Assembly (NCBI RefSeq): GCF_036588685.1
Contig: NC_086375.1
Span: 45,260,001-45,324,000 of the forward strand
Source of the DNA: Mytilus trossulus
Taxonomy: Eukaryota
Direction of reading: 5' to 3'
DNA: 64,000 nucleotides
Shown here: piece after piece, positions 1-64,000 of the stretch
How the letters are laid out: every line of letters starts with the position of its first letter
Position numbering within the stretch: position 1 is the first letter of the stretch
Translations under genes and position numbers: made by a program
The notes under the pieces: generated by a model
Databases searched by the model: none
The model's input: the letters and a program-made list of their open reading frames with translations, nothing else
Told to the model about the DNA's origin: nothing

Positions 1-19
1 AACATAGAGAAGGTACAAT

Positions 20-460
20 ATATAAAAAAGAAGATATGGTATGATTGCCAATGAGACAACTATCCACAAAAGACCAAAATGACACAAACATTAACACTTA
101 TATGTAACCGTAAGGCCTTCAGCAATGAGCAAAGCCCATACCGCATAGTCAGCTATAAAAGGCCCCGATAAAATAATGTAAAACAATTCAAACGAGAAAA
201 CTAAGGGCCTTATTCATGTAAAAAAAATGAACAAAAAACAAATATGTAACACATAAACAAACGACAACCTCTGAATTACAGGTTCCTGACTTGGGACAGG
301 CACATACATAAATAATGTGGCGGGGATAAACATGTTAGCGGGATCCCCCCCCCTAACCTGGGACAGTGGTATAACAGTACAATATAAGAACGAACTATAA
401 AAATCAGTTGAAAAAGGCTTAACTCATCAGTTAGACAAAAATACAAGTGGACGTGGCAGG
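20..460. repeat. Interspersed repeat; opposite-strand copy at ~51630-51950 and fragment at ~8200-8335
   Basis: Shared sequence gtatgattgccaatgagacaac...gtcagctataaaaggccccg. Confidence 0.75.
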
Positions 461-724
461 GTAAGTATACATCCCGACACAAAAAGACACAATGAACAGA
501 TCTGAGAGTTCTCGCAGTTATCAGACAGCTAGTTCAAAACCACTTACAACTAATAAAAAAAATCATGCATCTAAGACTAAACAATCAATCCGTACACATC
601 CAACACCCAATGGATTTAGTGTAAACAGCTAGAGAAAAACATGACCTTGTGCAATGCCAAGTTACAGGTATCGACAGATTGTAGATCCATGAATATGTAT
701 ATGTATATACCATACTAGTAATAT

Positions 725-1650
725 TTAGTTAGCTTTTAATCTACTGATAACAAAATCAATATTTATACCAATAAAAACAATATTCAATGATTTTATTACA
801 GTGTTGAATAGGTAACCTTTTAGATTAAGTTTATTTAAAGGAGCGACAAGTTTACATGGATCATTTCTAAATTTCCGGGCACGGTTAACAACATTTCCGT
901 AAAAATGAGGATGTACTATCCCGTTTGAAATAAGTTTTCTACAGGTACAACCAAACTTCAAAACCAAATCTTTATATCTATGCAGGGGCGTATGCAGGAA
1001 TTTTCGAAAGGGGGGTGCTAACCCAGGGCAAAATGGGGGGGGGGGGGGTGCAAAACATATATCCCGATACAAATGCATTGATCGGCAAAAATAAAGGGGG
1101 GGTGCGCACCCCCGGAACCCCCCCTCTGGATCCGCCACTGCTATGGAAAAATTTAGTAAAGGTTTTAAGTAATTTATGGTAACGATATCCCTGGTTTAAT
1201 AATTTACCAGTAATACATTGATTACATTCGTTAAAATCAAAAACGTCACAACAGACACGGGCATTACGAATAAGTTGTGAAATATATATACCGTAAGATG
1301 GTGCCAAAGAACATCACCATCTAAAAATCGAAAATTGACAATAAGGAACGAAAAATCGTCTCTTTTGTCGTAAATTTTAGTGTGTAGTTTCCCGTTTAAA
1401 ACCGTAATATCTAAATCCAGGAAAGGACAGCTACTAGTATTACCGAATAAATTTGATTTATTTAAAGTAAGTTCCTTGGGGTAAATTTCACCAGTATATT
1501 GCGAAAATTCTTGATTATTTAACGAAAAAAAATCATTAAGATAACGGTAGGTATTGGTGAATTTATCAATTAAATGCAATTTCGACGGGTCTATACTGAG
1601 TTTAGTCATAAACTGTGATTCGTAACAGTACAAAAACAAGTCTGCTATTA
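725..1650 (-). mobile_element. Degenerate Penelope-like retroelement reverse transcriptase (C-terminal half), interrupted by a MITE
   Basis: ADLFLYCYE...YRYLND (decayed YxDD)...PFLDL...YDKRDDFSF.IVNF...SYGIYISQLIR...KLLNQGY spread over three frames. Confidence 0.8.
983..1140. mobile_element. GC-rich MITE with imperfect TIRs and 5-bp TSD CTATG
   Basis: CAGGGGCGTATGCAG...CTGGATCCGCCACTG; CTATG at 978-982 and 1141-1145; excision restores the RT frame FFH-RYKD. Confidence 0.85.
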
Positions 1651-1702
1651 AACAAAACAACTTGTTACTACAATAATGAATTAAAATATTCAAATGATGG
1701 AA

Positions 1703-2032
1703 AAGAAGGACGAAAGATACCAAAGTGACAGTCAAACTCATAAATCTAAAACAAACTGACAACGCCATGGCTAAAAATGAAAAAGACAAACAGAAAAACA
1801 ATAGTACACATGACACAACATAGAAAACTTAAGAATAAACAACACGAACCCCACAAAAAACTAGGGGTGATATCAGGTGCTCCGGAAGGGTAAGCAGATC
1901 CTGTTCCACATGTGGCACCCGTCGTGTTGCTTATGTGATTACAAATCCGGTAAATAGTCTTATTCGGTAGGTCACATTCATGAAAGGGAAGGGGATTGTA
2001 GTTACGACGTAAGGAACATATCCGATATCATT
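1703..2032 (-). mobile_element. SINE-like non-autonomous element related to the 3' region of Penelope-like elements, TSD TGGAA; further copies ~48020-48225 and ~54253-54600
   Basis: TGGAA at 1698-1702 and 2033-2037; empty site in the duplicated segment at ~6888; shares the gggtgcc...gcttacccttccggagcacctga motif with 62890-62940. Confidence 0.8.
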
Positions 2033-4545
2033 TGGAACACTCATTTCAATATTTATTTCTATAAAAAAAGTCAAATCAAGCACATCCTTTCTCGGAGTAC
2101 CCTTCACAATTACGAGAGCAATGTAGAAAAAACACACACAGTATGCATGCATCTTGCGAGATCTTTTTTTTTGTATATGACATCACCATGTGTGTTTTCT
2201 TTTTATTATCAAGAAAGCCATAATGATAGTTACTGGATAATTGGATAACACTGCATATGTGTCATTATGAAGCACACCGAGGATATGATGGTTACTATGC
2301 TTTTAATCTTACAAGGAATCTTTTTATGGTAGACATCGTATATCTTTTTTTTTACTATCAATGTTGAAACCAAAATTCAACATTGATAGTAAAATAAAAT
2401 ATTTGATAAAAAAACATTGAATGTAAATGATATGAAACTCCAAAGTCTTATATAATAGGACTATATTTGGTGAGTTTTTAGACAACTCTGAACACCTTAT
2501 AGTGTACATTATCCCAACTGGAATTTACACTAATCCATTTAAGCCACCCCATGTGGTGATAGAACTGATGTAATCATAATCTCAAAATGAGCAATCACCC
2601 TTTTAAAAGTATATTTGTCTTCTTGCAAAAATCTAAAAATAGAATCTATTAACTGTTTAAAAGGATTTTCCATATTGAGCGTAGGCCTTTTAGTCGCAGG
2701 AAGCAAGCATAGATAAACTAAAATCTGCTGATAACTAATCTCTTCTTTATGGTTAAATAAAGAAAAAATAAACTATATTTTGATAAAAAAAAAAAAAAAA
2801 GTATTGTAGGAGTGCACAATTTTCTCTATCAAAAGTATTATAAGTTCTAATTTTGGAGGTTTACCTATATCTTATTTGTATCTTCTATAAAAAAAAATTC
2901 ATAGCCCACAAAAACACAATAAATGTATGAAATACTTCTGATCAGATCGATTTTTGTTTGACATAAAAAAATAAAAAAAAATAAACAGTGTCAGTGAGTC
3001 GGTGACTAATTGATGGAACCTACAAATTTCTCTTTAAAAATGAAAGTAGTGTTTAAATTCTAAATTCTATTTTTATACTGAACTTACCAAAAAGGTGAAT
3101 AATCAATTATATGTCTTCTTCGGTATGCTCACTAAATAGTTTATATATATGAGACAACCTGCATAGAGTTACAACAGAAAACTAATATCATCTGTATTTA
3201 CAGTAACCATGATCGGCAATGATGTATTTCTTTTCCAAAACGAAAGTATAATTTTGGCGTGTGTGCCTATATTCATTTGTGATTGGTTATCCAATTACAA
3301 TTAAAAGCTATTATTAGAATAAATTATTGATTTTAACTTTGTTTGTACGCGGTCAAACTTTTGAATAATACTACAAAATAAATATGATTAAACTCGGACA
3401 CACATCGTCAGTTTTAGAGGATCTAAAGGGGGTCACCTCAAGTTATAAAGACCCCCTATAAACCATAAGATATATTAGTTAATAGTCTTACAAAAGTTAC
3501 ATCCAAACAATCGGCTACGAATGACCACAAAAATGATTGTATTGTTCTTTCAATACACATATATGCACCAAACAATTTACCAAATTAAAGCTAACTTTGA
3601 CAGTATTTTGTTGTTGTTAAGCTAAACGTTTATATAAGGTCTTATAATTACTATGTTGACTTGTATGTAAATATTGTCTTGCATAATGCGCGACATATCA
3701 GAACAGGAGCAGTTTAAGGATTTAATTTTTATTAGATTGTATCTTATCTCATTATAGCTTAATATAAAATATTACAATGTTACATAAAGTTAAAATATGG
3801 GATATATGAATATAGATATGACATTGTTGAAATGTGTATCTAGGTTTGAACCTGTGCAGTTGATTTTTATCTTTATCAGGACCCGTCCTGTTGCTTAAGA
3901 TATCTTATAAAGTTTTTGAGATATCTTAAAGTAAGAATTAATAGCAATACGGCTTGCCATACAATAGCTCCATTAAGGTACCGTCAGACGATTTCCTCTA
4001 TCGTAGATCTTGCTAGTTATTATTTCTTGTTTGTGTTTCTTATTTTTTCTATTATACTTTTAAAATTATGTTGCAAAATTAAAAACAAAAATTTCCACTG
4101 AGACATTTTTAACGTATGGGCAATTGGTAGAGCTGAAATTCTGAACACTTCGGCACTGTAAGATTTTCCTGCTTGTTGAGTGTTGTTGGGGTATATGTTG
4201 AGTTTTTCAAGTGAATTTTTAAAAAATACCTTATTTATTTATCAAGCAGTTTATGTAATGTGATTAACACAAACACGATGTTATTTAGAGCTTTATCATA
4301 CATTTTTTTATTTGTCATGGAGGTAGGACAGGTGCTTTACAACTTTTGGGTTTTTTATGAAAACCTTTTCCTCTGAATTCCTTTGATCAAATTTAACCAA
4401 AGTTAAGCACAATCATCAAAGGGGCATCTATTTTTTTTTAAATGTGTTCAATGACCCCACATGCGAACCAAGATTACCGACATGGTTAAAATTAAAATCA
4501 ATGTGAACGCTCGTTTTCTTTATTTTTTGAAAACTGTAGGGTAAA

Positions 4546-5123
4546 GGAGTAGGTCCAGTAAGAGCCCTTTTTAGCCTCAAAATATAGCAGTTTTACAAAA
4601 TTGATAAAATGTGAAATTTTAGTTATTTACTGAACAGTAGAGTGTTTCTGCTACATACAATATGGGCTATTTTTGACTATACAATGAACATATGTCGGGT
4701 ACTGGTACATTAAAGTCATGCTAAGTTACTGAATTTTTAAAAATTCTAGCATTTTAGTTAAATTTTAGACGGTTTTCGTGTAAAACGAAAGTGGCTGCAT
4801 TCGTGTTCATCCTTAATATTGAAACGAAAGTTGTATTTTATGATAATACATAACACATATAAAGGTTGAGGATGAACACGGATGCGGCCACTTTCATTTT
4901 TGACAAAAACCATCCGAAAAGTGACATTTTTCGGCATATTTGGTTGATTTTTCATATTTCAGCTTGAATCGGATCGTTTTTAATGACTGAATCAGTTCAA
5001 ATCTTTCACATAACCTAGTTGATTCAACTGAAAAAGACATTAGTTGTTTAAAAAGTGGTCAAATTCTTTTGTCAGATTAACCTAAAATTTGAGGCCAAAA
5101 TCGGTCCTTACCGGACCTACTCC
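4546..5123. mobile_element. MITE with TIR GGAGTAGGTCC.GTAAG and an internal inverted repeat; partial copy at ~7255-7492
   Basis: Terminal inverted repeats; second full copy in opposite orientation at 29010-29983. Confidence 0.85.
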
Positions 5124-6843
5124 ATTGACAATAGCAAAAATGTTCTGAATGTTGTAATGAGTTCTTCGAATTGTCCTGGTCCTATAAACGTCAAAACTGT
5201 CAGCCATATTTTCATAGGAGTCATTGCACTTAAATGACTCATTTCAACATTTTTTTCAGTTTTGCATATTTTCTTGAAATCCCTAATAGGGATCAGCAAG
5301 ACAAATTTTACAAATTAGTCTTAACGATCTAAATCAACTCCTTATTCGAGTAATTGAATTTGATGACGATTATATTTATTTTTTTGCGTTTTATGTTTTA
5401 TAACTTAAAAAGATATAATAGATAGATAGAAACTTCAAAAAGCAAAAAATATCAGCAGGATAAGATTAGGAGGAAATCTTTTGACCACTCCTTTTTGAAC
5501 TTATTGCGCTTTAAAGACAATTTTTACCCTTTTTGTTTTTGCACTTTAAATAAGAAAAATAATCAGCAATGCAAGATCTACTAACAAGTCAAATTTAGGA
5601 GACCGTCTCTCTTAAAAGGAGTGATTGGCCTTAAATTCGGATTGTTTTACACTTGTTTGTGTTTTGAACAAAATCTACAGAAGAACTAAACAGATTAAAT
5701 TATCAGAGAAACAAGAACAACAAATTGGAGATTTTTGTCATGAATTCTATTCTCGTCTATAATGTTGGAGAGTGGCCTTTATTTTGTAGAAAAGTAATAA
5801 GTAATTGAGTTGACATTTGAGTCAGTGCTTGGTACAATTGTACATGGAATTTTGTATTAAGCAGAACAGTTTTAAATAGTTACCTCTTTTTTTTTTATTT
5901 TCACAGTTAGAGTTTGGTTCATTTGTAAATGTATATTCAGATATGATTAGGTTTGAAGAAAAACCTTGGGTCTTTCATAGTGTCACTATTAATGTTACTG
6001 AATATTTTGTTCATTTTGAGACCGCCCGGTTTTGATTTTTAATAACAGGAATGAATTTGAAATGGCATGTCCGTTAACCATGATTTTAAGAGGTGATGAT
6101 CAAACTATTTCACGATTCTTAATAAGGCCAGAGTTGTATGATTATGACTGCTTGAAAAATCATCTAATTCAATATATTTTATATTTCGATCTCGAATTTT
6201 TACTTTGAAGGAAATTTAATTGGAATTATTAGGTTGAATTGTTTCTGAAGTTCAGTACAACCTAGAAAAGCTGTGCCTTTCCAAAACCCAATTTAAGGTT
6301 ATTGCATCTGCCATGTGCCTTCTTAATACGGGCAATTATTAAAGTCATCGAATGATCCATTTCATTTCTGGGATTTCTGGGATGATAAGTTTTAAATAAT
6401 GAATAAATTATTTTGCTTTCACTGTTATTTTTTTCTGTTTCCTTTACTTAGATATTAAGATACGGTAGCGCCTTAACATATGACATTCATCCTCTCCGTT
6501 TCCATCAGTTCATAAACTAGAACAAGCTGTGGTTCGCCTACCCAAATCCTCAGTAAAATTGCTCCTGTTTTCTTCGAAAGATATTCGATATAACATTATT
6601 GCAAACTCATACTGGATACCAGGCTTAAAATTTTGGCTGCCAGTAACGTTTGTAAACATAAGACTCAACAGTGACTATTGTTGAATCAGTAAAGTTAGTA
6701 AGGCAAAAAAAAGACTAAAAGGCGCAGATGAAGAGCATTCAAGTAAAAAAAAATCCAAAACTTTTTGCCTTATCATTATACAGCTAAGATCATTTTGAAA
6801 TATCAAAATAGAGATCTAGTAAAGCACAACATAAAGAAGGTAC

Positions 6844-7180
6844 AAAACAACTTGTTACTACAATAATGAATTAAAAGATTTAAATGATGGAACACTCATT
6901 TCAATATTTATTTCTATAAAAAAAAGAGTCAAATCAAGCACATGTTTTCTTGGAGTACCCTTAACAATAACAAGAACAATGTAAAAAAAACCACACAGTA
7001 TGCATGCATCTTGCGAGATCTTCTATTGTATATGACATCACCATGTGTGTTTTCTTTTTATTATCAAGAAAGTCATAATGGATAATTGGATAAAACTGCA
7101 TATGTGTCATTATGTAGCACACCCAGGATATGATGGTTACTATGCTTTTAATCTAACAAAGAAACTTTCTATGGTAGACA
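6844..7180 (+). repeat. Local duplication of 1654-1702 + 2038-2334
   Basis: Colinear, highly similar sequence once the 1703-2032 insertion is removed. Confidence 0.85.
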
Positions 7181-8478
7181 CTCATTACATCTTCTAAATC
7201 AAATATGATTTAGTTTTGATTTTTAAAAGAATCAGCAGTGCAACTATTTAGATGAATAGGTCCGGTAAATGCCGATTTTGGACTCAATTTTCAAGCTCAT
7301 CTAATAAAATATTTTAGCACTTTTTAAACACTTATGTGTCTATTTTGATTGATTCAACTAGTTTATGTGAAAATGTTTAACTGATTTAGTCATTTAAAAC
7401 GCTCCGATGCAAGCTTAATTAGGAAAAATCTATCAAATATGCAAAAAATCGTCACTTTTCAGATTGTTTTTGTCAAAAATGAAAGTGACCGCTGTAAGAT
7501 GACATATAAAAATGTATTCTTTGAACAGGAGGAAAAAGTAAAAATAAGAATGCATAAATTATATATGTTAAATTTGCATTAATTTCATTAATTTTGGCAC
7601 AATGCACATATAAATGAACACATCTTTTGAGCAGCTTATAAAATAGTATCTGTTCAATCTATATAAAACCCCAAGATAAGAATAAATCATAGTAGATATC
7701 ATTTGGATACAACCAAACATGTATCCAGGAAGTTCAGTTAAGTTAACTCCCAGTAAATGTGTCTAAAACAGTGGCTTAGATTCATTGAAAGCACTAAATC
7801 TAAACCATAAATATAATCTAGCTTGTATGTTCCTAAAAGCTCTCAATTCAAGAATGATTCAAGTAATACATCTTTTATAAAGATATATTTAGAAATAGGA
7901 GTATATTGTCTTTAAATATCAGCTGTCTTTATACAAGGCACAAAAAAACAGATGAAAGAAAAAAGACTATTAAAAATGTATTAGAATGTTTTTGAAAATG
8001 CCTGTACCAAGTCAGAAATATGACAGTTCTTGTCCATTTGTTTTTGATGCGTTTTGAAATTTGATTTTGCCATGTGATTATGGACTTTCCGAATTGATTT
8101 TCCTCTAAGTTCAGTATATTTATGATTTTACTTTTTTCTTATTAAATTTACTGTAAGAGTAAAACTTTGGTGACAACTGATCATTAAATAGGCAGTAATA
8201 GGCAATTGTTCGGTGTGAGCCAAGGCCCTGTGTTAAAGGCCGTATATTGACCTATAATGGTCTACTTTTTTTTAATTGTTATTTGGATGGAGAGTTGTCT
8301 CATTGGCACTCACACCACCTCTTTCTATATCTATATAATAAGACAAAAAGAAGAACATAGTAATGTCAATGTGTTGATTTTACTCTGCAGTATGCATCAT
8401 ATGCATGACAAAGATAAAATGTGTATGTTCATCAATGTTCTGCATGCCAAGTAAGCACATTCTCTTTGAAGTTGTTAT

Positions 8479-8525
8479 TTAAACAATCTTTGCCTCCATT
8501 ATTTCAGCCAAAGACTCTGTTTCAT
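8479..8525 (-). CDS. TIR-STING coding exon 11, terminal (DETESLAEIMEAKIV*)
   Basis: tttcag acceptor, correct phase, homologous to exon 6, TAA at 8481-8479. Confidence 0.82.
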
Positions 8526-10573
8526 CTGAAACATCAAAATAAAGGTACATTTGAGTTTATTCAAGGAAATAACTGAGGCTTCAAAAATATATGTTAATCC
8601 ATATGTTGTATTGTATATTGCATTTTTTTTTATTACATACTCAATTAATAAGTTTTCAAGGCTCAGATTTAAGTCCTATCCTCAATTTAAAAGTTATATA
8701 TAGATTTAAGTAGTTGGTATAAACAAATTAAAAGGTATACAAAAACATATTTAATACATTCTATTTCTGTTTGAACAATGATAAAGTAGGTCTTCTACAT
8801 TAAGCCTATACTTGGTCTTTATTTCCTCAATTTGCAATCCAGTTCTGCCATTAAACCTGTCTTAAATTTGGATAATAAAGTTGATTCTTCAGATAAACAT
8901 CACATATCAAACTTAAATTCTTATTATTTTGATAAATGAAATAGTTTCTCCTGTATTTTAAGTTTCTAACTCCCCAAAAAACATATCTCTTTTAAGCCAA
9001 AAGTCAATGGACAAAAACGGTTTTGCATTAAAATTAAACAAGAATGTGTCCCCAGTACACAGATATCCTCACTATCATTTTCTATGTTCAGTGGACCTTG
9101 AAAATGGGAAAAAAAATCTCTTATTTTGCAGTAAAATTTGAAAGATCATAGCATAGGGAACATGTGTACTAAGTTTTAGGTTGATTGGACTTCAGCTTCA
9201 TCAAAAACTACCTTGACCAAAAACTTTAACCTGAAGCGTGACGGATGAACAGACCAGAAAACATAATGCCCATAAATGAAGTATAAAAATATCAAAAGAC
9301 TGACTGTAAAACAGTGAACTTCTTATTTGTCAATTGTGCAAATCAATCTTACTGATATGTATAAAATGAATAGGAAAACTCACCATCAAAATAAACAAAT
9401 TCACAGCATTTGGCTTTTACAGGATCAGCTGACTCCATAAGATTCTTAACGATCTCATAAAAATTATATGCTTCTGATAAAATAGTGTCTGCAGTCACAC
9501 CTGCAATCCTCCATTCCTTCATCTCATGTAAACATGTAATAGGTGCAGCATATTGTCCAATAAAATATTTGTCCTGTAAAATATAATAAAATATTCGTAT
9601 ACTTAAACATGTGTATACCAACACTGAGAGAAAATGATTAAAGAAAATAAGAGGGAAAAAAAATAAATGCAAACAGCACTTTATAAATTTCATGCGACTG
9701 AAGATCTTTTCTGGATTGACCTTCATCTGGAATGATCAAAGTGGTGTTGTTTACAAAGGGAAAGAAGCATGGCATATGAGAATATGAATAAGTATGAAAA
9801 CAGACATACCGGCTGATCAGTAATTTTATATATTTGACAAGAAAATGGTCTGCTCCCACCAAAAGGATGAATATCAGGAGTAGTTGTAAAGTTAGAAATT
9901 CTGTCATTTTTGTCTTTCATCACACCTTTAGCATCACAACTCTTTGGTATAATTATAAACAGAGTTTCAGGACATTTATAATTGCTGATATCCATTTTTT
10001 TAAAAGACTGGTCAATATTTTTCAAAGCATCTGTAAAAAGAAGAAAATACTCAAAATCATCAAAGCATATCTTATCTGAAAATATGTATGTTCAACTTTC
10101 TCTATTTACTCTTATTTGAATTTGAAATAAGAAACACAAATGAAATGTGTTTTACATGTTAATGTCAAGGTAGATAAAAAGTTTTGAGTCAACCAAGAAC
10201 ATGTATAAAAGCCTTTGCATTAATCATAAGTCATACAAAGTGGGGACTACATGTACCACCCTTTAAATATACCAACAATACAATGAAATAAACAATAAAC
10301 AATAAAGTAAATATATTTATTCATAACAAAATATGCCACATGAACAATTTATCATGTCACTGCAAGCACTTGACAATTAATCTGACGGTCTTCATAAGAA
10401 AAATTCTGGCGTAAATTTTTTCCCTTTAAAATACAGAAAAAATACTTACATAAAGCGCACAAGAGTATAACACGCAGGGATAAAGACAAATAATCTCTCT
10501 TGTAAGATAAAAAATAAGATACAATCCATGAATATTCCTTTGTCATCAACAGTCACTCAGACTGACAAACTAT

Positions 10574-10632
<59 letters not shown>

Positions 10633-13600
10633 GTATATTAATGATCTTACCTGGTAGGATAATTCTTAGATAATTAACAACATAACCCCAGGCAAGTCCA
10701 TTGGCTACATCACCAGCAGGTAGTAACATTTCTGTTTTCAATGGAAAATCTTCTCCTAAAACAAAACCAATTGTTTACAGACCTATCAGAGTTATGTCCC
10801 TTTACAAATGGGAAAACAATCTGAAATACTTGTTTCTTTTCTTTAACTTTAGTTTGCCTCAACTAAATGGTATGAAAGTTTTACACAATGCTTTTTACCA
10901 CAAAACACAGATTAAGTTTGAAGTTTGGTGGCGTCACTTTTGTAAGACATAATAGTGTCCTGTGAAAAAGTGTCCACATGAACAGTTTTTCATTGAAGTT
11001 TGTAATTTGATAATGTCATGGAATGGTGTCCCTCTAAATCATTTCTGTCAGGACACTGTCAGGACATTGTCAGGACATCAGTGTAACCCATCACCACAAA
11101 ACAAATATCACGTTTGAAATTTAATGTCATCACTTTTACCATTCTAGAGTTAAGCTCCTTTATAAATGGAAACATATGTGAACTGTTTGTTTATATTCTC
11201 TGACTTTAGTTTGCCTAAACCAAATGTTATGTAACTTATACACAATTCAGAGATAAAGTTTGAAATTGGTGGCCTCCCTTTTATGTTCATGAGTTATGCC
11301 CCTTTACAAGTAAAACAAATAGGTATACAAATTACGTTTTTTCATTTATATAGTGTCCTGACCTTTTGATTTTTTATCATGACCTGATGAAGGATTATTA
11401 ACACTTTTAATATGTGTTGTTTGCACTGAAATTTGTGTTATACATTTATAACAAACAAAATAAACCAAAAAAAACAAACTAAAAAAAGGTTCTTTGATAA
11501 ATAACAGGCACTCACCACTGACAATATTGTGAAGACTTTTAAGATGAGATTTAGTTTGTTCATTAAAAGGTACATAAGTAACCCACTGTAGAGCATCAGG
11601 TATGTAGATATCATTCCGTCTATCTACCACAGGGATTACCCTTACCCTCCTTTTAAGGATACCATCATGGAGCGCAGCTAGTACCCTCAGTTGAAGCATC
11701 TTGTCCTTAACTGAATTCTTGGTCATCAGAAAAATGAACCATCTACAATTCTGCACAGCTTTAATAAGTGTATTAGACTTCACCTCTGGGTCATTTGGGC
11801 TGTCAGGATTTTTCAGGATACTGTGTATCCCCTTCTCTTCCAGATATTCAATAATTTCTTTAGCACTCTGTTTGTCTTCTTTGTCTTCAGAATGAGCTAT
11901 ATACACCTGATATTGGTATTTAAGTTCTGGTGTAGATTCCAAGTTTTCTAACTTAGGCCTGGTGATTGGGCTTTCCTGAAAATGATTAAGATATCCATAC
12001 TATCTATATGATGATTGTGGCCTTAGATGAAAGTGTTTTTAAATTATAGATACTGTACATTTTGAATTAAATCTTATAGAAATAGTAATAATGAAAGTAA
12101 AACACCATGGAACTAGAAACAACAAAAAGCCATCAGCCACAAAACATTTGTTCTCATCGCCTTATTTGATTCCACTTTGTATGAGCTATTGATGACTATT
12201 GCATTTCTTTTACAATTCAAATTAAGGTGTTAAAGGGGACAAAATCAAATTTTCAATCTGTTTACTGTGTCCTGTTCTATTATTGTGCCTGAACTTAGCT
12301 GTGTCAAGAACAATGGTGTGTATTTTTAGCCAAAATTCATAAATACCTAATCAATGTTTCAGTATGTTTGAGCAAGTAAACACTATTGTGCAGGGGAAAC
12401 AAGTTAAACTTTAATACAAACCTTTGGCATAACTTTTTCAGTTAATTGTAAATCTTGTTTTATTGCTTTTACTAAAACTTCAGACACTTTCTCAGTTTCA
12501 TCTGTAAAAAAAATTGATGATTTCATAATTATTTTTTTATGCCACATTACAGTTTACAAAACAAAAAATGTCTGTATTTTGCAGAGTCTGTTTAGACTGG
12601 TAAATTTAAGACAGGAGGTGATTTATATTAGGCAGGAATGGCTTGTTTTTTTATGTTGTATCACACACTAGATATATTGTAAATAGACACTTCATAGATG
12701 AAAAATATCTCTAGAAGTCTTTTGGTTATTTGTGTTACATGGGTTGCTGACTCATTTACAAAACTTTCCATTTTGAATTTTCCTTCCTCAGAGTTCAGTA
12801 TTTTTGTGATTTTACTTTTTACATATAACAAGTACCAGTACCACATATGATGCCAAGTCCCTTTTAATTTATATGATGTGCTCATCATGTATTATTACTA
12901 TTATCAATATCAAGACTACATTTTGTATTATAAATTTTCAATTTTTGTATATTACCATTGAAAAGAACAACTCTTGCTTTATTTCTAGATATATCAAAGT
13001 GGTTTATCACAGAGTTCATGGTATAGTAAAACCTTGCTAACTGTAACTTCTTGTCATCTATACTAAACTTTGCTAAATGGTGATCTTCCATTGCCTTCAT
13101 TGCTCCTATGGCACTTGGGTATTCACAAATACAGAAATATGTCTGAAAAGGTATTTGAAAAGCATGAATAAACACAATAAATCATATGAATAGTTCATTT
13201 CTTGTGAAACAATTATTCTCAAGATCTATAGAAAAAAAATTGTAGATTCTTAACCCTTCAGAAAACACTCAGACTATAATATTATAATATAACCACAATT
13301 TGAGAAATCTGAAAAATTGTTAAAATGCTCTGGTGGAGTGATGCCCCATTGGCATTCATATACTTATACCACATCTCTTTATCTTTAACTTATACTGATT
13401 TTTATAAAGTCATCTCTGCAATTGTGCATTGATTTTTTCAAATGGGTTAATAAATGAAAACGAAAACATTGGCAGGTTTTGCTAAATTCAACTACAATGT
13501 CTCATGCAAGTGCAAAATTATATATGCCCTTGTAAAAATTATTTGGACAGGAGCTCAAGGTTTCTAAACATAAACAATGAAATTATAACCAATACATGAT

Positions 13601-16600
13601 TTTCCAAAACTGGTGATATAGAAGGAAACAAACAACTATTAAAGCTCTTATAGATAGAGATTCAGATACCATACATATCTATTCACCTGATCACCATCAG
13701 TAATACTGTAAAGTTTGACAGCAAACTTTCTAACGTTTCCCCCTCTAATTGTATTGGAAAGTTCCAAATGTGTGATCAGTGTGATATTTTCATCTATTTT
13801 CGACAGATCAAAATGGCAAGTACATGATGTTGGTACCATTTCATAAAACTTTGTAGACACATGGTTCTGAAGGGAGTTTGATTGATACCAATCCGATTCT
13901 TTCAGTTTATTTTCCAAATCTGTAAAAAATAAACAAGTGATTAAACTGTACATGTCATATGCAGATAAATTTAAATCTTAAATAAATTATTCAAAGAAAA
14001 AATTGGTAAGACATGCTAAATAACCACAGATTTACAGTTGAAAAAAACTAAAATCAATAAACTGAATACAAGAACAAACTAGAGAATACTAAAAGATAAG
14101 CCATCATAGAGGGCCCCTAAGAAGTCCACAAATAACTTGTAATGTTTTTTTTTATCATAGCTCATAATAATGCAAAGCAGACATTCAAACCAAACAGCAA
14201 ATGGTTTTAATGCTAACATTTTGTTCATATGCACAGCAATGACTAAGTTGAACTAATGTTTTGTTCATGACTTTTTATGTTTTTTTTTTTTTTCCTTCCA
14301 CCTGACAGTCGAAAAAGTGGTGTGTACTCAGATGCACTTCTAGTAATTAACATCTTCAATGAAAAAAGATGAAAACAAGAATGTGTCCCCAGTACACAGA
14401 TGCCCCACTCGCACTATCATTTTCTATATTCAGTGGACCATGAAATTGGGGTCAGAACTCTAATATGATAAAATTAGAAAGATCATATCATAAGGAACAT
14501 GTATATTAAGTTTTAGGTTGATTGGACTTCAAGTTCATCAAAAACTACCTCGACCAAAAACTTTAACCTGAAGTGGGACGAACAGACGGACGAAACAAAA
14601 GGATGGACAAACAAACGCACAGACCAGAAAACATAATGCCAATAAATGGGGCATAAAAATAATATTAAAAAAGTATACCTGGTAGAATGTATTGAAGTAA
14701 TCCTGCATAATGTGACCATACCAGACCATGAGCTACATTTCCTGCAGGCATCAATTGTCTTATAGTCTCTTTTTCTGAAATAGGAAATAGCACATTTTTT
14801 ATACACAGATTTCTTAATCACTGTCTGTTCTGTCAAAAATTGCGAAACAAGGTTTACTATTTTAACCATAAAATAGAAGTATCAATATGTACTTAGGCTA
14901 GCTTAACTTTTACTTCTCATTTAAAAATATTTTGAAGTAAAATGGAAACAATTACAGCAATAGTACCCGTTTCTTTTTATGTTATGTCTAAGCTAAAAAG
15001 GTAAAGACACTATCAGCACTCTTGGTTACAATCCCAAGCCCATTTTTATTTGGTGATGGAAGTTGGAAGGTTCAGAGAGTTCATTGAAATTTGACGGGAA
15101 AACTAGTAAGCCTTGTCAATTAAAATCTGAGTCGAATACACATTGCCAAATGTTGGGTTTCAAGTTCTGTTGTTGCCATGTTGTTTTAGTTTTAATGCAT
15201 GTTTTTTATACACCTAGGTAATTTCACAAGGGGGCAGTTTTTGTCAACCCTAGTTCCCTACAGGCATGTGTATACATCTAAATGGTTTTAAAATAAATGT
15301 CCATCAAATGCTCATGTGGTTTTTAAAAAGTTAAAGACAGGAATGAATCCAGCAATTTTAAAAAGTAGATTTTGCAAAATTACATGGGGATAATGGAGAA
15401 GACTGCCTGAATCTTATTTTTGCAAATTTCTTAAGCTGTTAAAATGTTATTTTCTCAGTGGTGTTCAGTAAAGTTGTTTTCCATTTCATTGTCTTTCAAT
15501 TTTTTTGTCATGGCATTGTTATTTTCTCTTAAACGAGATTTTAATATCCCCTTGGCATCTTTCACCTCTTTTTCTGTATGACATACATCTACATGTATGA
15601 TAAAAGGAGATGAGGGATATGTGTCAATAAAACAACAATCCAACAAGATTAAGATTTTTTTTCTTTGCGTTGTTTATATGGATTTTTAATTTTGCAAACT
15701 GTCTACACTTACAAGTACTGTAAATTGTGTCTTTTGTATAAACTAAATCAATATACCTCTTATCCTTTCAATGGTTTCAGTTACCCAAGAATCATTTTCT
15801 TTTGTAAACACAATTTTTCTAGCTTCTTGTAATACTGCAATTTGTGGAATCTATAAACATGATAAAGAAAATAAAAAATATTAACTATGACAATTATATA
15901 ATGACCTGTCACCAAGAAACTAACAGAGTACATTTGCGTAAGTTGGTTTTATATGACGAGGACATAATTTTTCAATCAGTTAAAGGTGGTACCTAACACT
16001 ACAGGGAGATAACTCTGTAAAATCAGCTAAACATTTTAACTACGTTGTGTTGTTAAGGGAATAGTAAGCTTCTCAATGATCACAATCAGTGTTTGTCAAA
16101 CTGCTATATAACCAGTGTCATTTTTCTGATAAAATGTTTGGTTCAAATTTTTTGAAAGTTTTATATTTTTGTCAAATGGTCAAAGTAAATACTTTGTCAA
16201 AATTTTATGAAAATTAAACGAGCCAAATTAATTTTAGTCAAAGTGTTAGGTATCACCTTAATTGAGTTCTGGAGCTGGCATTTCAGTAACTGCTAGTAGT
16301 CCTTTGTTTATGTATGTATCATTTTCATTGTGCTTAGTTTCTTTTGTTGCCTGTTTTGAAATCAAACTCTTCTTTTAAACTGCATTTTACTGTGCTTATT
16401 TCTGTGTGTTTATTTATTCTTAGTACATTTGCTAGAGGTATAGGGAGAGGGTTGAGATCTCACCAAACATATTTACCTTAACCTCGCCACAATTTTGTGC
16501 CTGTCCCAAGTCAGAAGCCTCTGGACTTTGATGGTTTTGTATGTTTTTAAATTATAGTTTATTTATATGTTAAAGAGTTTAGTATGACGATCATTTTCAC

Positions 16601-17526
16601 TGAACTAGTACACATTTTTATTTAGGGGTTAGCTGAGGTTCACCTATGGATGTGGGATTTTCTTGCTGAATTGGAGATCCATTGGTGGCCTTCAGCTGTT
16701 ATCTGCTATTTGGTCAGGTTGTTGTCTTTTTGACAAATTCTCCATTTCCATTTCCATTTTATTTAAAGTAATGTGCTTGTCTCATGTGCATCTTATGGCT
16801 GGGCTCTAGTCCTAGCCAGGTCAAAGGCTTGAAAATTAGACTTTGATGCTTCCCTGTTAAGCAAATGTCTGAACTTATGAGTTAAAACATCCATGGTCAG
16901 CTCAGAGTTTAAATAAAGAATTTGTACCATCATGATTTTAATCATGTCATCTTTTATAAAAAAAAAAATAGAATGAATTGGTGCGAACTTATCTTAATTT
17001 TTGAAAATGTTTAAGATCCTGAAAAATCCATGATCTTAGATTTAAGATTATTCAGATTTATAAGGAACATTGTTATCTTTTCTTCAATACACAAAATATG
17101 CCTGTGCCACACAATTTTGTATAGTAAGTATCAAGAATTTTTATTCCATCTGAATAAATGAAGGGTTGAGTTAAGTGTTAAAAATACAACAACAAAACAA
17201 ATACATACATCTTTCTCTTCTATACCATGTAGTAAAAGAACTACTGAAAGCTGCTGCTTCCTTTGTGATCTCTCTAGACCTATTAGTAGTTCTAGATTGC
17301 ACCAGCTACTTTGCATGGCATTCTTAGTGATGAATAGAAGTGTCTTATCAACTTTATCCACCAATTCTGTTAAACTAGACAGAAAAATTTGTCCTGGTTG
17401 TAATTCATCTTGGGTAAGGATGCTTATGTCTTTAAACACTTCCAATTTTGGAAGGATTTCATCAAATACCAGTTGTTGATCATCAAGTTCATTACTGTGA
17501 GAAAGGAATACTTTTATGGTAGTCAT
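8479..17526 (-). CDS. STING1: Tandem TIR-STING-TIR-STING protein (soluble STING-family cyclic dinucleotide receptor), 11 coding exons, 2031 nt, 676 aa
   Basis: Manual splicing: 17526-17209, 15850-15757, 14774-14679, 13919-13687, 13142-12956, 12501-12422, 11975-11516, 10755-10651, 10030-9810, 9573-9384, 8525-8479. All introns are GT-AG with compatible phases and there are no internal stops. STING signatures occur twice: GNVAHGLVWSHYAGLLQYILP and GDVANGLAWGYVVNYLRIILP (human [20 protein letters not shown]); CEYPSAI and GQYAAPI (human LEYATPL). Two TIR domains begin VFLSHS and VYIAHS. The symbol indicates family, not proven orthology. Confidence 0.92.
9038..9290 (+). mobile_element. HINE/pearl-like non-autonomous element (intronic)
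   Basis: AACAAGAATGTGTCCCCAGTACAC start, GACG-type microsatellite, 3' hairpin remnant; paralogous to 14375-14659. Confidence 0.7.
9384..9573 (-). CDS. TIR-STING coding exon 10: STING domain 2 (DKYFIGQYAAPITCLHEM...CCEFVYFD)
   Basis: QYAAPITCLHEM corresponds to human EYATPLQTLFAM; tttacag and GTGAGT splice sites. Confidence 0.9.
9810..10030 (-). CDS. TIR-STING coding exon 9: STING domain 2 core and lid (DALKNIDQ...LFIIIPKSC...FGGSRPFSCQIYKITDQP)
   Basis: LFIIIPKSC corresponds to human LYILLPLDC; ttttacag and GTATGT splice sites. Confidence 0.9.
10576..10629. repeat. (TC)27 microsatellite about 20 nt from the exon 8 donor
   Basis: Perfect dinucleotide run. Confidence 0.98.
10651..10755 (-). 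CDS. TIR-STING coding exon 8: STING domain 2 dimerisation helix (EDFPLKTEMLLPAGDVANGLAWGYVVNYLRIILP)
   Basis: STING signature; ttttag and GTAAGA splice sites; absent from the ORF track on this strand. Confidence 0.93.
11516..11975 (-). CDS. TIR-STING coding exon 7: linker and TIR domain 2
   Basis: YQVYIAHSEDKEDK...AVQNCRWFIFLMTKNS...RVIPV...IPDALQWVTYVPF TIR pattern; ttttcag and GTGAGT splice sites. Confidence 0.9.
12422..12501 (-). CDS. TIR-STING coding exon 6: last helix of STING domain 1 and linker (DETEKVSEVLVKAIKQDLQLTEKVMPK)
   Basis: ttttacag and GTTTGT splice sites, phase 1->0; resembles human SLSQEVLRHLRQE; paralogous to exon 11 (DETESLAEI). Confidence 0.85.
12956..13142 (-). CDS. 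TIR-STING coding exon 5: STING domain 1 (TYFCICEYPSAI...LQLARFYYTMNSVI...KARVVLFN)
   Basis: Aligns to human CVLEYATPL...[21 protein letters not shown]...CRLIAY; canonical splice sites. Confidence 0.9.
13687..13919 (-). CDS. TIR-STING coding exon 4: STING domain 1 core and lid (DLENKLKES...IRGGNVRKFAVKLYSITDGDQ)
   Basis: Aligns by eye to human VSQRLYILLPLDC...DPNI...RAGIKDRVYSNSIYEL; ttttacag and GTGAAT splice sites. Confidence 0.9.
14375..14659 (+). mobile_element. HINE/pearl-like non-autonomous element (intronic)
   Basis: Same family as 9038-9290; GACG/GACA repeats; ends ATGCC...GGGCATAAAAA. Confidence 0.7.
14679..14774 (-). CDS. TIR-STING coding exon 3: STING domain 1 dimerisation helix (KETIRQLMPAGNVAHGLVWSHYAGLLQYILP)
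   Basis: Close match to the STING [11 protein letters not shown] motif; tttcag and GTATAC splice sites. Confidence 0.93.
15757..15850 (-). CDS. TIR-STING coding exon 2: end of TIR1 (IPQIAVLQEARKIVFTKENDSWVTETIERIR)
   Basis: tttatag acceptor, GTATAT donor; phase 0->1 bridges exons 1 and 3; resembles the TIR C-terminal region. Confidence 0.85.
15985..16257. mobile_element. MITE in a TIR-STING intron
   Basis: TIRs GGTGGTACCTAACAC / GTGTTAGGTATCACC in a T(T/A)AA context. Confidence 0.75.
16470..16762 (+). repeat. Interspersed repeat; other copies at ~17950-18205 and ~41120-41280
   Basis: Shared cctgtcccaa...cactgaactagtacaca...tctctttgacacattccccatttccatt. Confidence 0.75.
17209..17526 (-). 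CDS. TIR-STING coding exon 1: TIR domain 1 (MTTIKVFLSHS...SSWCNLEL...GIEEKD)
   Basis: TIR box1 VFLSHS, BB-loop-like DELQPG, WCxxEL; acceptor tttcag at 17535-17534 just upstream of the ATG, donor GTATGT at 17208. Confidence 0.9.
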
Positions 17527-20500
17527 TCTTTTCCTGAAACAAATTTTAAAAGTGTATTAACTATCTTTTGTGGTGTTTGGGGCATTTCATCATACCTTAT
17601 AGGTACAGTCATGACAAGATGCTGATCCTTTACTTTGAAAGAAAATGGGGGCTGCCAGTCTTAAAACTAGATAAATTTTGAGTATTTGAAGTACAATCAG
17701 TAAAAATTCTAGATACCATAAATGAAGCCTTAAGGGGAGCACCCGGCCCCCTAAATTCACCCCAGCAAACTGTGTAGTATAAAATTAGATTATTATCACT
17801 TTTAATACAGGTATTATGACAGGGAAGCTTATTTGAAGAATTCATAAACATTTGATGTTTCAATTTTAAAAAGGATAAATTAAAAATTACAAATGTTATA
17901 GATGTATATTAATTATATCAATAAACCTGTTTATTACCCGCTCTAATTTTGCACCTGTCCCAAATCATGAGTCTCCGGACTTTGTTAGTCTTGTATGGTT
18001 TTTAATTTTAGATAATTTATATCTTTTAGATTTCAGTATGAAACCATTTTCACTGAACTAGTACACATTTTTGCTTAAACATGTTAAAGGCAAGTTGAAG
18101 CCTGCTCCGGGTGCCAGATTTTCTCACTGTGATGAAGACCCATTGATTGCCTTCAGTTATTGTTGTTGTCTCTTTGACACATTCCCCATTTCCATTTTCA
18201 ATTTTACTAGTAATACATGTATGTGATATATTGTAAATAAAAACCAGACTACCTTTGATCATTAATTTTCTCATAGATGTAATATAATTATTATTTCATT
18301 TCATATATTATATTAAAACAATGTACCAGTAAGGTTTTTTTTACTGTTTATCAACTTCTTAAATTTATAGCTTGAAAAGTTAAAATGATGTTTTCCAAAT
18401 TGTCACTTATCTAAATAATCTTTCATTTGAGGATGTTTAGAAGAATGCGATCATGAATCGCTTTTAGGCTCTGAAAAAAAAACGAAGTAAAAAAAGGGGG
18501 AGGTGAAATACAAAACCAGAATGTGTGAAATGAGCAACCAACTCACCACTGCAGACAGTGCAATGAGCTAAATATTATCTTGTTGTTCTTGTGTCTGTAT
18601 GATGTATCATTGTCATTGATCTATATATAAACTTAAAAATATCAGTTGTAGTCATGTCATAAATTGCAATGGTATAAATGTGGCTTTCATTTGTCATCAT
18701 AATGATTTTGCCTTGTTGGTAAGGCTTCACTAACTGGATTTCTCTCAAGACAAAGTTGTAATCTGCCAGACAGATTATACGCCCAGATGAAAGTGAAAGT
18801 AAGGTCTGGTTACTTTCGAAATGTAAGTTCAACAGGACACCAGTTGTAAGATGCTGACAGCCTTCCGGACTTTCCCGAAGTCCTTCGTATAACACCGCGG
18901 TCGACCTATGGTTACTGGTAAACAAAAAAAACTGATGATAACTGCGGAGCTCAACTGCGAAAAGGCACTAGACAGTTAAAACTAAATCTAATATTCACCT
19001 ACAAGTCGAGTAATTCCTTTAAATTGATTTCTTTGTGTTGATAATTTATATTTTCCTACTTTTCAAAAGCAAATTATTAAAATTACCCTCCTATTTACCT
19101 AGGATTAAAAAAAATTGTATAGTAAGTATACAATTTTTTTTTAATCCTTGTATTAACAAAGCCGACGAAAGAATGCGACAATTTTTTTTTTAATCCTTGT
19201 ATTTACAAAGCCGAAGAAAGAATGCGACAAAATAACAAATAAACGATATTGTCGACGCCGGCAAATTGAAATTGGCAAAAAATACCGTATTTCCTGAAAT
19301 ATTTTCCGGCCGTCGCTGCACTGATTATATGTCCTGCCAAAAATTATCAAAATTTCAGATTCAATAGTTTCAATGATAGTGATTTTACAAATTTAAAATA
19401 CAAGTACCATTCTATTCATAATTATGAGAGAAAAATCCACGACAATGCCAAGCAATATGGCAATTGCTTTACAAATATTCTATCGTTTGACAGCTTTAAT
19501 AAAAATAGTTATTTTTAAAATAAGAGCTGGGGAAATGATGGCATATTTTCTAGTTTACAGGCGCAGGAAAAATAGCCACTGCTCTATCAAATCGTACCAA
19601 ATCGATAAAACATGCTCATCATGTTTGTCTTGAAGTTGTCGCCATTTGTTACCCAATCTAGGAAGTAATTAAGTAGCTTATTTTTTTTTCTCTCTCAGTT
19701 TTTCATGACTACTTCACTTGTTTTTCCAACTTGTTTTTCTACTCTACTAGACTAAACCTGTCCACGAGATAAGTAGTACTCAGTATTGTCAAAAGGTTTA
19801 ACTGCTGATGTTATACCGAGACCGTTCGATTTAAATTCTACTTTCAAGAGCAACCCGAGTTAATAAAATCGAAGTCGACCAAACGGATTGATTTCCTGGC
19901 AAGTTTATGAACTTCGGTCCCTGCTTTGAAGTATTGATTGTTTTCTGTGGAACAGTGCGACAGCTATCATTTCAAAATAATTTTAGAGTGGGTTCTAATA
20001 AGGATTTGTGGTCATTTGTACATTTCTATACAAATCCTTGTTTCCAGAGCTATTCATAATCACCTTCTGATATTTAAAATTTGTTATATGAACATTTATC
20101 TAGACAGGAGAAACAGTCTAATACAGTTTTATGAATATCTGTTAAAATTAATTATATCATAGGTTGCGACAAACAATTTATTATATTAATAATTGTTTTG
20201 TTTTTTTAATTATTTATTTTTTAAAACTCACCGATAACCACACAATTATATTCCTTTAACGGTGGTTTATAATGTTCACATATGACCTATACTAGTATTT
20301 AACTCCGAAATGATCCGGGAAACCAGGCTATCATGGATTTTCGATTTCCAAAAAATTGTACATATAGTTGCCAAAAACTTTAGACAAACGAAACAAAACT
20401 AAGTTAATCTGAAGTACTGTTTTATATTTTCGGCCAAAACGTAAACAACTTCGATAAAACAATATATCTGGAAGTTTTTTTTAATTTTGTCTTCTGCATG

Positions 20501-21430
20501 CAATGGAATAAAAAAAATATGTTATTATTATATATATGGATTTTTTCATTCAAAAAAGCTACTTCAATAGTTGTTTTACCAACTGTGAAAATCTATACAT
20601 TTAAATTTTCACGTCTAAATATATATCTGATGAGCGTACTAGGATAAGAAAAGTTCCAAAATGTATAGATAAGAAAATGTATGGTAGCTAGTATTTTTAG
20701 AAAATATATTGATTGATAAATTGTAGGTGTTTAAAGCCACTTTCTACACTACAAGCTATATCGTGGTTGTCAGTTTTGTTGGTGTCAACGGGTAGCCGGA
20801 GTGCCGGAGAGCTTCGGGCGGAAAATAAACAATTCTAATTAATTACTATAGTAAGATTGGAGTCGAATGAACATGACCCGTACGGGGATTAAATTTTGAT
20901 AATTAATGTCCAATGTCATGTATTTCATACATGGTCACACGAGAACAAATTAACAGTATATATTAAGGTATGTCTTGTAATAGAAGCCGTCCGGGAAAAG
21001 GGGTCGGGGAAATTTGGACTGCCACTGGGGAGTAAGGTTAATTGAATAGGGACAGAAAGTTTGTCTTGCAACAGGGCACTTACGGACACCTCAAATAGTG
21101 GTTACAAGGATTCTTGGCATACAAAGATCGACCACGTTCGGGGTTAAAACTCACAAACTTGGCCTTCAAATAGAAAACACGAATGCAGTTATATGATTAT
21201 GAAAGTATTGTTTTACGCGTTTAATATAAAATAAGGAGAGGTATCAAGGAATTAATCTGCTATTGTGGAACAAAAGGCTTTAAAAGATCTGCCAATTATT
21301 TTTTATAAAAGATCATTTTCATTATAATTCTGATAATGCATTAGTAGTCGGTTTTTTGTTTTATTCAATTCTGATAAAAGCTTGCAAAATCGAAAGAAAC
21401 TTGTCAACATTGTATATATGACACATTTAT

Positions 21431-22258
21431 AACTAGAGGCTCTAAAGAGCATGTGTCGCTCACCTTGGTTTATATGCATATTAAACAAAGGACACAGATG
21501 GATTCATGACATAATTGTGTTTTGGTGTTGGTGATGTGTTGGTAGATCTTAATTTACTGAACACTCTTGCTGCTTACAATTATCTCTATCTATAATGAAA
21601 TTGGCCCAGAATGTGACAGTGGAAAATTTTTTGTAAAATTTTACAAAAAATACAAAATTTATTTAAATTGTAAAACATTGACTATAAAGGGCAATAACTA
21701 CTTATGGGGTCAATTGACCACTTTGGCCATGTTGACTTATTTGTAGCCCTTACTTTAATGTACATTATTGCTATTTACAGTTTATATCTATCTATAACAA
21801 TATTCAAGATAATAACCAAAAGCTGCAAAATCTTCTAAAAATTACACATTTAGGGACAGCAACCCGACAACTGGTTCTCCGATTCATCTGAAAATTTCAG
21901 AGCATATAGATCTTGACCTGATAATTTCCCCCCCCCCCCCATGTCAGATCAGCTCTTAATGCTTTGATTTCAGAGATATAAGCCAAAATCTACATTTTAC
22001 TCCTATGTTCTATTTTTAGTCATGGCGGCCATCTTGGTTGGCTGGCCGGGTCACCGGACACATCTTGAAACTAGATACCTCAATGATGATTGTCGCAAAG
22101 TTTGATTTAATTTGGCCTATTAGTTTCAGAGGAGAAGATTGTTTTAAAAGTTCACTCGGTTAAAGGACGACGGACCACGGACACAGGATGACACCGGACG
22201 CCGGACGCCAAGTGATGAGAAAAGCTCACTTGGCCCGCCGGGCTAGGTGAACTAAAAC
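21431..22258 (+). mobile_element. HINE/Helentron-type non-autonomous element
   Basis: AACTAGAGG...GCTCACC start, internal ~160-bp repeat units, GGACG microsatellite, terminal GCTCAC...GGTGAACTAAAA hairpin; related fragments at ~4350-4500 and ~63470-63985. Confidence 0.65.
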
Positions 22259-22771
22259 TTGTTTTGATATGAAAAAGTAAATTTTTAAAGAAGCGAAATT
22301 ACCCGATTTAGCATCGCAAGAGATTTTCATGTCAAAGCCAAAAGCCATATATATTATGATAAACATAATTTGGTCATTTGGACAAGTAATGGGTCAGTAA
22401 ATATCTTAACCGTTTCTGCACTAGCCCTACAAATTGAAAAAAATAAGAGATTGTTGTTGATTTTTATTAGAAAGACGGACAAAAAAGTTCCTGCAACAGC
22501 CGTGGCAGTGATACCGGTATCTTAGTAATTACTGTTGATCCTAATGTGGAAATGATGGAGAACAAGTTAAGTGTTGTTCAGGTTCACAAACAACAATATT
22601 TATTTCTATATATTGTATATGTATTTGGTGACATCGAGGGTGCTGGGCTCCATGTCCAATCCTTACCATAAATATGGAATCGTTAGATAAACCAGTGTTG
22701 TAGACCCTCCTTAAGTTAACTCATAACTTGAAGATTTAATTGAGCATCGTAACATATATATTATTTTATTT

Positions 22772-23447
22772 TATTATATGACTATAAATTTTCTGTTTTT
22801 TCATTGGCTAAAAGCATAGGAAATCCTCTTTGATAAAACATTATATTCACCGCGGCAAAAATCACGAGAGGTTAATATAAGATTTGGAACAGCGTCCGTG
22901 TACCTAAATATAGAAACGGGGAATTCTTGTTAGCTATTTAAGGGATGTATAAATAAAATGTTTTTAATTGAACGACCGAATAAATATCAACCAATCAGCG
23001 CTCTCGACATAAAATCGTTGCGATCTCACAGACGACAGTTACATGTTTCCGGCAACAAAGTATGGCTGGAGCAGCAGAAGTAGCTACTGAAAAACGCTTT
23101 TCATCGTTAAATAATGAGAAAATTAAGAAGATTTTGATAGAAAAGGATTCTAAAAATACTCGCCGATCAACAGATTCTAGCGTGAGGACATTTAAATCTT
23201 ATTTACGAGAGAAAAATCTACCTGAAGATTTCGAGAATTTGCCAAATCTAAAAATATTAAAATGACACTGAGAACTAAAGAGTCATATACTAAAGCAATT
23301 GTTGACTTTTGATATCAGTTGATACAATGATTTATCAACCCCAGAGATGTGATATTCAACTCGGCCGTTGGCCTTGGTGAATATCACATCTCTGGGGTTG
23401 ATAAATCATTGTATCAACCTCATCAAAAGTCAATAATTGTATAATAT
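22772..23447 (+). mobile_element. Internally deleted Crypton-like (DUF3504/tyrosine-recombinase-related) element with terminal hairpin
   Basis: ORF 23062-23265 (RFSSLNNEKIKKIL...SKNTRRST..SVRTFKSYLREK...FENLP) resembles the N-terminus of Crypton/KCTD1/ZMYM-type proteins (from memory); hairpin 23296-23439. Confidence 0.6.
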
Positions 23448-26176
23448 ACCACTATTACCATTTTCATTACTATCATGTAGTCAATAGTGTGTTTTGAATG
23501 GTGGACTGATTGATAAAAGAAGCGCGACAGATGCCAGAGGGACAGCCAAACTCATAGATCATAGATAATTTATAGTCCTGATTTATTTATCAGTTGTAGA
23601 TTTTGCACTAGCTTTCAGTTAATAATGACAATGCATTCTGTCTTTTTATTAGTTTATTTTCACACACAGAAAATATGTCGAGTTCAGGCTATTTTGTGCG
23701 CTCACGAACATGTTTAACAACGAAACACTCTATATGTGTATGTCTAAATCTGACCGTTGGGTTTCTCGCGTTTGAATCATTAAGCATGTTTTAATGTTGC
23801 TCATATCCATGTTATTGGGACAATGGTGGATAGTTGTCTCATATTGCAATGTCACGTCTCTATCCATGGGTTATTATTTCTACCAAATTCGTCAAAACAT
23901 TCGCTGTTCCCTGATTTTACAGCCCACATATAAATTATGTGACTTGAAGTACAAGTTCAAACTCGCACTTTCGATGCGGAAACCGATACGTATGATATTA
24001 TTGTTTATATAGGATAAATCTATGTAGATTACACATTAAATATGAGGAAAATGAAATATTAACACGGAAGAAAGACGCTTGATTTTCATATCGGTTATGT
24101 CTTCTTGACCTTTTTCAACATGAGGTCCTTAAATTTTTCAGAATGACAAGAAGAAAATTCCTTTTTTTTTGGTTTCATTTCTACTTCTTATCTAAACACA
24201 GATAAACTACAATTTCGACATCCTGTCTTTTTAATGTTTTTATCATATATCTTTTATAATATTGTCGAGTTTTCATTATGTTTGATTATGTTTGTTTTGT
24301 CAATGTATTTACCGTAACCGAAATTGGTTTTTGTCTGTTTTGCAAATAAAGAATTATAATAATACTGCAACTTTAAAGAAATTAAAAATTCTGATAATAG
24401 ACATATTACATCAAGTACAAATACTGATATCCGATGAAAATATAAAAGTTTTAGATCTGATCCACGTGATTTAAATGTGCACATCACGCGCTTATATGGG
24501 ACTGATGGACAGAATAAAAGTATACCGTCGCTGTTATGCAAAAACCTCGTATCTCAATTTTTTGCGGAAATCTTTTTATCGATTATTTAGGATTAAATAT
24601 GTATGATCCACTGTATGCGAAAATATCTGATCTTCTAACCAATCATTAACTTGAGTTCTGACATGTGACGAAAAAGTGAAGTCGGATTGGTGAGACATTT
24701 TCTTGTGCGAAAATATCGTATCTCAAAAGAAAAACACATGGCACGGCAGCTGACATTATAACAGGTACAATTTTAGGTTCTCAAAGCTAATATAGCTTTG
24801 AAATAATGAAAAGCTTTGAAAAAACAACATAGGTGCAGAAATATTTGCTCGTCTTGGTAATTGATTGGTTAGAAGATCAGTTATTGTCGCATACAGTGGA
24901 ACATACATATTTAATTCTAAAAAATCGATTAAAAGATTTCAGTTTTTACTGCCTGGTGTAAAATTATCAAAACCTTAGAAATACAAATAATTATCATCTA
25001 CAATAGCGTCTCACTTAAAGTTAAATTTTTCATGGGGAGTTATGGGAGGGGGTGTTTGTGTATAATACTAAATATCAGTGCTGATTTTTTCTCTCCAGAA
25101 AGGATTAGGTATATAGGAACAGAACAATTTAACATACCTTATTTGTACACTTCAGTTTGGCCGTCATACACCCTTTTTATGCACGACAAAGTTATGATAG
25201 CCTTTGCGGAAAGTTTCCGATACGTTACAAGATTCCTTCAAACAACCAATAAAGATGTTATAAATACAAGAAGTGTGTATAACTGGCTAGGCATGCGGCT
25301 TAATGAGGTTTTCTCTCTCATTCGTCATCTATAGGACGATAAATACACCATTTATATCTTAAAATTTCTTGTATCCTATAAATGGTAAACCATCGTGTTG
25401 TGTATACCCGGTTCAGATGTTATCTTGATAAACGATACACTGTACGTTAACCTGTATATGTCCTTCTTCCGTTATTAAAATATGTCAAACATCAAAACAA
25501 TCTTTTTCGATATTTGTTTGTGTTATCACATTTATAAAATTTACTATAAGAGTGTGAGGTATATCGATGCAAGCGGTTTATTTTATAACAGTTGATTACA
25601 CAACTAATGTATTCTACTTTCAATTTGTCAATCTATTTTTGAAATATATTAACATAGTGAGTATCTTACCCCTGTATAATCAAACGTAATGTACCTTACT
25701 TTAATTGATTTAAATTTTTATATTTTTACTTTTTGAGATATTATATATATTATCCGCCACGAAATTTTCCATCCATTTAAATCTGAAAGCAAACCCAGTA
25801 ATTCCCAATTTCTGGTAAGGTTGCCAAAACTTTATACATTAAATACCCTAATTTAGTAGAAGGTCATCTCGTATTCTACAACAAGTCAATCAACTGGTGT
25901 ACACACTATCAAAACAGATTTTGTACTTTTTTTGAAATCTATATACAGGCCTAAATATATACATTAGTCTAAATTATAAATGTACATTTCAACGAATGTG
26001 CACTGGCATGGACAAGAAAAGTTCCACTGGACAATGACAATGCAAATTGACTTAAAATGTTTCATATCCAATGAATTATAGGAACACACGCAATTTAAGG
26101 ATTTTTTTTTATTTTGTCACTTTCTGATCTTTCATTTACAAGAAAGCTTATCACTAACATTTTCAATAAACATTCC

Positions 26177-26535
26177 AATAAACTCATCATTGATACCAGG
26201 ATTAAATTTTGTGTTTACGCGAGACGCGCGTTTCATCTACAAAAGACTCATCAGTGACGCTCGAATCCAAAAAAGATTAAAAGATCAAATAAAGTACGAC
26301 GTTGAAGAGCATTGAGGACCAAAATTCCTAAAAGTTTAGCATAATACAGCTAAGGTTATCTATTCTGTTGAGGTAAAAAAAAAGCCTTAATATTTCAAAA
26401 ATTCAAAAGTTAAGAAAACAGTTGATTTATAAATATGGCCATATCAATGATAATTCATGTCAGCACAGAAGGGCTGAATATATGGCTGGTGATACCCTCG
26501 GGGAATTAAAACTCCATCAGCAGTGGCATCGATCA
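26177..26535 (-). mobile_element. Retrozyme-type repeat monomer (~360 bp)
   Basis: Colinear with the 53712-54030 and 63128-63460 copies; contains a hammerhead. Confidence 0.8.
26217..26260 (-). ncRNA. Type I hammerhead ribozyme, core intact, one stem I mismatch
   Basis: Reverse complement GCGUCA CUGAUGA GUCU UUUGU AGAU GAAA CGCGCG UC UCGCGU. Confidence 0.8.
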
Positions 26536-27555
26536 ATATAAGAGTGTGAATATGATACTACATCATGGTTTTTTTTTAATTATTAAAATTGCAATGTTTG
26601 TGATAAGCCAAAACAGTTTCATGATAAAAAAAAATTACAAATTTACGACAGTCTATCAACTGTTCTATTTTTATAGAAATTTGTCCGTTTATACATTTTT
26701 TTATTGAGATTGTACAGCAAAATCAATGTTTTTGAAAAAGAAAAAAAAAACAACCATGAACATCTTGTTGCTACCATGAAATATTGTAGATAAACTCATC
26801 ATAGATACCAGGAATAAATTTAGTTTATACGCCAGACGCACGTTTCGTCTACAAAAGACTCATTCATGTCAGCCTATCAATGGAAGAGTGTGAATACAGC
26901 ATATTTTTATTTTTTATTGAAATTGCAATGTTCGTGATTAGGCAAAGCAGTTTCATGATAAAAAAGTACAAATACGACAGTCTATCAACTGTTTATTTTT
27001 TATAGAAATTTGTCCGTGTATACATTTTTTATTGAGATAGTAAAGCAAAATCAATGTTTTTGAAATAAAACACAAAAGAAACATGATCATCTTGTTGCTA
27101 CCATGAAACATTGTAGATGTAACCCAATTTTTTTTAATCAGAGGAAAATTGTACAAGCATAATGAACACATAATTTCTGAAATGTTTATCTCGAAATTTC
27201 GAATCAAATAAAAAACATTTTGTAAAAATATTAACTTCATGTTCATTCTAATGAGTTAATTAGTAATTACATTAAATGTTTTCTTTAACTTTGATAAAAT
27301 ATTACATATAATATAGCCATAATTATAATTACTTTGCAAATGAGAAGGTTATTTTTGTAAAAGAATATATCGCGACATCGTTTACCAATTATTGAATAGA
27401 CATTTATTCTGAATCTTTGATATCCCAAAACCAAATTGCAAAAAACGCACAAGTTCACCGTGCAAATAGTGTGAACCTCGAAATGGTGTACGGAAACCGA
27501 AAATTAATCATTTGGTGTCGTTGACTATTTTTAAGAATTATATGCTGCTTTTCGT

Positions 27556-27633
27556 AATTTCATTGGGGTGTAAAAGCGTTGACCGAAGTACAATTTGTAC
27601 GGACGGTCAACACTTTTACAACCCTATGAAATT
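27556..27633. repeat. Imperfect 78-bp hairpin, probably a transposon end
   Basis: aatttcattggggtgtaaaagcgttgaccg...cggtcaacacttttacaaccctatgaaatt. Confidence 0.75.
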
Positions 27634-29009
27634 GTAAATATGGAGCATATTGGAAATTATGAATAGTATAAATACATTGCGCTAAATATATCTATGCGGA
27701 AAACGAAATGGTTCAGGAAACTATTAAAATGATAAACCACCACACATTACCTACACGGAAAACGAAATCGTTCGGATGCATGATTACATAGCTAAATCAA
27801 ACTGAGCGATCAGGAATTTTTGACTACATTATGGTGCCTATGATTGCAGTACAGTAGAAGTAATTGTTATAAAGATTAAAAAAAATACTAAAAAAAACAC
27901 CACACTACAACACAGAAGACTGAGCAGGATTACTTGGCCGCATGATAATTTCGATATTAAGAAATACATATCATGACTATGAAAGAAAATGGCATAATCA
28001 TTTAAAATTATATTGATGAAGGCATTCGTGTTGAATAAGAGTTATAAGAGAAGTAAAACCGGGTTTGATTCGTTTTAACGAACAACATATCACTAACCAG
28101 GTCGTTAAATACGTCCGTATTATAATCTTAATATTGACAAAGAATAATTAGAATATTGTAGAAGTATTCAATAAAATTCCATAAAATTGCAGGAGAAAAA
28201 AACCTTGCATTTATGAATCATTAGGCGTAAAATAAACTGCCTTAAATTAAACAGATACACATTAGGCAAATTGCATCACACGTGACTTCAATAGACCAAT
28301 AACTCTGGTATGACATACTCCACGTATCAGATAATTTTCAAAACAGAAATGGAGCGTACTTTCACCAATTCAACGAACAAATATATATTGTTGAAGTAAA
28401 TGATCCGAGAACGCTACCTCGAAACTTTTGGTTATCGTCCCATTACTGAGAGACAAAAAAGGGTGTTTTTTTTAACAAATTAAATAACAAAATGAATCCA
28501 TATTACCTCTTACCATATACAGGATTAAAATTAAGTTTCAATTCAATCTGTACAAGATTACTCATAATTCGTTATCACAGGTACCAGGATTATAATTTAG
28601 TACGCCAGACGCGCGTTTCGTCTACATAAGACGTATCAGTGACGCAAATATCAAAATAGTTATAAAGCCAAACAAATACAAAGTTAAAGAGCGTTGAGGA
28701 TCCAAAATTCCAAAAAGTTGTGCCAAATACAGCTAAGGTAATCTATGCCTGGGATAAGAAAATCCTTAGTTTTTCAAAAAGTTCAAAGTTCTAGATCTGT
28801 AAACAGGAAATTTATAAAAATGACCAAATAATTGATATTCATGTCAACACCCGTAAAAATTCAATCTGACTGTTTTAATTCCCGTAGCTTTTGGACGACA
28901 AACTGAAAAACGTGATATGTTCATGATGAAATTTTAAAAAATCACAAAGGAACTTAATATTTATTTAATTAAGTAGTGTAACAGATGCCAGTATCTGTGT
29001 GAAAATAAA

Positions 29010-29983
29010 GGAGTAGGTCCGGTAAGGATCGATTTTTGCCTTAAGGATGTCTGCTGGTCATGTTTTTGAATTCTTGTCATATTTTCGATTTTCTCAGGTT
29101 TTATCCATCCAAATGTATTTAAAAAAAATTTACACGACACCCCACTTTTGTCTTCATAAATCTGTTCAATAGATCATTTCAGATTTAGTGATCCGGCGGC
29201 ATGAAATCCTTGTTATTTTTCTTGGTTTAAAGGGTAAAAAACAATTCCAATGTTAACAAATAGTAAAGTCTGAAGAAAACCCTTTTCCCGCCATTTTCTA
29301 AATGTCTCGTATTTTGAAAACTACACACGAGACTAATGATTTTATTACTTTATTTTGTTTAAATATCAAAGTTGTTTTCATTTTGAACAACCACATGAAA
29401 TCCTTGTTATCTTAAATTAGAGCAGCAGACATCCTTAAACTTCAGGTTCATCTGAGAAAAGATTTTGACCACTTTTCAAATACTTAAGTGTCTATTTTAT
29501 TTGAATCAAATTAGTTTATGTGAAAGATTCGAACTGAATTAGTCATTAAAAACGATCCGATTCAAGCTCAAATATGAAAAATCAACCAAATATACCGAAA
29601 AATGTCACTTTTCGGATGTTTTTTTTGTCAAAAATGAAAGTGGCCGCATCCGTGTTCATCCTCGACCTTTATATATGTTATGTATTATCATAAAATACAA
29701 CTTCCATTCAATATTAAGGATGAACACGAATGCGGCCACTTTCGTTTTACACGAAAATCGTCTAAAATTTAACTAAATTGCTAGAATTATGAGGAATTCA
29801 GTAATTTAGCATGACTTTAAGGTGCCAGTACCCGATATATGTTCATTGTATAGTAAAAAATAGCCCATATTTATGTAGCAGAAGACCCCTTCTGTTCAAT
29901 AAATAACTAAAAGTTTACAATTTATTAATTTTGTAAAACTGCTATATTTTTAGGCCAAAAAGGGCTCTTACTGGACCTACTCC
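29010..29983. mobile_element. Second copy of the GGAGTAGGTCC MITE, carrying a nested insertion
   Basis: Reverse-complement match to 4546-5123 except for 29045-29438. Confidence 0.85.
29045..29434. mobile_element. Nested TTAA-targeting MITE (Kolobok-like ends)
   Basis: TTAA|GGATGTCTGCTG...CAGCAGACATCC|TTAA. Confidence 0.85.
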
Positions 29984-31669
29984 TTTGTTCGGGAGACGGG
30001 CTTTTCGTTTAATGCAAAAACTCACCAGTTATCATAACAATCTATTCCTTGGGTAGAAATTCCTTAGTAAGTTAATGTTTCGAACAAATCTATGTATTAT
30101 GGAAGACTTTCATATGACATAATTAGAAAACAAAATCTTATATAACTTCTGAACGACACAAAATATTTTGATCATCAATTCTTGTAGAGTGACATTAAAC
30201 TGTGTAAGAATATCATTAATGTACACAACATATTTTTATATATATATAAGTGTGTCCCCAATGAATCCGCGGTGGTCTCAAATTCAGTGGCATAAATTAA
30301 ATAATAGTAACTTACCTTTAATCTTTGGACATTTCTATACTATATATTATGACCTGAAGATATTGAAAGAATAAAAATGATTTACAGAAATTTTAATGAA
30401 TAGAATAAGACTGGGAATTTCCTATTCATATATAGGTTATGTAAGTACGAGTGCACTAACATATGCAAACTATGTAGGAGTGAGCACACGGAAACATAAC
30501 ATAATGTGCGGGTTGCTATAATACTCAGATCTTTAAGTCATTATGATAATCTTTATATTTTTCTTAAAAAAGAAGAATAAACAAACTTTTTAAATTAACT
30601 TCTTTTTATCCATTCATCCAAATCTTAAGATTTACATATTTTGTTAAATGTGTACTTATATATCTTAATGATTATACGTGTTTTTTTTTAAATTTTCAAT
30701 CAATTAAAAATAAAAATTGAAAAGAAAGTGTCAAATTTCAAAATGTACGCTTTTCAGTGTGAAAATATTTTAATCTTGCGATCTTTTATACCCCTTGTAA
30801 GTGCGAATGATGAAGATTAATAGGACATATGTATATATTTAAACAAGGAAATAGAAACAAGAAGTTATAAACAATATTTTAAAATAAATACTTCGATTTA
30901 AAAGGACAGTCTAGTTGTACCAATTCAGTATGATTATATGGATTGGGTATTTTCTGGTTTTGTTTGAATGAGGACTTTTTATCATTAAGTTGGAAAATAG
31001 GATATAAATATGGGATTGATAATCCACCCGTTTCAAATGGTATTATAATGACATATACAAACTGAATAATATAACCCTCAACTTAACAAATTATCAATTT
31101 GGATATTTAAAAGAAACTTTGTATCAATGGGACATTTCTACTGGGTAACCAATTTGTTGTCGTGCTCAATTATTACACTCAACTATTTTGTTAAACTTTA
31201 AGTTACCGACGAAATATATAAATAACTATATTGTTAAAATTGATAAAAAGATGAATTGTTTTCATCAATGACAAAATCCTAACACGCACTAACAATTTTG
31301 ACAAAAAACATAGGCAAAATGTGTAGATAGTTAGACGTAATTGCTGAAAAAGTCGGACCCACAACACGTACAGAACTCGCACACATTCCTGAAACTTCAA
31401 GATTTAGTTTATATTGATTTCTATTGTTTTTATTAATACGTTGACTGTTTATTCCTTGAATAAATAGTGAGATGTGGTATTCTTACCAATGAGAGAACTA
31501 TCCACCAAAATTAAAATGAACTCGATGTAAGCAATCATATGCAAAAAGTAAGATCACCGTGGAAAATTCAAAACGGAAAGTCCCTAATAAAATGGCAAAA
31601 TCAAAAGCTCAAACACATCAAACGAATAGATAACAGCTGTCATATTTCTGATTTGGTACAGGCTTTTGA

Positions 31670-31937
31670 TCTATTTCGTGACAGCCAGATATTATAAGTG
31701 GAGATAGCTGGAGTGCTAGGAGTAAACCACCGAAAATAGATAGGAAAACTGACAATCCTAGTCAATTAAGATTGGAGTCAAGTGCACCTGTACGAGCGTG
31801 GTTGTGGACTTTCCTTTTTGAATTTTCCTTGGAGTTCAGTATTTTTGTGATTTTACTTTTTTCAAACTCTTAACCTTAGTGTTGACTGGCTAGTGATTCC
31901 AGTAGTAACTACTTAGACCATTGGTCACCGAGGCTCC
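31670..31937 (-). mobile_element. Degenerate tRNA-derived SINE interrupted by a kB-containing repeat (~31803-31861); related piece at ~20710-20890
   Basis: Minus-strand head ggagcctcggtgaccaatggtctaag (A-box-like) ... gagtttgaa (B-box-like). Confidence 0.6.
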
Positions 31938-32246
31938 TTAGTTATATTTTAAAGACCAATGACCAATGACCAAAGACCGCTTGATATTAACTATTTTGAA
32001 CGTCAAGCTTTTGTGGGTTCTTCAATAAATACTTAATGGAATTATTTAGGTTTGCAAAGATGCATAAAATATCCGTTTTCAGAGTCAAAGACTATGGAAT
32101 CTAATGGGAAAAATTATAGGACGTACAACTTCATGCGCACAATGTGGTTTAAGACTAAATGACGGACGAAGTTGAAAGGCATTAGAAATCAAAATTTAAA
32201 ACCTGATATAAATGATGAGTTTATATCTCTACACTATAATATTTTG

Positions 32247-32449
32247 AATATCTTTGGTTAGCTTGCTTGCTAGCTGAACCGTGAAGTCAATTTTGAGTAA
32301 GATATACTTTCCTCCTTTGGAAGTAGCCTAGTCCTTAAGATATGTAAATTGGTTATCTGTCGGATTTTTCTACTCTTAAAGGAGGGTAGTTTACCTAACG
32401 TAATAACGACTTCACGGTTCAGCTAGCAAGTAAGATAATCGAAAATATT
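32247..32449. repeat. Foldback/MITE with ~43-bp inverted arms
   Basis: cttgctagctgaaccgtgaagtc ... gacttcacggttcagctagcaag. Confidence 0.8.
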
Positions 32450-35400
32450 ACATTTGCCCACAATGTAAGAGAAAAATACAATCAATATATTTCTTTAATA
32501 AGTTTGTACTAAAAAAGCAAGATAACAAAAATACCGAACTCCAAGGGAAATTCAAAAAGGAAAGTCAGTTATCGAATAACAAAATCACAAATTCAAAATA
32601 ACAGATCAGCATTTACTCAAATAGCAGATGAAATTAATTTCAAAACATTCCTATTATATAGAACGAAGCAATAAGAGTGCACGTGACTTAATGTACAATC
32701 AAAGTGGAAAACGAAACTTTTCGACAAAATATAAAGTATGTTTGCTTGTGTAAATAAAATGTAAATATCACGTACTATGTATATAAGGAAAACGAATGAA
32801 ATACAACTGATATTTCCAGGAGATTATGACTTTTTAACTTTTTGCAACATGATATCTTTATATAATTATTTAGAACGATTAGAGGAAAATTCTATGTTTC
32901 ATTTGTACTTTATCTAATACATAACAAAATTAAATTTCTAGTTTGATATTCTATGTCATTTATCATCAATAGCCCAGTAGTCAGCACTGCTGTGTTGACC
33001 TGAGTTATCATTGATATATTCATAATTATAAATTAACTGTCAACAAAAGTTTAAATTTTTTAAATACTAAGCTGTATTTGGTAAAATGTTTGGGATTTTT
33101 GGTCTTCAATGCTCTTCAACTTCGTACTTTATTTTGTCTTTTTAACATTTTTTTTATTCGAGCGTCACTAATGAGTCTTTTGTAGACAAAATGAGCGTCT
33201 GGCGTAAATACAAAATTTCAATACTGGTATCTATGGTGAGTTTATTGAAGAAAATGTAAAGGAAAACAAAATTCTCATATCTTGACATGCAGTAAATGTT
33301 TAAACACTCTTCATTATGCAAAAGCTCTAGTTGATCTGCCCTTTGTTTGTCTAATGAACAGAGAAATTTCGTCACCTAAATATAAATATACACGGAGTTA
33401 ATGAAACCATCGCAAATACGTTACACGAATGGTTAACTAATGTTTTCCATTTTGGCTATATATAATGGATGTTAATACTGAAAAAGTATATTTAAAAAAG
33501 GGAATAATAGGGACAAACATACTTGATCCGTCTGCTTCACTGCCTCTTTTTGGCCTTTTCTGTACCATATGCAAGACATATTTGAGGATATTCTATTTGT
33601 AAGGTTTATATATGCATTTTAATTTATTAACATTTTTTTAATCATCAAAGATACAAGGCTTATACATTACGACACATGTTCAAAGAACGAAAAGCTCTTG
33701 ATCAAGTTGAGGTAAAAGACAAAGCAATGGCAAAAAGAAAAAAAAAACGAAATACGATGAGAAGACAAACATATGCATAATACATTACATAGAAAACTAA
33801 AAACAGAGCAACCAAAAACCCCTTCATCTATGCTTAGCCTATTCTATAAATAGGTTACAAAATGATACTATTGTTCTGAGTTTATATTAATCTCGTAGCT
33901 TTACAAATATTGAAAGTATTCATTATTAAATACAATTAAAACATGAGGTTGTAATTGAAGATATACATGATAAAGAAAAACTAAGTATTGTTCCTCCATC
34001 AAATAGATGTCATCTGACAAATATTTATTAATAGTATCGGAAGCACATGTCTGTGTTTGTTTATGTTCAACACGCGTTGACGAGCACATGGTTGCATACC
34101 TGGTTTGCTTTTGTATGATTTGATTGGCTATTGTATATCGAAATGCAGGTATCCTACCAGTATACATGAGGGTAGGATCGTGACTCTCGTGCAGAATTGT
34201 ATTATAAATAACAGATATTTCGATAACAAGTTATTCGATATTTTGCCTTTTTGAATAGCGTAATTTCGTTTCGTTATACATATACCCCACCCCACCCATT
34301 TGATAGATTTTGTTAGTCAGTTTGATAATTTGTAATAATAATGTATTTACTATGTTTTGTAGATTGTCGTAAATTTTGAATTTTGTTGGATGGAGTTCCG
34401 ATACGGACTGTGTATTGGTGAAATTTTGTGTGATATATTTGTCTGAAAATAATTATTAGATGTAGAACATTTTAAAAAAATATTTTGATAAATGGTTTTG
34501 ATGTTTGAGAATGAATAAAGTATTAAAGTGTGCTACTCACACGGAGAGCACATTCCTATAGTATACATATGTGTTGAGTTAATTGACTAAATAATTTATG
34601 TTCGGTTAAGCTTAAATAATAAGAACATAACGTCTATGAATAGGTTTTTAATATGATATCAAATTACCTTTAAAGGATACAGTTGTATGAAATTCAGAAT
34701 AAGAAGTTAAATTTGAAGGAAACGTCAAATATAAAACTATTTATGAACATATCTTGATTTTTTCAATAATCATGATAATGACATGTCACCAAAATGTCAT
34801 TATTTTTACAAAACAAAAACAATATAATAAGTTACTCTTAGTTGAAATATGCAGGCAAACCAAAAAAGGGTGTATCGATATATGCGAGTCGACGAATTAC
34901 TGATTTGGTGTTTTTTTTTGCTTATTTAAAGAAGATTCAATTTATTTGCAATAACTTGTTTGAATTTTAAACTATTTTGATATGAGCGTCACTGGTAAGT
35001 CTTATGTAGGCGAAACGCGTGTATTGCGTATTAAAATATAAGCCTGGTACCTTTGATAACTAACTGCATTACATATACACACACCAACTTATCAGTCATC
35101 CACTTTTTAAGGAGAACAGACACTGTGCATTCTGGTTTTTTTATTTAAAAATTTGAGTAAAAATAAAATATAAGAAGTTGGAAGACAATAATGCCAATAT
35201 TTGAGAAACAGTTGTAAAATCTAAACCTAAAAAATACCGATATACTTATGAACATTTGAAGAGGGGCTCTGAAATATTACTTGACATGTTATTAATTTTC
35301 ACAAAAAGCACTTTTTTTTTTAAATATAAGACTCACAAGTGACGCCCAAATATAAAAAAAGAAAAAAAGTAAGCAACGTAAATCAAGAAGTAATTTACTG

Positions 35401-36214
35401 GTATACGATTGCACTAATAAACTTCGTATATGAAGGATGCGATTTTGCAGTTGGATTTAAAGCATGAACGCAGGGACTTTAAATACAAAAAAAAGATAGA
35501 TGCATGTTTGAAGAATATGGGTTCATAGGACACAGTGCCCCACTCGGACTATTTCTGAACGATGAAGTGTTGGTAAAAACAATGATTTAAAGACTAGTTA
35601 TAACATGTATAACACAATGTTTTGAATCATGTACTCTTATTTTTTACATGTTAACCTATTATGTCTGTTTGTTTTGTTCACTATTGTTACCAATATAATG
35701 GAATTTTATGCAACTGCCATACAAGTGAGAGGTAAGCTGGCTATAAAACCAAGTATAAATCATCAATTTTCTGATGCTATGCATTTTCTAGGAATATGAC
35801 AGATGTAATACGCTCGTTTGATGTGTTTAAGCTTTTGATTTTGCCATTAATTTTGATTAAGGACTTTTCGTTTAGATTTTTCCTCGGAGTTCAATATTTT
35901 TATTTTATTACTTTTTAACAGTTTTGTTAATCTTAATATTTATTCTACAATGTGCTGATATGATGCAAAAGTATCTTAAACCAAACCTTTATTGTGATAC
36001 GGGACGGATGGACTAACAAATTGACTGACATACGGATCAACAGACCGAAAAAAAAACCACCAAAGAGTCCCTGCAAGTTTTTACTGTAGATGGGACATTT
36101 GAATAATATATAATTTCTATAATACAGTTATTGAACTTATGTGTTTAATTTCAATACAACGGATGTGGCGAATCATATTTCCCTTGAAGTACTATTGAGA
36201 AAATGTAATTAACA

Positions 36215-38002
36215 GGCCTAAGATCACAATTAATTCCCTTTGTTCGTGGTCTAGGAATATAGTTCCTAATTATTATATGGGGTATTTCTTCCTAGGTAAT
36301 ATGTCTACTGTTATCTTTGAAATGTTTACTATTTAAGTGGTCCTCACAGTTGCATATATATTGAAATAAGTAAAACATGTGGAAAAAAATTATTGTTGAA
36401 AGTGAAAGTAGTGATTTGGCCTAAATGAAAGTAGGGTAGAAATTAGCCTTCGTCATTTATTCAAGATTCAAATCCTACCATAGGCATGTCAATACGGCTC
36501 TCAAAAGAAAAAGCACTTATGGATTGTCCTGGGACAAGCATATTTTATTGGAATAATAATGGTCTATAAGCAGTTAAATTTATTTCATGTTTGTGGCGGT
36601 GCAAATTTTTTAATTCACTTTGACTTTAATCAAAAAATGCATTGTAGCCAAGGGGGAGAATAATTGTGTTCTGAGGCCTAGGAGATGAGTTTGGACAACA
36701 CACAATTATTGTAACTAAAGGGTCTAACAGGTATAACATGATCTTTGTCTGATAACTTTTTAAGAAAGATAAAAGAAATTTCACAAAATGTATCAAAACA
36801 AGACATTTTTCCATATTTGGGCATATGAGGCAGATTTTGGCATTTTTTTTTATAGTTTACATGATTTCTAATGAACATTAGAGGAATAAAATTGCAAGAA
36901 TGCACCACATTATTTCATTAAATGAATTAGGGTACTTTATAAATGCAAATTTAATAAGGTTTAACAAAAGTGAGTTGATCCCAGGGACATAACATAACAT
37001 ACAGAGACATTTAAAAATATGAAAAGTAAAATGTCTCAAAAATTTAAAATTTTCAAGTCTAAATTACTTTTAGTTGTTTAGAAGTAAATAACCAATGAGT
37101 GGGATAGAATAAAGGGAATAAATCAATTTTTTAGTGTTTATTCATCCACAATTGTGCTTTTTATGTCTGTTCCTTTACCATACTGACCAATTCTGATTTA
37201 ATAACCATAGATATATAAATTTGAAAGGTAATGCCACATAAGTGGCAGTTTGCTTTAGAAGTTGTCTCATTTCAACTAAAGACAGTTTATGTTTACTGGA
37301 TCAAGGCTTATTTTGGTAATAAAGTACCCCAAAAAATATTTTCTGAATCAAATATTGACTGAATTCTTAACACTTTGCAAATAGCATGTTCCGCAGACAG
37401 ATATACTCATATAAAAACCTTCCAAACTTTTTTAATACTTGTCAGAATGTAATAAAATTTGGCATTTATTCTACTAAGATATCATGCTAAGTAACTGTGA
37501 AGTTTCATGAGAATATTTTAATTTTTTGAGGTCAAATAGGCCTAAGATCACAATTAATTCCCTTTGTTCGTGGTCTAGGAATATAGTTCCTAATTATTAT
37601 ATGGGGTATTTCTTCCTAGGTAATATGTCTACTGTTATCTTTGAAATGTTTACTATTTAAGTGGTCCTCACAGTTGCATATATATTGAAATAAGTAAAAC
37701 ATGTGGAAAAAAATTATTGTTGAAAGTGAAAGTAGTGATTTGGCCTAAATGAAAGTAGGGTAGAAATTAGCCTTCGTCATTTATTCAAGATTCAAATCCT
37801 ACCATAGGCATGTCAATACGGCTCTCAAAAGAAAAAGCACTTATGGATTGTCCTGGGACAAGCATATTTTATTGGAATAATAATGGTCTATAAGCAGTTA
37901 AATTTATTTCATGTTTGTGGCGGTGCAAATTTTTTAATTCACTTTGACTTTAATAAAAAAATGCATTGTAGCCAAGGGGGAGAATAATTGTGTTCTGAGG
38001 CC
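36215..38002. mobile_element. Composite element: two direct 464-bp TIR-bounded modules (36215-36678, 37539-38002) flanking 860 bp; outer TSD AACA
   Basis: Modules differ at one position by eye; each begins GGCCTAAGATCACAATTA and ends TAATTGTGTTCTGAGGCC; AACA at 36211-36214 and 38003-38006. Confidence 0.85.
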
Positions 38003-41000
38003 AACATATGTGTTATTGCATAGTATCCGTATTTAGTACTCGACAGCTGGCCTAATATATAACTTAATTGGGTTTTCCAATTTAAATGCATACTGGACAG
38101 AAGTACGATTGCCCTAACATACTATTTGACAGGTGTACGAGTGCACACACACAAAAGTAAGATATGTATTTTTTTGTTAGTTTGAGGATGATCAGGGTAT
38201 TTCTTTTTCAAAGTCTAGATTCATATTTTGGGTAAAAATTATCATTTTCAATCCTTATTTCTTATGAAATCATATATGATTTGGATTACAAACATCTAGA
38301 AATTAAACATACTTACTCGCTTATAAAAGTTTCTTTCATTATTATATCATGGATATTTAAATGCTTTAATGTTAAAGTGAAACTGAAAGTACAAAAATGT
38401 ACGCTTGGCAGTTAGAAATATTCTATAATCCTAAGTTCATTTAAATGACTGAAACTTGCTTATAATGAAAAGAATAAACGATGAATACATTTAACCCAAG
38501 ACAAAAGAAACAAAGTATTGAAATGAAAACACCGCGCGTTAAAATACTATTAAATACATACATGTAGAGCGAAAGGAAAGCCTAATTTATTGAAATTATC
38601 CAGGCTATGGTCTTGGGATTTTCCAATTATGTCACATTGTGTTATGTTTTATTAAAGACTTTGAATGGCACAGCCTAATATATTTTCGAAGAACTATCTA
38701 AGTTAAAGATTATTTACACCACCTACATATGTATGTCTGAACAAAAGAAGTTGTTATAAGGAATGGACAATTAGACATTCATACTGGGCATCGTTTATAT
38801 CGTTATGCAAATAAATGCACTTACCTATAATACTTGAAGTTTGCTTATGTACAAATTAATGTTTATAATTGGAAAGTTACGATCTAGAATATTCATCACG
38901 GCAAAACCTGTTCGTTCAATATAGTCAAAATTTTTTGTATTAATTAGTGAGAGAACATCATCTATTTAGCGGAACAGTCACAGTGATACATCCAATTGAG
39001 CTTACTCTTACACTTACACCTTACTATAATTTAAAGATGTTTTTATATTGATTTTTATTTTGATTAATTTTGCTTTATTTTACTGATAAATATTTGATTT
39101 CGTTACCTTGTTGCAAATATCCAAATAAAACGAAGGAGTTGTAGTATGATCGCCAAATCCAAAGCTGTCCACACAAATTCAAATGACTTAGATGTAAGTA
39201 ATTATATATCCGTACAAGATTTAAAAAAAAAGTAGTTCTTGATTTTTGTCAGCTCGTCCCTCTTATTGAACATAACACTGAGAATATAAAAACACTACAC
39301 ACACTTTTGACCAACTTATATGCTCTGTAAGGATTAGTTGTGTTTGCTCCACGTATGATACGGACCTTGTTACTCCTTTGAAAATTTTTTGGGTATATAT
39401 TATCCGATGATTATATAGTTAACAGTAGCTGAAAATTGTCTTTCATATCTGTCTTAAAAATAGAAAAATGACAGCCTGAATCATGAGCGTATGGGTGTTT
39501 TAATCCTGATTTGAGCAAAGGTTTCATTATGTACCATTTTGTAACCAGGTGTGTTGTACTGACGACACTTGATAAAAAAGTGAATTTCCATTAGCTCAGT
39601 AAAGTACAAGTTAAAGAAAATGTCCTTGTCCTACTGATCATAGCTTTAGTTTAAATATTAGGCTCTTAATTATAATTTCAGGCGACAGACAATGAATGAT
39701 GATATATCATAGATTTATTTAAAGGTCTCGGGTGTTTCTTTGTTTACTCTAAGAAAACTCTTCAGTTGGGTGCCAATTAAAATTCCATACAGAAGCGGAC
39801 GCTTATAATGTGGATTTCCAATGTAGACTTATGCTGAATTCAATTAATTTAATTTATGTATAATGTCTATCTTTAAATATACAAATGTACATTGTTTCAT
39901 GTCGAATTTGAATATATAAATAAATACGCCCCATTAGATTAATGACGTTGTTAATGTAAAGACTAATAGTATGCAAGATTGTTGAAGATTACCACAACCC
40001 TTTTTATTTATTTTACACCACCTTTACACGAGAGGGAAAACAAATACTTCGCACACATATCAAATCAGATACGTTGACAGCACAAACATTTTAGTTTTAG
40101 GATCTTTCTTTTCTACATATTCACAAACATTATCATAGTCTGTTTTAAGCGAAATATGAGCCTTTGTGGATCCTTGTTTTAATACTACAGCTTAAATTAA
40201 CACTATATTGTAAAATGATCTATTCTTAAAAAAGTGAAAGATAATTAAAATGATTTCTTAAAATGAATATCTGTTCTGAATCTATAAAGTTTCTTATCGA
40301 GAAGGCTTGATTTTCAGTCCGTCCCCTTATTTCACTCTTTGGAAAAATCCTTGATCTCCACTGGTTATTATATTCACTACACTTTTAACTAAAGAAACAT
40401 TTGTGAAAAACTCTGATGCTCTGAAAAGGTTACCAATTCCTTCCTCTCTAGTTACAACCGTAATGTTACTCCGAATACATTTTGTTGTAGAGAATATGTG
40501 TTATGCAAAAGAGATTTGGTAAATAATACTCATATATATAGTTGTTTTGAGCTATATCATTATAAAAAAAATAGACAGATGCATGTTTGTTTGGGATTTA
40601 ATTTCAAATTGGAAAAGAACTGTGTTATCGGGAGTGTTTTTCTGGCAACACTTAAACAAATATCTTTTATCTGTTAGATATTCACAAGAATGTCCTTGTA
40701 TTATAATCTTAGTATACATATTGGACTATGTAAGTAACAAAACAATTGTCATCGGAATCTCAAGTTTCTCTAAGTTTTTACATTCATACAACACTTATAC
40801 TGAATGATTATGAAAATCCACTACAAAGATCTGATATGTGACAGAACACATATACCTTGTTCTAGATTTCCATAGTACATTTACACTTTGACAAAGACGG
40901 GTTTTGAAACCATCTAAATAAAGTCTTAATGATTATTTTTAACTATCGGATAAAAAGACAATAACGTAGTTTATTCTGCATCTATAGAAATACTTTCTGT

Positions 41001-43601
41001 TGTCTTTATTATCAAAATATAGTAAAAAAGTGAAATTTCCTGCCATGACTTTCAATGTCAAGTCAATTATCTTCGAAATTTTATGCTCACGAAGGGATGA
41101 TAGAAAATTCATATGAGTATTATTTTAATTTTAGTTTCTTGTGTACAATTTGGAAATTAGTATGGGTGCGGGAATTTCTCGCTACATTTAAGACCTGTTG
41201 GTGACCTTCGGCTGTTGTTTTTTTATTTGGTCGGGTTGTTGTCTCTTTGACATATTCCCCATTTCCATTTTCAATTTTATTTGCATTTATATTACTATAA
41301 CTGAAACAATTTATAGCTGCAGTATTTACAAACGAAATCAATATAAAAAAGACCACCTTGTTAGTAATTGGCACCGCCCTGTATAATGTCCAAATAAAAA
41401 TAGGTGATGTGATAAGACTGACAATGAGTTGAAGATATTATCATTACAGCAAAATGCATTGAGTGTGTAAGTAAAGGTTATAAATTTGGCTAGCTTGCTT
41501 GTTACTAAACTGTCGCTCAGTTTTTAGTTTTCGAATTTGTCTTAAATAGACCGTTGATTGTGTTTATTTCGTCTTCCGTTTTTACCTCGTCATAGCCTTA
41601 TAAGTTAAAGTATCCCTTTGGTATCTTCCGTCTTTCTTTTATGCTTTTTGTATTCACACTATATAGAATTCCTTTACAAGTATGTGGTCCTGAAACCCAA
41701 ACAGCACACATAGAGTTAGTAAAAAACATTACTAAAATCAAAGTTACATAACGCTGAATGGTTACCATCGCGGATTGGTTCTAAATATAATCTTTGACAA
41801 AATATTTTCAAACTTTTTACAGTATATGTTTATGTATACACACGTGCTTAGTTCTCGCAGCCACAATTCACATTTATTTTCACTATGACAGCACCGAAGG
41901 TGAGTTATTGTCGAAGTTTGCTTGACTTAATGATGTAGGTAAATAGGTGAAATTTATTGGTATTTTAAAACAATGTCTATCTACTACAGATCTGAAAAAA
42001 TCGAAAATATAGTTGATTGAAACTGTTCAAGAAATTATCAACCAATAAAAATCGACAAATAAATCGAGGAAGCCAAACTTGTAATTGATTCCTAACACAG
42101 AGTTTTGTCCTTTATAGCTTCGTTTAATAAGTTGAGAACATTTTTTTATATTTACACTTGGAGATGAAATAAAAATGGAACATTGTCAATTATCTTTTAG
42201 TTTGTAAAAACTACCAAATTAATTTGATACCAAAATATTTCAAATCGAGATCCATTTTTAGTGACTAACTTGAATATGATGGTTGATTGATCGGACATCC
42301 TGTCTGATCATGTACAGAAAAATAACAGATATCAAGTACAGTACAGTATAAAAAAAAATGAAGTACACAATGGACAATAATTCATTGAAGAAGACTTGAT
42401 AACACATTGTCAAACAGAAAAAAAAGCGGTGAGTGACAAATTGTACACCATAAACTATCTAAAGAAAACACAAAATTACTTAGAACCAATAATATTATTA
42501 TATTTGTTGATTTTCAGTGATAATATGAATTTTCTCTTATTTTGTGCTATTTTCACATTTTTTGATCTGTGTGGGAAAAATATTTTTCCTCACTAGTGAA
42601 ATATCTGTTCTCGGCAAATGATTAGTAAAAATGTTTTATGACGTTAAAATGTTTTGTTTCTTCTAAATTTTCCTATTGTGACGTCATTCAAAAAGGTGAA
42701 CATGCCTGATGACTTTATTGTACCAAACCCCCTCCACCCCCACAGAAGTCTATGTTTCGGTATGCACAAGTCTTTATTACCTTGTTAGATGTCCAGTTAA
42801 AACAGATGAAATCAATTTAATTATCTCCCACAGAACACAAATATTCTAGATAGAACCAAGGGAGAGTCGTGTGATTTGAAATGAAATTTTACGACACATA
42901 TTATTTTGCATATTGTTTAATTTTCATGGTGATGATATAGATTATTTGATATAAAAAGGACAAGGGTGTTCTTTAAGGTCCACATGGTGCCACTCTTTCA
43001 GCAGTCAGTGCTTCGAAACTGGCATATATCTATACAAAACAATGTTCGGAGTTTTCAAATTCATAATATTTTGTCAATGTAATAACACTAAGATAGAAAG
43101 TAACCCGTACGGATTTGGTCACATGGAGGTAAGATAGAAAATTTACTCTTTTATTTGATTTTTGCCATTTGATAAGGGACTTTCCGATTTTAATTTTTCT
43201 TAAATTTTTCTTGAATTTGTCTGATATTTTTTGTTATCTTTACGATTTCCCGGTGATACGTTTTGATCTGACGGAAATTATATCATTCGTTATTAAGAAA
43301 TAAGTTTCTTCCTAAAGGTTAAAGTGGAAAGATTAAGAGGAAAATGTTTGTGTATATCCATATTTCCTTTCTGGCTAAAACCAAAATAAAATCATATAAA
43401 TCCTTTTAACCTTTCGTAAAATTTTCGAATAATATTTGAGAAAAGGAATCTTGACATGTTTTGACACATTTTAAAGGAAAATATATCATCCTCTACGAGC
43501 TCGAAATCGTAGCTTAACTAAATACTAGCATCAAGGCTGTTCGATTGGGTTGATATATATTTAATATACAACAATATTGATGATTTATTTACAGTTCTAG
43601 T

Positions 43602-44843
43602 ATGGGCTCTCTGTTATCAAAAGGAAGCACTATTACAAAGGACAAGTATGAGAAGACGAAAGAACAAGAACCAAACATATCAATAAAGGTTAGCGAGTTT
43701 ATTGCAAAGATAATAGCAACACCACCTTTAAAATTGAAACTGATTGACATTTACCATGGGATATATGAACGATTATGTGGACCCTGGGGAAGAGTGACTG
43801 GCAGCTATGCTGATAGTCTTTCTATGTCCACATCAGATGTTGATATAATATTGGATAACATATCTGTTAATTCAAGCCCTGAAATGACAATGAACAATTC
43901 GTGTACCATGGAACTAGTTATTTTTACAGAGGATAATGCTATACCACCGGGATGCTGTTGGCTACGAGCCTACCAAAAAGTTGCTTTCATGGGAAAATAT
44001 GTGCCGTCAGATTCAACTTCTTTTCCTTTTGTAAGGGTAAATGGACTGACTAAACACGTTACAGATGCTGAATGGAATCTTGTAGATATCAAAGGATACA
44101 AATGCTTGTCTTGCCGAAATATTAATGAACAGAGGGCGAAGAGTGGTTTAACTTCCTTCCCTTTTATTAATCGATTCCTGCCACACTGGATACCACATGG
44201 ACCAGCATTTAAACAGACATATTTTTGGATATTTGATGTTGATATCGTGGATGCTTTCAAATGTAAAACACTACCTCCAGTGTTACAAAAATGGGCAAAA
44301 CGAACACGAAAAACATGGCCATCACAAAGCACTATAGAAAAAGCTTTAGAACAAGGTTGTCATGTAATGAGTCTGCCTTCAAAAATTTCTTCTGATGAAT
44401 TTACAGAGGTTGAGTTTAGACTCGGTTATGGGGCCATGGAAAAGATTCTAACAGAATCTCTTAGTGACTGTCAAAAACAATGTTATATCCTACTTAAGAT
44501 AATACTAAAAGAATACATAGAACCACGATTCCCTGGTGAAGATATTGTATCGTCGTATGTCATGAAGATGTTGATATTCTGGATGTCAGAGGAAACAGAT
44601 TTAGATACTTGGCGTCCAGAGTGTCTTCTTGAATGCTTGGAGATGTGTCTAGGAAGGCTGTTTGATTGGATTGAATATGGTTATTGTCCGAACTTCTTTA
44701 TTCCCGAATATAACATATTTCGCACAAAACTTACAAGTATACACTCTAATAATTTTATCTGTTTGATGAGGGAAATCATGGATTTAAAATGGAAGGTATT
44801 GCTTCATTGTAAAACAATGCAATGGGTGAATGTATACGTATAG
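43602..44843 (+). CDS. cGAS-like receptor (cGLR, Mab-21 family nucleotidyltransferase), 413 aa, single coding exon; C-terminus possibly truncated
   Basis: NTase motif TG67S68-x10-D79VD81; HGPA followed by third acidic residue D214 (DVDIVDAF); Mab-21 C-lobe motifs WPS...GCHV, FRLGYGAMEK, CYILLK, SSYVMKMLIFW, CPNFFIPEYNIF; acceptor tttacag at 43594. Confidence 0.9.
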   Translation: MGSLLSKGSTITKDKYEKTKEQEPNISIKVSEFIAKIIATPPLKLKLIDIYHGIYERLCGPWGRVTGSYADSLSMSTSDVDIILDNISVNSSPEMTMNNSCTMELVIFTEDNAIPPGCCWLRAYQKVAFMGKYVPSDSTSFPFVRVNGLTKHVTDAEWNLVDIKGYKCLSCRNINEQRAKSGLTSFPFINRFLPHWIPHGPAFKQTYFWIFDVDIVDAFKCKTLPPVLQKWAKRTRKTWPSQSTIEKALEQGCHVMSLPSKISSDEFTEVEFRLGYGAMEKILTESLSDCQKQCYILLKIILKEYIEPRFPGEDIVSSYVMKMLIFWMSEETDLDTWRPECLLECLEMCLGRLFDWIEYGYCPNFFIPEYNIFRTKLTSIHSNNFICLMREIMDLKWKVLLHCKTMQWVNVYV

Positions 44844-47800
44844 AGTTTTGGTAGATAGCATGGTATCTTGTACAAAGAAGAACTTTATTGAAATCTATAT
44901 ATGTCATTACGTAGACACGTTAGATTGAATAAAAGTCCGTCCCTTAAATCTTTATTGGACAATTTAACAATACTGATGATTACTTAGTCGACAATTTATG
45001 TCCGATTTGAAATTTGTTATGGGCGATCGAACACTTATAACAAGGTTTAAAATGTCTAATAAAAACGCATGCTTGGATTTTTTTTTAGCTATAAAAAAAA
45101 AATGAAGAAAGTCGGGCAAGTATTTGTTCTCATTAAAAAAAACCACAAATACATGATCATTCAGATAGAGTATGTCCAGGTAACCAAGAACATTGGTACA
45201 AAATACATTTTACAGGAAACCGAAACAAGGATTTATGACTAAATTCTTAACTTTGAACCTAAGGTCAGATAAAAGAGTCATGTTATCACAAGCGTACACC
45301 ATTTAAATCCTGTTTCTGTTCAAATACATTTGCTATTATAATATCGCAACGCACAGTTAAACCTTCAATACACAGCAAAATTTAACACTGCATAGCAAGT
45401 TCAGACCGTTCCCTATCAACGTGTATACGTTTGATGTTTTGTTTAAATGTCGATTATACTGAGCATTCATATGTAAAAATACGATTCCTGAAAACCGCTA
45501 CTGAACGCCTCAATGTTCATAAAATGCATGCGTTTCCTATATTGCACAATATTGTTATCTGCATCCAGTGAACGTTCAACCGCATATTATTCTTGTCTTT
45601 TTATAAGTGCTCTGACAACCTTAGGAGGATTAAATATCAAATATTGTGACATTGCTTATTTTAATGGCGAGAACAAAATTGTCTGTGGATGTCTGATGTA
45701 ATTGTACGTTCCTTTGGGGTTGCACTTTGTAAAAATAGTTGTTTCACAAGACACACCACTTGAGAAGATGGTTAATATTCATAGAATATTGTTTTTACCA
45801 ACCGATGGAATTCGTGTGTCATATCATAGAGAAATGCCTTTTGAGTTTTATCAATATACATACAGTTGTAATTGTTGCAATCGAATTCTCAGAAAAAACT
45901 CAACACAATAAAGAGGGAGGAGGGTGGATTTTTAGTACAGCATTTATTTATAACTTACAACTATAAGATATTCAAAGGTGAGATTTTCCATTCCAAGATG
46001 TAATTGTTAACAAAATTTTGAATACATTGTATGTTTTAACAGCAGAAGTGCAATATTCAGAGCTATATTTCCATCTAAGTGAAACCTCTGATTTTAAAGT
46101 GTAGGAGGACGCTATTTAATACTATCGGGCTAAAAACTTTGAGCTAGTTGATGTGAACAATCTTTTAGATGGTATTGTCATATTTGTAGTTTTGCTGTTA
46201 AAAAAAGTCCATTTCCTGTAAAAAAAATGTTATATATTTTTATTTACCTTTTTCCATGTTACATTCGAGTGAAAAGGAAAAGGGTAAAAAAAAGGATTGA
46301 AGTTTAAGCAAAATCGTGTCACTTGTTCTGCTGCCTGTCTGATAAAGGGTATATAGTGTTGCCATTGTTAAACAGTAAATTCTTTTTCATTTAGGATTTT
46401 ATCATATGTTTATTTTTACCTTTGGTTTGAATGATAACTTAATAATCAAGATTTAAAAAAACAGAGCTAAAAGAAAAAGAGCTAATTCTTATGTCTTTTC
46501 CAAAAATAACATCATTAATGGTTGCCATACGTCATATCTTAGCTGAAGTTGACAGAAGTGCCTTTTAAAAAATAAGTTACACCTTAATTTGACTCTAGCC
46601 AATTCAGAGTCTAATCAAACTCATCAAATATACCATGCTTTTAATTGTGTACGCTAGAAACGCATTTCCAATACAAAAAAACATACGAGTCACATAAGCA
46701 AAACAGGCCAAATGAGAGAATGAACGCTCCAATAGATCAATGTTTTTTTTGTCAAATACAGCCATGGAAATATATTCCTGGTACTGGTCGTGAAGGTTAT
46801 TTGGTCCAATCCCTCTACGTCGCTGTTTATGGACTATAAAGTTTTGCAAAGTTGCTTGTTAAAGTTTATGATTATGTCAGTTTCAGATGAATCAATGATG
46901 GTACATTAATATTTGGTATGCATTCGATTAAGCATAGGGACATCTCATGTCCAGGTAGATTATTTGGTTTCATCCTATCTCCATGGGGATTATAGCCCAA
47001 ACCCTCTTTTAGTTGTGGCTCAGTGAGTTTGAAACCTCTGAAAAGTTAAAAGTTAAAGTAGTTTAAGGGGGATATTTGATTATATTTAATTATATGTGGT
47101 ATACACTTGTAGTTTAATGGTACATTTCAGAACAAGATTCATTGACTTTGAGATGTTGCATAGTTTTTATCTTGAAGTGTTGCTATGTCAATTTCAACAT
47201 TTGCATAAGTGAATACAGGAAGTTCGATCAGTATAATTTTCAGTTTTGAATATTTTCTGTTTTTTAAAATGAGATAGTCGCTACACGTACAGGTTATTAC
47301 AGTCAACACATATACAGTAAGTTTTACTTTTTTGAAATTCAAAATGTATTGAAGAAGTACTTAATGCTTATGGCGTACTAAATTATAATCCTGATACCTT
47401 TGATAACTATTATGATGAGTATAAAATCGTCCATTCGTGTTTTTCTTTCTAATCTTTTAAAATTCAATTTTAATTTTATTAAATTAAACAAAAACGACAT
47501 TTGAATTTTACTGCTCCCTTCGATTTTTTATGTTTTCATTCTTTCATTTTCGCCGATTTTATACTTGCTTATAATTGTATTTACAGTTTAACACAGGTCA
47601 GTAAATACTGGCAATTCATATCGAAAGGTCAGTGCAGATGATCGCGAGAAAGTTATACTTATTTTTTTCTACACACCTCAATCTTGAATGCCTTTGCCAT
47701 GATATGTCCGCAATATGTATAGATGGAACTTTTAAATGCTGCCCGAAATACTTTTATCAATTGTAAGGTGTAGTACCACTATTGATGTTCCCCAATTTGC

Positions 47801-48849
47801 ACTTTTCAAAAAATTGTGCAGAATTTATCTTTGTTTCAAATAAAGAAATACTTGACATGAGTAAAGTTTTATCCTGTTAGATAAAGTATCTTTAGTTTAT
47901 TTTCTCTAGTACGTCATTGACTTTTTATTCTGATTTTACTGATGTTTTTATATCTATTTTATTTTTATCACTCAACTGTTATACCTATACTGATTTTATT
48001 TTTCCGTTTTTATGTAAGAGAAAAGAGGGACGAAAGATAATAGAGGGAGAGTCAGACTCATAGATAGGATATATAAACTGACAACGCTATGGCTAAAATT
48101 AAAAAGACAAACAGACAAATAACAGTACAGAACACAAAACATAGAAAGCTTAATACTAAGCAACACGAACCCCACCAAAAACTTGGGATAATGTCAGGTG
48201 CTACGGAAGGGTAAGCTGATCCGTTCTCTGTTCACAGATATATACTTTGATGAATAGGGGTTTACATTCTAATAAAATAAGATACCCCTTATAGTGTCAG
48301 TTGATTATCAGACATCGTGAGGGATTGTATATATCATATTATAATATTTTTATTTATTTGAGAGTTTTGTTTAATAGCGTTTGTTTTATTAATTTACACT
48401 TTTTTTACGGGAGACACAGGAAAATTAGGAGCTGGACATATTGAGGTTGGACTAGCAATAAAAACAGGTTTAACCGCAATGTTCCTGTACAAAGGTAGAA
48501 ATATGGCAGCTGTTAACAAATAGTCTGTTTCAAATTATTTTTGTGTTTTTTTTCTACAGGTCAGTGTTCTGATGTTTTCCTCTTATAGTTTATGTGTTGT
48601 CCTCGGTTTTAGGTTTCAACTCTGATTTGTTTTCTCATAATTGATTTATAACTTTTGATCAGCTGTTGACTACTGCCTTTAATGTATAAACTTTTCCTCA
48701 GAGTTTATGAAAGTCATCTAACAACAACTGTCAGATCAGATACATGGTTAAGTATGAAACAACACATTTGTGTTCTATATGTTTATATTATTCTTCAAAC
48801 AAATTTTTAAAAACAATTCTTTTGTGTTATTGTCGGTCATTAGGTAAGT

Positions 48850-49374
48850 ACAGGAAGTGAAAAAAAGATTAATTAAAACTCAATTAAAACAAAACATCCT
48901 TGTTTCAACTTTCTGTTGTTTCAGGTAGACGTAGTTCACTTCCTATTCAGGTTATTACAACCAGCAGGTCATAAGTAAGCATTCTTCAGTTGTTGTTCAC
49001 ATTCAAAATTGGATAAATTTTATACATGCTGATATAATTGTAATGTATGTATATATATATATACAACTTTCTTCTCTTCAAGGTAAAAATTACAATGAAT
49101 TTACTTCATGTATGTTGTATTCTTATGTTGCATTCTAAGCTGTTTCAACAGTCTCAATAAAACAATGTATCCAAAGTTAACAAAATATTTAACACGCATG
49201 TAACAGTTGGAAATGTTCTCACCTGCATCTTCATAATTAAAAAATATAGAACTTTAGATTTTTTTGCTCATGCAGAAGACACTTTCAGTCTACTTGTTTA
49301 GACTTACAGTGGAACACAGTATCCCCTGCTTATTTCAGAAAGGATTGCTAAATCAATAATTTTATATTTCACAG
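48850..49374 (+). promoter_or_regulatory. Putative TLR-A promoter, non-coding exon and 5'UTR intron
   Basis: ETS-type ACAGGAAGT 48850-48858, donor GTAAGC 48975, acceptor ending 49374; same layout upstream of all three TLRs. Confidence 0.55.
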
Positions 49375-49398
49375 GTTACTTAGTAAACAAAAAGAACA

Positions 49399-51421
49399 AT
49401 GCGGATAACTGCAATTATTAATCATTTACTTGTATCAACTTTCTTATGTGTCAAGACAGATTCCGATGTGGCCTTGTCTTATGTGTGTACATTCAATATA
49501 CATTGCCGCTGCTATAATAAAGTAGGAACAGAAAACTTTCCACCGAATACTTACATTTTAAATCTGCAAAATAACCGTATACGCGTAATAAGCGATACCG
49601 CATTTCATTCTTTATCGAATCTGTCAATCTTGGATTTATCATACAACAAAATCAAAGGTATAAAGTTACACTCTTTTGGTGGATTAGGAAAACTGAAGGA
49701 GTTAAACTTGAATTACAATCCTTTAGATTATACAAAATTTCCAAACGAAGGTTTCATCCCATTGGTATCCCTTCGACGTCTTTGCATTAAAAGTAAAATT
49801 TTCATGGCAGCTGTTAGTTCTATTTTCTCAGATAAAACGATATCACATTTGAAGTCACTGGAGAAGTTGGAAATAGATGTTCTGATCAATGCACAAATCT
49901 TCGAGTATATGCCACTTTTAACACGTATTTCATTTGACGAAAAGTGTAAGATTCATATCACACCTGGTGGACATCGAAGTTTGAAAAACATCAAAGAATT
50001 TTACGTTCATCGTTTAGTTGACACGCTACTTCCATATCTTAATAACTTTACAAATGAATTGAGGCTGACTCCAGTCGAAACATTGTCATTTCAAAACACT
50101 TTTGCAGAGGGTTTTGAAGACCGTTACTATCCATGGAATCCGATAAGCAGAAATTTGCAGAACTCGTCTTTAAAAGAACTGCTGATGACTGAAAATAAAC
50201 TTGGAGAAAGTTTTCCAGTATCTAAACTCGATCCTCCTCCTTCAAGTTTACAAGTGCTGAAACTTTCCAGCAATATACTCGAAAAGTTTTCGTTAGATTT
50301 AGGGAATATTCGAAATCTCAGTCTACAAAATAATTATCTAGGAGGATTTCTAAGTACTCATAGTTATAAAATGTCGAAAGAATCTAGCAGTCTTGAGTAC
50401 ATAGATTTATCAGCGAATAGTATTGAAATGCTTACATTCATATTATTTAAGGGCCAACCAAAATTAAAATATATCAATCTTAGTCATAATAAGTTGCAAA
50501 AGATTACATTTGATGTTTCTCGATTGAATGATCTTCATTATTTAGATTTATCAAGAAACAATTTCACGACATTAGACGAAAAGGCTATGGCAATGTTCGA
50601 TGGTCTGTCTAAAAGTACTTTTTTTACACTTAATTTACAAAATAATGCAATGCAATGTACCTGTAACACACTGCCGTTCTTAAAGTGGATTTCAAAAACG
50701 AAAGTTGATTTGCTGCTTAACGAAAAGTGTAATTTAGAAGATGGGACCGTTGTAAGTTTCAATCCAATAGATCCAATAATACAGCAACTACAGAAAAAAT
50801 GCAGTACATATACGTACTTAATAATTGCTTTGTCTGTAGGGTTGGTTGTTATCTTAACCATTCTTTTTTTTTGCTTTAGTGTATAAATACAGATGGAAAC
50901 TTCGATACATGTTTTATCTTGCAAAAAGTAAACACTACAATTACAAGGCTTCCATAGACAACGGGGAATACACTTACGATGCTTTTATCTCGTACTGTGA
51001 TGATGATAGAACATTTGTATTAAAAGATTGCATTGCAAATTTAGAAACTGAAGGGAACGCTAAATTATGCGTGCACCAACGAGATTTCCTACCAGGCCAA
51101 GAGATAACAGTCAATATTACAAACGCCATCCATGAAAGCAGAAAGACAGTTTGCATTATAACGAGAAAGTTTTTTGAGTCTTATTACTGTATGTTTGAAT
51201 TTAATATGGCCCGGATGGAAAACATTTATTCTCGGGATGGAAGAAATATCATTTTCCTAGTATTTCTCAAGCAAATTCAACCAAAAGAAATGCCACTTAT
51301 GATGCTCGAACTTATAGAGAAACAGTCTTACATTGAATATCCAAATGACGAAAAAGGGAATGTTGTGTTCTGGGAAAAAATAAAAGAAGCTATTCATTCA
51401 CGACATTTGTTGCAAAACTGA
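49399..51421 (+). pseudogene. Toll-like receptor copy A; one +1 frameshift in a T9 run (50864-50872) within the TM helix; 673 aa if corrected (may be an assembly error)
   Basis: Signal peptide, LRRs, LRRCT (NAMQCTC) and TM in 49399-50886; TIR (YDAFISY, RDFLPG, FW) in the next frame 50879-51421. Removing one T restores colinearity with copy C. Confidence 0.88.
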
Positions 51422-53711
51422 ATTGGTTCTGCAAAGGTTTTTTATATTCATTTTTATTATGTATTTTCATCAATATGAGGAAATAACAAGCAAAAAAAAA
51501 AGGATCGTATAAATTTAATAGATAATGCAAAAACAATTCCTTTATCTGTAGACATTATAAATCTTCAAAAAAGGAGGCTACGATAGTTTGCGGTTATTTT
51601 GGTTGTTCAAAAGAGGTAGCCTAAGCATGGTTACATGTTTAACCTCGCTACGTTCTCTATGTATTTGCCTTTCTCTAGTCAGGTACCCGTAATTCAGTTG
51701 TCGTTGCTTTATGAGTTACAAATTGATTTTCGTTCATTTTTTTGTTTTTTACATAAATTAGGCCGTTAGTTTTCTCGTTTGAATTGTTTAACACTGTCAT
51801 TTCGGGGCCTTTTATAGCTGACTATAAGTTATGGGCTTTTCTTATTGTTGAAAGCCGTACGGTGACCTATAGTTGTTAATTTCTGTGTTATTTTGGTCTC
51901 TTGTGGGAAGTTGTCTCAATGACAATCATACCACATCTTCATTTTTATATTAAACACTCGTCTGGTTATTAAATCAATAGCATTTCGCACTCGTAGCGAA
52001 CACCTTCAAATTGATTCTATATTTTGCTGAGCTGTCAACAAAATAATATTTGAAAACAAAACACCTTTGAAAAACGTTATCAATAAAACTTATACGTGCA
52101 CTAATTGAATTTCAAAATTATGTAATTTCAAAACTAGTGGTCCAAGGACACAGTTATTGTCCTTTGGTTTTCGTTGTCTACGAATATAGTAACTAGTGTA
52201 AACAGTGTATAACTTGCATGTTTTATTTGATACACTTTCCCAGTCTATTTATTGATGCCAAATGCATGAAATATTAAGTAGGGAGATGTAATTACATGTC
52301 AAAAAAATTAGGTGCTGAATATTTATGTTAAGTAGTGAATAGGTCCAGTTCTGAAAGGTCAAATTTTATCGCGTTTGAAGCTATCAAACTGAATTTTACA
52401 CCCCCTTAACACAGAATTATCAATATTTTGAGTCAGAGCTGGTAGAAGTTTTTATAATTTTGTTATTATTTGTTTCACTGGTAGTACACTACACTGTAAA
52501 AATCTTTTTGAGAAAGAGCAGGTGCGATTTTTTAAATTTGAATTTATTTTCTAAAAGAAATGCACTACGAAATAGCTGTGTTCTAGGGACAAGTATGGTC
52601 CGCTGAGCTGGTTGACACGTTGTATAGAAGATTCCCGTTCACTTGAATAACACATTATAACTTTTTTAGTTATCGAAAACTGTTCCAACATTGTTCATGT
52701 GTTTCTAAGGTATAAACATTACTAGTATGTCATCTTTACCGTGCCAAAGCAACGACATTAAACATCAGTTGTATTTGAAAAGAAAAGAATGACAAAAAAA
52801 TCAGCAGTTTAAACTGACAAAACATCAGCAGTGTTAATTGATAAAAAGCCCTAAAAATTTTTTCACTTCTCTTTAAGATTTTTTTCTGCTTAAAATTTAG
52901 AATCAAACTTCACGTATTATTTTTTTCACACGGAAGTGGTTTTTTTTGTAATTTTCACATCACATTAGAAAACCAAAAATAATATATAAAAAATAATCAT
53001 ACCTTTACAAATCAACAAAAAAAGAATGAATTACAAAACACTATATGTCGTCTTAGTTATACAGATATATGAAAAGAACTATTCGTTATACAAATGTGTG
53101 TAACATAAACTGTAAAAGGAGTGTTGATTTATATGCAAGCACAAAGAAAGATGGAGTACATCAAGGTTCTTTTTTAATCACAATACCATGAAGATGGGAA
53201 AAGTTTTAAAGTATGACCACTTATAACTATGCATTTAAATTTTATGTTTATAAAGTATCCGAGGTGTAGATTTGTGTGTTTCAATGTCAGTATTTCAATC
53301 GTTTGGTAACATTTATGATTTTGTATTTTCCTTTGACATCAATCATAATTGACATAGTGACCAATGCTTTCTTTACAGGTGATATATGCTTACTGCTACT
53401 GTGTTTTTGATTTTCCCAGCTTAACATAGCTGTATTAGTGTGTATTCTTGTCTTGTCTTTAAAATTGTTAACTGTATTTTCATTGTTTTGTATAATAAAT
53501 CAAATAAAACTATATGAACCTATCTATCTCACAGAAATAATTATACTATAATAACGTCAAAACCAGTGACAACTCTACGACGAATTTTATCCATCGGGTC
53601 ACCAGTGATGACGTATAGGAAAGAACAAAAAATTACTTCCGCAATTTACATATCTAACATTGTTTAGCTGATATTAAAACGAATTGTATATACAGAATGT
53701 GTTTTCAGTTT

Positions 53712-54030
53712 CGTCCCCGAGGGTATCACCAGCCCAGTAGTCAGCACTTCGGTGTTGACATGAATATCAATTATATGGTCATTTTAATAAATTTTCTGTT
53801 TACAAAACTTTGAATTTTTCGAAAAACTAAGGATTTTCTTACCCCAGGAGTAGATTTCCTTAGCCGTATTTGGCACAACTTTTTGGAATTTTGAATCCTC
53901 AATGCTCTTCAACTTTGTATTTATTTGGCTTTTTAACTTTTTTGATCTGAGCGTCACTGATGAGTCTTATGTAGACGAAACGCGCGTCTGGCGTATAAAA
54001 TTATAATCCTGGTACTTTTGATTACTATTC
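53712..54030 (+). mobile_element. Retrozyme-type repeat monomer carrying a hammerhead
   Basis: Family members at 26177-26535(-), 26790-26870(-), 28581-28852(-), 32970-33246(+), 34970-35060(+), 63128-63460(+), ~6614-6800(-). Confidence 0.8.
53951..53994 (+). ncRNA. Type I hammerhead ribozyme, intact core
   Basis: Stem I GCGUCA/UGGCGU, CUGAUGA 53957-53963, stem II GUCU/AGAC, GAAA, palindromic stem III CGCGCG, GUC cleavage triplet 53986-53988. Confidence 0.9.
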
Positions 54031-54769
54031 AGCCTTATATCACCATCACTGGTGATCCGATAGATAAAATCTGCCACATCCAGTCAGTGATTTTGTTAAA
54101 TATTTTTTTTCTGCTTTGTATCTATGATCTATTCAAACATATTTTCCCCATTACATCATTTATGTGTCTGTCCTAAGCCATGAGCATATGCTTCAGTAAT
54201 TGTTGTTGGTTCATGTCTGTCATATTTGTTTTTCGTAAACTGTTTTGATATAAAAGAGAGACGAAAGATATCAAAAGGACATTCAAATTAATTGCTAACG
54301 TCCTGGCTTAAAAATCAAAAGATAAACAGACAAAACATAGTACATAAAACAGAACATAGAAAACTAAAGACAGCCAAAATAACACTACCCAAAACTGTGG
54401 GTGATCTAAGTAACTCCGAAAGGGTAAGCAGTTCCTGCTCAACTTGTAGCCTGTCATGTTATTCATTTTAGTAAAAGCCTGGTAATAAATCTAATTCGGT
54501 TGGTGACATTCGGGATAAATGGGGCGGTAACGACATAAAAATATATATTCACTATCATCTATGAAGGGATGTTCCATAACGATCAACCAAATGGTTATTG
54601 CGGTCGTAAAATTTATCGATTAGGCTCTTATATTTCTCATGTATGCCGACTGTACGGTATACGTGTATGTACTTATCAAAAGTCGTATGGTTGACTATTA
54701 TTGCTTACATCTACCTCATTTCAATTTTGGTGCTAAGTTACATAATAGGAGATCATACCTCATCTCATT

Positions 54770-54940
54770 ATAGCTGGAGTGATGGGAGAGATTCACCAAC
54801 CTTCCGGTCGGTAGAAAAATTGACAATACTATTCAAATAAGATTTTGAGTTGAACCTACTTGCCACGTTCAGGATTCGAACTAACAACCTCGCTGTTGAC
54901 AGGCTAGTGATACAGCAGTTCGGTAATTTCGACCACTCGA
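54770..54940 (-). mobile_element. Degenerate tRNA-derived SINE
   Basis: Minus-strand cgagtggtc...atcactagcctgtcaaca..gaggttgttaGTTCGAATCC; same family as 31670-31937. Confidence 0.6.
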
Positions 54941-56609
54941 TGAATGTTGATACAAAGAAATCGAAATTCATGATTTTCATTAAGTAATAGATTGTCTATA
55001 TTTGATTTATTATGGTGTTTACCCATTCGTGTGAACCGCAGTTTGGTGTCCGAATATGTTCGTTATTGTTATACAGTTTAAATGTTGTAATCTACAATCA
55101 TATTTCTTATTTATCCATTTCTCTGTGCTGAGTGTTCTTGCGTTTCTTTGTATTGTATGCTTGTCACGTAGTATATTTCTTAAAATGTCCTGTACCAGGT
55201 CATGCATATGGCATTTGTTATCCGTTTATTAATAGTCCGTGGGTATGTGAGTTGTCGTATGTTTTTGTTGCAATACAGTGTTCCTGTTGTTCCATAGTTA
55301 ATATGTTCCCTTAGTTTTCATGTGTAATCCGAATTTGCTTTCTCTTAATCATTTTTTTTAATTTTTACCCGTAGTATACCTTTGTTGGCTTTACTCGATA
55401 CTATTTGATATTTATGTTATAAGCTAAATTATGTCCAGTGAAGACCATAAGACTTGTGTATCAGGACACAAACATTATTGCGTTAGGACACAACAGTTGG
55501 ATTATAGAGTGTTATAGATTTATAAACAAAATAATACAGTTGTTACCTTAGAACGCAGACGAATAAGGACTGTGTTAATCTAAGTATCAGTTGGTTTCCA
55601 TCTAATTCTAGAAGATTTTCTTTCATATATGTTCATCAAGACTTTCAGAATCAAGAAGGAAAACGTGTTCAAAGAAAGAACTAAAATCACACAACAAAAG
55701 TATTGCAAGCGCACCAATGCATCAATCGAGGTTGTCACTACTTACAACTGAAAGGCTAATATACACTTAGTTTCTTCTAAGATTTCGAACACTTACAAGA
55801 CATTCACTAATGATATATAGTGGTTAGTCCTTAACTGGTCAACTAAAAAATTAACATCACTATGAACCATAATTGGAACCATACGCCAAGTTCATACATA
55901 CAACTTCTCAGAAACTCGTACTTATCATGATTTTGACAAATAGTTGGGTTTTTTCCGTCACAATCTGGATCATTAAGAATGCGTATTCTGAATAGACAGC
56001 ATTTCTTATTTTGAATGATTCGTACATGTACTAGTCTCTAATTCAGAATAGCATTCACTGTTGGATACAGATTAACCTATATAGAATCCTAGAAAAAAAA
56101 TCAAACAGAAAATTTATTTGACATAAACACTGTCAAAAATACTAAACCGATCAATACTATCCACACTGATCATTGTCTACTCTTGATAGACAAACATTCT
56201 ATATTTGACATCCTTTATAAATCAAAATATTCATGCATAACTGGGCTAAATTTTCATTTATCTTTATGATTAGTGTACAAAAGTAGTATTGTAAACTCTT
56301 CGTTTCTGATGAGAAATACTATATACTCACTCAGGGATGCACCCGAAAGCAATTCATTTTTTTTTATGGTTTTCTGTACATAAAAGAAGAGAACAAAAGG
56401 AAGATATTTTGCCTTGAACCCTCTGTTATGGTTCATTGACTTTGAAAGTTTGCATATTTAATTATGTTAACTTGGTGTTAACTCCTTGCAAAGTTAGTTT
56501 AAATTTTTGCTATCAAATGATATACAGACAGAAAATTATCTGTCAAAAGTTGATAATTTTAAACAAATTAAAAACAAATTAATTTCCACTTTGTGATGAT
56601 TATGTAGAA

Positions 56610-57465
56610 ACAGGAAGTTCGACCAGATTGACATAATTCTATAATTTTGGTTTCGACAACACCCTTCAATCAATAAGTGGATCGCCACTTGTTTATGTTA
56701 CAGCCGGCAGTACATGACAAGTAAGTGTTTCTTTTTTGTAATTCAACTTTTTCTAAAATGAATATTGAAACTATAGATGCTTATCAAATTGAGATTGTAA
56801 TGGCTATTTATAATTTGTTACTGAAAGGTTTAAATTGCTTTATTCGTCCATAAAGAAACCTTACAAGTTAAAAGTTTCGATATGCCGTTTTGATACCATA
56901 AACAATTACAAAAACGATAAGTACCGGTCGTGGTTTTATGCATTAACGTAAATGTGGGTGTTTTTTTCGAGTGGTAAAAAAATCAATCCTGTTCTATTAA
57001 AATATACATGTTGTATGAAATAAACAATTTTACTCTGTCTCCGTGACATGCAGGTTTTCTATATTTTCGATATCTATCTTGACCAAATATCATTTGTTTC
57101 CTTTGAAGAAAAGATGTTGAAACAATTTTTGATATCAGACAACATTTATTATTTACTCTATTCCGAAACGACCCTCAGTTGGGAATTAAAGAGACACTGT
57201 GTATATTTAATAAAATGTTTCAGAAAAAAGCAATCGCAAAAGTAGGATTATAGGATGATTTAACATATTGGTTTAATCAAAAGTGGGACAAACTAGAACT
57301 GCGAAAGTCGGATTTCGTGAAAGTTCACTTAAGTGGGAGTTTCGACCATATTTCTTTTTTGCATTTTTCAATTCAACTATTGGAAACAAATGTCTCAAAC
57401 ATACATGCTTTTGTGGTATCACGTTTACAAATTCATATATAGGATATGTGTTATATATTTTACAG
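56610..57465 (+). promoter_or_regulatory. Putative TLR-B promoter, non-coding exon and 5'UTR intron
   Basis: ACAGGAAGT 56610-56618, donor GTAAGT 56721, acceptor ending 57465. Confidence 0.55.
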
Positions 57466-57486
57466 GTCATTTATCAACAAAGGACA

Positions 57487-59144
57487 ATGCTAATAATTGT
57501 ACTGGTTAATTTTTTATTTGTGTCTACTTTCCTAAGTGAGAGGATGAATGCTGATTCAAAATTCTCCTCAGTGTGTATTTTCAATACAAGGTGCCGGTGT
57601 TTTAATGAGACAGGAACATCAAAATTACATGTGAATTGCGCACACAGTATGGTTAAGAAAATTCCAGAAGTTCCACGAAATGTTTTTAATTTTAATCTCC
57701 AACATAACATTATCAGGAAAATAGAGGACAACGTATTTCAAAATTTAACGACACTATATCCTTATTGGATTTATCACATAATGAAATTATCAGTTTGAAA
57801 TCAAACTCTTTTGAGGGATTGGGAGAACTAGAAGAGTTAAACTTAAATGACAACCCAATACAATATACAGATTTTCCAAATGGAACGTTTATCCCGTTAG
57901 TATCTCTCAAACGTCTTTACATTAAACGTACATTTCAAGCTATGAATAGACATAGAAACATGTTTTCAGATAAAACAATGTCAGATTTGAAAACATTGGA
58001 GAAATTGGAAATAGACATTCGTGCAAAATCAAAAAAAGACATTATGTTTGGAGAAGGATATAAATATTTAATTAATCTTAGTTCTCTCAATATTGGCTTA
58101 TGTTATATTCAAGTTTTTGTTGATAGAAAAATCTTCCAGTTTATGCCTCTTTTGACAAATATTTCTTTTGACATGCATTGTCGAATGTCTATTTTCCCCG
58201 GAGGGCATCAAAGTCTACAAAGCGTAAGACAACTTTACGTTCACCATTTAATTTCCGTACAAAATTTATCATATTTTAATAGTTTTACAAACGAATTAAA
58301 ACGGACACCCATTGAAACATTGACCTTTCAAAAGACTTTTCCAAATAGTTTGGATTACTTCCCTTGGAACCCAATTAGTGAAAGTTTCTACAACTCGTCT
58401 CTAAAAAAATTACGAATGACCGGTAATAAACTTTATGAAAGCTTTTCATCGTCTAAACTTAATGCTCCTCCTTCTAGCTTACAAGAACTGAATCTTTCCA
58501 GTAATAGACTTTACATGTTTGTGTTAGATTTAGGGAATATTCGAAAGCTAAATCTACAAAAGAACCTTCTTGGAGCATTTTTAAGTTCTCATAGATATAA
58601 AAGGTCAAGGACAATTAACAGCAAACTTGAATATATAGATTTGTCGATGAATCATATTGAAAAACTTACATTTCGAATATTTCAGGGACAACCAAATTTA
58701 AAATATATCAACCTTAGTCGTAACAAGTTGCAAAAGATGACATTTCGAGTTTCTCGATTGCATTATCTTCGTTATTTAAATTTATCAACAAACAATTTTA
58801 CGACATTAGACAAAAATGCTATGGAAAATTTCGATGTTCTATCTAAAAAAACGTCCTTCATAGTAAATTTACGAAACAATGCATTGCACTGTACATGTAA
58901 AACATTGCCATTCCTAAAGTGGACCACCAAAACAAAAGTTGATGTACTGATTAACGATAATTGTACTTTAGGAGATGGGACGATCGTGAGTTTCAGCTCA
59001 ATAGACTCAATAATACAGCAACTACAGAAAGGATGTACGACATATACATCCTTAATTATTGGTTTGACTACGGTCTTGGCAGTCATTTTGGCCGTTGTAG
59101 TGTTTGCTTTAGTATATAAATACAGATGGATAGAAATGTTGTGA
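57487..59144 (+). pseudogene. Toll-like receptor copy B; frameshift near 57757 and TIR domain lost after YKYRW
   Basis: ATG at 57487 in the same context as the paralogues (acaaaggacaATG); apparent 2-bp insertion (cta-TA-tcc-tta-ttg); LRR, LRRCT and TM in 57765-59144; homology ends at 59130, where a dispersed repeat follows. Confidence 0.88.
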
Positions 59145-59147
59145 ATA

Positions 59148-59232
59148 GTTCGTTTGATGTGTTTGAGCTTTTATTTTGTCAATTGTTAAGGGACTTTCCG
59201 TTTTGAATTTTCCTCGGAGTTTGGTATTTTTT
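59148..59232 (+). repeat. Short dispersed repeat carrying GGGACTTTCC; copies at ~8040-8135, 12760-12820, 31555-31665(-), 31803-31861, 32520-32600(-), 35810-35915, 43150-43235
   Basis: Shared tttgatgtgtttgagcttt...ggactttcc.ttttgaattttcctcggagtt. Confidence 0.8.
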
Positions 59233-59533
59233 CGATTGGAGACTGTTAAACGCATTGCTTTCAGTAATATTCTATATAAAAACTAGCAGTATACCAAAAC
59301 CACTCTAAATACTACTCAGGCATGCATCGGGAAGATATACATAATATTTTATGCACCCTTTGTTATGATTTATTGACTTTGAAGGTCTGAATATTTATAT
59401 GTTAAATAGTTGCCAATTTAATTTGAAAATTTGAAAAAAAAACTATCAAATGATATACAGACAGGATATTCAGGTTTTTAAACATTTTAAGCAAAATAAT
59501 TTCCTCTTTGTGATGAATGAATATGACGTAAAA

Positions 59534-59945
59534 ACAGGAAGTATCACGAGACTGACTTGATTACTAGTATATAATTTTCAGTTTCAGAAAACATCCTTCA
59601 ACCAATCTAAATCATTCAGTACAAGGAAAGTAAGTTAAATATTTTTTTAATACAATCATAATAAACAAATAAAATACAAAATGCCTTGTAAAATTGAGAT
59701 TGAAACGGCTATCTGGAATAGATTACTGCTTTCTACGTCTATTTTTTTTTGTTTGTTTTTTGGGGTTTTTTTTTTAGTAGTGAAAACGAAAAATTAACAT
59801 GTTTCGATATTGATTTTTGATTTCATAATACAATACAAAAAACAAGTCTCTTTTTGATTACTTTGTGAATATGGAAATATTAGTAGTTTTCTATTATTGT
59901 TGCATTTAAATAAACATTTATATGAAAAAGGTTTATATTTTACAG
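59534..59945 (+). promoter_or_regulatory. Putative TLR-C promoter, non-coding exon and 5'UTR intron
   Basis: ACAGGAAGT 59534-59542, donor GTAAGT 59630, acceptor ending 59945; upstream flank similar to ~56420-56620. Confidence 0.55.
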
Positions 59946-59967
59946 GTCCCTTAACCAACAAAGGACA

Positions 59968-62118
59968 ATGCTGATAAATGCAATTGTTAATTTTCTATTT
60001 GTGTCAACTTGCCTTAGTGTTAAAATGGATGCCGATTTAAAATTATCCTCCGTGTGTATTTTTAATACTCAGTGCCGGTGCTCAAATGCGACAGGAACAT
60101 CGCAATTACATGTTGATTGTGCGAACGGTAAACTAACAGAAATTCCCAAAGTTCCACGAAATGTTTACATTTTAAACCTGCAACATAACTGTATATTGGA
60201 AATAGAGGACAACGTATTTCAAAGTTTAACGAATCTATACATGTTGGATTTATCAGATAATAAGATTAATCTTTTGAAATTACACTCTTTTAAGGGATTG
60301 AGAGAACTCAAAGTATTAAACTTAAATGACAATCCAATAGCGTATGAAATGTTTCCAAACGGTGTTTTTATCCCGTTAGTCTCTCTTAAACATCTGTGCA
60401 TTAAAAGTACAACTAAAAAGGTTAGTAAAAGTACAAAAGTGATCTCGGATCAAGCAATATCAGACTTGAAGACATTGGAGAAATTGGAATTAGACGTTCC
60501 TATACAATCCGCCACACATATTATATTTGGAGACGGATATAAATATTTAAAGCATCTTATTTCTCTCAATATCGGAAGATGTTATTATCCAGTATACATT
60601 GATGAAAAAACTTTCCAGTTTCTTCCACATTTGACAAACATTTCTTTTGACAATCAGTGTGATATGTTTATCATCTCGGGTGGACACCAAAGTCTACAAA
60701 GCACAAGACAACTTTACGTGCACCGTTTAGTAAACAATTTGGTACAAGATTTACTACAGTTTGATAGTCTGACAAAGGAGCTGAAACTGACACCAATAGA
60801 AACTTTGTCATTTGAAAACACCTTTTCGTGTAGTTTTGAATATTATCCATGGAATCCAATAAGTTTAAATTTAAACATCTCGTCTCTAAAGAATCTGAGA
60901 ATGACCGACAATAGACTTGGTGAAAGCTTTCCACCGTCTAAACTTTATCCACCTCCTCCAAGTTTACAAGAACTGAATCTTTCCAGTAATAAACTCGAGA
61001 AGTTTGCGTTAGATTTAGAGAATATTCGAAATCTAAGTCTACAAAATAATTATCTAGGAAGATTTCTAAGTACTCGCAGTTATAAAATGTCAAAACAATC
61101 TAGCAGGCTAGAGTTCATAGATTTGTCGATGAATGGTATTGAAAATCTAACATTTGTATTATTCAAGGGACAGCCAAATTTAAAATATATCAATCTGAAT
61201 GATAACAAGCTGCAAAAGGTTACTTTTGATGTTTCTCAATTGAAAAGTCTTCGGTATTTGGATTTATCAAGCAATAATTTTACGACATTAGACGAGAAAG
61301 CTATGGCAATGTTCGATGGCCTGTCTAAAATTACCCATTTCACAGTTAATTTACAAAAAAATGCATTGCGATGTACCTGCAACACACTGCCGTTTTTAAA
61401 GTGGATTTTCAAAACGAAAGTTGATTTGCTGCTTAACGAAAAGTGTAATTTAGAAGATGGGACTGGTTTTAGTTTCTACCCAATAAACTCATTAATACAG
61501 CAAGTACAGAATGGATGTACGTCATATACAACCTTAGTCATAGCGTTGTCTGTAGGCTTGGCAGTCATGTTGACCGTTATTGTTTTGGCTTTAGTGTATA
61601 AATACAGATGGAAACTTCGATACATGTTTTACCTTGCCAAAAGGAAACACTACAATTACAAGGCTTCCATAGACAACGGGGAATACACGTACGATGCTTT
61701 TATCTCGTATTGTGATGATGATAGAGCATTTGTATTACAAGATTGCATTGCAAACTTAGAAACTGAAGGGAATGCTAAATTATGCGTGCACCAACGAGAC
61801 TTCCTACCAGGCCAAGAGATAACAGTCAATATTACAAACGCTATACATGACAGCAGAAAGACGGTTTGCATAATAACAAGAAAGTTTTTTGAGTCTTACT
61901 ATTGTATGTTTGAATTCAACATGGCCCGAATGGAAAACATTTATTCTCGGGATGGACGAAATATTATTTTTCTAGTATTTCTAGAGCAAATTCAACCAAA
62001 AGAAATGCCACTTATGATGCTTGAACTTATAGAGAAACAGTCTTACATCGAATATCCCAATGACGAAGAAGGAAATATTGTGTTCTGGGATAAAATTCAA
62101 GAAGCTATTCATTCATGA
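59968..62118 (+). CDS. Toll-like receptor copy C, intact, 716 aa (single-cysteine-cluster type)
   Basis: Signal peptide, LRRNT (C-x5-CRC...C), LxxLxLxxN repeats, LRRCT NALRCTC, TM LVIALSVGLAVMLTVIVLALVY, TIR with box1 YDAFISY, BB loop RDFLPG and box3 FW. Confidence 0.96.
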   Translation: MLINAIVNFLFVSTCLSVKMDADLKLSSVCIFNTQCRCSNATGTSQLHVDCANGKLTEIPKVPRNVYILNLQHNCILEIEDNVFQSLTNLYMLDLSDNKINLLKLHSFKGLRELKVLNLNDNPIAYEMFPNGVFIPLVSLKHLCIKSTTKKVSKSTKVISDQAISDLKTLEKLELDVPIQSATHIIFGDGYKYLKHLISLNIGRCYYPVYIDEKTFQFLPHLTNISFDNQCDMFIISGGHQSLQSTRQLYVHRLVNNLVQDLLQFDSLTKELKLTPIETLSFENTFSCSFEYYPWNPISLNLNISSLKNLRMTDNRLGESFPPSKLYPPPPSLQELNLSSNKLEKFALDLENIRNLSLQNNYLGRFLSTRSYKMSKQSSRLEFIDLSMNGIENLTFVLFKGQPNLKYINLNDNKLQKVTFDVSQLKSLRYLDLSSNNFTTLDEKAMAMFDGLSKITHFTVNLQKNALRCTCNTLPFLKWIFKTKVDLLLNEKCNLEDGTGFSFYPINSLIQQVQNGCTSYTTLVIALSVGLAVMLTVIVLALVYKYRWKLRYMFYLAKRKHYNYKASIDNGEYTYDAFISYCDDDRAFVLQDCIANLETEGNAKLCVHQRDFLPGQEITVNITNAIHDSRKTVCIITRKFFESYYCMFEFNMARMENIYSRDGRNIIFLVFLEQIQPKEMPLMMLELIEKQSYIEYPNDEEGNIVFWDKIQEAIHS

Positions 62119-62552
62119 CATAACTATTAAAGTTTTTTTCTAGTCTCTACTTTACCTGAAGGACCCGAGTAAAAAGTGTTGTGTAAGTTGAATTAGTGAT
62201 GAAATTTATTTAGGTATTCCATACATATCTCGACAAAGAGATTTCCTCGCCTATAACATATTATAAGTCTCAAATTAAGGATCCTTATGATTTTCGAGAA
62301 GAAAAAAACTGGAAGCATAATCCTTATATAGCACTGGCTGGTTAGCTTTATTTAAGTGTGTGGTGTTTTTTTTATACCTTTTGATAGTTTATACGGCACA
62401 GTGTATTGAGGAGAACTTTCTTTGAATCATATGATCCCTTCTTAAGCTTTTCATTTTTTAAGTTGAACAGCAGCATAGCTCTAGAACGGTAAGTGACTCA
62501 CTGACAAAATTCAAACTCTGTCTGCCAGTAATGGTTCTTAGCGTTGCATATG

Positions 62553-62975
62553 CGATGATTTTAATTGTCCTATAGTCAACTTTCCATTTCTGTGTAGCAA
62601 CATCCCAGCTTCATATGGAGTAATATATATGTGTCTCAATTGATACGTTACTCTAGTAGAGCTAGCTCAAAGTACGTTGATTTTGTTGAACGAGGAATAC
62701 TGCTTTCTCAAAAGTTGCTAAGACAGGGCTATGAATCAATCAAATTAAGGTCATCACTCAAGAAATTTTACGGTCGCCATCATGAGCTGATTGACCATTA
62801 TGACAAAAGTGTATCAGAAATCATATCTGATATTCTTCCTCAGCCTTAATAACCTTCCATCATTACCGAACTGTACAAAGAAATAACATGACGGGTGCCG
62901 TATACGGTGCAGAAATGCTTACCCTTCCAGAGAACCTGATTTCACTCCCGGTCTTTCGTGGAGTTCGGGTTGTTT
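62553..62975 (+). mobile_element. 3' fragment of a Penelope-like RT element with its downstream structured motif
   Basis: DDFNCPIVNFPFLCSNIP...SQLIRYS...LLSQKLLRQGY...LKKFYGRHHELI; homologous to 725-1650. Confidence 0.8.
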
Positions 62976-63127
62976 CTTATTTATAACTCGGTTTTGTGAG
63001 TCTTGGTTTTCTCCTTGGTTTTGATTGTTATTGTCTTTCATCAAATGTGGGACAGGGATCTAAAAAGTTCGAAAACGAAATAGGTACAGACGGATGTTAG
63101 GTTAAGAGTATCACTTTATGTCCAAAT

Positions 63128-63460
63128 TGACATGAATTGTCATTGATATAGAAATATTTATAAATTAACTGTTCACAAAACTTTTGAATTTTTGAAATAC
63201 TAATGTTTTTCAACCTCAGGAATATATTACCTTAGTTGTATTTGGCAAAACTTTTATGAATATTGGTCCTGAATGCTCTTCGACTTCGTACTTTATTTGA
63301 CCTTTTTATTTATTTCACTCTTATGTAGACGAAACGGGCGTCTGGTGTAAATGCAAAACTTTATCCTGGTATCTATGATGAGTTTATTTCAACAACTGGG
63401 TCGATGCCACTGCTGGTGGAGTTTTAAATCCCAGAGGGTATCACCAGCCCAGTAGTCAGT
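63128..63460 (+). mobile_element. Retrozyme-type repeat, circularly permuted; 5' part of the hammerhead deleted
   Basis: Runs through the family 3' end (cctggtatctatgatgagtttattt) into the family 5' start (gagggtatcaccagcccagtagtcag). Confidence 0.75.
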
Positions 63461-64000
63461 AATCTAATTGTGCTGATCATTTTTGCAATTTACTCTTTCA
63501 ACCTTGCTCATTTGTTTTTCGTGATAACAGCCACTTATTGCTCCCCCAAAAATCACCAATATTTCTGGAGCAATAACTTCAAATAAGTTAATAGATTTTC
63601 TCCTATTTTCAGGGTGGAATCATCTTGTCACGCATATAATTTTTTCAATTAACACTTTAAAACTAGCTTCTATATTTATTCAAATAATACCAAGGAAATG
63701 CCTCAATTTTTTGTTTTAAATGAATCAACATTTCAGGGGCAATAACTTCGAAAAAGGTAAACAGTTATCTATTTCCAAAATTTTCAAGGTAGATAGAGCT
63801 TTCTGTAATGACCCTTTTTAACAGGACTTTTTTCCTAAATTAACTATAGATTTACAATATGAGCCTAATTGCACTACAGAAGCTGTTATAAGGACTCAAT
63901 TATTGTGGACATTTTATTGATGAAGCAGACAAACTTTAATCCATTATGCAGTTTCAAAGGAGAAGATTTCTGAAGAAAAGTTTACAGGATCTGCTTACCC

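Follow-up and report, generated by a model that had tools for sequence, protein, structure and literature searches.

A cGLR gene neighbouring a predicted double TIR-STING gene in a tandemly duplicated immune cluster of the mussel Mytilus trossulus

Genes of the locus

We analysed a piece of a Mytilus trossulus chromosome (C3:45,260,001-45,324,000; hereafter the window, 64,000 nucleotides, to which all positions without a chromosome prefix refer). It contains a minus-strand TIR-STING-TIR-STING gene (STING-2), a divergent cGLR gene and three TLR copies, one of them clearly intact. A preliminary description of this DNA had named a TIR-STING gene, a cGLR and three TLRs, and Pfam and PDB matches recovered all of them in the positions given there; the three TLR copies are indeed present, but only TLR-3 is clearly intact. 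The genes and their parts are as follows.

9376-17526, minus strand: STING-2, TIR-STING-TIR-STING gene (Pfam, PDB, tblastx against STING-3, dN/dS)
17200-17526 and 15752-15850, minus strand: STING-2 TIR1 blocks (tblastx conservation against the paralogue STING-3)
14677-14787, 13678-13923 and 12954-13148, minus strand: STING-2 LBD1 blocks (tblastx conservation)
12419-12490, minus strand: STING-2 linker block (tblastx conservation)
11511-11918, minus strand: STING-2 TIR2 block (tblastx conservation)
10646-10762, 9822-10034 and 9376-9576, minus strand: STING-2 LBD2 blocks (tblastx conservation)
37995-38156, plus strand: cGLR exon 1, probably non-coding (donor GT at 38157; start approximate, 162 nt or more before the donor)
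43595-45024, plus strand: cGLR exon 2 (acceptor AG at 43593-43594; CDS 43602-44843; ~180 nt of 3' UTR covered by contigs)
49399-51421, plus strand: TLR-1 (Pfam LRR_8 and TIR; tblastn against TLR-3; nucleotide alignment)
57487-59144, plus strand: TLR-2, truncated; 2-nt indel near 57760; lacks a TIR domain (Pfam, tblastn, nucleotide alignment)
59968-62118, plus strand: TLR-3, intact single-exon gene of 716 aa with LRRNT, LRRs, TM and TIR (Pfam)

STING-2 carries two TIR exons (17131-17526 and 11346-11942; Pfam PF13676/PF01582, TIR_2/TIR) and STING_LBD (PF15009) matches above the Pfam cut-off at 13678-13923 and, more weakly, at 12942-13145, with a further weak match at 9349-9726 (exon 9376-9576). 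Its exons match STING structures in the PDB, including the oyster 'Metazoan TIR-STING fusion' 6wt6, and the cyclic-dinucleotide-binding domain of that class is thus identified by both PF15009 and PDB matches. Comparison with the divergent paralogue STING-3 by tblastx delineates ~10 conserved exon blocks, all on one strand and in the order TIR-STING-linker-TIR-STING with a conserved linker exon. As read from genomic exons alone, STING-2 is thus predicted to be a tandem double unit. A protein database search with the TIR2 exon returned nothing within the length range searched. STING-1 and STING-2 differ by a dS of 0.20 at a dN/dS (omega) of 0.07, for which codon blocks from separate exons were pooled for substitution counting only; both genes are under strong constraint.

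The cGLR open reading frame (43602-44843) encodes 413 aa with Pfam domains Mab-21 and Mab-21_C. Exon 1 was placed by means of the upstream paralogue, whose annotated N-terminus falls in an exon (C3:45187567) that ends AA/GTAAG; the ATG of that exon reads ACG in the window. Transcript contigs from four small runs (four studies, three organism labels) cover the genome only at 43595-45024 and depart from it exactly at the CAG acceptor, with 72-165 extra 5' nucleotides that found no placement on 40800-43594. The contigs exactly match neither genomic copy, and their derivation from the upstream paralogue was rejected: of 33 variants, it shares only 6. The cGLR is expressed from two exons, the 5' one being its own. 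With an intact reading frame expressed in several species and spliced mRNA in public assemblies, it is not the silent gene that would have undone the preliminary proposal.

The cGLR and STING-2 lie head-to-head with 26,076 bp from ATG to ATG, in agreement with the ~26 kb described before. Because the non-coding exon lies upstream and ends at ~38156, the intergenic gap is ~20.5 kb rather than 26 kb. Ten ORFs of 72-116 aa at 18.5-41.4 kb in this interval have no Pfam match, and an Rfam search of the window gave zero matches; by these searches, no other gene is visible between the two, as had been noted.

Among the TLR copies, TLR-3 combines an LRR ectodomain, a single TM and a cytoplasmic TIR in one ORF, and its orthologues in M. 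coruscus and M. californianus are 78-82% identical. TLR-1 is split into an LRR ectodomain ORF (49399-50886) and a TM/TIR ORF (50879-51421) by a +1 frameshift (1 nt) within a poly-T stretch near 50866, possibly an error of the assembly. Genome-wide, TLR-like candidates number at least 920. The TLRs of the window are probably co-resident neighbours in a duplicating cluster, and nothing seen here ties them functionally to the cGLR-STING pair.

Predicted enzyme and clade of the cGLR

The catalytic triad that had been reported as intact is so: the G67/S68 motif, D79-V-D81 and D214 are all present, each in an alignment column that 101-102 of the 107 homologues share (at least 95% conservation). D81 and D214 lie 132 residues apart, against the 50-90 quoted for cGLRs (PMC12424679), a point against functional pairing; it is long because of clade-specific insertions. 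An AF2 model built from the 107 sequences reached pLDDT 85.6 and pTM 0.86 (an 8-sequence run with pLDDT 49 was set aside), and Foldseek matched it to MAB21L1, Sp-cGLR1, Cv-cGLR1 and cGAS over ~400 columns with E values of 6e-16 to 1e-11. Pfam, AF2 and Foldseek all point to the bilobed cGAS/Mab-21 NTase fold, and PDB profile searches matched cGLR1 (8gjy, 6.8e-20) and cGAS (5e-15). Altogether, with intact catalytic residues, a modelled cGAS/cGLR fold and mRNA, the cGLR looks functional and catalysis is predicted; it would be an active enzyme, presumably with a cyclic dinucleotide product.

The gene belongs to a distinct, low-copy clade common to Pinctada and Mya (SH-aLRT 100). Its orthologues are CAC5405112 in M. 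coruscus, XP_071160982 in M. edulis and VDI08865 in M. galloprovincialis and, beyond mussels, KAK3087444 in Pinctada and XP_052802880 in Mya. The other Mab-21 matches in the genome, among those scored, are at most 40% identical and align only to residues 159-413. By sequence comparison, this is a small, old bivalve clade, and the gene beside STING-2 is no arbitrary product of the large mussel expansion. The two copies of the clade in M. trossulus both adjoin STING genes. Non-synonymous changes between these copies number 16, against 3 synonymous ones (omega ~1.4, dS 0.012); relaxed constraint and positive selection would explain this equally well, and it counts against pairing. Against transcript alleles omega is ~0.5. 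None of the listed amino-acid variants falls in residues 26-95 or 153-255, where the catalytic residues lie.

Duplication history of the cluster

A unit with a pair of TIR-STING-TIR-STING genes on the minus strand, a single cGLR on the plus strand and three TLR copies is duplicated in tandem ~110 kb upstream (period ~110 kb), and the STING-cGLR-TLR order is thus present twice, in colinear blocks. Comparison with 130 kb of upstream sequence by blastn divides the window into two layers.

17020-51684, no strand assigned: young duplicated part, 90-98% identity (partner C3:45166246-45206638)
11409-15906 and 52137-59130, no strand assigned: old flanks, 67-88% identity

The duplication is a mosaic in age: the STING pair has a dS of 0.20, the cGLR pair one of 0.012. 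Since the duplication is colinear and old-layer flanks lie on both sides of the cGLR, the linkage is at least as old as the split between STING-1 and STING-2 (dS 0.20). A 214-kb stretch here holds exactly two Mab-21 genes, whose ATGs lie 26-29 kb from a STING gene start, and the cluster accounts for four of the ~six or seven STING genes of M. trossulus. STING-3 and STING-4 have no cGLR of their own, and the two blocks stem from a single duplication and do not count as independent observations; both points speak against functional pairing. At the other STING loci (C3:71.77 Mb, C3:83.40 Mb and C14:38.49 Mb), none of the 101 scored Mab-21 matches was found.

In M. coruscus, the TLR CAC5405107, the cGLR CAC5405112 and the TLR CAC5405115 share one 636,951-bp contig, which places the cGLR orthologue at most five accession numbers from each of two TLR orthologues. 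STING was not seen in this block, its expected place being taken by four unassigned gene models, a further point against pairing. The accessions of M. coruscus and M. galloprovincialis had no match in the accessible parts of the supplements of Li et al. 2023 and of Culbertson and Levin 2023.

Linkage of synthase and receptor

The preliminary description had compared the locus to CBASS, in which synthase and effector are adjacent and co-transcribed. Here, the two genes are on opposite strands, ~20.5 kb apart, and the cGLR has its own 5' exon. With a spacing of ~20 kb, divergent orientation and separate transcription, there is no operon-like or bidirectional-promoter arrangement, and the likeness to CBASS does not hold in the operon sense; a bidirectional promoter for STING and cGLR was rejected on distance. 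Assuming 218-1000 cGLR genes, a genome of 1.30 Gb and four independent STING loci, one adjacency this close arises by chance with a probability of 1.6-15%. The distance, which was to be weighed against random expectation, is hence suggestive, but alone not significant.

We consider a functional pairing of the cGLR with its neighbouring STING plausible, at a little less than even confidence. A trigger of unspecified kind, probably not a long nucleic acid given the pI of ~6.7, would cause the cGLR to make a cyclic dinucleotide, which the neighbouring, presumably soluble double TIR-STING proteins would bind and act upon via their TIR domains. The adjacent STING would be the receptor of this product, any selective reason for the linkage being equally putative, and cGLR and STING would travel as a co-inherited cassette rather than a co-transcribed unit. 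In a far-reaching version, which we regard as unlikely, cGLR and STING would have stayed, or become again, physically linked in bivalves as one module, in which an ancient low-copy cGLR, possibly membrane-anchored by a conserved N-terminal MGxxxSK myristoylation-type motif, is inherited with single-chain double TIR-STING receptors. Duplication and homogenisation would then act on the module as a whole, and metazoans would have in it their first counterpart to the operon-like linkage of cGLR and STING in choanoflagellates and in bacterial CBASS.

The two genes may instead be coincidental neighbours, a cGLR having landed near the main STING cluster and later been copied by segmental duplication, with neither a synthase-receptor relation nor selection for linkage. 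We consider this quite possible, though somewhat below an even chance. Mussels have hundreds of cGLR and TLR genes, in regions of rapid turnover and tandem duplication. Beside its TLR-like candidates, this genome has at least 567 for Mab-21, and 218 cGLRs and nine STINGs were counted in M. galloprovincialis (Li et al. 2023, bioRxiv 10.1101/2023.02.22.529553). The upper end of the chance estimate, the 20 kb gap with separate promoters, the origin of the blocks in a single event and the lack of an adjacent cGLR at two of the four clustered STINGs all agree with coincidence. Yet the neighbour comes from a rare, ancient, low-copy clade and not from the expanded families, and C3 is poor in Mab-21 genes, with 3 of the 101 scored matches, two of which are this pair. 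Furthermore, the cGLR-TLR neighbourhood recurs in M. coruscus, and the linkage has lasted since the duplication with dS 0.20. That the order is duplicated at all could in part be an assembly artefact, if two haplotypes, each with one STING-cGLR-TLR block, had been placed in series. The central 17-51 kb are 92-98% identical between blocks, no more divergent than mussel alleles can be, and the mismatch of the transcript contigs with both copies points the same way. However, the STING genes of the two blocks stand at dS 0.20 with introns 69-88% identical, TLR content differs between the blocks, different STINGs (STING-3 and STING-4) flank them, and in the NCBI annotation one 94.3-Mb sequence carries both cGLR copies. 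We consider an artefact very improbable; even if it were real, the STING-cGLR adjacency would stand.

A different objection is that the Mab-21 protein has no part in STING signalling, and either acts through protein-protein interactions like MB21D2, MAB21L or crustacean Mab21, or is a recent duplicate drifting to loss. Non-enzymatic Mab21 proteins commonly lose the GS motif or acidic residues, whereas both the motif and the three acidic residues are kept across this clade. The NCBI name of the Mya relative is 'MB21D2-like' and the best Foldseek match is MAB21L1, but the sequence profile fits cGLR1 and cGAS better than MB21D2 and MAB21L1. The pI of 6.67, against values above 8.5 typical for nucleic-acid-sensing cGLRs, and the omega values of ~1.4 and ~0.5 also favour such a role, as do shrimp Mab21 proteins, which reportedly work outside the canonical pathway (PMC12928593). 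The variant-free catalytic regions and the intact reading frame, expressed in several species, argue against it, and we judge a role apart from STING improbable.

If the cGLR and STING-2 do form a pair, the closest parallel is found in choanoflagellates. In Monosiga brevicollis and Salpingoeca macrocollata, adjacent and independently regulated cGLR and STING genes form a working 2'3'-cGAMP synthase-receptor pair (PMC12424679). Both there and in M. trossulus, the gene beside STING encodes a eukaryotic cGLR whose acidic triad is complete, but the gene spacing is 178 bp in the choanoflagellates against ~20 kb with divergent orientation in the mussel, and that STING has bacterial-like features in place of a double TIR-STING fusion. 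Bacterial CBASS (e.g. Sphingobacterium faecium; PMC9402430) likewise has a cGAS/CD-NTase superfamily nucleotidyltransferase near a TIR-STING fusion, whereas the mussel genes contain introns, are on opposite strands tens of kb apart and form no operon, and the receptor is predicted to be a tandem TIR-STING-TIR-STING chain. Oysters share TIR-STING fusions (PDB 6wt6/6wt7) and have catalytically active Cg-/Cv-cGLR1 making 2'3'-cUA (Li et al. 2023, 10.1101/2023.02.22.529553); the window's exons match 6wt6, and the cGLR model aligns to Cv-cGLR1 (8gjw) with a Foldseek TM of 0.71. The solved oyster protein, however, has one TIR and one STING instead of two of each, oyster cGLR1s are basic dsDNA sensors while the mussel cGLR has a pI of 6.7 and belongs to another clade, and these oyster genes are not reported as linked. 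Human cGAS and STING have the same enzyme fold, catalytic motif and receptor ligand-binding domain, but their genes sit on separate chromosomes; human STING is a TM protein that ends in a C-terminal tail and lacks a TIR, and human cGAS carries a Zn thumb and binds DNA by a basic surface.

According to a preprint of the Kranzusch group (2025), cGLR and STING genes adjoin in bacteria and choanoflagellates but have lost this linkage in metazoans (PMC12424679). A conserved, linked pair in bivalves would, if true, be an exception to this rule. Mussels and oysters, with cGLRs in the hundreds and as many as nine STINGs, pose the problem of matching enzymes to receptors; the linkage, if true, would nominate a concrete pair, the 413-aa cGLR and the adjoining double TIR-STING. 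Should the linkage be mere chance, the locus would still be a clear case of a duplicating, homogenising immune block in mussels.

Architecture of the TIR-STING gene

GC content is ~30-35% across the whole window, and no runs of N occur in the 214 kb that we examined (the window with flanks of 130 kb on its upstream and 20 kb on its downstream side). The TIR-STING gene on the minus strand named in the preliminary description is present, with TIR and STING exons identified by Pfam. When searched singly against the PDB, these exons match experimental structures of STING, among them that of the oyster 'Metazoan TIR-STING fusion' (6wt6/6wt7); TIR-STING fusions are known from oysters and annelids (PMC6723221; PDB 6wt6). 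Translated comparison with the divergent paralogue 20-40 kb upstream revealed ~10 conserved blocks in this gene, here STING-2.

Exons and conserved blocks of STING-2 (LBD, STING ligand-binding domain)
17131-17526, minus strand: TIR exon, PF13676 (1.5e-9)
13678-13923, minus strand: STING LBD exon, PF15009 (28.6 bits)
12942-13145, minus strand: STING LBD exon, PF15009 (25.8 bits)
11346-11942, minus strand: TIR exon, PF13676 (9.3e-11)
9376-9576, minus strand: STING LBD exon, Pfam
17200-17526 and 15752-15850, minus strand: TIR1 blocks, translated comparison
14677-14787, 13678-13923 and 12954-13148, minus strand: LBD1 blocks, translated comparison
12419-12490, minus strand: linker block, translated comparison
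11511-11918, minus strand: TIR2 block, translated comparison
10646-10762, 9822-10034 and 9376-9576, minus strand: LBD2 blocks, translated comparison

Given the block order TIR1-LBD1-linker-TIR2-LBD2, STING-2 most likely encodes one TIR-STING-TIR-STING chain, with splicing predicted from exon order, and thus extends the gene as initially described to a double unit. The first helix reads ...GLVWSHYAGLLQYILP in LBD1 (14677-14787) and ...GLAWGYVVNYLRIILP in LBD2 (10646-10762). At the positions that we take to be equivalent to human STING Tyr167 and Ser162, LBD1 carries Leu and Ser, respectively, and LBD2 carries Tyr and Gly.

The cGAS-like enzyme and its transcripts

The cGAS-like enzyme gene (cGLR) contains an ORF of 413 aa (43602-44843) with Mab-21 and Mab-21_C domains (Pfam), whose nearest database protein is 'uncharacterized protein LOC134709468 isoform X1 [Mytilus trossulus]'. 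A profile of cGLR and its orthologues matches Sp-cGLR1 (8gjy, 6.8e-20), many cGAS chains (~5e-15) and Cv-cGLR1 (8gjw) in the PDB, with lower scores for MB21D2 and MAB21L1. In an alignment of 107 homologues from an exhaustive HMMER search, G67, S68, D79, D81 and D214 occupy columns kept in 101-102 of the 107 sequences, and the catalytic triad was therefore correctly described as intact; the long spacing of D81 and D214 (132 residues) is due to clade-specific insertions. The AlphaFold2 model computed from this alignment (pLDDT 85.6, pTM 0.86) matches MAB21L1, Sp-cGLR1, Cv-cGLR1 (TM 0.71) and cGAS along its entire length in Foldseek. The calculated pI of 6.67 lies below the values >8.5 associated with cGLRs that sense dsDNA or dsRNA (Li et al. 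2023).

At the N-terminus (43602-43625), the cGLR clade shares the motif MGxxxSK (MGSLLSK, MGLLLSK, MGYQLSK, MGYMLSK), whereas the other positions among residues 1-25 are variable; a 43%-identical relative starts with MGCAPSK, and the Pinctada model is devoid of the motif. As MGxxxSK is a classic N-myristoylation consensus, cGLR may be membrane-anchored.

In 20 public runs from 13 studies, 39-48% of the sampled 31-mers are present. We placed contigs of four small runs (four studies, three organism labels) on 40800-46700, where, repeats aside, they are confined to 43595-45024. In two runs, contigs carry 72 and 165 extra 5' nucleotides without a match in the window upstream and depart from the window at the acceptor ...TTTACAG/TTC (43594/43595). 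The 'RNA' label of the runs is itself a guess; the exon-limited coverage in all four argues for RNA and, since contigs leave the genome at a splice acceptor, the gene is transcribed, with the pattern of a spliced mRNA. An origin of the contigs from the cGLR paralogue upstream of the window was rejected, as it shares just 6 of 33 variants. The contigs are alleles or orthologues. The 33 listed coding variants comprise 11 synonymous and 22 non-synonymous ones, none of which changes an amino acid in residues 26-95 and 153-255, where the catalytic residues lie. At 44841, contigs of three of the four runs have C for T, which turns the TAG stop into CAG and gives a longer C-terminus in other alleles or species. 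The cGLR intron holds very high-copy repeats (40997-41390 and 42540-42660); with a summed contig depth of up to ~138,000 in RNA-like runs and numerous loose ends, these are probably expressed transposon fragments.

NCBI isoform X1 of the paralogue has nine additional N-terminal residues, which would bury the MG motif. They are encoded by an exon 5.3 kb upstream of the paralogue ORF (C3:45187567) that ends AA/GTAAG. The homologous window exon (38127-38158 region) ends at 38156 and has ACG in place of the ATG, hence the window cGLR should start at MGSLLSK, and the two recent copies may differ at their N-termini. cGLR and STING are arranged head-to-head. With this upstream exon the cGLR gene starts near 38.0 kb, so that the gap to the STING ATG (17526) shrinks from the 26 kb initially given to ~20.5 kb. 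As described, no other gene is visible in between: ten ORFs of 72-116 aa at 18.5-41.4 kb have no Pfam match, and Rfam found no family in the window.

A duplicated immune block of mosaic age

Window positions 11409-62121 are colinear with C3:45159754-45224810. This upstream block contains, in unchanged order, a STING-2 counterpart (STING-1), another cGLR with 96% amino-acid identity to that of the window, and three further TLR copies. Between the blocks lies STING-3 (C3:45231595-45252304), a divergent double STING with 42-70% amino-acid identity per conserved block, and exons of STING-4, likewise a divergent double TIR-STING gene, are found at C3:45097786-45141854. The repeat unit is thus [STING, STING, cGLR, TLR x3] with a period of ~110 kb, and four tandem-domain STING genes lie in 180 kb. 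Elsewhere in the genome, STING exons occur only at C3:71.77 Mb, at C14:38.48-38.50 Mb, where there seems to be another tandem gene like those of the cluster (C14:38483246-38498368), and as a fragment at C3:83.40 Mb. Of the ~6-7 STING genes in the genome, four thus belong to the cluster. Exactly two Mab-21 genes are present in the 214 kb.

The three TLR copies of the window are all there, yet only one is clearly intact.

TLR copies in the window
49399-51421, plus strand: TLR-1, split by one additional T in a T run, either a genuine frameshift or a homopolymer error
57487-59144, plus strand: TLR-2, 2-nt indel, terminates before any TIR
59968-62118, plus strand: TLR-3, 716 aa, intact

The TLRs add nothing specific to a coupling of cGLR and STING.

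The duplication is a mosaic of ages. STING-1 and STING-2 differ by dS 0.20 and dN 0.015 (omega 0.07), with introns of 69-88% identity, and both are under strong constraint. The cGLR pair shows dS 0.012 and dN 0.0165 (3 synonymous and 16 non-synonymous differences), i.e. no detectable constraint since the copies last shared sequence, compatible with relaxed or positive selection. Identity between the blocks is 90-98% in the core at 17-51 kb, which includes cGLR, and 67-76% in the TLR-2 region at 52-59 kb. The simplest reading would be an old block duplication that already contained cGLR, followed by homogenisation of the core by gene conversion or unequal exchange. The tree groups both M. trossulus cGLRs as sisters inside the Mytilus orthologues, which fits recent homogenisation.

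ORFs 725-1816 (minus) and 62631-62849 (plus), without a Pfam family, have similar C-terminal sequences (...LLNQGYRYHKLLKTF... and ...LLRQGYESIKLRSSLKKFYGRHHEL...) and resemble a mobile-element protein present in two copies. The window start is spanned by a local tandem duplication of ~4.5 kb (2335-6827 versus C3:45254139-45260000; period ~8.2 kb, 88-93% identity).

Chance adjacency or functional linkage

Radiations of cGLRs in bivalves are already known, as are active oyster enzymes that make 2'3'-cUA (Li et al. 2023); M. galloprovincialis has 218 cGLRs and 9 STINGs (Li et al.), and the M. trossulus genome holds at least 567 Mab-21 candidates. For 218-1000 cGLRs and four STING loci treated as independent, the probability that one or more pairs lie within 26 kb by chance is 3.4-15% (uniform model) or 1.6-7.9% (clustered model), so that the distance by itself is suggestive only. 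More than chance is favored by three further observations. The neighbouring cGLR is part of a clade of its own, set apart by a branch of length 0.9 with SH-aLRT 100 and having 1-2 members per species, found in Mytilus spp., Pinctada imbricata (53%) and Mya arenaria ('MB21D2-like', 39%); the remaining genomic Mab-21 matches have at most 40% identity to cGLR and cover the C-terminal part alone, none reaching N-terminal of residue 159. Its orthologues include M. edulis XP_071160982.1, M. galloprovincialis VDI08865.1, P. imbricata KAK3087444.1 (FSP39_005977) and M. arenaria XP_052802880.1. C3 is poor in Mab-21 (3 of 101 scored matches, two of these being the cGLR pair). Finally, one 636,951-bp contig of M. 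coruscus carries the cGLR orthologue CAC5405112.1 and two orthologues of this TLR clade, CAC5405107.1 (78%) and CAC5405115.1 (68%), whose accession numbers span eight. Assuming that accession numbers reflect gene order, four gene models (CAC5405108-CAC5405111) lie between a TLR and the cGLR, exactly the slot taken by two STING genes in M. trossulus. In the M. edulis model CAG2187853.1, the cGLR orthologue is joined to the N-terminal part of another Mab-21 domain (GS...SDLD). In that assembly cGLR may thus be followed by a second gene of this family, and none follows it in the 214-kb M. trossulus locus.

In choanoflagellates, cGLR and STING genes are adjacent, 178 bp apart, and form a working 2'3'-cGAMP pair, whereas in metazoans they 'are no longer genomically linked' (PMC12424679, 2025 preprint); we found no report of such linkage in an animal in the literature. 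In CBASS, synthase and effector are co-transcribed. The mussel arrangement is no operon and lacks this co-transcription, and a CBASS-like linkage in the operon sense is thus abandoned. Instead, it is a loose, divergent linkage within a duplicating immune block. Altogether, the gene content originally described is borne out and extended, and its interpretation as a cognate pair gains partial support. That cGLR and STING are neighbours by chance is almost as likely as a functional coupling. Coupling of cGLR to TIR-STING is plausible, because a STING is required by any active cGLR, this cluster contains over half of the STINGs in the genome, and the linked cGLR represents an old low-copy lineage.

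Follow-up and report, generated by a model that had tools for sequence, protein, structure and literature searches.

A double-unit TIR-STING gene of Mytilus trossulus and its place in an old bivalve family

The window analysed here (the whole stretch of DNA, 64,000 nt of Mytilus trossulus contig NC_086375.1) contains an intact and transcribed gene; it is a Mytilus representative of a family of double-unit TIR-STING proteins that is old in bivalves. One mRNA was shown to encode a soluble chain of 676 aa, composed of TIR1, STING1, a linker, TIR2 and STING2, using contigs that are assembled pieces and do not prove a single molecule from exon 1 (E1) to exon 11 (E11). The design is already known from a paper on oyster and from the annotation of several bivalves; the new part is only the plausible idea that the two halves pair within one chain.

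Gene model and domain order

The coding region was modelled as 11 minus-strand exons (17526..8479), with GT..AG ends and a pyrimidine tract at every intron, consistent phases and no internal stop in any exon. By exon arithmetic the spliced ORF totals 2031 nt (676 codons plus TAA at 8479-8481), which reproduces exactly the 11-exon, 676-aa ORF of the initial annotation. Pfam and other sequence searches were run exon by exon. Pfam on the exon ORFs returned TIR, STING_LBD, TIR and STING_LBD in this order on one strand, confirming the architecture proposed earlier. With the cut-off at 27 bits, single STING exon pieces scored 16-31 bits, and rough bit sums came to ~80 for unit 1 and ~55 for unit 2.

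The coding part of E1 (17209..17526, minus strand as for all exons below; donor GTATGT) encodes TIR1 from strand A to helix C with its W..LE motif (Pfam TIR_2 1.5e-9, TIR 2.2e-7), and E2 (15757..15850; AG/GT sites, phase 0 to 1) encodes the C-terminal part of TIR1. E1 and E2 are 96% and 94% identical to residues 18-126 and 126-156, respectively, of the Mytilus edulis ortholog CAG2217974.1 (P0001), in which the E1|E2|E3 joins read straight through. Helix alpha1 of STING1, the dimerisation helix, is encoded by E3 (14679..14774), which matches STING_LBD profile positions 1-22 and aligns ungapped with human STING residues 154-173, with Leu at the human Tyr167 position. The core sheet and lid of STING1 follow in E4 (13687..13919; STING_LBD 1.8e-7, profile 19-99), which was aligned to PDB STING chains and has the Arg232 and Arg238 equivalents, and the 'CEYPS' strand and further helices in E5 (12956..13142; STING_LBD 1e-6, profile 97-164). 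E6 (12422..12501) holds the last STING1 helix and begins the inter-unit linker with 11 residues. A PDB search with E3 also returned TAL-effector matches, falling on 'ET.Q.L.P....AHGL'; these were sums of ~20 weak repeats, each below 3.5 bits, and were treated as chance.

The remaining ~19 aa of the linker, which is ~30 aa long overall, and the entire TIR2 are encoded by E7 (11516..11975; Pfam TIR_2 1.2e-10). E8 (10651..10755; STING_LBD profile 1-21) encodes helix alpha1 of STING2; in alignments with oyster 6WT6 and with residues 154-173 of human STING, a Tyr stands opposite human Tyr167, and position 166 is Asn. E9 (9810..10030; profile 21-116) encodes the core sheet and lid of STING2, including the Arg238 equivalent, and is collinear with the relatives P0003, P0060 and P0008. 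E10 (9384..9573; profile 99-160) encodes the 'GQYAAP' strand and helices and is 57-60% identical to P0003 and P0060. E11 (8479..8525) encodes the final helix of STING2 and ends with the TAA stop (8479-8481). E6 and E11 are parallel, with identical phase and a 'DETE..' start; the phase and 'DETE.SL' start of E11 are also those of the family consensus. An ATTAAA lies 202 nt downstream of the stop.

The earlier claims that the protein has neither a transmembrane (TM) segment nor a C-terminal tail both held. The maximum 19-residue Kyte-Doolittle window in any exon was 1.01, giving no TM-like stretch, and the N-terminal four-helix TM domain of canonical TM-STING (TMEM173) is absent from the chain. 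The stop lies 14 residues past the conserved 'YFDD', likewise in relatives, leaving no tail with a pLxIS/TBK1 motif, and LxIS is absent from all exons.

A further, non-coding exon was placed upstream, so that the gene has at least 12 exons. Its 3' part was set at 19003..19052 on the minus strand, with the donor GT at 19002-19001. By tblastn, 19040..19002 matches a 19-aa N-terminal extension of P0001 at 85% identity; the corresponding frame of the window lacks an ATG and is interrupted by an in-frame TAG. The upstream exon leaves a split codon, TT|G, that is compatible with an acceptor 9 nt before the ATG, placing the beginning of exon 1 itself at 17535, and the ORF start is 17526 despite the extra exon. 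One transcript contig (X1 record 7) extends 795 nt upstream of E4, ~287 nt beyond what E1-E3 account for. Additional coding exons or TM helices upstream were excluded: the exon homologous to the M. edulis extension contains a stop and lacks a start codon, and no coding-looking ORF was found upstream.

Transcription and the joint between the units

Transcript contigs of four runs from four studies, presumed to be RNA, were mapped to a 6-kb stretch. Five of the ten junctions called for RNA confirmation in the initial annotation were found in all four runs: E4-E5 (13142 to 13687), E5-E6 (12501 to 12956), E6-E7 (11974 to 12421), E7-E8 (10754 to 11515) and E8-E9 (10030 to 10651); E1-E2, E2-E3 and E3-E4 lie outside the mapped stretch, and the list of joints did not extend to E9-E10 or E10-E11. 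Contig pieces end at 9810 (E9) and span 9384/9386-9572 (E10), and E11 is covered in run X6 only, by contig 24 with 97 letters past 9384. In contig coverage, exon bins were 5-30 times deeper than intron bins.

The E6-E7 joint connects both units and bears on whether there is one gene or two. Two adjacent TIR-STING genes could have been mis-fused by the splicing model, the first ending in or after E6 and the second starting in E7. Single-unit TIR-STING genes are known in bivalves (PMC11103948), and read-through at the exon 6 donor would reach a stop after five further codons. Against this, the E6-E7 joint is present in all four runs at a depth similar to that of the flanking joints, the reading phase is continuous across it, the E6-E7 gap is just 446 nt, and both the M. 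edulis model and every paralog cross the same join. Strand A of TIR2 is not preceded by any ATG in exon 7, so that a separate second gene would lack a start codon before its TIR core, and two separate genes are therefore very unlikely; we consider a mis-fusion scarcely credible. The single gene proposed earlier thus stands.

The E6-E7 splice occurs in two sequence forms, one agreeing with the window and the other with a second, diverged copy in the genome. A joint from 11961 to 12421, skipping 13 nt more and with non-canonical ends, was considered as a frameshifted isoform stopping after unit 1. It was rejected: exactly at this place, where its exon 7 begins, the second genomic copy carries SNPs and a deletion of 3 nt, as does the M. 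edulis ortholog. Transcripts of either would align with ~10 unaligned letters and keep the frame, and the second copy thus explains the joint.

Bivalve relatives and the second genomic copy

The gene had been presented as hidden, which was not borne out: the M. edulis ortholog is annotated (as 'MITA'), as are many relatives. The M. edulis model is faulty, with part of exon 7 and exons 9-10 skipped and 19 N-terminal residues added. Proteins of 660-750 aa with two TIR and two STING_LBD domains were found in Mytilus, Crassostrea, Tegillarca, Dreissena and Sinanodonta, and at least 15 cluster representatives of this length match at residues ~320-510. By tblastn, P0001, P0003, P0008, P0010, P0017 and P0060 map in order onto E1-E10, and E11 agrees with the family C-terminal consensus. 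Complete double-unit ORFs were also present on single Logan contigs of 2.3-3.5 kb. The statement that duplicated TIR-STING forms were already known in bivalves is thus upheld by these database relatives and by a 2024 paper that lists oyster STINGs in which both domains, STING and TIR, occur twice (PMC11103948).

The present protein resembles the known double-unit proteins in domain order, length class, collinear exons and unit-specific motifs, with 'GLVWSHY.G' and 'EYP' in unit 1 and 'GLAWGY..NY' and 'GQYAAP' in unit 2; these proteins also have no TM segment and no tail (PMC11103948). There is no difference in kind, the present unit 1 having Leu at the Tyr167 position. The STING domains fall into a unit 1 group and a unit 2 group, separated with 100/98 support, and the duplication is therefore old.

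The second copy is collinear, lies ~100 kb away and has 69-98% DNA identity. With the unit 1 Leu at the Tyr167 equivalent, this could be taken to mean that the gene is a decaying, non-functional duplicate, one of two diverged cluster copies whose unit 1 is losing its ligand site. Such decay is very improbable, since the ORF is intact across 11 exons and transcribed, and Leu or Phe at unit 1 position 167 is common across the family, which makes it a family trait.

Unlike units and the proposed pairing of the STING domains

The two units differ from each other in a consistent way, at the STING pocket as well as at the TIR motif, as read from aligned sequences of 19 family members. Human residue numbers used here follow established knowledge and PDB chain ranges. 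At position 167, unit 2 has Tyr in 18/19 members, and unit 1 has Tyr in 7, Leu in 6 and Phe in 4; the Arg238 equivalent is kept in 18/19 and 16/19 members. In the present gene, unit 1 has Leu167, Arg232, Arg238 and Glu260, and unit 2 has Tyr167, Arg238 and Gln260, with Arg232 not clear. The full human contact set (Tyr167, Arg238, Arg232 and Glu260/Thr263) is found in neither unit alone but in both combined. The W..LE glutamate was counted in 16/19 TIR1 and 2/19 TIR2 domains; here TIR1 has it ('SSWCNLEL') and TIR2 has Arg in its place. This glutamate is also found in non-enzymatic TLR TIR domains and is necessary but not sufficient for NADase activity, and therefore does not by itself show such activity.

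Among solved structures, the single-unit oyster TIR-STING (6WT6/6WT7) is the best PDB sequence match of the alpha1 exons and the top Foldseek match of a modelled relative. It likewise joins an N-terminal TIR to a STING LBD of metazoan type in a soluble chain, and differs in having one unit per chain, an intermolecular homodimer and a symmetric pocket, whereas the present chain has two diverged units joined by the linker. Human and Nematostella TM-STING share the LBD fold (Z 20-21.5, rmsd ~2 Å, for a modelled relative), and vertebrate and cnidarian TM-STINGs share the conserved alpha1 helix and Arg238 equivalent; unlike these, the present protein has TIR domains in place of the four-helix TM domain and pLxIS tail. 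The bacterial CBASS TIR-STING (SfSTING) likewise has TIR and STING in one soluble chain and suggests, as a working model, that ligand drives the TIR domains to cluster (PMC9402430); both kinds of domain are of animal type in the present protein. Pfam prok_STING matches in relatives were weak and below cut-off, and independent origins have been argued for animal and bacterial TIR-STING fusions (PMC10732462).

AlphaFold2 models of two four-domain relatives, ~50% and ~33% identical to this protein, had pTM values of 0.67 (P0003) and 0.75 (P0010), with the inter-unit linker as the sole long disordered stretch; the better model was that of a 693-aa oyster relative. In a modelled relative, both units superposed on solved STING LBDs (Z 20-21.5, rmsd 1.7-2.4 Å), and the 6WT6/6WT7 protomer fitted the model with an rmsd of 11.5-12 Å; Foldseek and VIA-align compare single chains, and these values report on folds, not on pairing. 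The high pTM could also reflect other packings, or the tendency of AlphaFold to pack repeated domains. A literature search found no paper on pairing within a double TIR-STING chain.

The intramolecular pseudo-dimer suggested in the initial annotation is plausible, being consistent with the high pTM of the modelled relatives and the conserved asymmetry of the units. In this mechanism, the STING1 and STING2 LBDs would most likely pair via their alpha1 helices inside one chain and form one asymmetric cyclic-dinucleotide pocket, with the canonical stacking Tyr contributed by unit 2 and the Arg238-type phosphate contact by both units. Bound ligand would reposition or oligomerise the TIR domains, and the output would be TIR-based, through adaptor recruitment or NAD+ cleavage. 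The one ground for placing signalling through TIR and not TBK1-IRF is the missing TBK1/IRF3 tail. Weighing against the shared pocket, unit 1 of this protein has Leu at the stacking position. Taken as a whole, a double-unit chain with intrachain STING pairing and TIR output is the best explanation and appears probable, by a modest measure.

Pairing could also take place between chains, the chain itself being real. It could be homotypic (STING1:STING1' and STING2:STING2', with two symmetric pockets per dimer of chains) or head-to-tail, STING1 binding STING2 of the next chain, so that open-ended polymers would form and bring the TIR domains into clusters. All solved STINGs are intermolecular dimers, including the single-unit oyster 6WT6/6WT7, bacterial TIR-STING signals via filaments (PMC9402430), the alpha1 helix and Arg238 equivalent are kept in both units, and the rmsd to 6WT6/6WT7 indicates that the modelled TIR-STING geometry differs from the crystal. 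Weighing against interchain pairing, the stacking Tyr is missing from unit 1 of this protein and many members, which would weaken a homotypic unit 1 pocket; the divergence of the units predates the separation of the sampled bivalve lineages and has persisted, as expected of obligate partners; and the high pTM of the monomer models suggests a self-contained assembly. We regard interchain pairing as rather unlikely.

Returning to intrachain pairing, a more specific form of it is put forward tentatively, as a possibility that is less likely than not: an obligatorily asymmetric covalent pseudo-dimer. Unit 2 would provide the stacking-Tyr half-site and unit 1 a derived half-site (Arg232, Ser162 and Glu260 equivalents), so that one chain might read one asymmetric cyclic dinucleotide (e.g. 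2'-5'/3'-5') in a fixed orientation. A glutamate-bearing TIR1 would then lie beside a glutamate-less TIR2, and the built-in ligand polarity would be conserved across bivalves.

The gene alone adds little, being one more correctly modelled copy that mends the poor M. edulis model. Its possible importance lies in the family, in which two anciently diverged units differ consistently and for which AlphaFold predicts, in the relatives modelled, that the four domains pack into one body. If the intrachain pocket is real, these proteins would be natural single-chain STINGs with a non-symmetric ligand site and would offer a good setting in which to study the recognition of asymmetric cyclic dinucleotides by STING. 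They could also help to reveal the output of animal TIR-STING fusions, which has been called unclear in the oyster papers (PMC10732462).

Gene model and 5′ end

The window (contig C3, 45.26-45.32 Mb, within the 1.30-Gb assembly) is AT-rich eukaryotic DNA with a GC of about 0.31. Eight stop-free ORF pieces on its minus strand, from 17526 to 8479, matched Pfam profiles in the order TIR_2, three STING_LBD pieces, TIR_2, three STING_LBD pieces. The unit 1 TIR piece (TIR_2, 1.5e-9) was followed by three successive STING_LBD pieces (profile 1-22, 19-99 and 97-164), and the unit 2 TIR piece (TIR_2, 1.2e-10) by three more (1-21, 21-116 and 99-160), in agreement with the two TIR+STING units of the initial annotation. 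Inspection of the sequence around each piece showed canonical splice sites, with pyrimidine tracts at the AG acceptors and GT at the donors, and exon-by-exon arithmetic gave 11 exons of 2031 nt (676 codons and TAA) with consistent phases and no internal stops, reproducing the annotated 11-exon, 676-codon model exactly. The STING parts of both units had identical intron positions and phases and a common layout (alpha1 exon, phase 1; core exon; 'EYP/QYAAP' exon; short final exon opening 'DETE'); TIR1 was interrupted by one intron and TIR2 was uninterrupted. Examined exon by exon, the gene showed no LxIS motif and no hydrophobic window of TM type (maximum 1.01); its product ends 14 residues past the conserved 'YFDD'. 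As had been described, it has neither a TM segment nor a C-terminal tail.

The Mytilus edulis ortholog (P0001, CAG2217974.1, 'MITA', 536 aa) was 96% identical over exon 1. Its public model is faulty: 22 residues are missing inside TIR2 (part of exon 7), and exon 8 is joined directly to exon 11, so that exons 9-10 are dropped with the frame intact and STING2 is lost. The model starts at an upstream ATG absent from the M. trossulus genome and carries 19 additional N-terminal residues, the window homolog of which (19040..19002) ends at a GT donor. Because this stretch holds an in-frame TAG and no ATG, it is a 5′UTR exon, with the ORF beginning at 17526; an acceptor lies 9 nt upstream of that ATG.

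Gene copies and transcripts

At least four double TIR-STING genes were found in the genome. One of them is a second copy of the window gene, collinear with it and about 100 kb distant (C3:45156000-45169000). Two adjacent stretches of C3 that hold this copy were joined end to end for blastn, and DNA identity was 69-98% over exons and introns. The copy, which also appears to be transcribed, represents either a segmental duplicate that has diverged or a haplotype left uncollapsed. A paralog resembling P0060, a Logan transcript protein (81-87% identical), starts about 16 kb downstream of the gene's stop on the same strand; its first unit was observed in C3:45240000-45252316, and the second would fall below that stretch. 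A divergent copy lies at C3:71.76-71.78 Mb. The window also holds two tandem single-exon Toll-like receptor genes (LRR-TM-TIR) at 59968-62118 (+) and 49399-51421 (+). The downstream one has an intact 716-aa ORF, and the upstream one, broken into 495-aa and 180-aa ORFs near the TM segment, is either frameshifted or a pseudogene.

Transcript evidence was taken from Logan contigs of four runs (four studies, two organisms) on 8100-14099. The runs were presumed to be RNA, and exon bins were 5-30x deeper than intron bins, an RNA-like pattern. Of the 10 joints proposed for an RNA check, 5 were recovered in all four runs at similar depths: E4-E5 (13142->13687), E5-E6 (12501->12956), E6-E7 (11974->12421), E7-E8 (10754->11515) and E8-E9 (10030->10651). 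Joints E1-E2, E2-E3 and E3-E4 lie beyond the 6-kb stretch covered; for these, the evidence was a 1057-nt contig running 795 nt upstream of E4 and the M. edulis protein, which is continuous there. E9-E10 and E10-E11 were absent from the listed joints; contig pieces nevertheless stop at exon borders, and a contig of run X6 had 97 letters past 9384, matching a small depth over exon 11. Exon 7 opens in phase 0 directly after a TTTCAG acceptor and has no ATG upstream of the first TIR2 strand, the earliest in-frame ATG lying inside the domain. With the E6-E7 joint in 4/4 runs, one gene encoding a single chain is well supported, from contigs that join the exons piecewise and not E1-E11 in one molecule.

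A second E6-E7 joint (11961->12421) was also recovered. A frameshifting isoform was set aside, since exon 7 of the second copy differs exactly there (two SNPs and a 3-nt deletion at its start); the M. edulis ortholog has a matching one-residue deletion, and both joints are therefore better explained as one in-frame splice carried by two copies or alleles.

A (GA)n microsatellite (10569-10639) lies directly past the exon 8 donor in intron 8, where the contigs are cut. Very high-copy interspersed repeats occupy the 3′ flank and introns (8100-8499, 8900-9299, 10700-11299 and 12700-12899; summed contig depth up to about 187,000). A joint going back 166 (9235->9070), present in all runs, is suggestive of a repeat unit that is tandem or rearranged. 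One element occurs twice, at 9022-9245 (intron 10) and 14377-14662 (intron 3); both occurrences contain the ORF fragment 'HYVFWSV...RFRLKFLV.VVFDE.EVQST' and match a single place in the second copy of the gene.

Bivalve relatives and divergence of the units

A search with exon 7 alone in a set of 1.84 billion representative proteins gave 59 matches, at least 15 of them of 660-750 aa and aligned at residues about 320-510; of ten matches scanned with Pfam, most had two stretches each of TIR and STING_LBD. Relatives included M. coruscus CAC5401079.1 ('TMEM173', 700 aa), M. galloprovincialis XP_076084553.1 (696 aa), C. gigas XP_034329245.1 (693 aa; cluster of 56, including C. angulata XP_052702960.1) and proteins of Tegillarca granosa, Dreissena polymorpha and Sinanodonta woodiana. 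All relatives' proteins were collinear with the 11 exons. Many members of the C. gigas cluster are full ORFs on single 2.3-3.5 kb Logan contigs; whole double-unit mRNAs therefore exist. Ylistrum balloti P0006 (XP_060080375.1, 1422 aa), with four STING_LBD and no fewer than three TIR stretches, represents either one chain of four units or a pair of double-unit genes that annotation has merged. The architecture is already published and annotated, and the gene, called hidden in the initial annotation, is a member of a known family.

Maximum-likelihood analysis of 38 STING units, drawn from 19 double-unit proteins, separated units 1 and 2 with support of 100/98; the unit duplication is therefore older than the divergence of the bivalve lineages sampled. 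Pocket positions were numbered as in human STING from PDB chain ranges and established knowledge, and over the same 19 proteins the units differed in a fixed fashion. Position 167 was Y7/L6/F4 in unit 1 (Leu in the window gene) and Tyr in 18/19 in unit 2; position 166 was Gly (15) against Asn (19/19), and position 163 His (14) against Tyr (17). Arg238 was retained in 18/19 and 16/19, respectively; an Arg232 equivalent was present in unit 1 (R11/H6) and none was seen in unit 2. At positions 262-264, unit 1 had Pro262 (19/19) and unit 2 Pro264 (16/19). The W..LE glutamate was found in 16/19 TIR1 and only 2/19 TIR2 domains (Arg in TIR2 of the window gene). This residue is required by NADase TIRs and also occurs in non-enzymatic TLR TIRs, and is therefore no proof of enzyme activity.

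Structure models and pairing of the units

Structures were predicted for two full-length relatives in place of the window protein, each from an alignment of 19 sequences: M. coruscus P0003 (pLDDT 73.8, pTM 0.67) and the C. gigas-type P0010 (pLDDT 80.6, pTM 0.75). For chains of ~700 residues and four domains, these pTM values mean that most residues are predicted to lie in one confidently arranged body. The sole long stretch below pLDDT 50 in P0010 was the inter-unit linker (352-369); long low-confidence stretches in P0003 were the linker (356-375) and one STING1 loop (278-297). Both modelled units superposed on solved STING ligand-binding domains (Z 20-21.5, rmsd 1.7-2.4 Å, about 175 residues). 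The oyster TIR-STING protomer 6WT6/6WT7, which has one unit, superposed at an rmsd of about 12 Å only, and the modelled TIR-STING geometry of the double-unit relative is thus unlike that of the crystal.

The pairing of STING1 with STING2 within one chain, suggested in the initial annotation, is plausible and given roughly even chances. A homotypic unit-1 pocket would often be without the stacking Tyr at position 167, and this, like the relatives' models, fits an intrachain pair; the units may instead pair between chains, either homotypically or in head-to-tail polymers. A literature search found no paper on how the two units pair. The gene itself is already known in kind, and only the way in which its two units pair merits experimental work.

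What the first reader, a model, noticed from the sequence alone, without database searches (positions are those of the whole stretch)
9384..14774. Complementary degeneration of the two STING pockets suggests an asymmetric ligand
By-eye alignment to human STING. Domain 1 (WSHYAGLL, IRGGNVRKF, EYPS) keeps S162, G166, R232, R238 and E260 but has Y163->H and loses the base-stacking Y167 (->L). Domain 2 (WGYVVNYL, PFGGSRPF, QYAA) keeps Y163, Y167 and R238 but has S162->G, G166->N, no R232, E260->Q and T263->A. Each half keeps roughly what the other lost. Inference: a hetero-pocket freed from two-fold symmetry could read an asymmetric signal such as a purine-pyrimidine or mixed-linkage cyclic dinucleotide, product types known from invertebrate cGLRs.
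Basis: partly seen in the sequence, partly recalled or inferred. Interest (0 to 1): 0.82.

Follow-up and report, generated by a model that had tools for sequence, protein, structure and literature searches.

The report
Mussel tandem STING with asymmetric pocket

Summary
On the minus strand, window 17526-8479, lies an intact 11-exon Mytilus gene. It encodes 676 aa and every intron is GT-AG. The domain order is TIR-STING(D1)-TIR-STING(D2). All six quoted motifs are present, and their human-STING numbering holds in HMMER and MAFFT alignments.

The word "degeneration" is wrong. Across tandem proteins from six bivalve orders the split is fixed. D1 keeps S162, G166, R232, R238 and E260, but has H163 and P262. 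D2 keeps Y163, Y167 and R238, but has N166 in every sequence tabulated, no R232, Q260 and A263. Single-domain STINGs, from molluscs to mammals, keep the complete canonical set. D1 and D2 evolve at equal rates, and D2 forms one 100/100 clade. The Y167-to-L change in D1 is lineage-specific.

The hetero-pocket reading is plausible but only indirectly supported. AlphaFold2 gives compact models (pTM 0.69 and 0.75). The diverged positions include 162 and 263, which set linkage preference in coral STINGs. The complex prediction gave no answer, and the ligand is unknown. Symmetric human STING already binds 2'3'-cUA.

The architecture is known. I found no description of the conserved D1/D2 pocket partition in the papers searched. 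A divergent cGLR gene 30 kb away was co-duplicated with the STING gene.

The parts
17209..17526 (-). Exon 1: start codon and first part of TIR domain 1
   Evidence: Pfam TIR_2 at 1.8e-9. tblastn to P0045 gives 99% identity. GT donor.
15757..15850 (-). Exon 2: rest of TIR domain 1
   Evidence: tblastn to P0045 gives 100% identity. AG/GT splice sites.
14679..14774 (-). Exon 3: start of STING domain 1 (helix alpha-1). Carries WSHYAGLL at 14718-14695.
   Evidence: Pfam PF15009, profile positions 1-22. Motif coordinates and AG/GT.
13687..13919 (-). Exon 4: middle of STING domain 1, including the lid. Carries IRGGNVRKF at 13749-13723.
   Evidence: Pfam PF15009 at 31.1 bits. The translation is identical to P0045.
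12956..13142 (-). Exon 5: pocket strand and helix alpha-3 of STING domain 1. Carries EYPS at 13124-13113.
   Evidence: Pfam PF15009 at 28.7 bits.
12422..12501 (-). Exon 6: C-terminal helix of STING domain 1
   Evidence: Matches DETEKVSEVLVKAIKQDLQLTEKVMPK of P0045. AG/GT.
11516..11975 (-). Exon 7: linker and the whole of TIR domain 2
   Evidence: Pfam TIR_2 at 1.2e-10. 99% identity to P0045.
10651..10755 (-). Exon 8: start of STING domain 2. Carries WGYVVNYL at 10690-10667.
   Evidence: Pfam PF15009, profile positions 1-21.
9810..10030 (-). Exon 9: middle of STING domain 2 with a shortened lid. Carries PFGGSRPF at 9866-9843.
   Evidence: Pfam PF15009 at 3.6e-4.
9384..9573 (-). Exon 10: pocket strand and helix alpha-3 of STING domain 2. 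Carries QYAA at 9555-9544.
   Evidence: Pfam PF15009 at 6.4e-3.
8479..8525 (-). Exon 11: last 15 codons (DETESLAEIMEAKIV) and the stop codon
   Evidence: Motif search and AG acceptor. With this exon the exon lengths sum to 2031 nt, which is 676 aa.

Best explanation
The locus is an intact Mytilus gene for a soluble 676-aa receptor with no transmembrane exon. Its domain order is TIR1-STING(D1)-TIR2-STING(D2). It belongs to a bivalve-wide family created by an ancient tandem duplication of a TIR-STING unit.

Shown: the two STING domains have been different from each other since before the bivalve orders sampled here diverged. Both are under similar constraint. Between them they split the canonical cyclic-dinucleotide contact set.
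- The D1 half carries S162, G166, R232, R238, E260 and S263.
- The D2 half carries Y163, Y167 and R238, plus a new invariant N166. It has a shortened lid without R232, and Q260 and A263.

Inferred: D1 and D2 pair with each other inside one chain, through the conserved alpha-1/alpha-3 dimer surface. This would make one pseudo-two-fold, oriented pocket. One half would supply phosphate and ribose-hydroxyl contacts (R232, S162, S263, E260). The other would supply the aromatic stacking platform (Y167, Y163) and an Asn that projects into the pocket floor. Ligand binding would close the lids, reposition or oligomerise the two TIR domains, and start TIR-adaptor signalling.

Speculative: the ligand is a single asymmetric cGLR product bound in one orientation. 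The divergent cGLR 30 kb away is a candidate source.
For: Gene model:
- Eleven open exons, all introns GT-AG, 2031 nt in total.
- The exons are close to M. trossulus P0045, and the D1 exons translate identically.
- The orthologue cluster holds full-length proteins from transcript-sized Logan contigs, such as P0019 on a 2452-nt contig.

Domains: Pfam TIR and STING_LBD hits exon by exon, and two STING stretches in family members.

Conserved partition: residue tables over 35 and then 113 domains.
- N166 and Y167 are invariant in D2.
- H163 and P262 are nearly invariant in D1.
- R232 and E260 are kept in D1 only.
- All 11 single-domain STINGs are canonical.

Tree: the bivalve D2 domains form a 100/100 clade. 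D1 groups with molluscan single TIR-STINGs. The D1 and D2 subtrees mirror each other.

Equal rates: Mytilus versus Crassostrea identity is 0.38 for D1 and 0.35 for D2. Mean column conservation is 0.546 versus 0.523.

Pocket enrichment of the D1/D2 fixed differences: p = 0.0012.

Dimer surface retained in both domains: G158, L159, W161, L168, L172 and M271.

AlphaFold2: pTM is 0.69 for P0045 and 0.75 for C. gigas P0014. That is above the roughly 0.5 I estimate as the ceiling if the two halves were placed independently. This estimate is my inference.

Fold: the model matches ligand-bound STING structures at TM 0.87-0.89.

Literature:
- Positions 162 and 263 set linkage preference (PMC9980059).
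- Position 166 lies in the ligand pocket, and G166E is thought to mimic a phosphate (PMC9343627).

Other: a scallop protein has four STING domains alternating D1, D2, D1, D2.
Against: - No contact map or PAE was available, so D1:D2 pairing in the AlphaFold2 models is not seen directly.
- The only complex test gave no answer, and D2 folded poorly there without an alignment.
- D1 on its own keeps most canonical residues and could homodimerise between chains.
- Symmetric human STING binds the asymmetric 2'3'-cGAMP and 2'3'-cUA (PDB 8gjx), so asymmetry is not needed to read such ligands.
- Y167 in D1 is L, Y or F among paralogues, so part of the complementarity is lineage-specific.
- No binding, expression or signalling data exist for this protein.
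Confidence: 0.5

Rival explanations
1. D1 is the only ligand-binding domain and works as a D1:D1 homodimer between two chains, like single oyster TIR-STING. D2 is a ligand-blind STING-like module kept for scaffolding, autoinhibition or oligomerisation.
For: - D1 groups with single TIR-STINGs.
- D1 keeps S162, G166, R232, R238 and E260.
- D2 sits on a long stem branch.
- D2 has lost R232, E260 and T263 and has a shorter lid.
Against: - D2 keeps Y167 in every tandem protein tabulated and Y163 in all 17 of the diverse set.
- D2 keeps R238 in 15 of 17 diverse members. Y167 and R238 are described as the universally conserved ligand contacts (PMC9980059).
- D2's new N166 lies in the pocket floor (PMC9343627) and is invariant, which points to selection on the pocket.
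- D1 itself lacks Y167 in this orthogroup and in oysters, so a D1:D1 pocket would have no stacking tyrosine.
Confidence: 0.2
2. Two chains form a parallel dimer with two separate homodimeric pockets, D1:D1 and D2:D2. Each reads a different cyclic dinucleotide, so one receptor integrates two cGLR signals.
For: - Both domains keep the dimer-surface residues.
- Both are equally constrained.
- The genome holds hundreds of cGLR-like loci: 579 first-look candidates for the Mab-21_C domain and 567 for this cGLR protein. Many distinct signals are therefore plausible.
Against: - In all single-domain STINGs position 166 is Gly. Two Asn166 facing one pocket floor in a D2:D2 dimer is likely to crowd it. 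This is an inference from PMC9343627, not a computation.
- A D2:D2 pocket would lack R232, E260 and T263 on both sides.
- Covalent linkage favours intramolecular pairing.
- The high pTM of the monomer models suggests the chain satisfies its own interfaces.
Confidence: 0.15
3. The differences are neutral decay of a redundant duplicate, and the gene or one of its domains is on the way to being a pseudogene.
For: D2 exons score below the Pfam cut-off individually.
Against: - The reading frame is intact with canonical splice sites.
- The same substitutions are fixed across six bivalve orders.
- D2 is as conserved as D1.
- The orthologue cluster includes full-length proteins from transcript-sized Logan contigs.
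Confidence: 0.02

Closest known systems
Crassostrea gigas TIR-STING (PDB 6WT6 apo, 6WT7 with 2'3'-cGAMP)
   Same: It is a soluble metazoan protein with an N-terminal animal-type TIR fused to a STING ligand-binding domain. It is the best PDB sequence match (2.2e-29) and the best fold match. D1 groups with molluscan single TIR-STINGs of this kind in the tree (P0018, P0087).
   Different: The oyster protein has one TIR-STING unit and forms a symmetric homodimer. In the printed alignment it keeps Y163, G166, Y167, R232, R238 and E260, with G at 162 and G at 263. The window gene has two units in one chain, and neither STING domain keeps the full contact set.
Vertebrate STING (human TMEM173, for example PDB 4KSY and 8GJX)
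   Same: The ligand-binding fold is the same (TM 0.87-0.89). The alpha-1 dimer helix with G158 and W161 is shared, as is the lid arginine R238.
   Different: Here there is no four-helix transmembrane domain and no C-terminal tail. TIR domains take their place. Human STING is a symmetric homodimer that nevertheless binds the asymmetric 2'3'-cGAMP and 2'3'-cUA.
Coral Stylophora pistillata STING paralogues Sp-STING1 and Sp-STING3 (Li et al., PMC9980059)
   Same: Ligand preference there is tuned by substitutions at the pocket floor, at the positions equivalent to human S162 and T263. The same positions differ between D1 (S, S) and D2 (G, A).
   Different: In coral the variants are separate genes, each forming a symmetric homodimer. 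Here two variants are fused in one polypeptide and probably face one another.
Bacterial CBASS TIR-STING (Sphingobacterium faecium SfSTING)
   Same: The TIR-then-STING order is shared. A nucleotidyltransferase gene lies nearby in the genome (operon in bacteria, 30 kb here). Activation by oligomerisation is the expected logic.
   Different: The bacterial STING domain belongs to a different Pfam family, PF20300. Relatives here give only weak, sub-threshold hits to it. The bacterial TIR is a filament-activated NADase. The TIRs here look like animal TLR-type TIRs, and published analysis finds the oyster fusion to be convergent (PMC10732462).

Membership tests
STING ligand-binding domain (Pfam PF15009) | Profile match above the curated cut-off of 27 bits | tested here: met
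   D1 exons score 31.1 and 28.7 bits on their own. D2 exons score 16-20 bits singly. Whole family members score 111-304 bits with two or more matched stretches.
STING ligand-binding domain (Pfam PF15009) | STING alpha/beta fold | tested here: met
   The AlphaFold2 model of P0045 has pLDDT of roughly 85-94 over most of both domains. Foldseek gives TM 0.87-0.89 and rmsd about 2 A to human, anemone and duck STING structures. The tool does not say which of the two domains was aligned.
STING ligand-binding domain (Pfam PF15009) | Universally conserved ligand contacts: the stacking Tyr (human Y167) and the lid Arg (R238), as named in PMC9980059 | tested here: inconclusive
   D2 has both. D1 has R238 but Leu at 167 in this gene; other paralogues have Y or F. 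No single domain carries the full canonical set, but the pair does.
Metazoan TIR-STING fusion (oyster type, PDB 6WT6) | TIR domain directly N-terminal to a metazoan-type STING domain, with no transmembrane segment | tested here: met
   The TIR_2/TIR exons at 17526-15757 and 11975-11516 each precede a STING domain. The protein starts in TIR1. 6wt6 is the top PDB sequence hit.
Bivalve tandem TIR-STING-TIR-STING family | Four domains in the order TIR-STING-TIR-STING in one reading frame or transcript | tested here: met
   The exon chain is in phase. It is colinear with the 676-aa P0045 and with transcript-derived P0019. An architecture of two STING and two TIR domains is reported for oyster in PMC11103948.
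Bivalve tandem TIR-STING-TIR-STING family | D1 signature W-S-H-Y-x-G and E-x-P. D2 signature W-x-Y-V-x-N-Y-L and Q-Y-A-A. This signature is defined here. | tested here: met
   The window has WSHYAG / EYP in D1 and WGYVVNYL / QYAA in D2.
Canonical transmembrane STING (vertebrate or insect type) | N-terminal four-helix transmembrane domain (Pfam PF23417) | tested here: not met
   The N-terminus is a TIR domain. Precomputed Pfam domains listed for the tandem relatives are TIR and STING families, never PF23417. The vertebrate and hemichordate singles do carry PF23417.
Bacterial CBASS TIR-STING | Prokaryotic STING domain (PF20300) fused to a NADase TIR | tested here: not met
   Only sub-threshold PF20300 hits appear in some relatives. 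The STING domains group with animal STINGs. NADase activity is not testable with these tools.

The most novel reading that the evidence does not exclude
Bivalves have evolved a single-chain, pseudo-heterodimeric STING. Its oriented pocket would bind one specific asymmetric cyclic dinucleotide in a fixed orientation, for example a purine-pyrimidine or mixed-linkage product. In Mytilus that signal would be made by the divergent cGLR lying 30 kb away, which was co-duplicated with the receptor gene. That would make an animal synthase-receptor gene pair analogous to a bacterial CBASS operon.
Probability: 0.2. Interest if true: 0.85.

Novelty: new variant of a known kind. Interest (0 to 1): 0.62.

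Why it matters
Every STING studied structurally so far is a symmetric homodimer. Ligand preference is tuned by changing both halves of the pocket at once. A receptor that fuses two different halves would break that constraint. It could recognise base identity, linkage and orientation of a cyclic dinucleotide separately on each side.

Bivalve genomes hold hundreds of cGLR synthases. This genome gave 579 first-look candidate loci. Some bivalve cGLRs are known to make 2'3'-cUA. How receptors keep such signals apart is an open question.

The conserved D1/D2 signature defined here gives a concrete handle on it. Specific residues can be mutated: N166, H163, R232, Q260 and 263. A nearby candidate synthase can be tested. 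Natural paralogue arrays differ at pocket positions 165, 167 and the lid.

Tried and rejected
- Complex prediction on D1 (P0045 residues 143-335) with D2 (497-676) returned 'no answer'. It used ESMFold2 without alignments, scored 0.00, and the partner's own fold was uncertain. This is evidence neither for nor against binding.
Expression and splice junctions of this exact gene were not checked. Full-length orthologues from transcript-sized Logan contigs stand in for that.
The origin of the metagenomic tandem protein P0017 could not be examined, nor could synteny of the cGLR with STING in other Mytilus genomes.
- Exons were searched by reference, one at a time. The database proteins P0045, P0019 and P0014 served as full-length proxies.
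- PDB sequence search with the D2 middle exon alone found no STING. D2 needed family alignments to be placed.
- Literature searches for 'two STING domains', 'tandem STING' and similar terms found only a passing mention of the architecture. The Morehouse 2020 Nature paper is not held.
- The pseudogene or neutral-decay reading is rejected on frame integrity and conservation.
- Membership in the bacterial-type TIR-STING family and in the canonical transmembrane STING family is rejected (see the membership tests).
Full report
**What is there**

The window is a stretch of a 1.3-Gb Mytilus genome, G000:C3:45260001-45324000. The finding lies in a minus-strand gene. Stop-to-stop frames and Pfam scans show eight coding blocks in the order TIR, three STING_LBD pieces, TIR, three STING_LBD pieces.

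Database proteins served as guides: P0045 from M. trossulus (676 aa), and P0019, a 677-aa protein from a 2452-nt Logan contig. With them I placed eleven exons:
- 17526-17209
- 15850-15757
- 14774-14679
- 13919-13687
- 13142-12956
- 12501-12422
- 11975-11516
- 10755-10651
- 10030-9810
- 9573-9384
- 8525-8479

Every intron is GT-AG. The phases fit, and the lengths sum to 2031 nt, which is 676 codons plus a stop. The two halves share intron positions and phases, so the gene arose by tandem duplication of a TIR-STING unit.

Exons were searched by reference. P0045, P0019 and P0014 served as full-length proxies. The window's D1 exons translate identically to P0045, and the rest differs by a few residues.

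**The observation**

This includes the one-residue gap that keeps both R232 and R238.

For D2 I aligned 113 STING domains, including two 379-aa mammalian STINGs whose motifs sit at the human numbers. D2 reads G162, Y163, V164, N166, Y167, a two-residue lid deletion that removes position 232, R238, Q260 and A263.

Three additions apply. D1 also carries P262, S263 and A264. D2 carries V164. The gene has two TIR domains and extends beyond the stated range.

**Is it more than chance?**

A profile-free search of 1.8 billion representatives with one D1 exon found tandem proteins. A word search and a cluster look-up then named their sources:
- Five Mytilus species, each with several paralogues
- Crassostrea and Saccostrea
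- Ylistrum, a scallop, with a four-STING protein
- Tegillarca
- Sinanodonta
- Mercenaria

In all of them the same split holds.
- D1 reads W-S-H163-Y-x-G166-(Y/F/L)167, with R232, R238 and E260-x-P262.
- D2 reads W-x-Y163-V-x-N166-Y167-L, with no R232, R238 kept, and Q260-Y-A-A263-P.

N166 and Y167 in D2 are invariant. Eleven single-domain STINGs are fully canonical at every one of these positions. They come from Pinctada, Mizuhopecten, a hemichordate, lampreys, mammals and unnamed sources.

In a maximum-likelihood tree the bivalve D2 domains form one 100/100 clade on a long stem. D1 groups with molluscan single TIR-STINGs, and the two subtrees mirror each other. The duplication therefore predates the split of the bivalve orders sampled.

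D1 and D2 are equally conserved. Mytilus versus Crassostrea identity is 0.38 for D1 and 0.35 for D2, and mean column conservation is 0.546 versus 0.523.

Ten columns are conserved in both domains but carry different residues: 163, 166, 200, 257, 260, 262, 264, 287, 309 and 310. Four of them fall among eleven a-priori ligand-contact positions out of 184 (p = 0.0012).

Two of the listed items are lineage-specific. D1 position 167 is L in this orthogroup and in oysters, but Y or F elsewhere. D2 position 162 varies (G, T, N, A or S).

**How it probably works**

Both domains keep the STING dimer-surface residues G158, L159, W161, L168, L172 and M271.

AlphaFold2 with a 37-sequence alignment gives P0045 a pLDDT of 78 and a pTM of 0.69. 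It gives the 33%-identical C. gigas member P0014 a pTM of 0.75. If the two TIR-STING halves were placed independently, I would expect a pTM ceiling near 0.5. That estimate is my inference. The models therefore appear to be confident compact assemblies. The tool returns no contacts, so D1:D2 pairing is inferred and not seen.

The model matches ligand-bound STING structures at TM 0.87-0.89.

Published work bears on the diverged positions.
- In coral STINGs the residues equivalent to S162 and T263 decide 2'3' versus 3'3' linkage preference. Y167 and R238 are the universal contacts (PMC9980059).
- Position 166 lies in the ligand pocket, and G166E is thought to mimic a ligand phosphate and engage R238 (PMC9343627).

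The window protein has S162 and S263 in D1. It has G162, A263 and N166 in D2.

The most economical reading is one intramolecular pocket whose two halves do different jobs. D1 would supply phosphate, ribose and base-edge contacts. D2 would supply the stacking platform and an Asn in the pocket floor. Lid closure would be relayed to the two TIR domains.

TIR1 keeps the animal TIR 'SSWCxLE' motif with its glutamate. By my eye alignment TIR2 does not (one search lists S73, W75 and E79 as nearly invariant). The TIRs may therefore be asymmetric too. That step is inference.

**Against**

- The complex test gave no answer.
- D1 alone might homodimerise.
- Symmetric human STING already binds 2'3'-cUA (8gjx).
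- Nothing is known of the ligand.

**Comparison with what is known**

The gene is a member of the metazoan TIR-STING kind (oyster 6WT6 and 6WT7). More precisely, it belongs to the bivalve tandem form. The existence of that form is mentioned in passing for oyster in PMC11103948.

It is not a canonical transmembrane STING, and it is not a bacterial TIR-STING.

In the papers I could search, I found no description of the conserved D1/D2 pocket partition, or of an intramolecular asymmetric STING pocket. Subscription-journal papers are largely outside that library.

I rate the finding a new variant of a known kind.

**Context**

Thirty kilobases away, at 43602-44840 on the plus strand, lies an intronless 413-aa Mab-21/cGLR reading frame. 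It has a complete GS...DVD...D triad by eye.

Its only close paralogue is 96% identical. That paralogue lies about 30 kb from the paralogous tandem-STING gene, 110 kb upstream. All other matches listed are at most 40% identical and cover only the C-terminal half (567 first-look candidates, 101 scored).

Receptor and synthase were therefore co-duplicated as one segment. Because this is a single duplication event, it counts as one observation of linkage, not two.

I confirmed the cGLR and the TLR-like reading frames.

**Verdict**

Interest is 0.62.

Noticed in passing
window 43602-44840 (+): This is an intronless 413-aa cGAS-like receptor (Mab-21) reading frame, with Pfam PF03281 and PF20266 hits. 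Its best PDB match is 'cGAS-like receptor 1', 8gjy. By eye it has a complete GS..(12)..DVD plus FDVD catalytic triad. Its N-terminal half is not recognised by the Pfam profile. Its only close paralogue is 96% identical, at G000:C3:45192900-45194138. That paralogue sits about 30 kb from the paralogous tandem-STING gene at C3:45161405-45164060, so synthase and receptor were co-duplicated as one segment. All other matches listed in the genome are at most 40% identical.
   Followed up: partly
window 49387-51418 (+) and 57708-62115 (+): These are Toll-like-receptor-type reading frames. One is a 730-aa LRR+TIR frame at 59926-62115. One is an LRR-only frame at 57708-59141. A third pair has the LRR (49387-50883) and the TIR (50858-51418) in different frames, which may reflect a frameshift, an intron or a broken copy.
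   Followed up: partly
G000:C3:45161405-45164060, C3:45249652-45249765, C3:71766199-71774656, C3:83402499-83402699, C14:38498273-38498368 (L001-L009): The genome holds further STING loci. Two more tandem-type genes lie within 120 kb upstream of this one. One has identical D1 motifs, and one has WSHYSGYL. The loci at 71.77 Mb and 83.40 Mb carry D2-type helices with F at position 163 (WGFFVNYL, WGFVVNYL), and one of them has a canonical E-F-A-T-P strand.
   Followed up: partly
proteins P0086 / P0015 (M. californianus, M. coruscus); own-genome locus L003 (C14:38498273): This is a variant architecture. The first TIR is replaced by an N-terminal hydrophobic stretch (GAINIIVSITAIGAFAKVISEGF), followed by D1-type STING, TIR and D2-type STING. 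It may be a membrane-anchored tandem STING. No transmembrane prediction was run.
   Followed up: no
protein P0006 (Ylistrum balloti, 1422 aa): This protein has four STING domains alternating D1, D2, D1, D2 types, with three TIR matches. It is either a doubled tandem receptor or two adjacent genes merged by annotation. Either way the D1-D2 pair is the repeated unit.
   Followed up: no
protein P0017 (JGI metagenome contig, 732 aa): This is a tandem STING protein without Pfam-detectable TIR domains. D1 is fully canonical. D2 has N166 and no R232 but keeps E260 and T263. Its D2 does not fall in the bivalve D2 clade (long branch). It may be an early or independent case of the same asymmetry.
   Followed up: partly
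window 9179-9322 (-) and 14516-14881 (-): Two introns of the gene carry the same repeat-derived open frame, ending ...FRLKFLV(K/E)VVFDE(A/L)EVQST. A (GA)n-type microsatellite lies at about 10572-10673. These are probably interspersed repeats.
   Followed up: no
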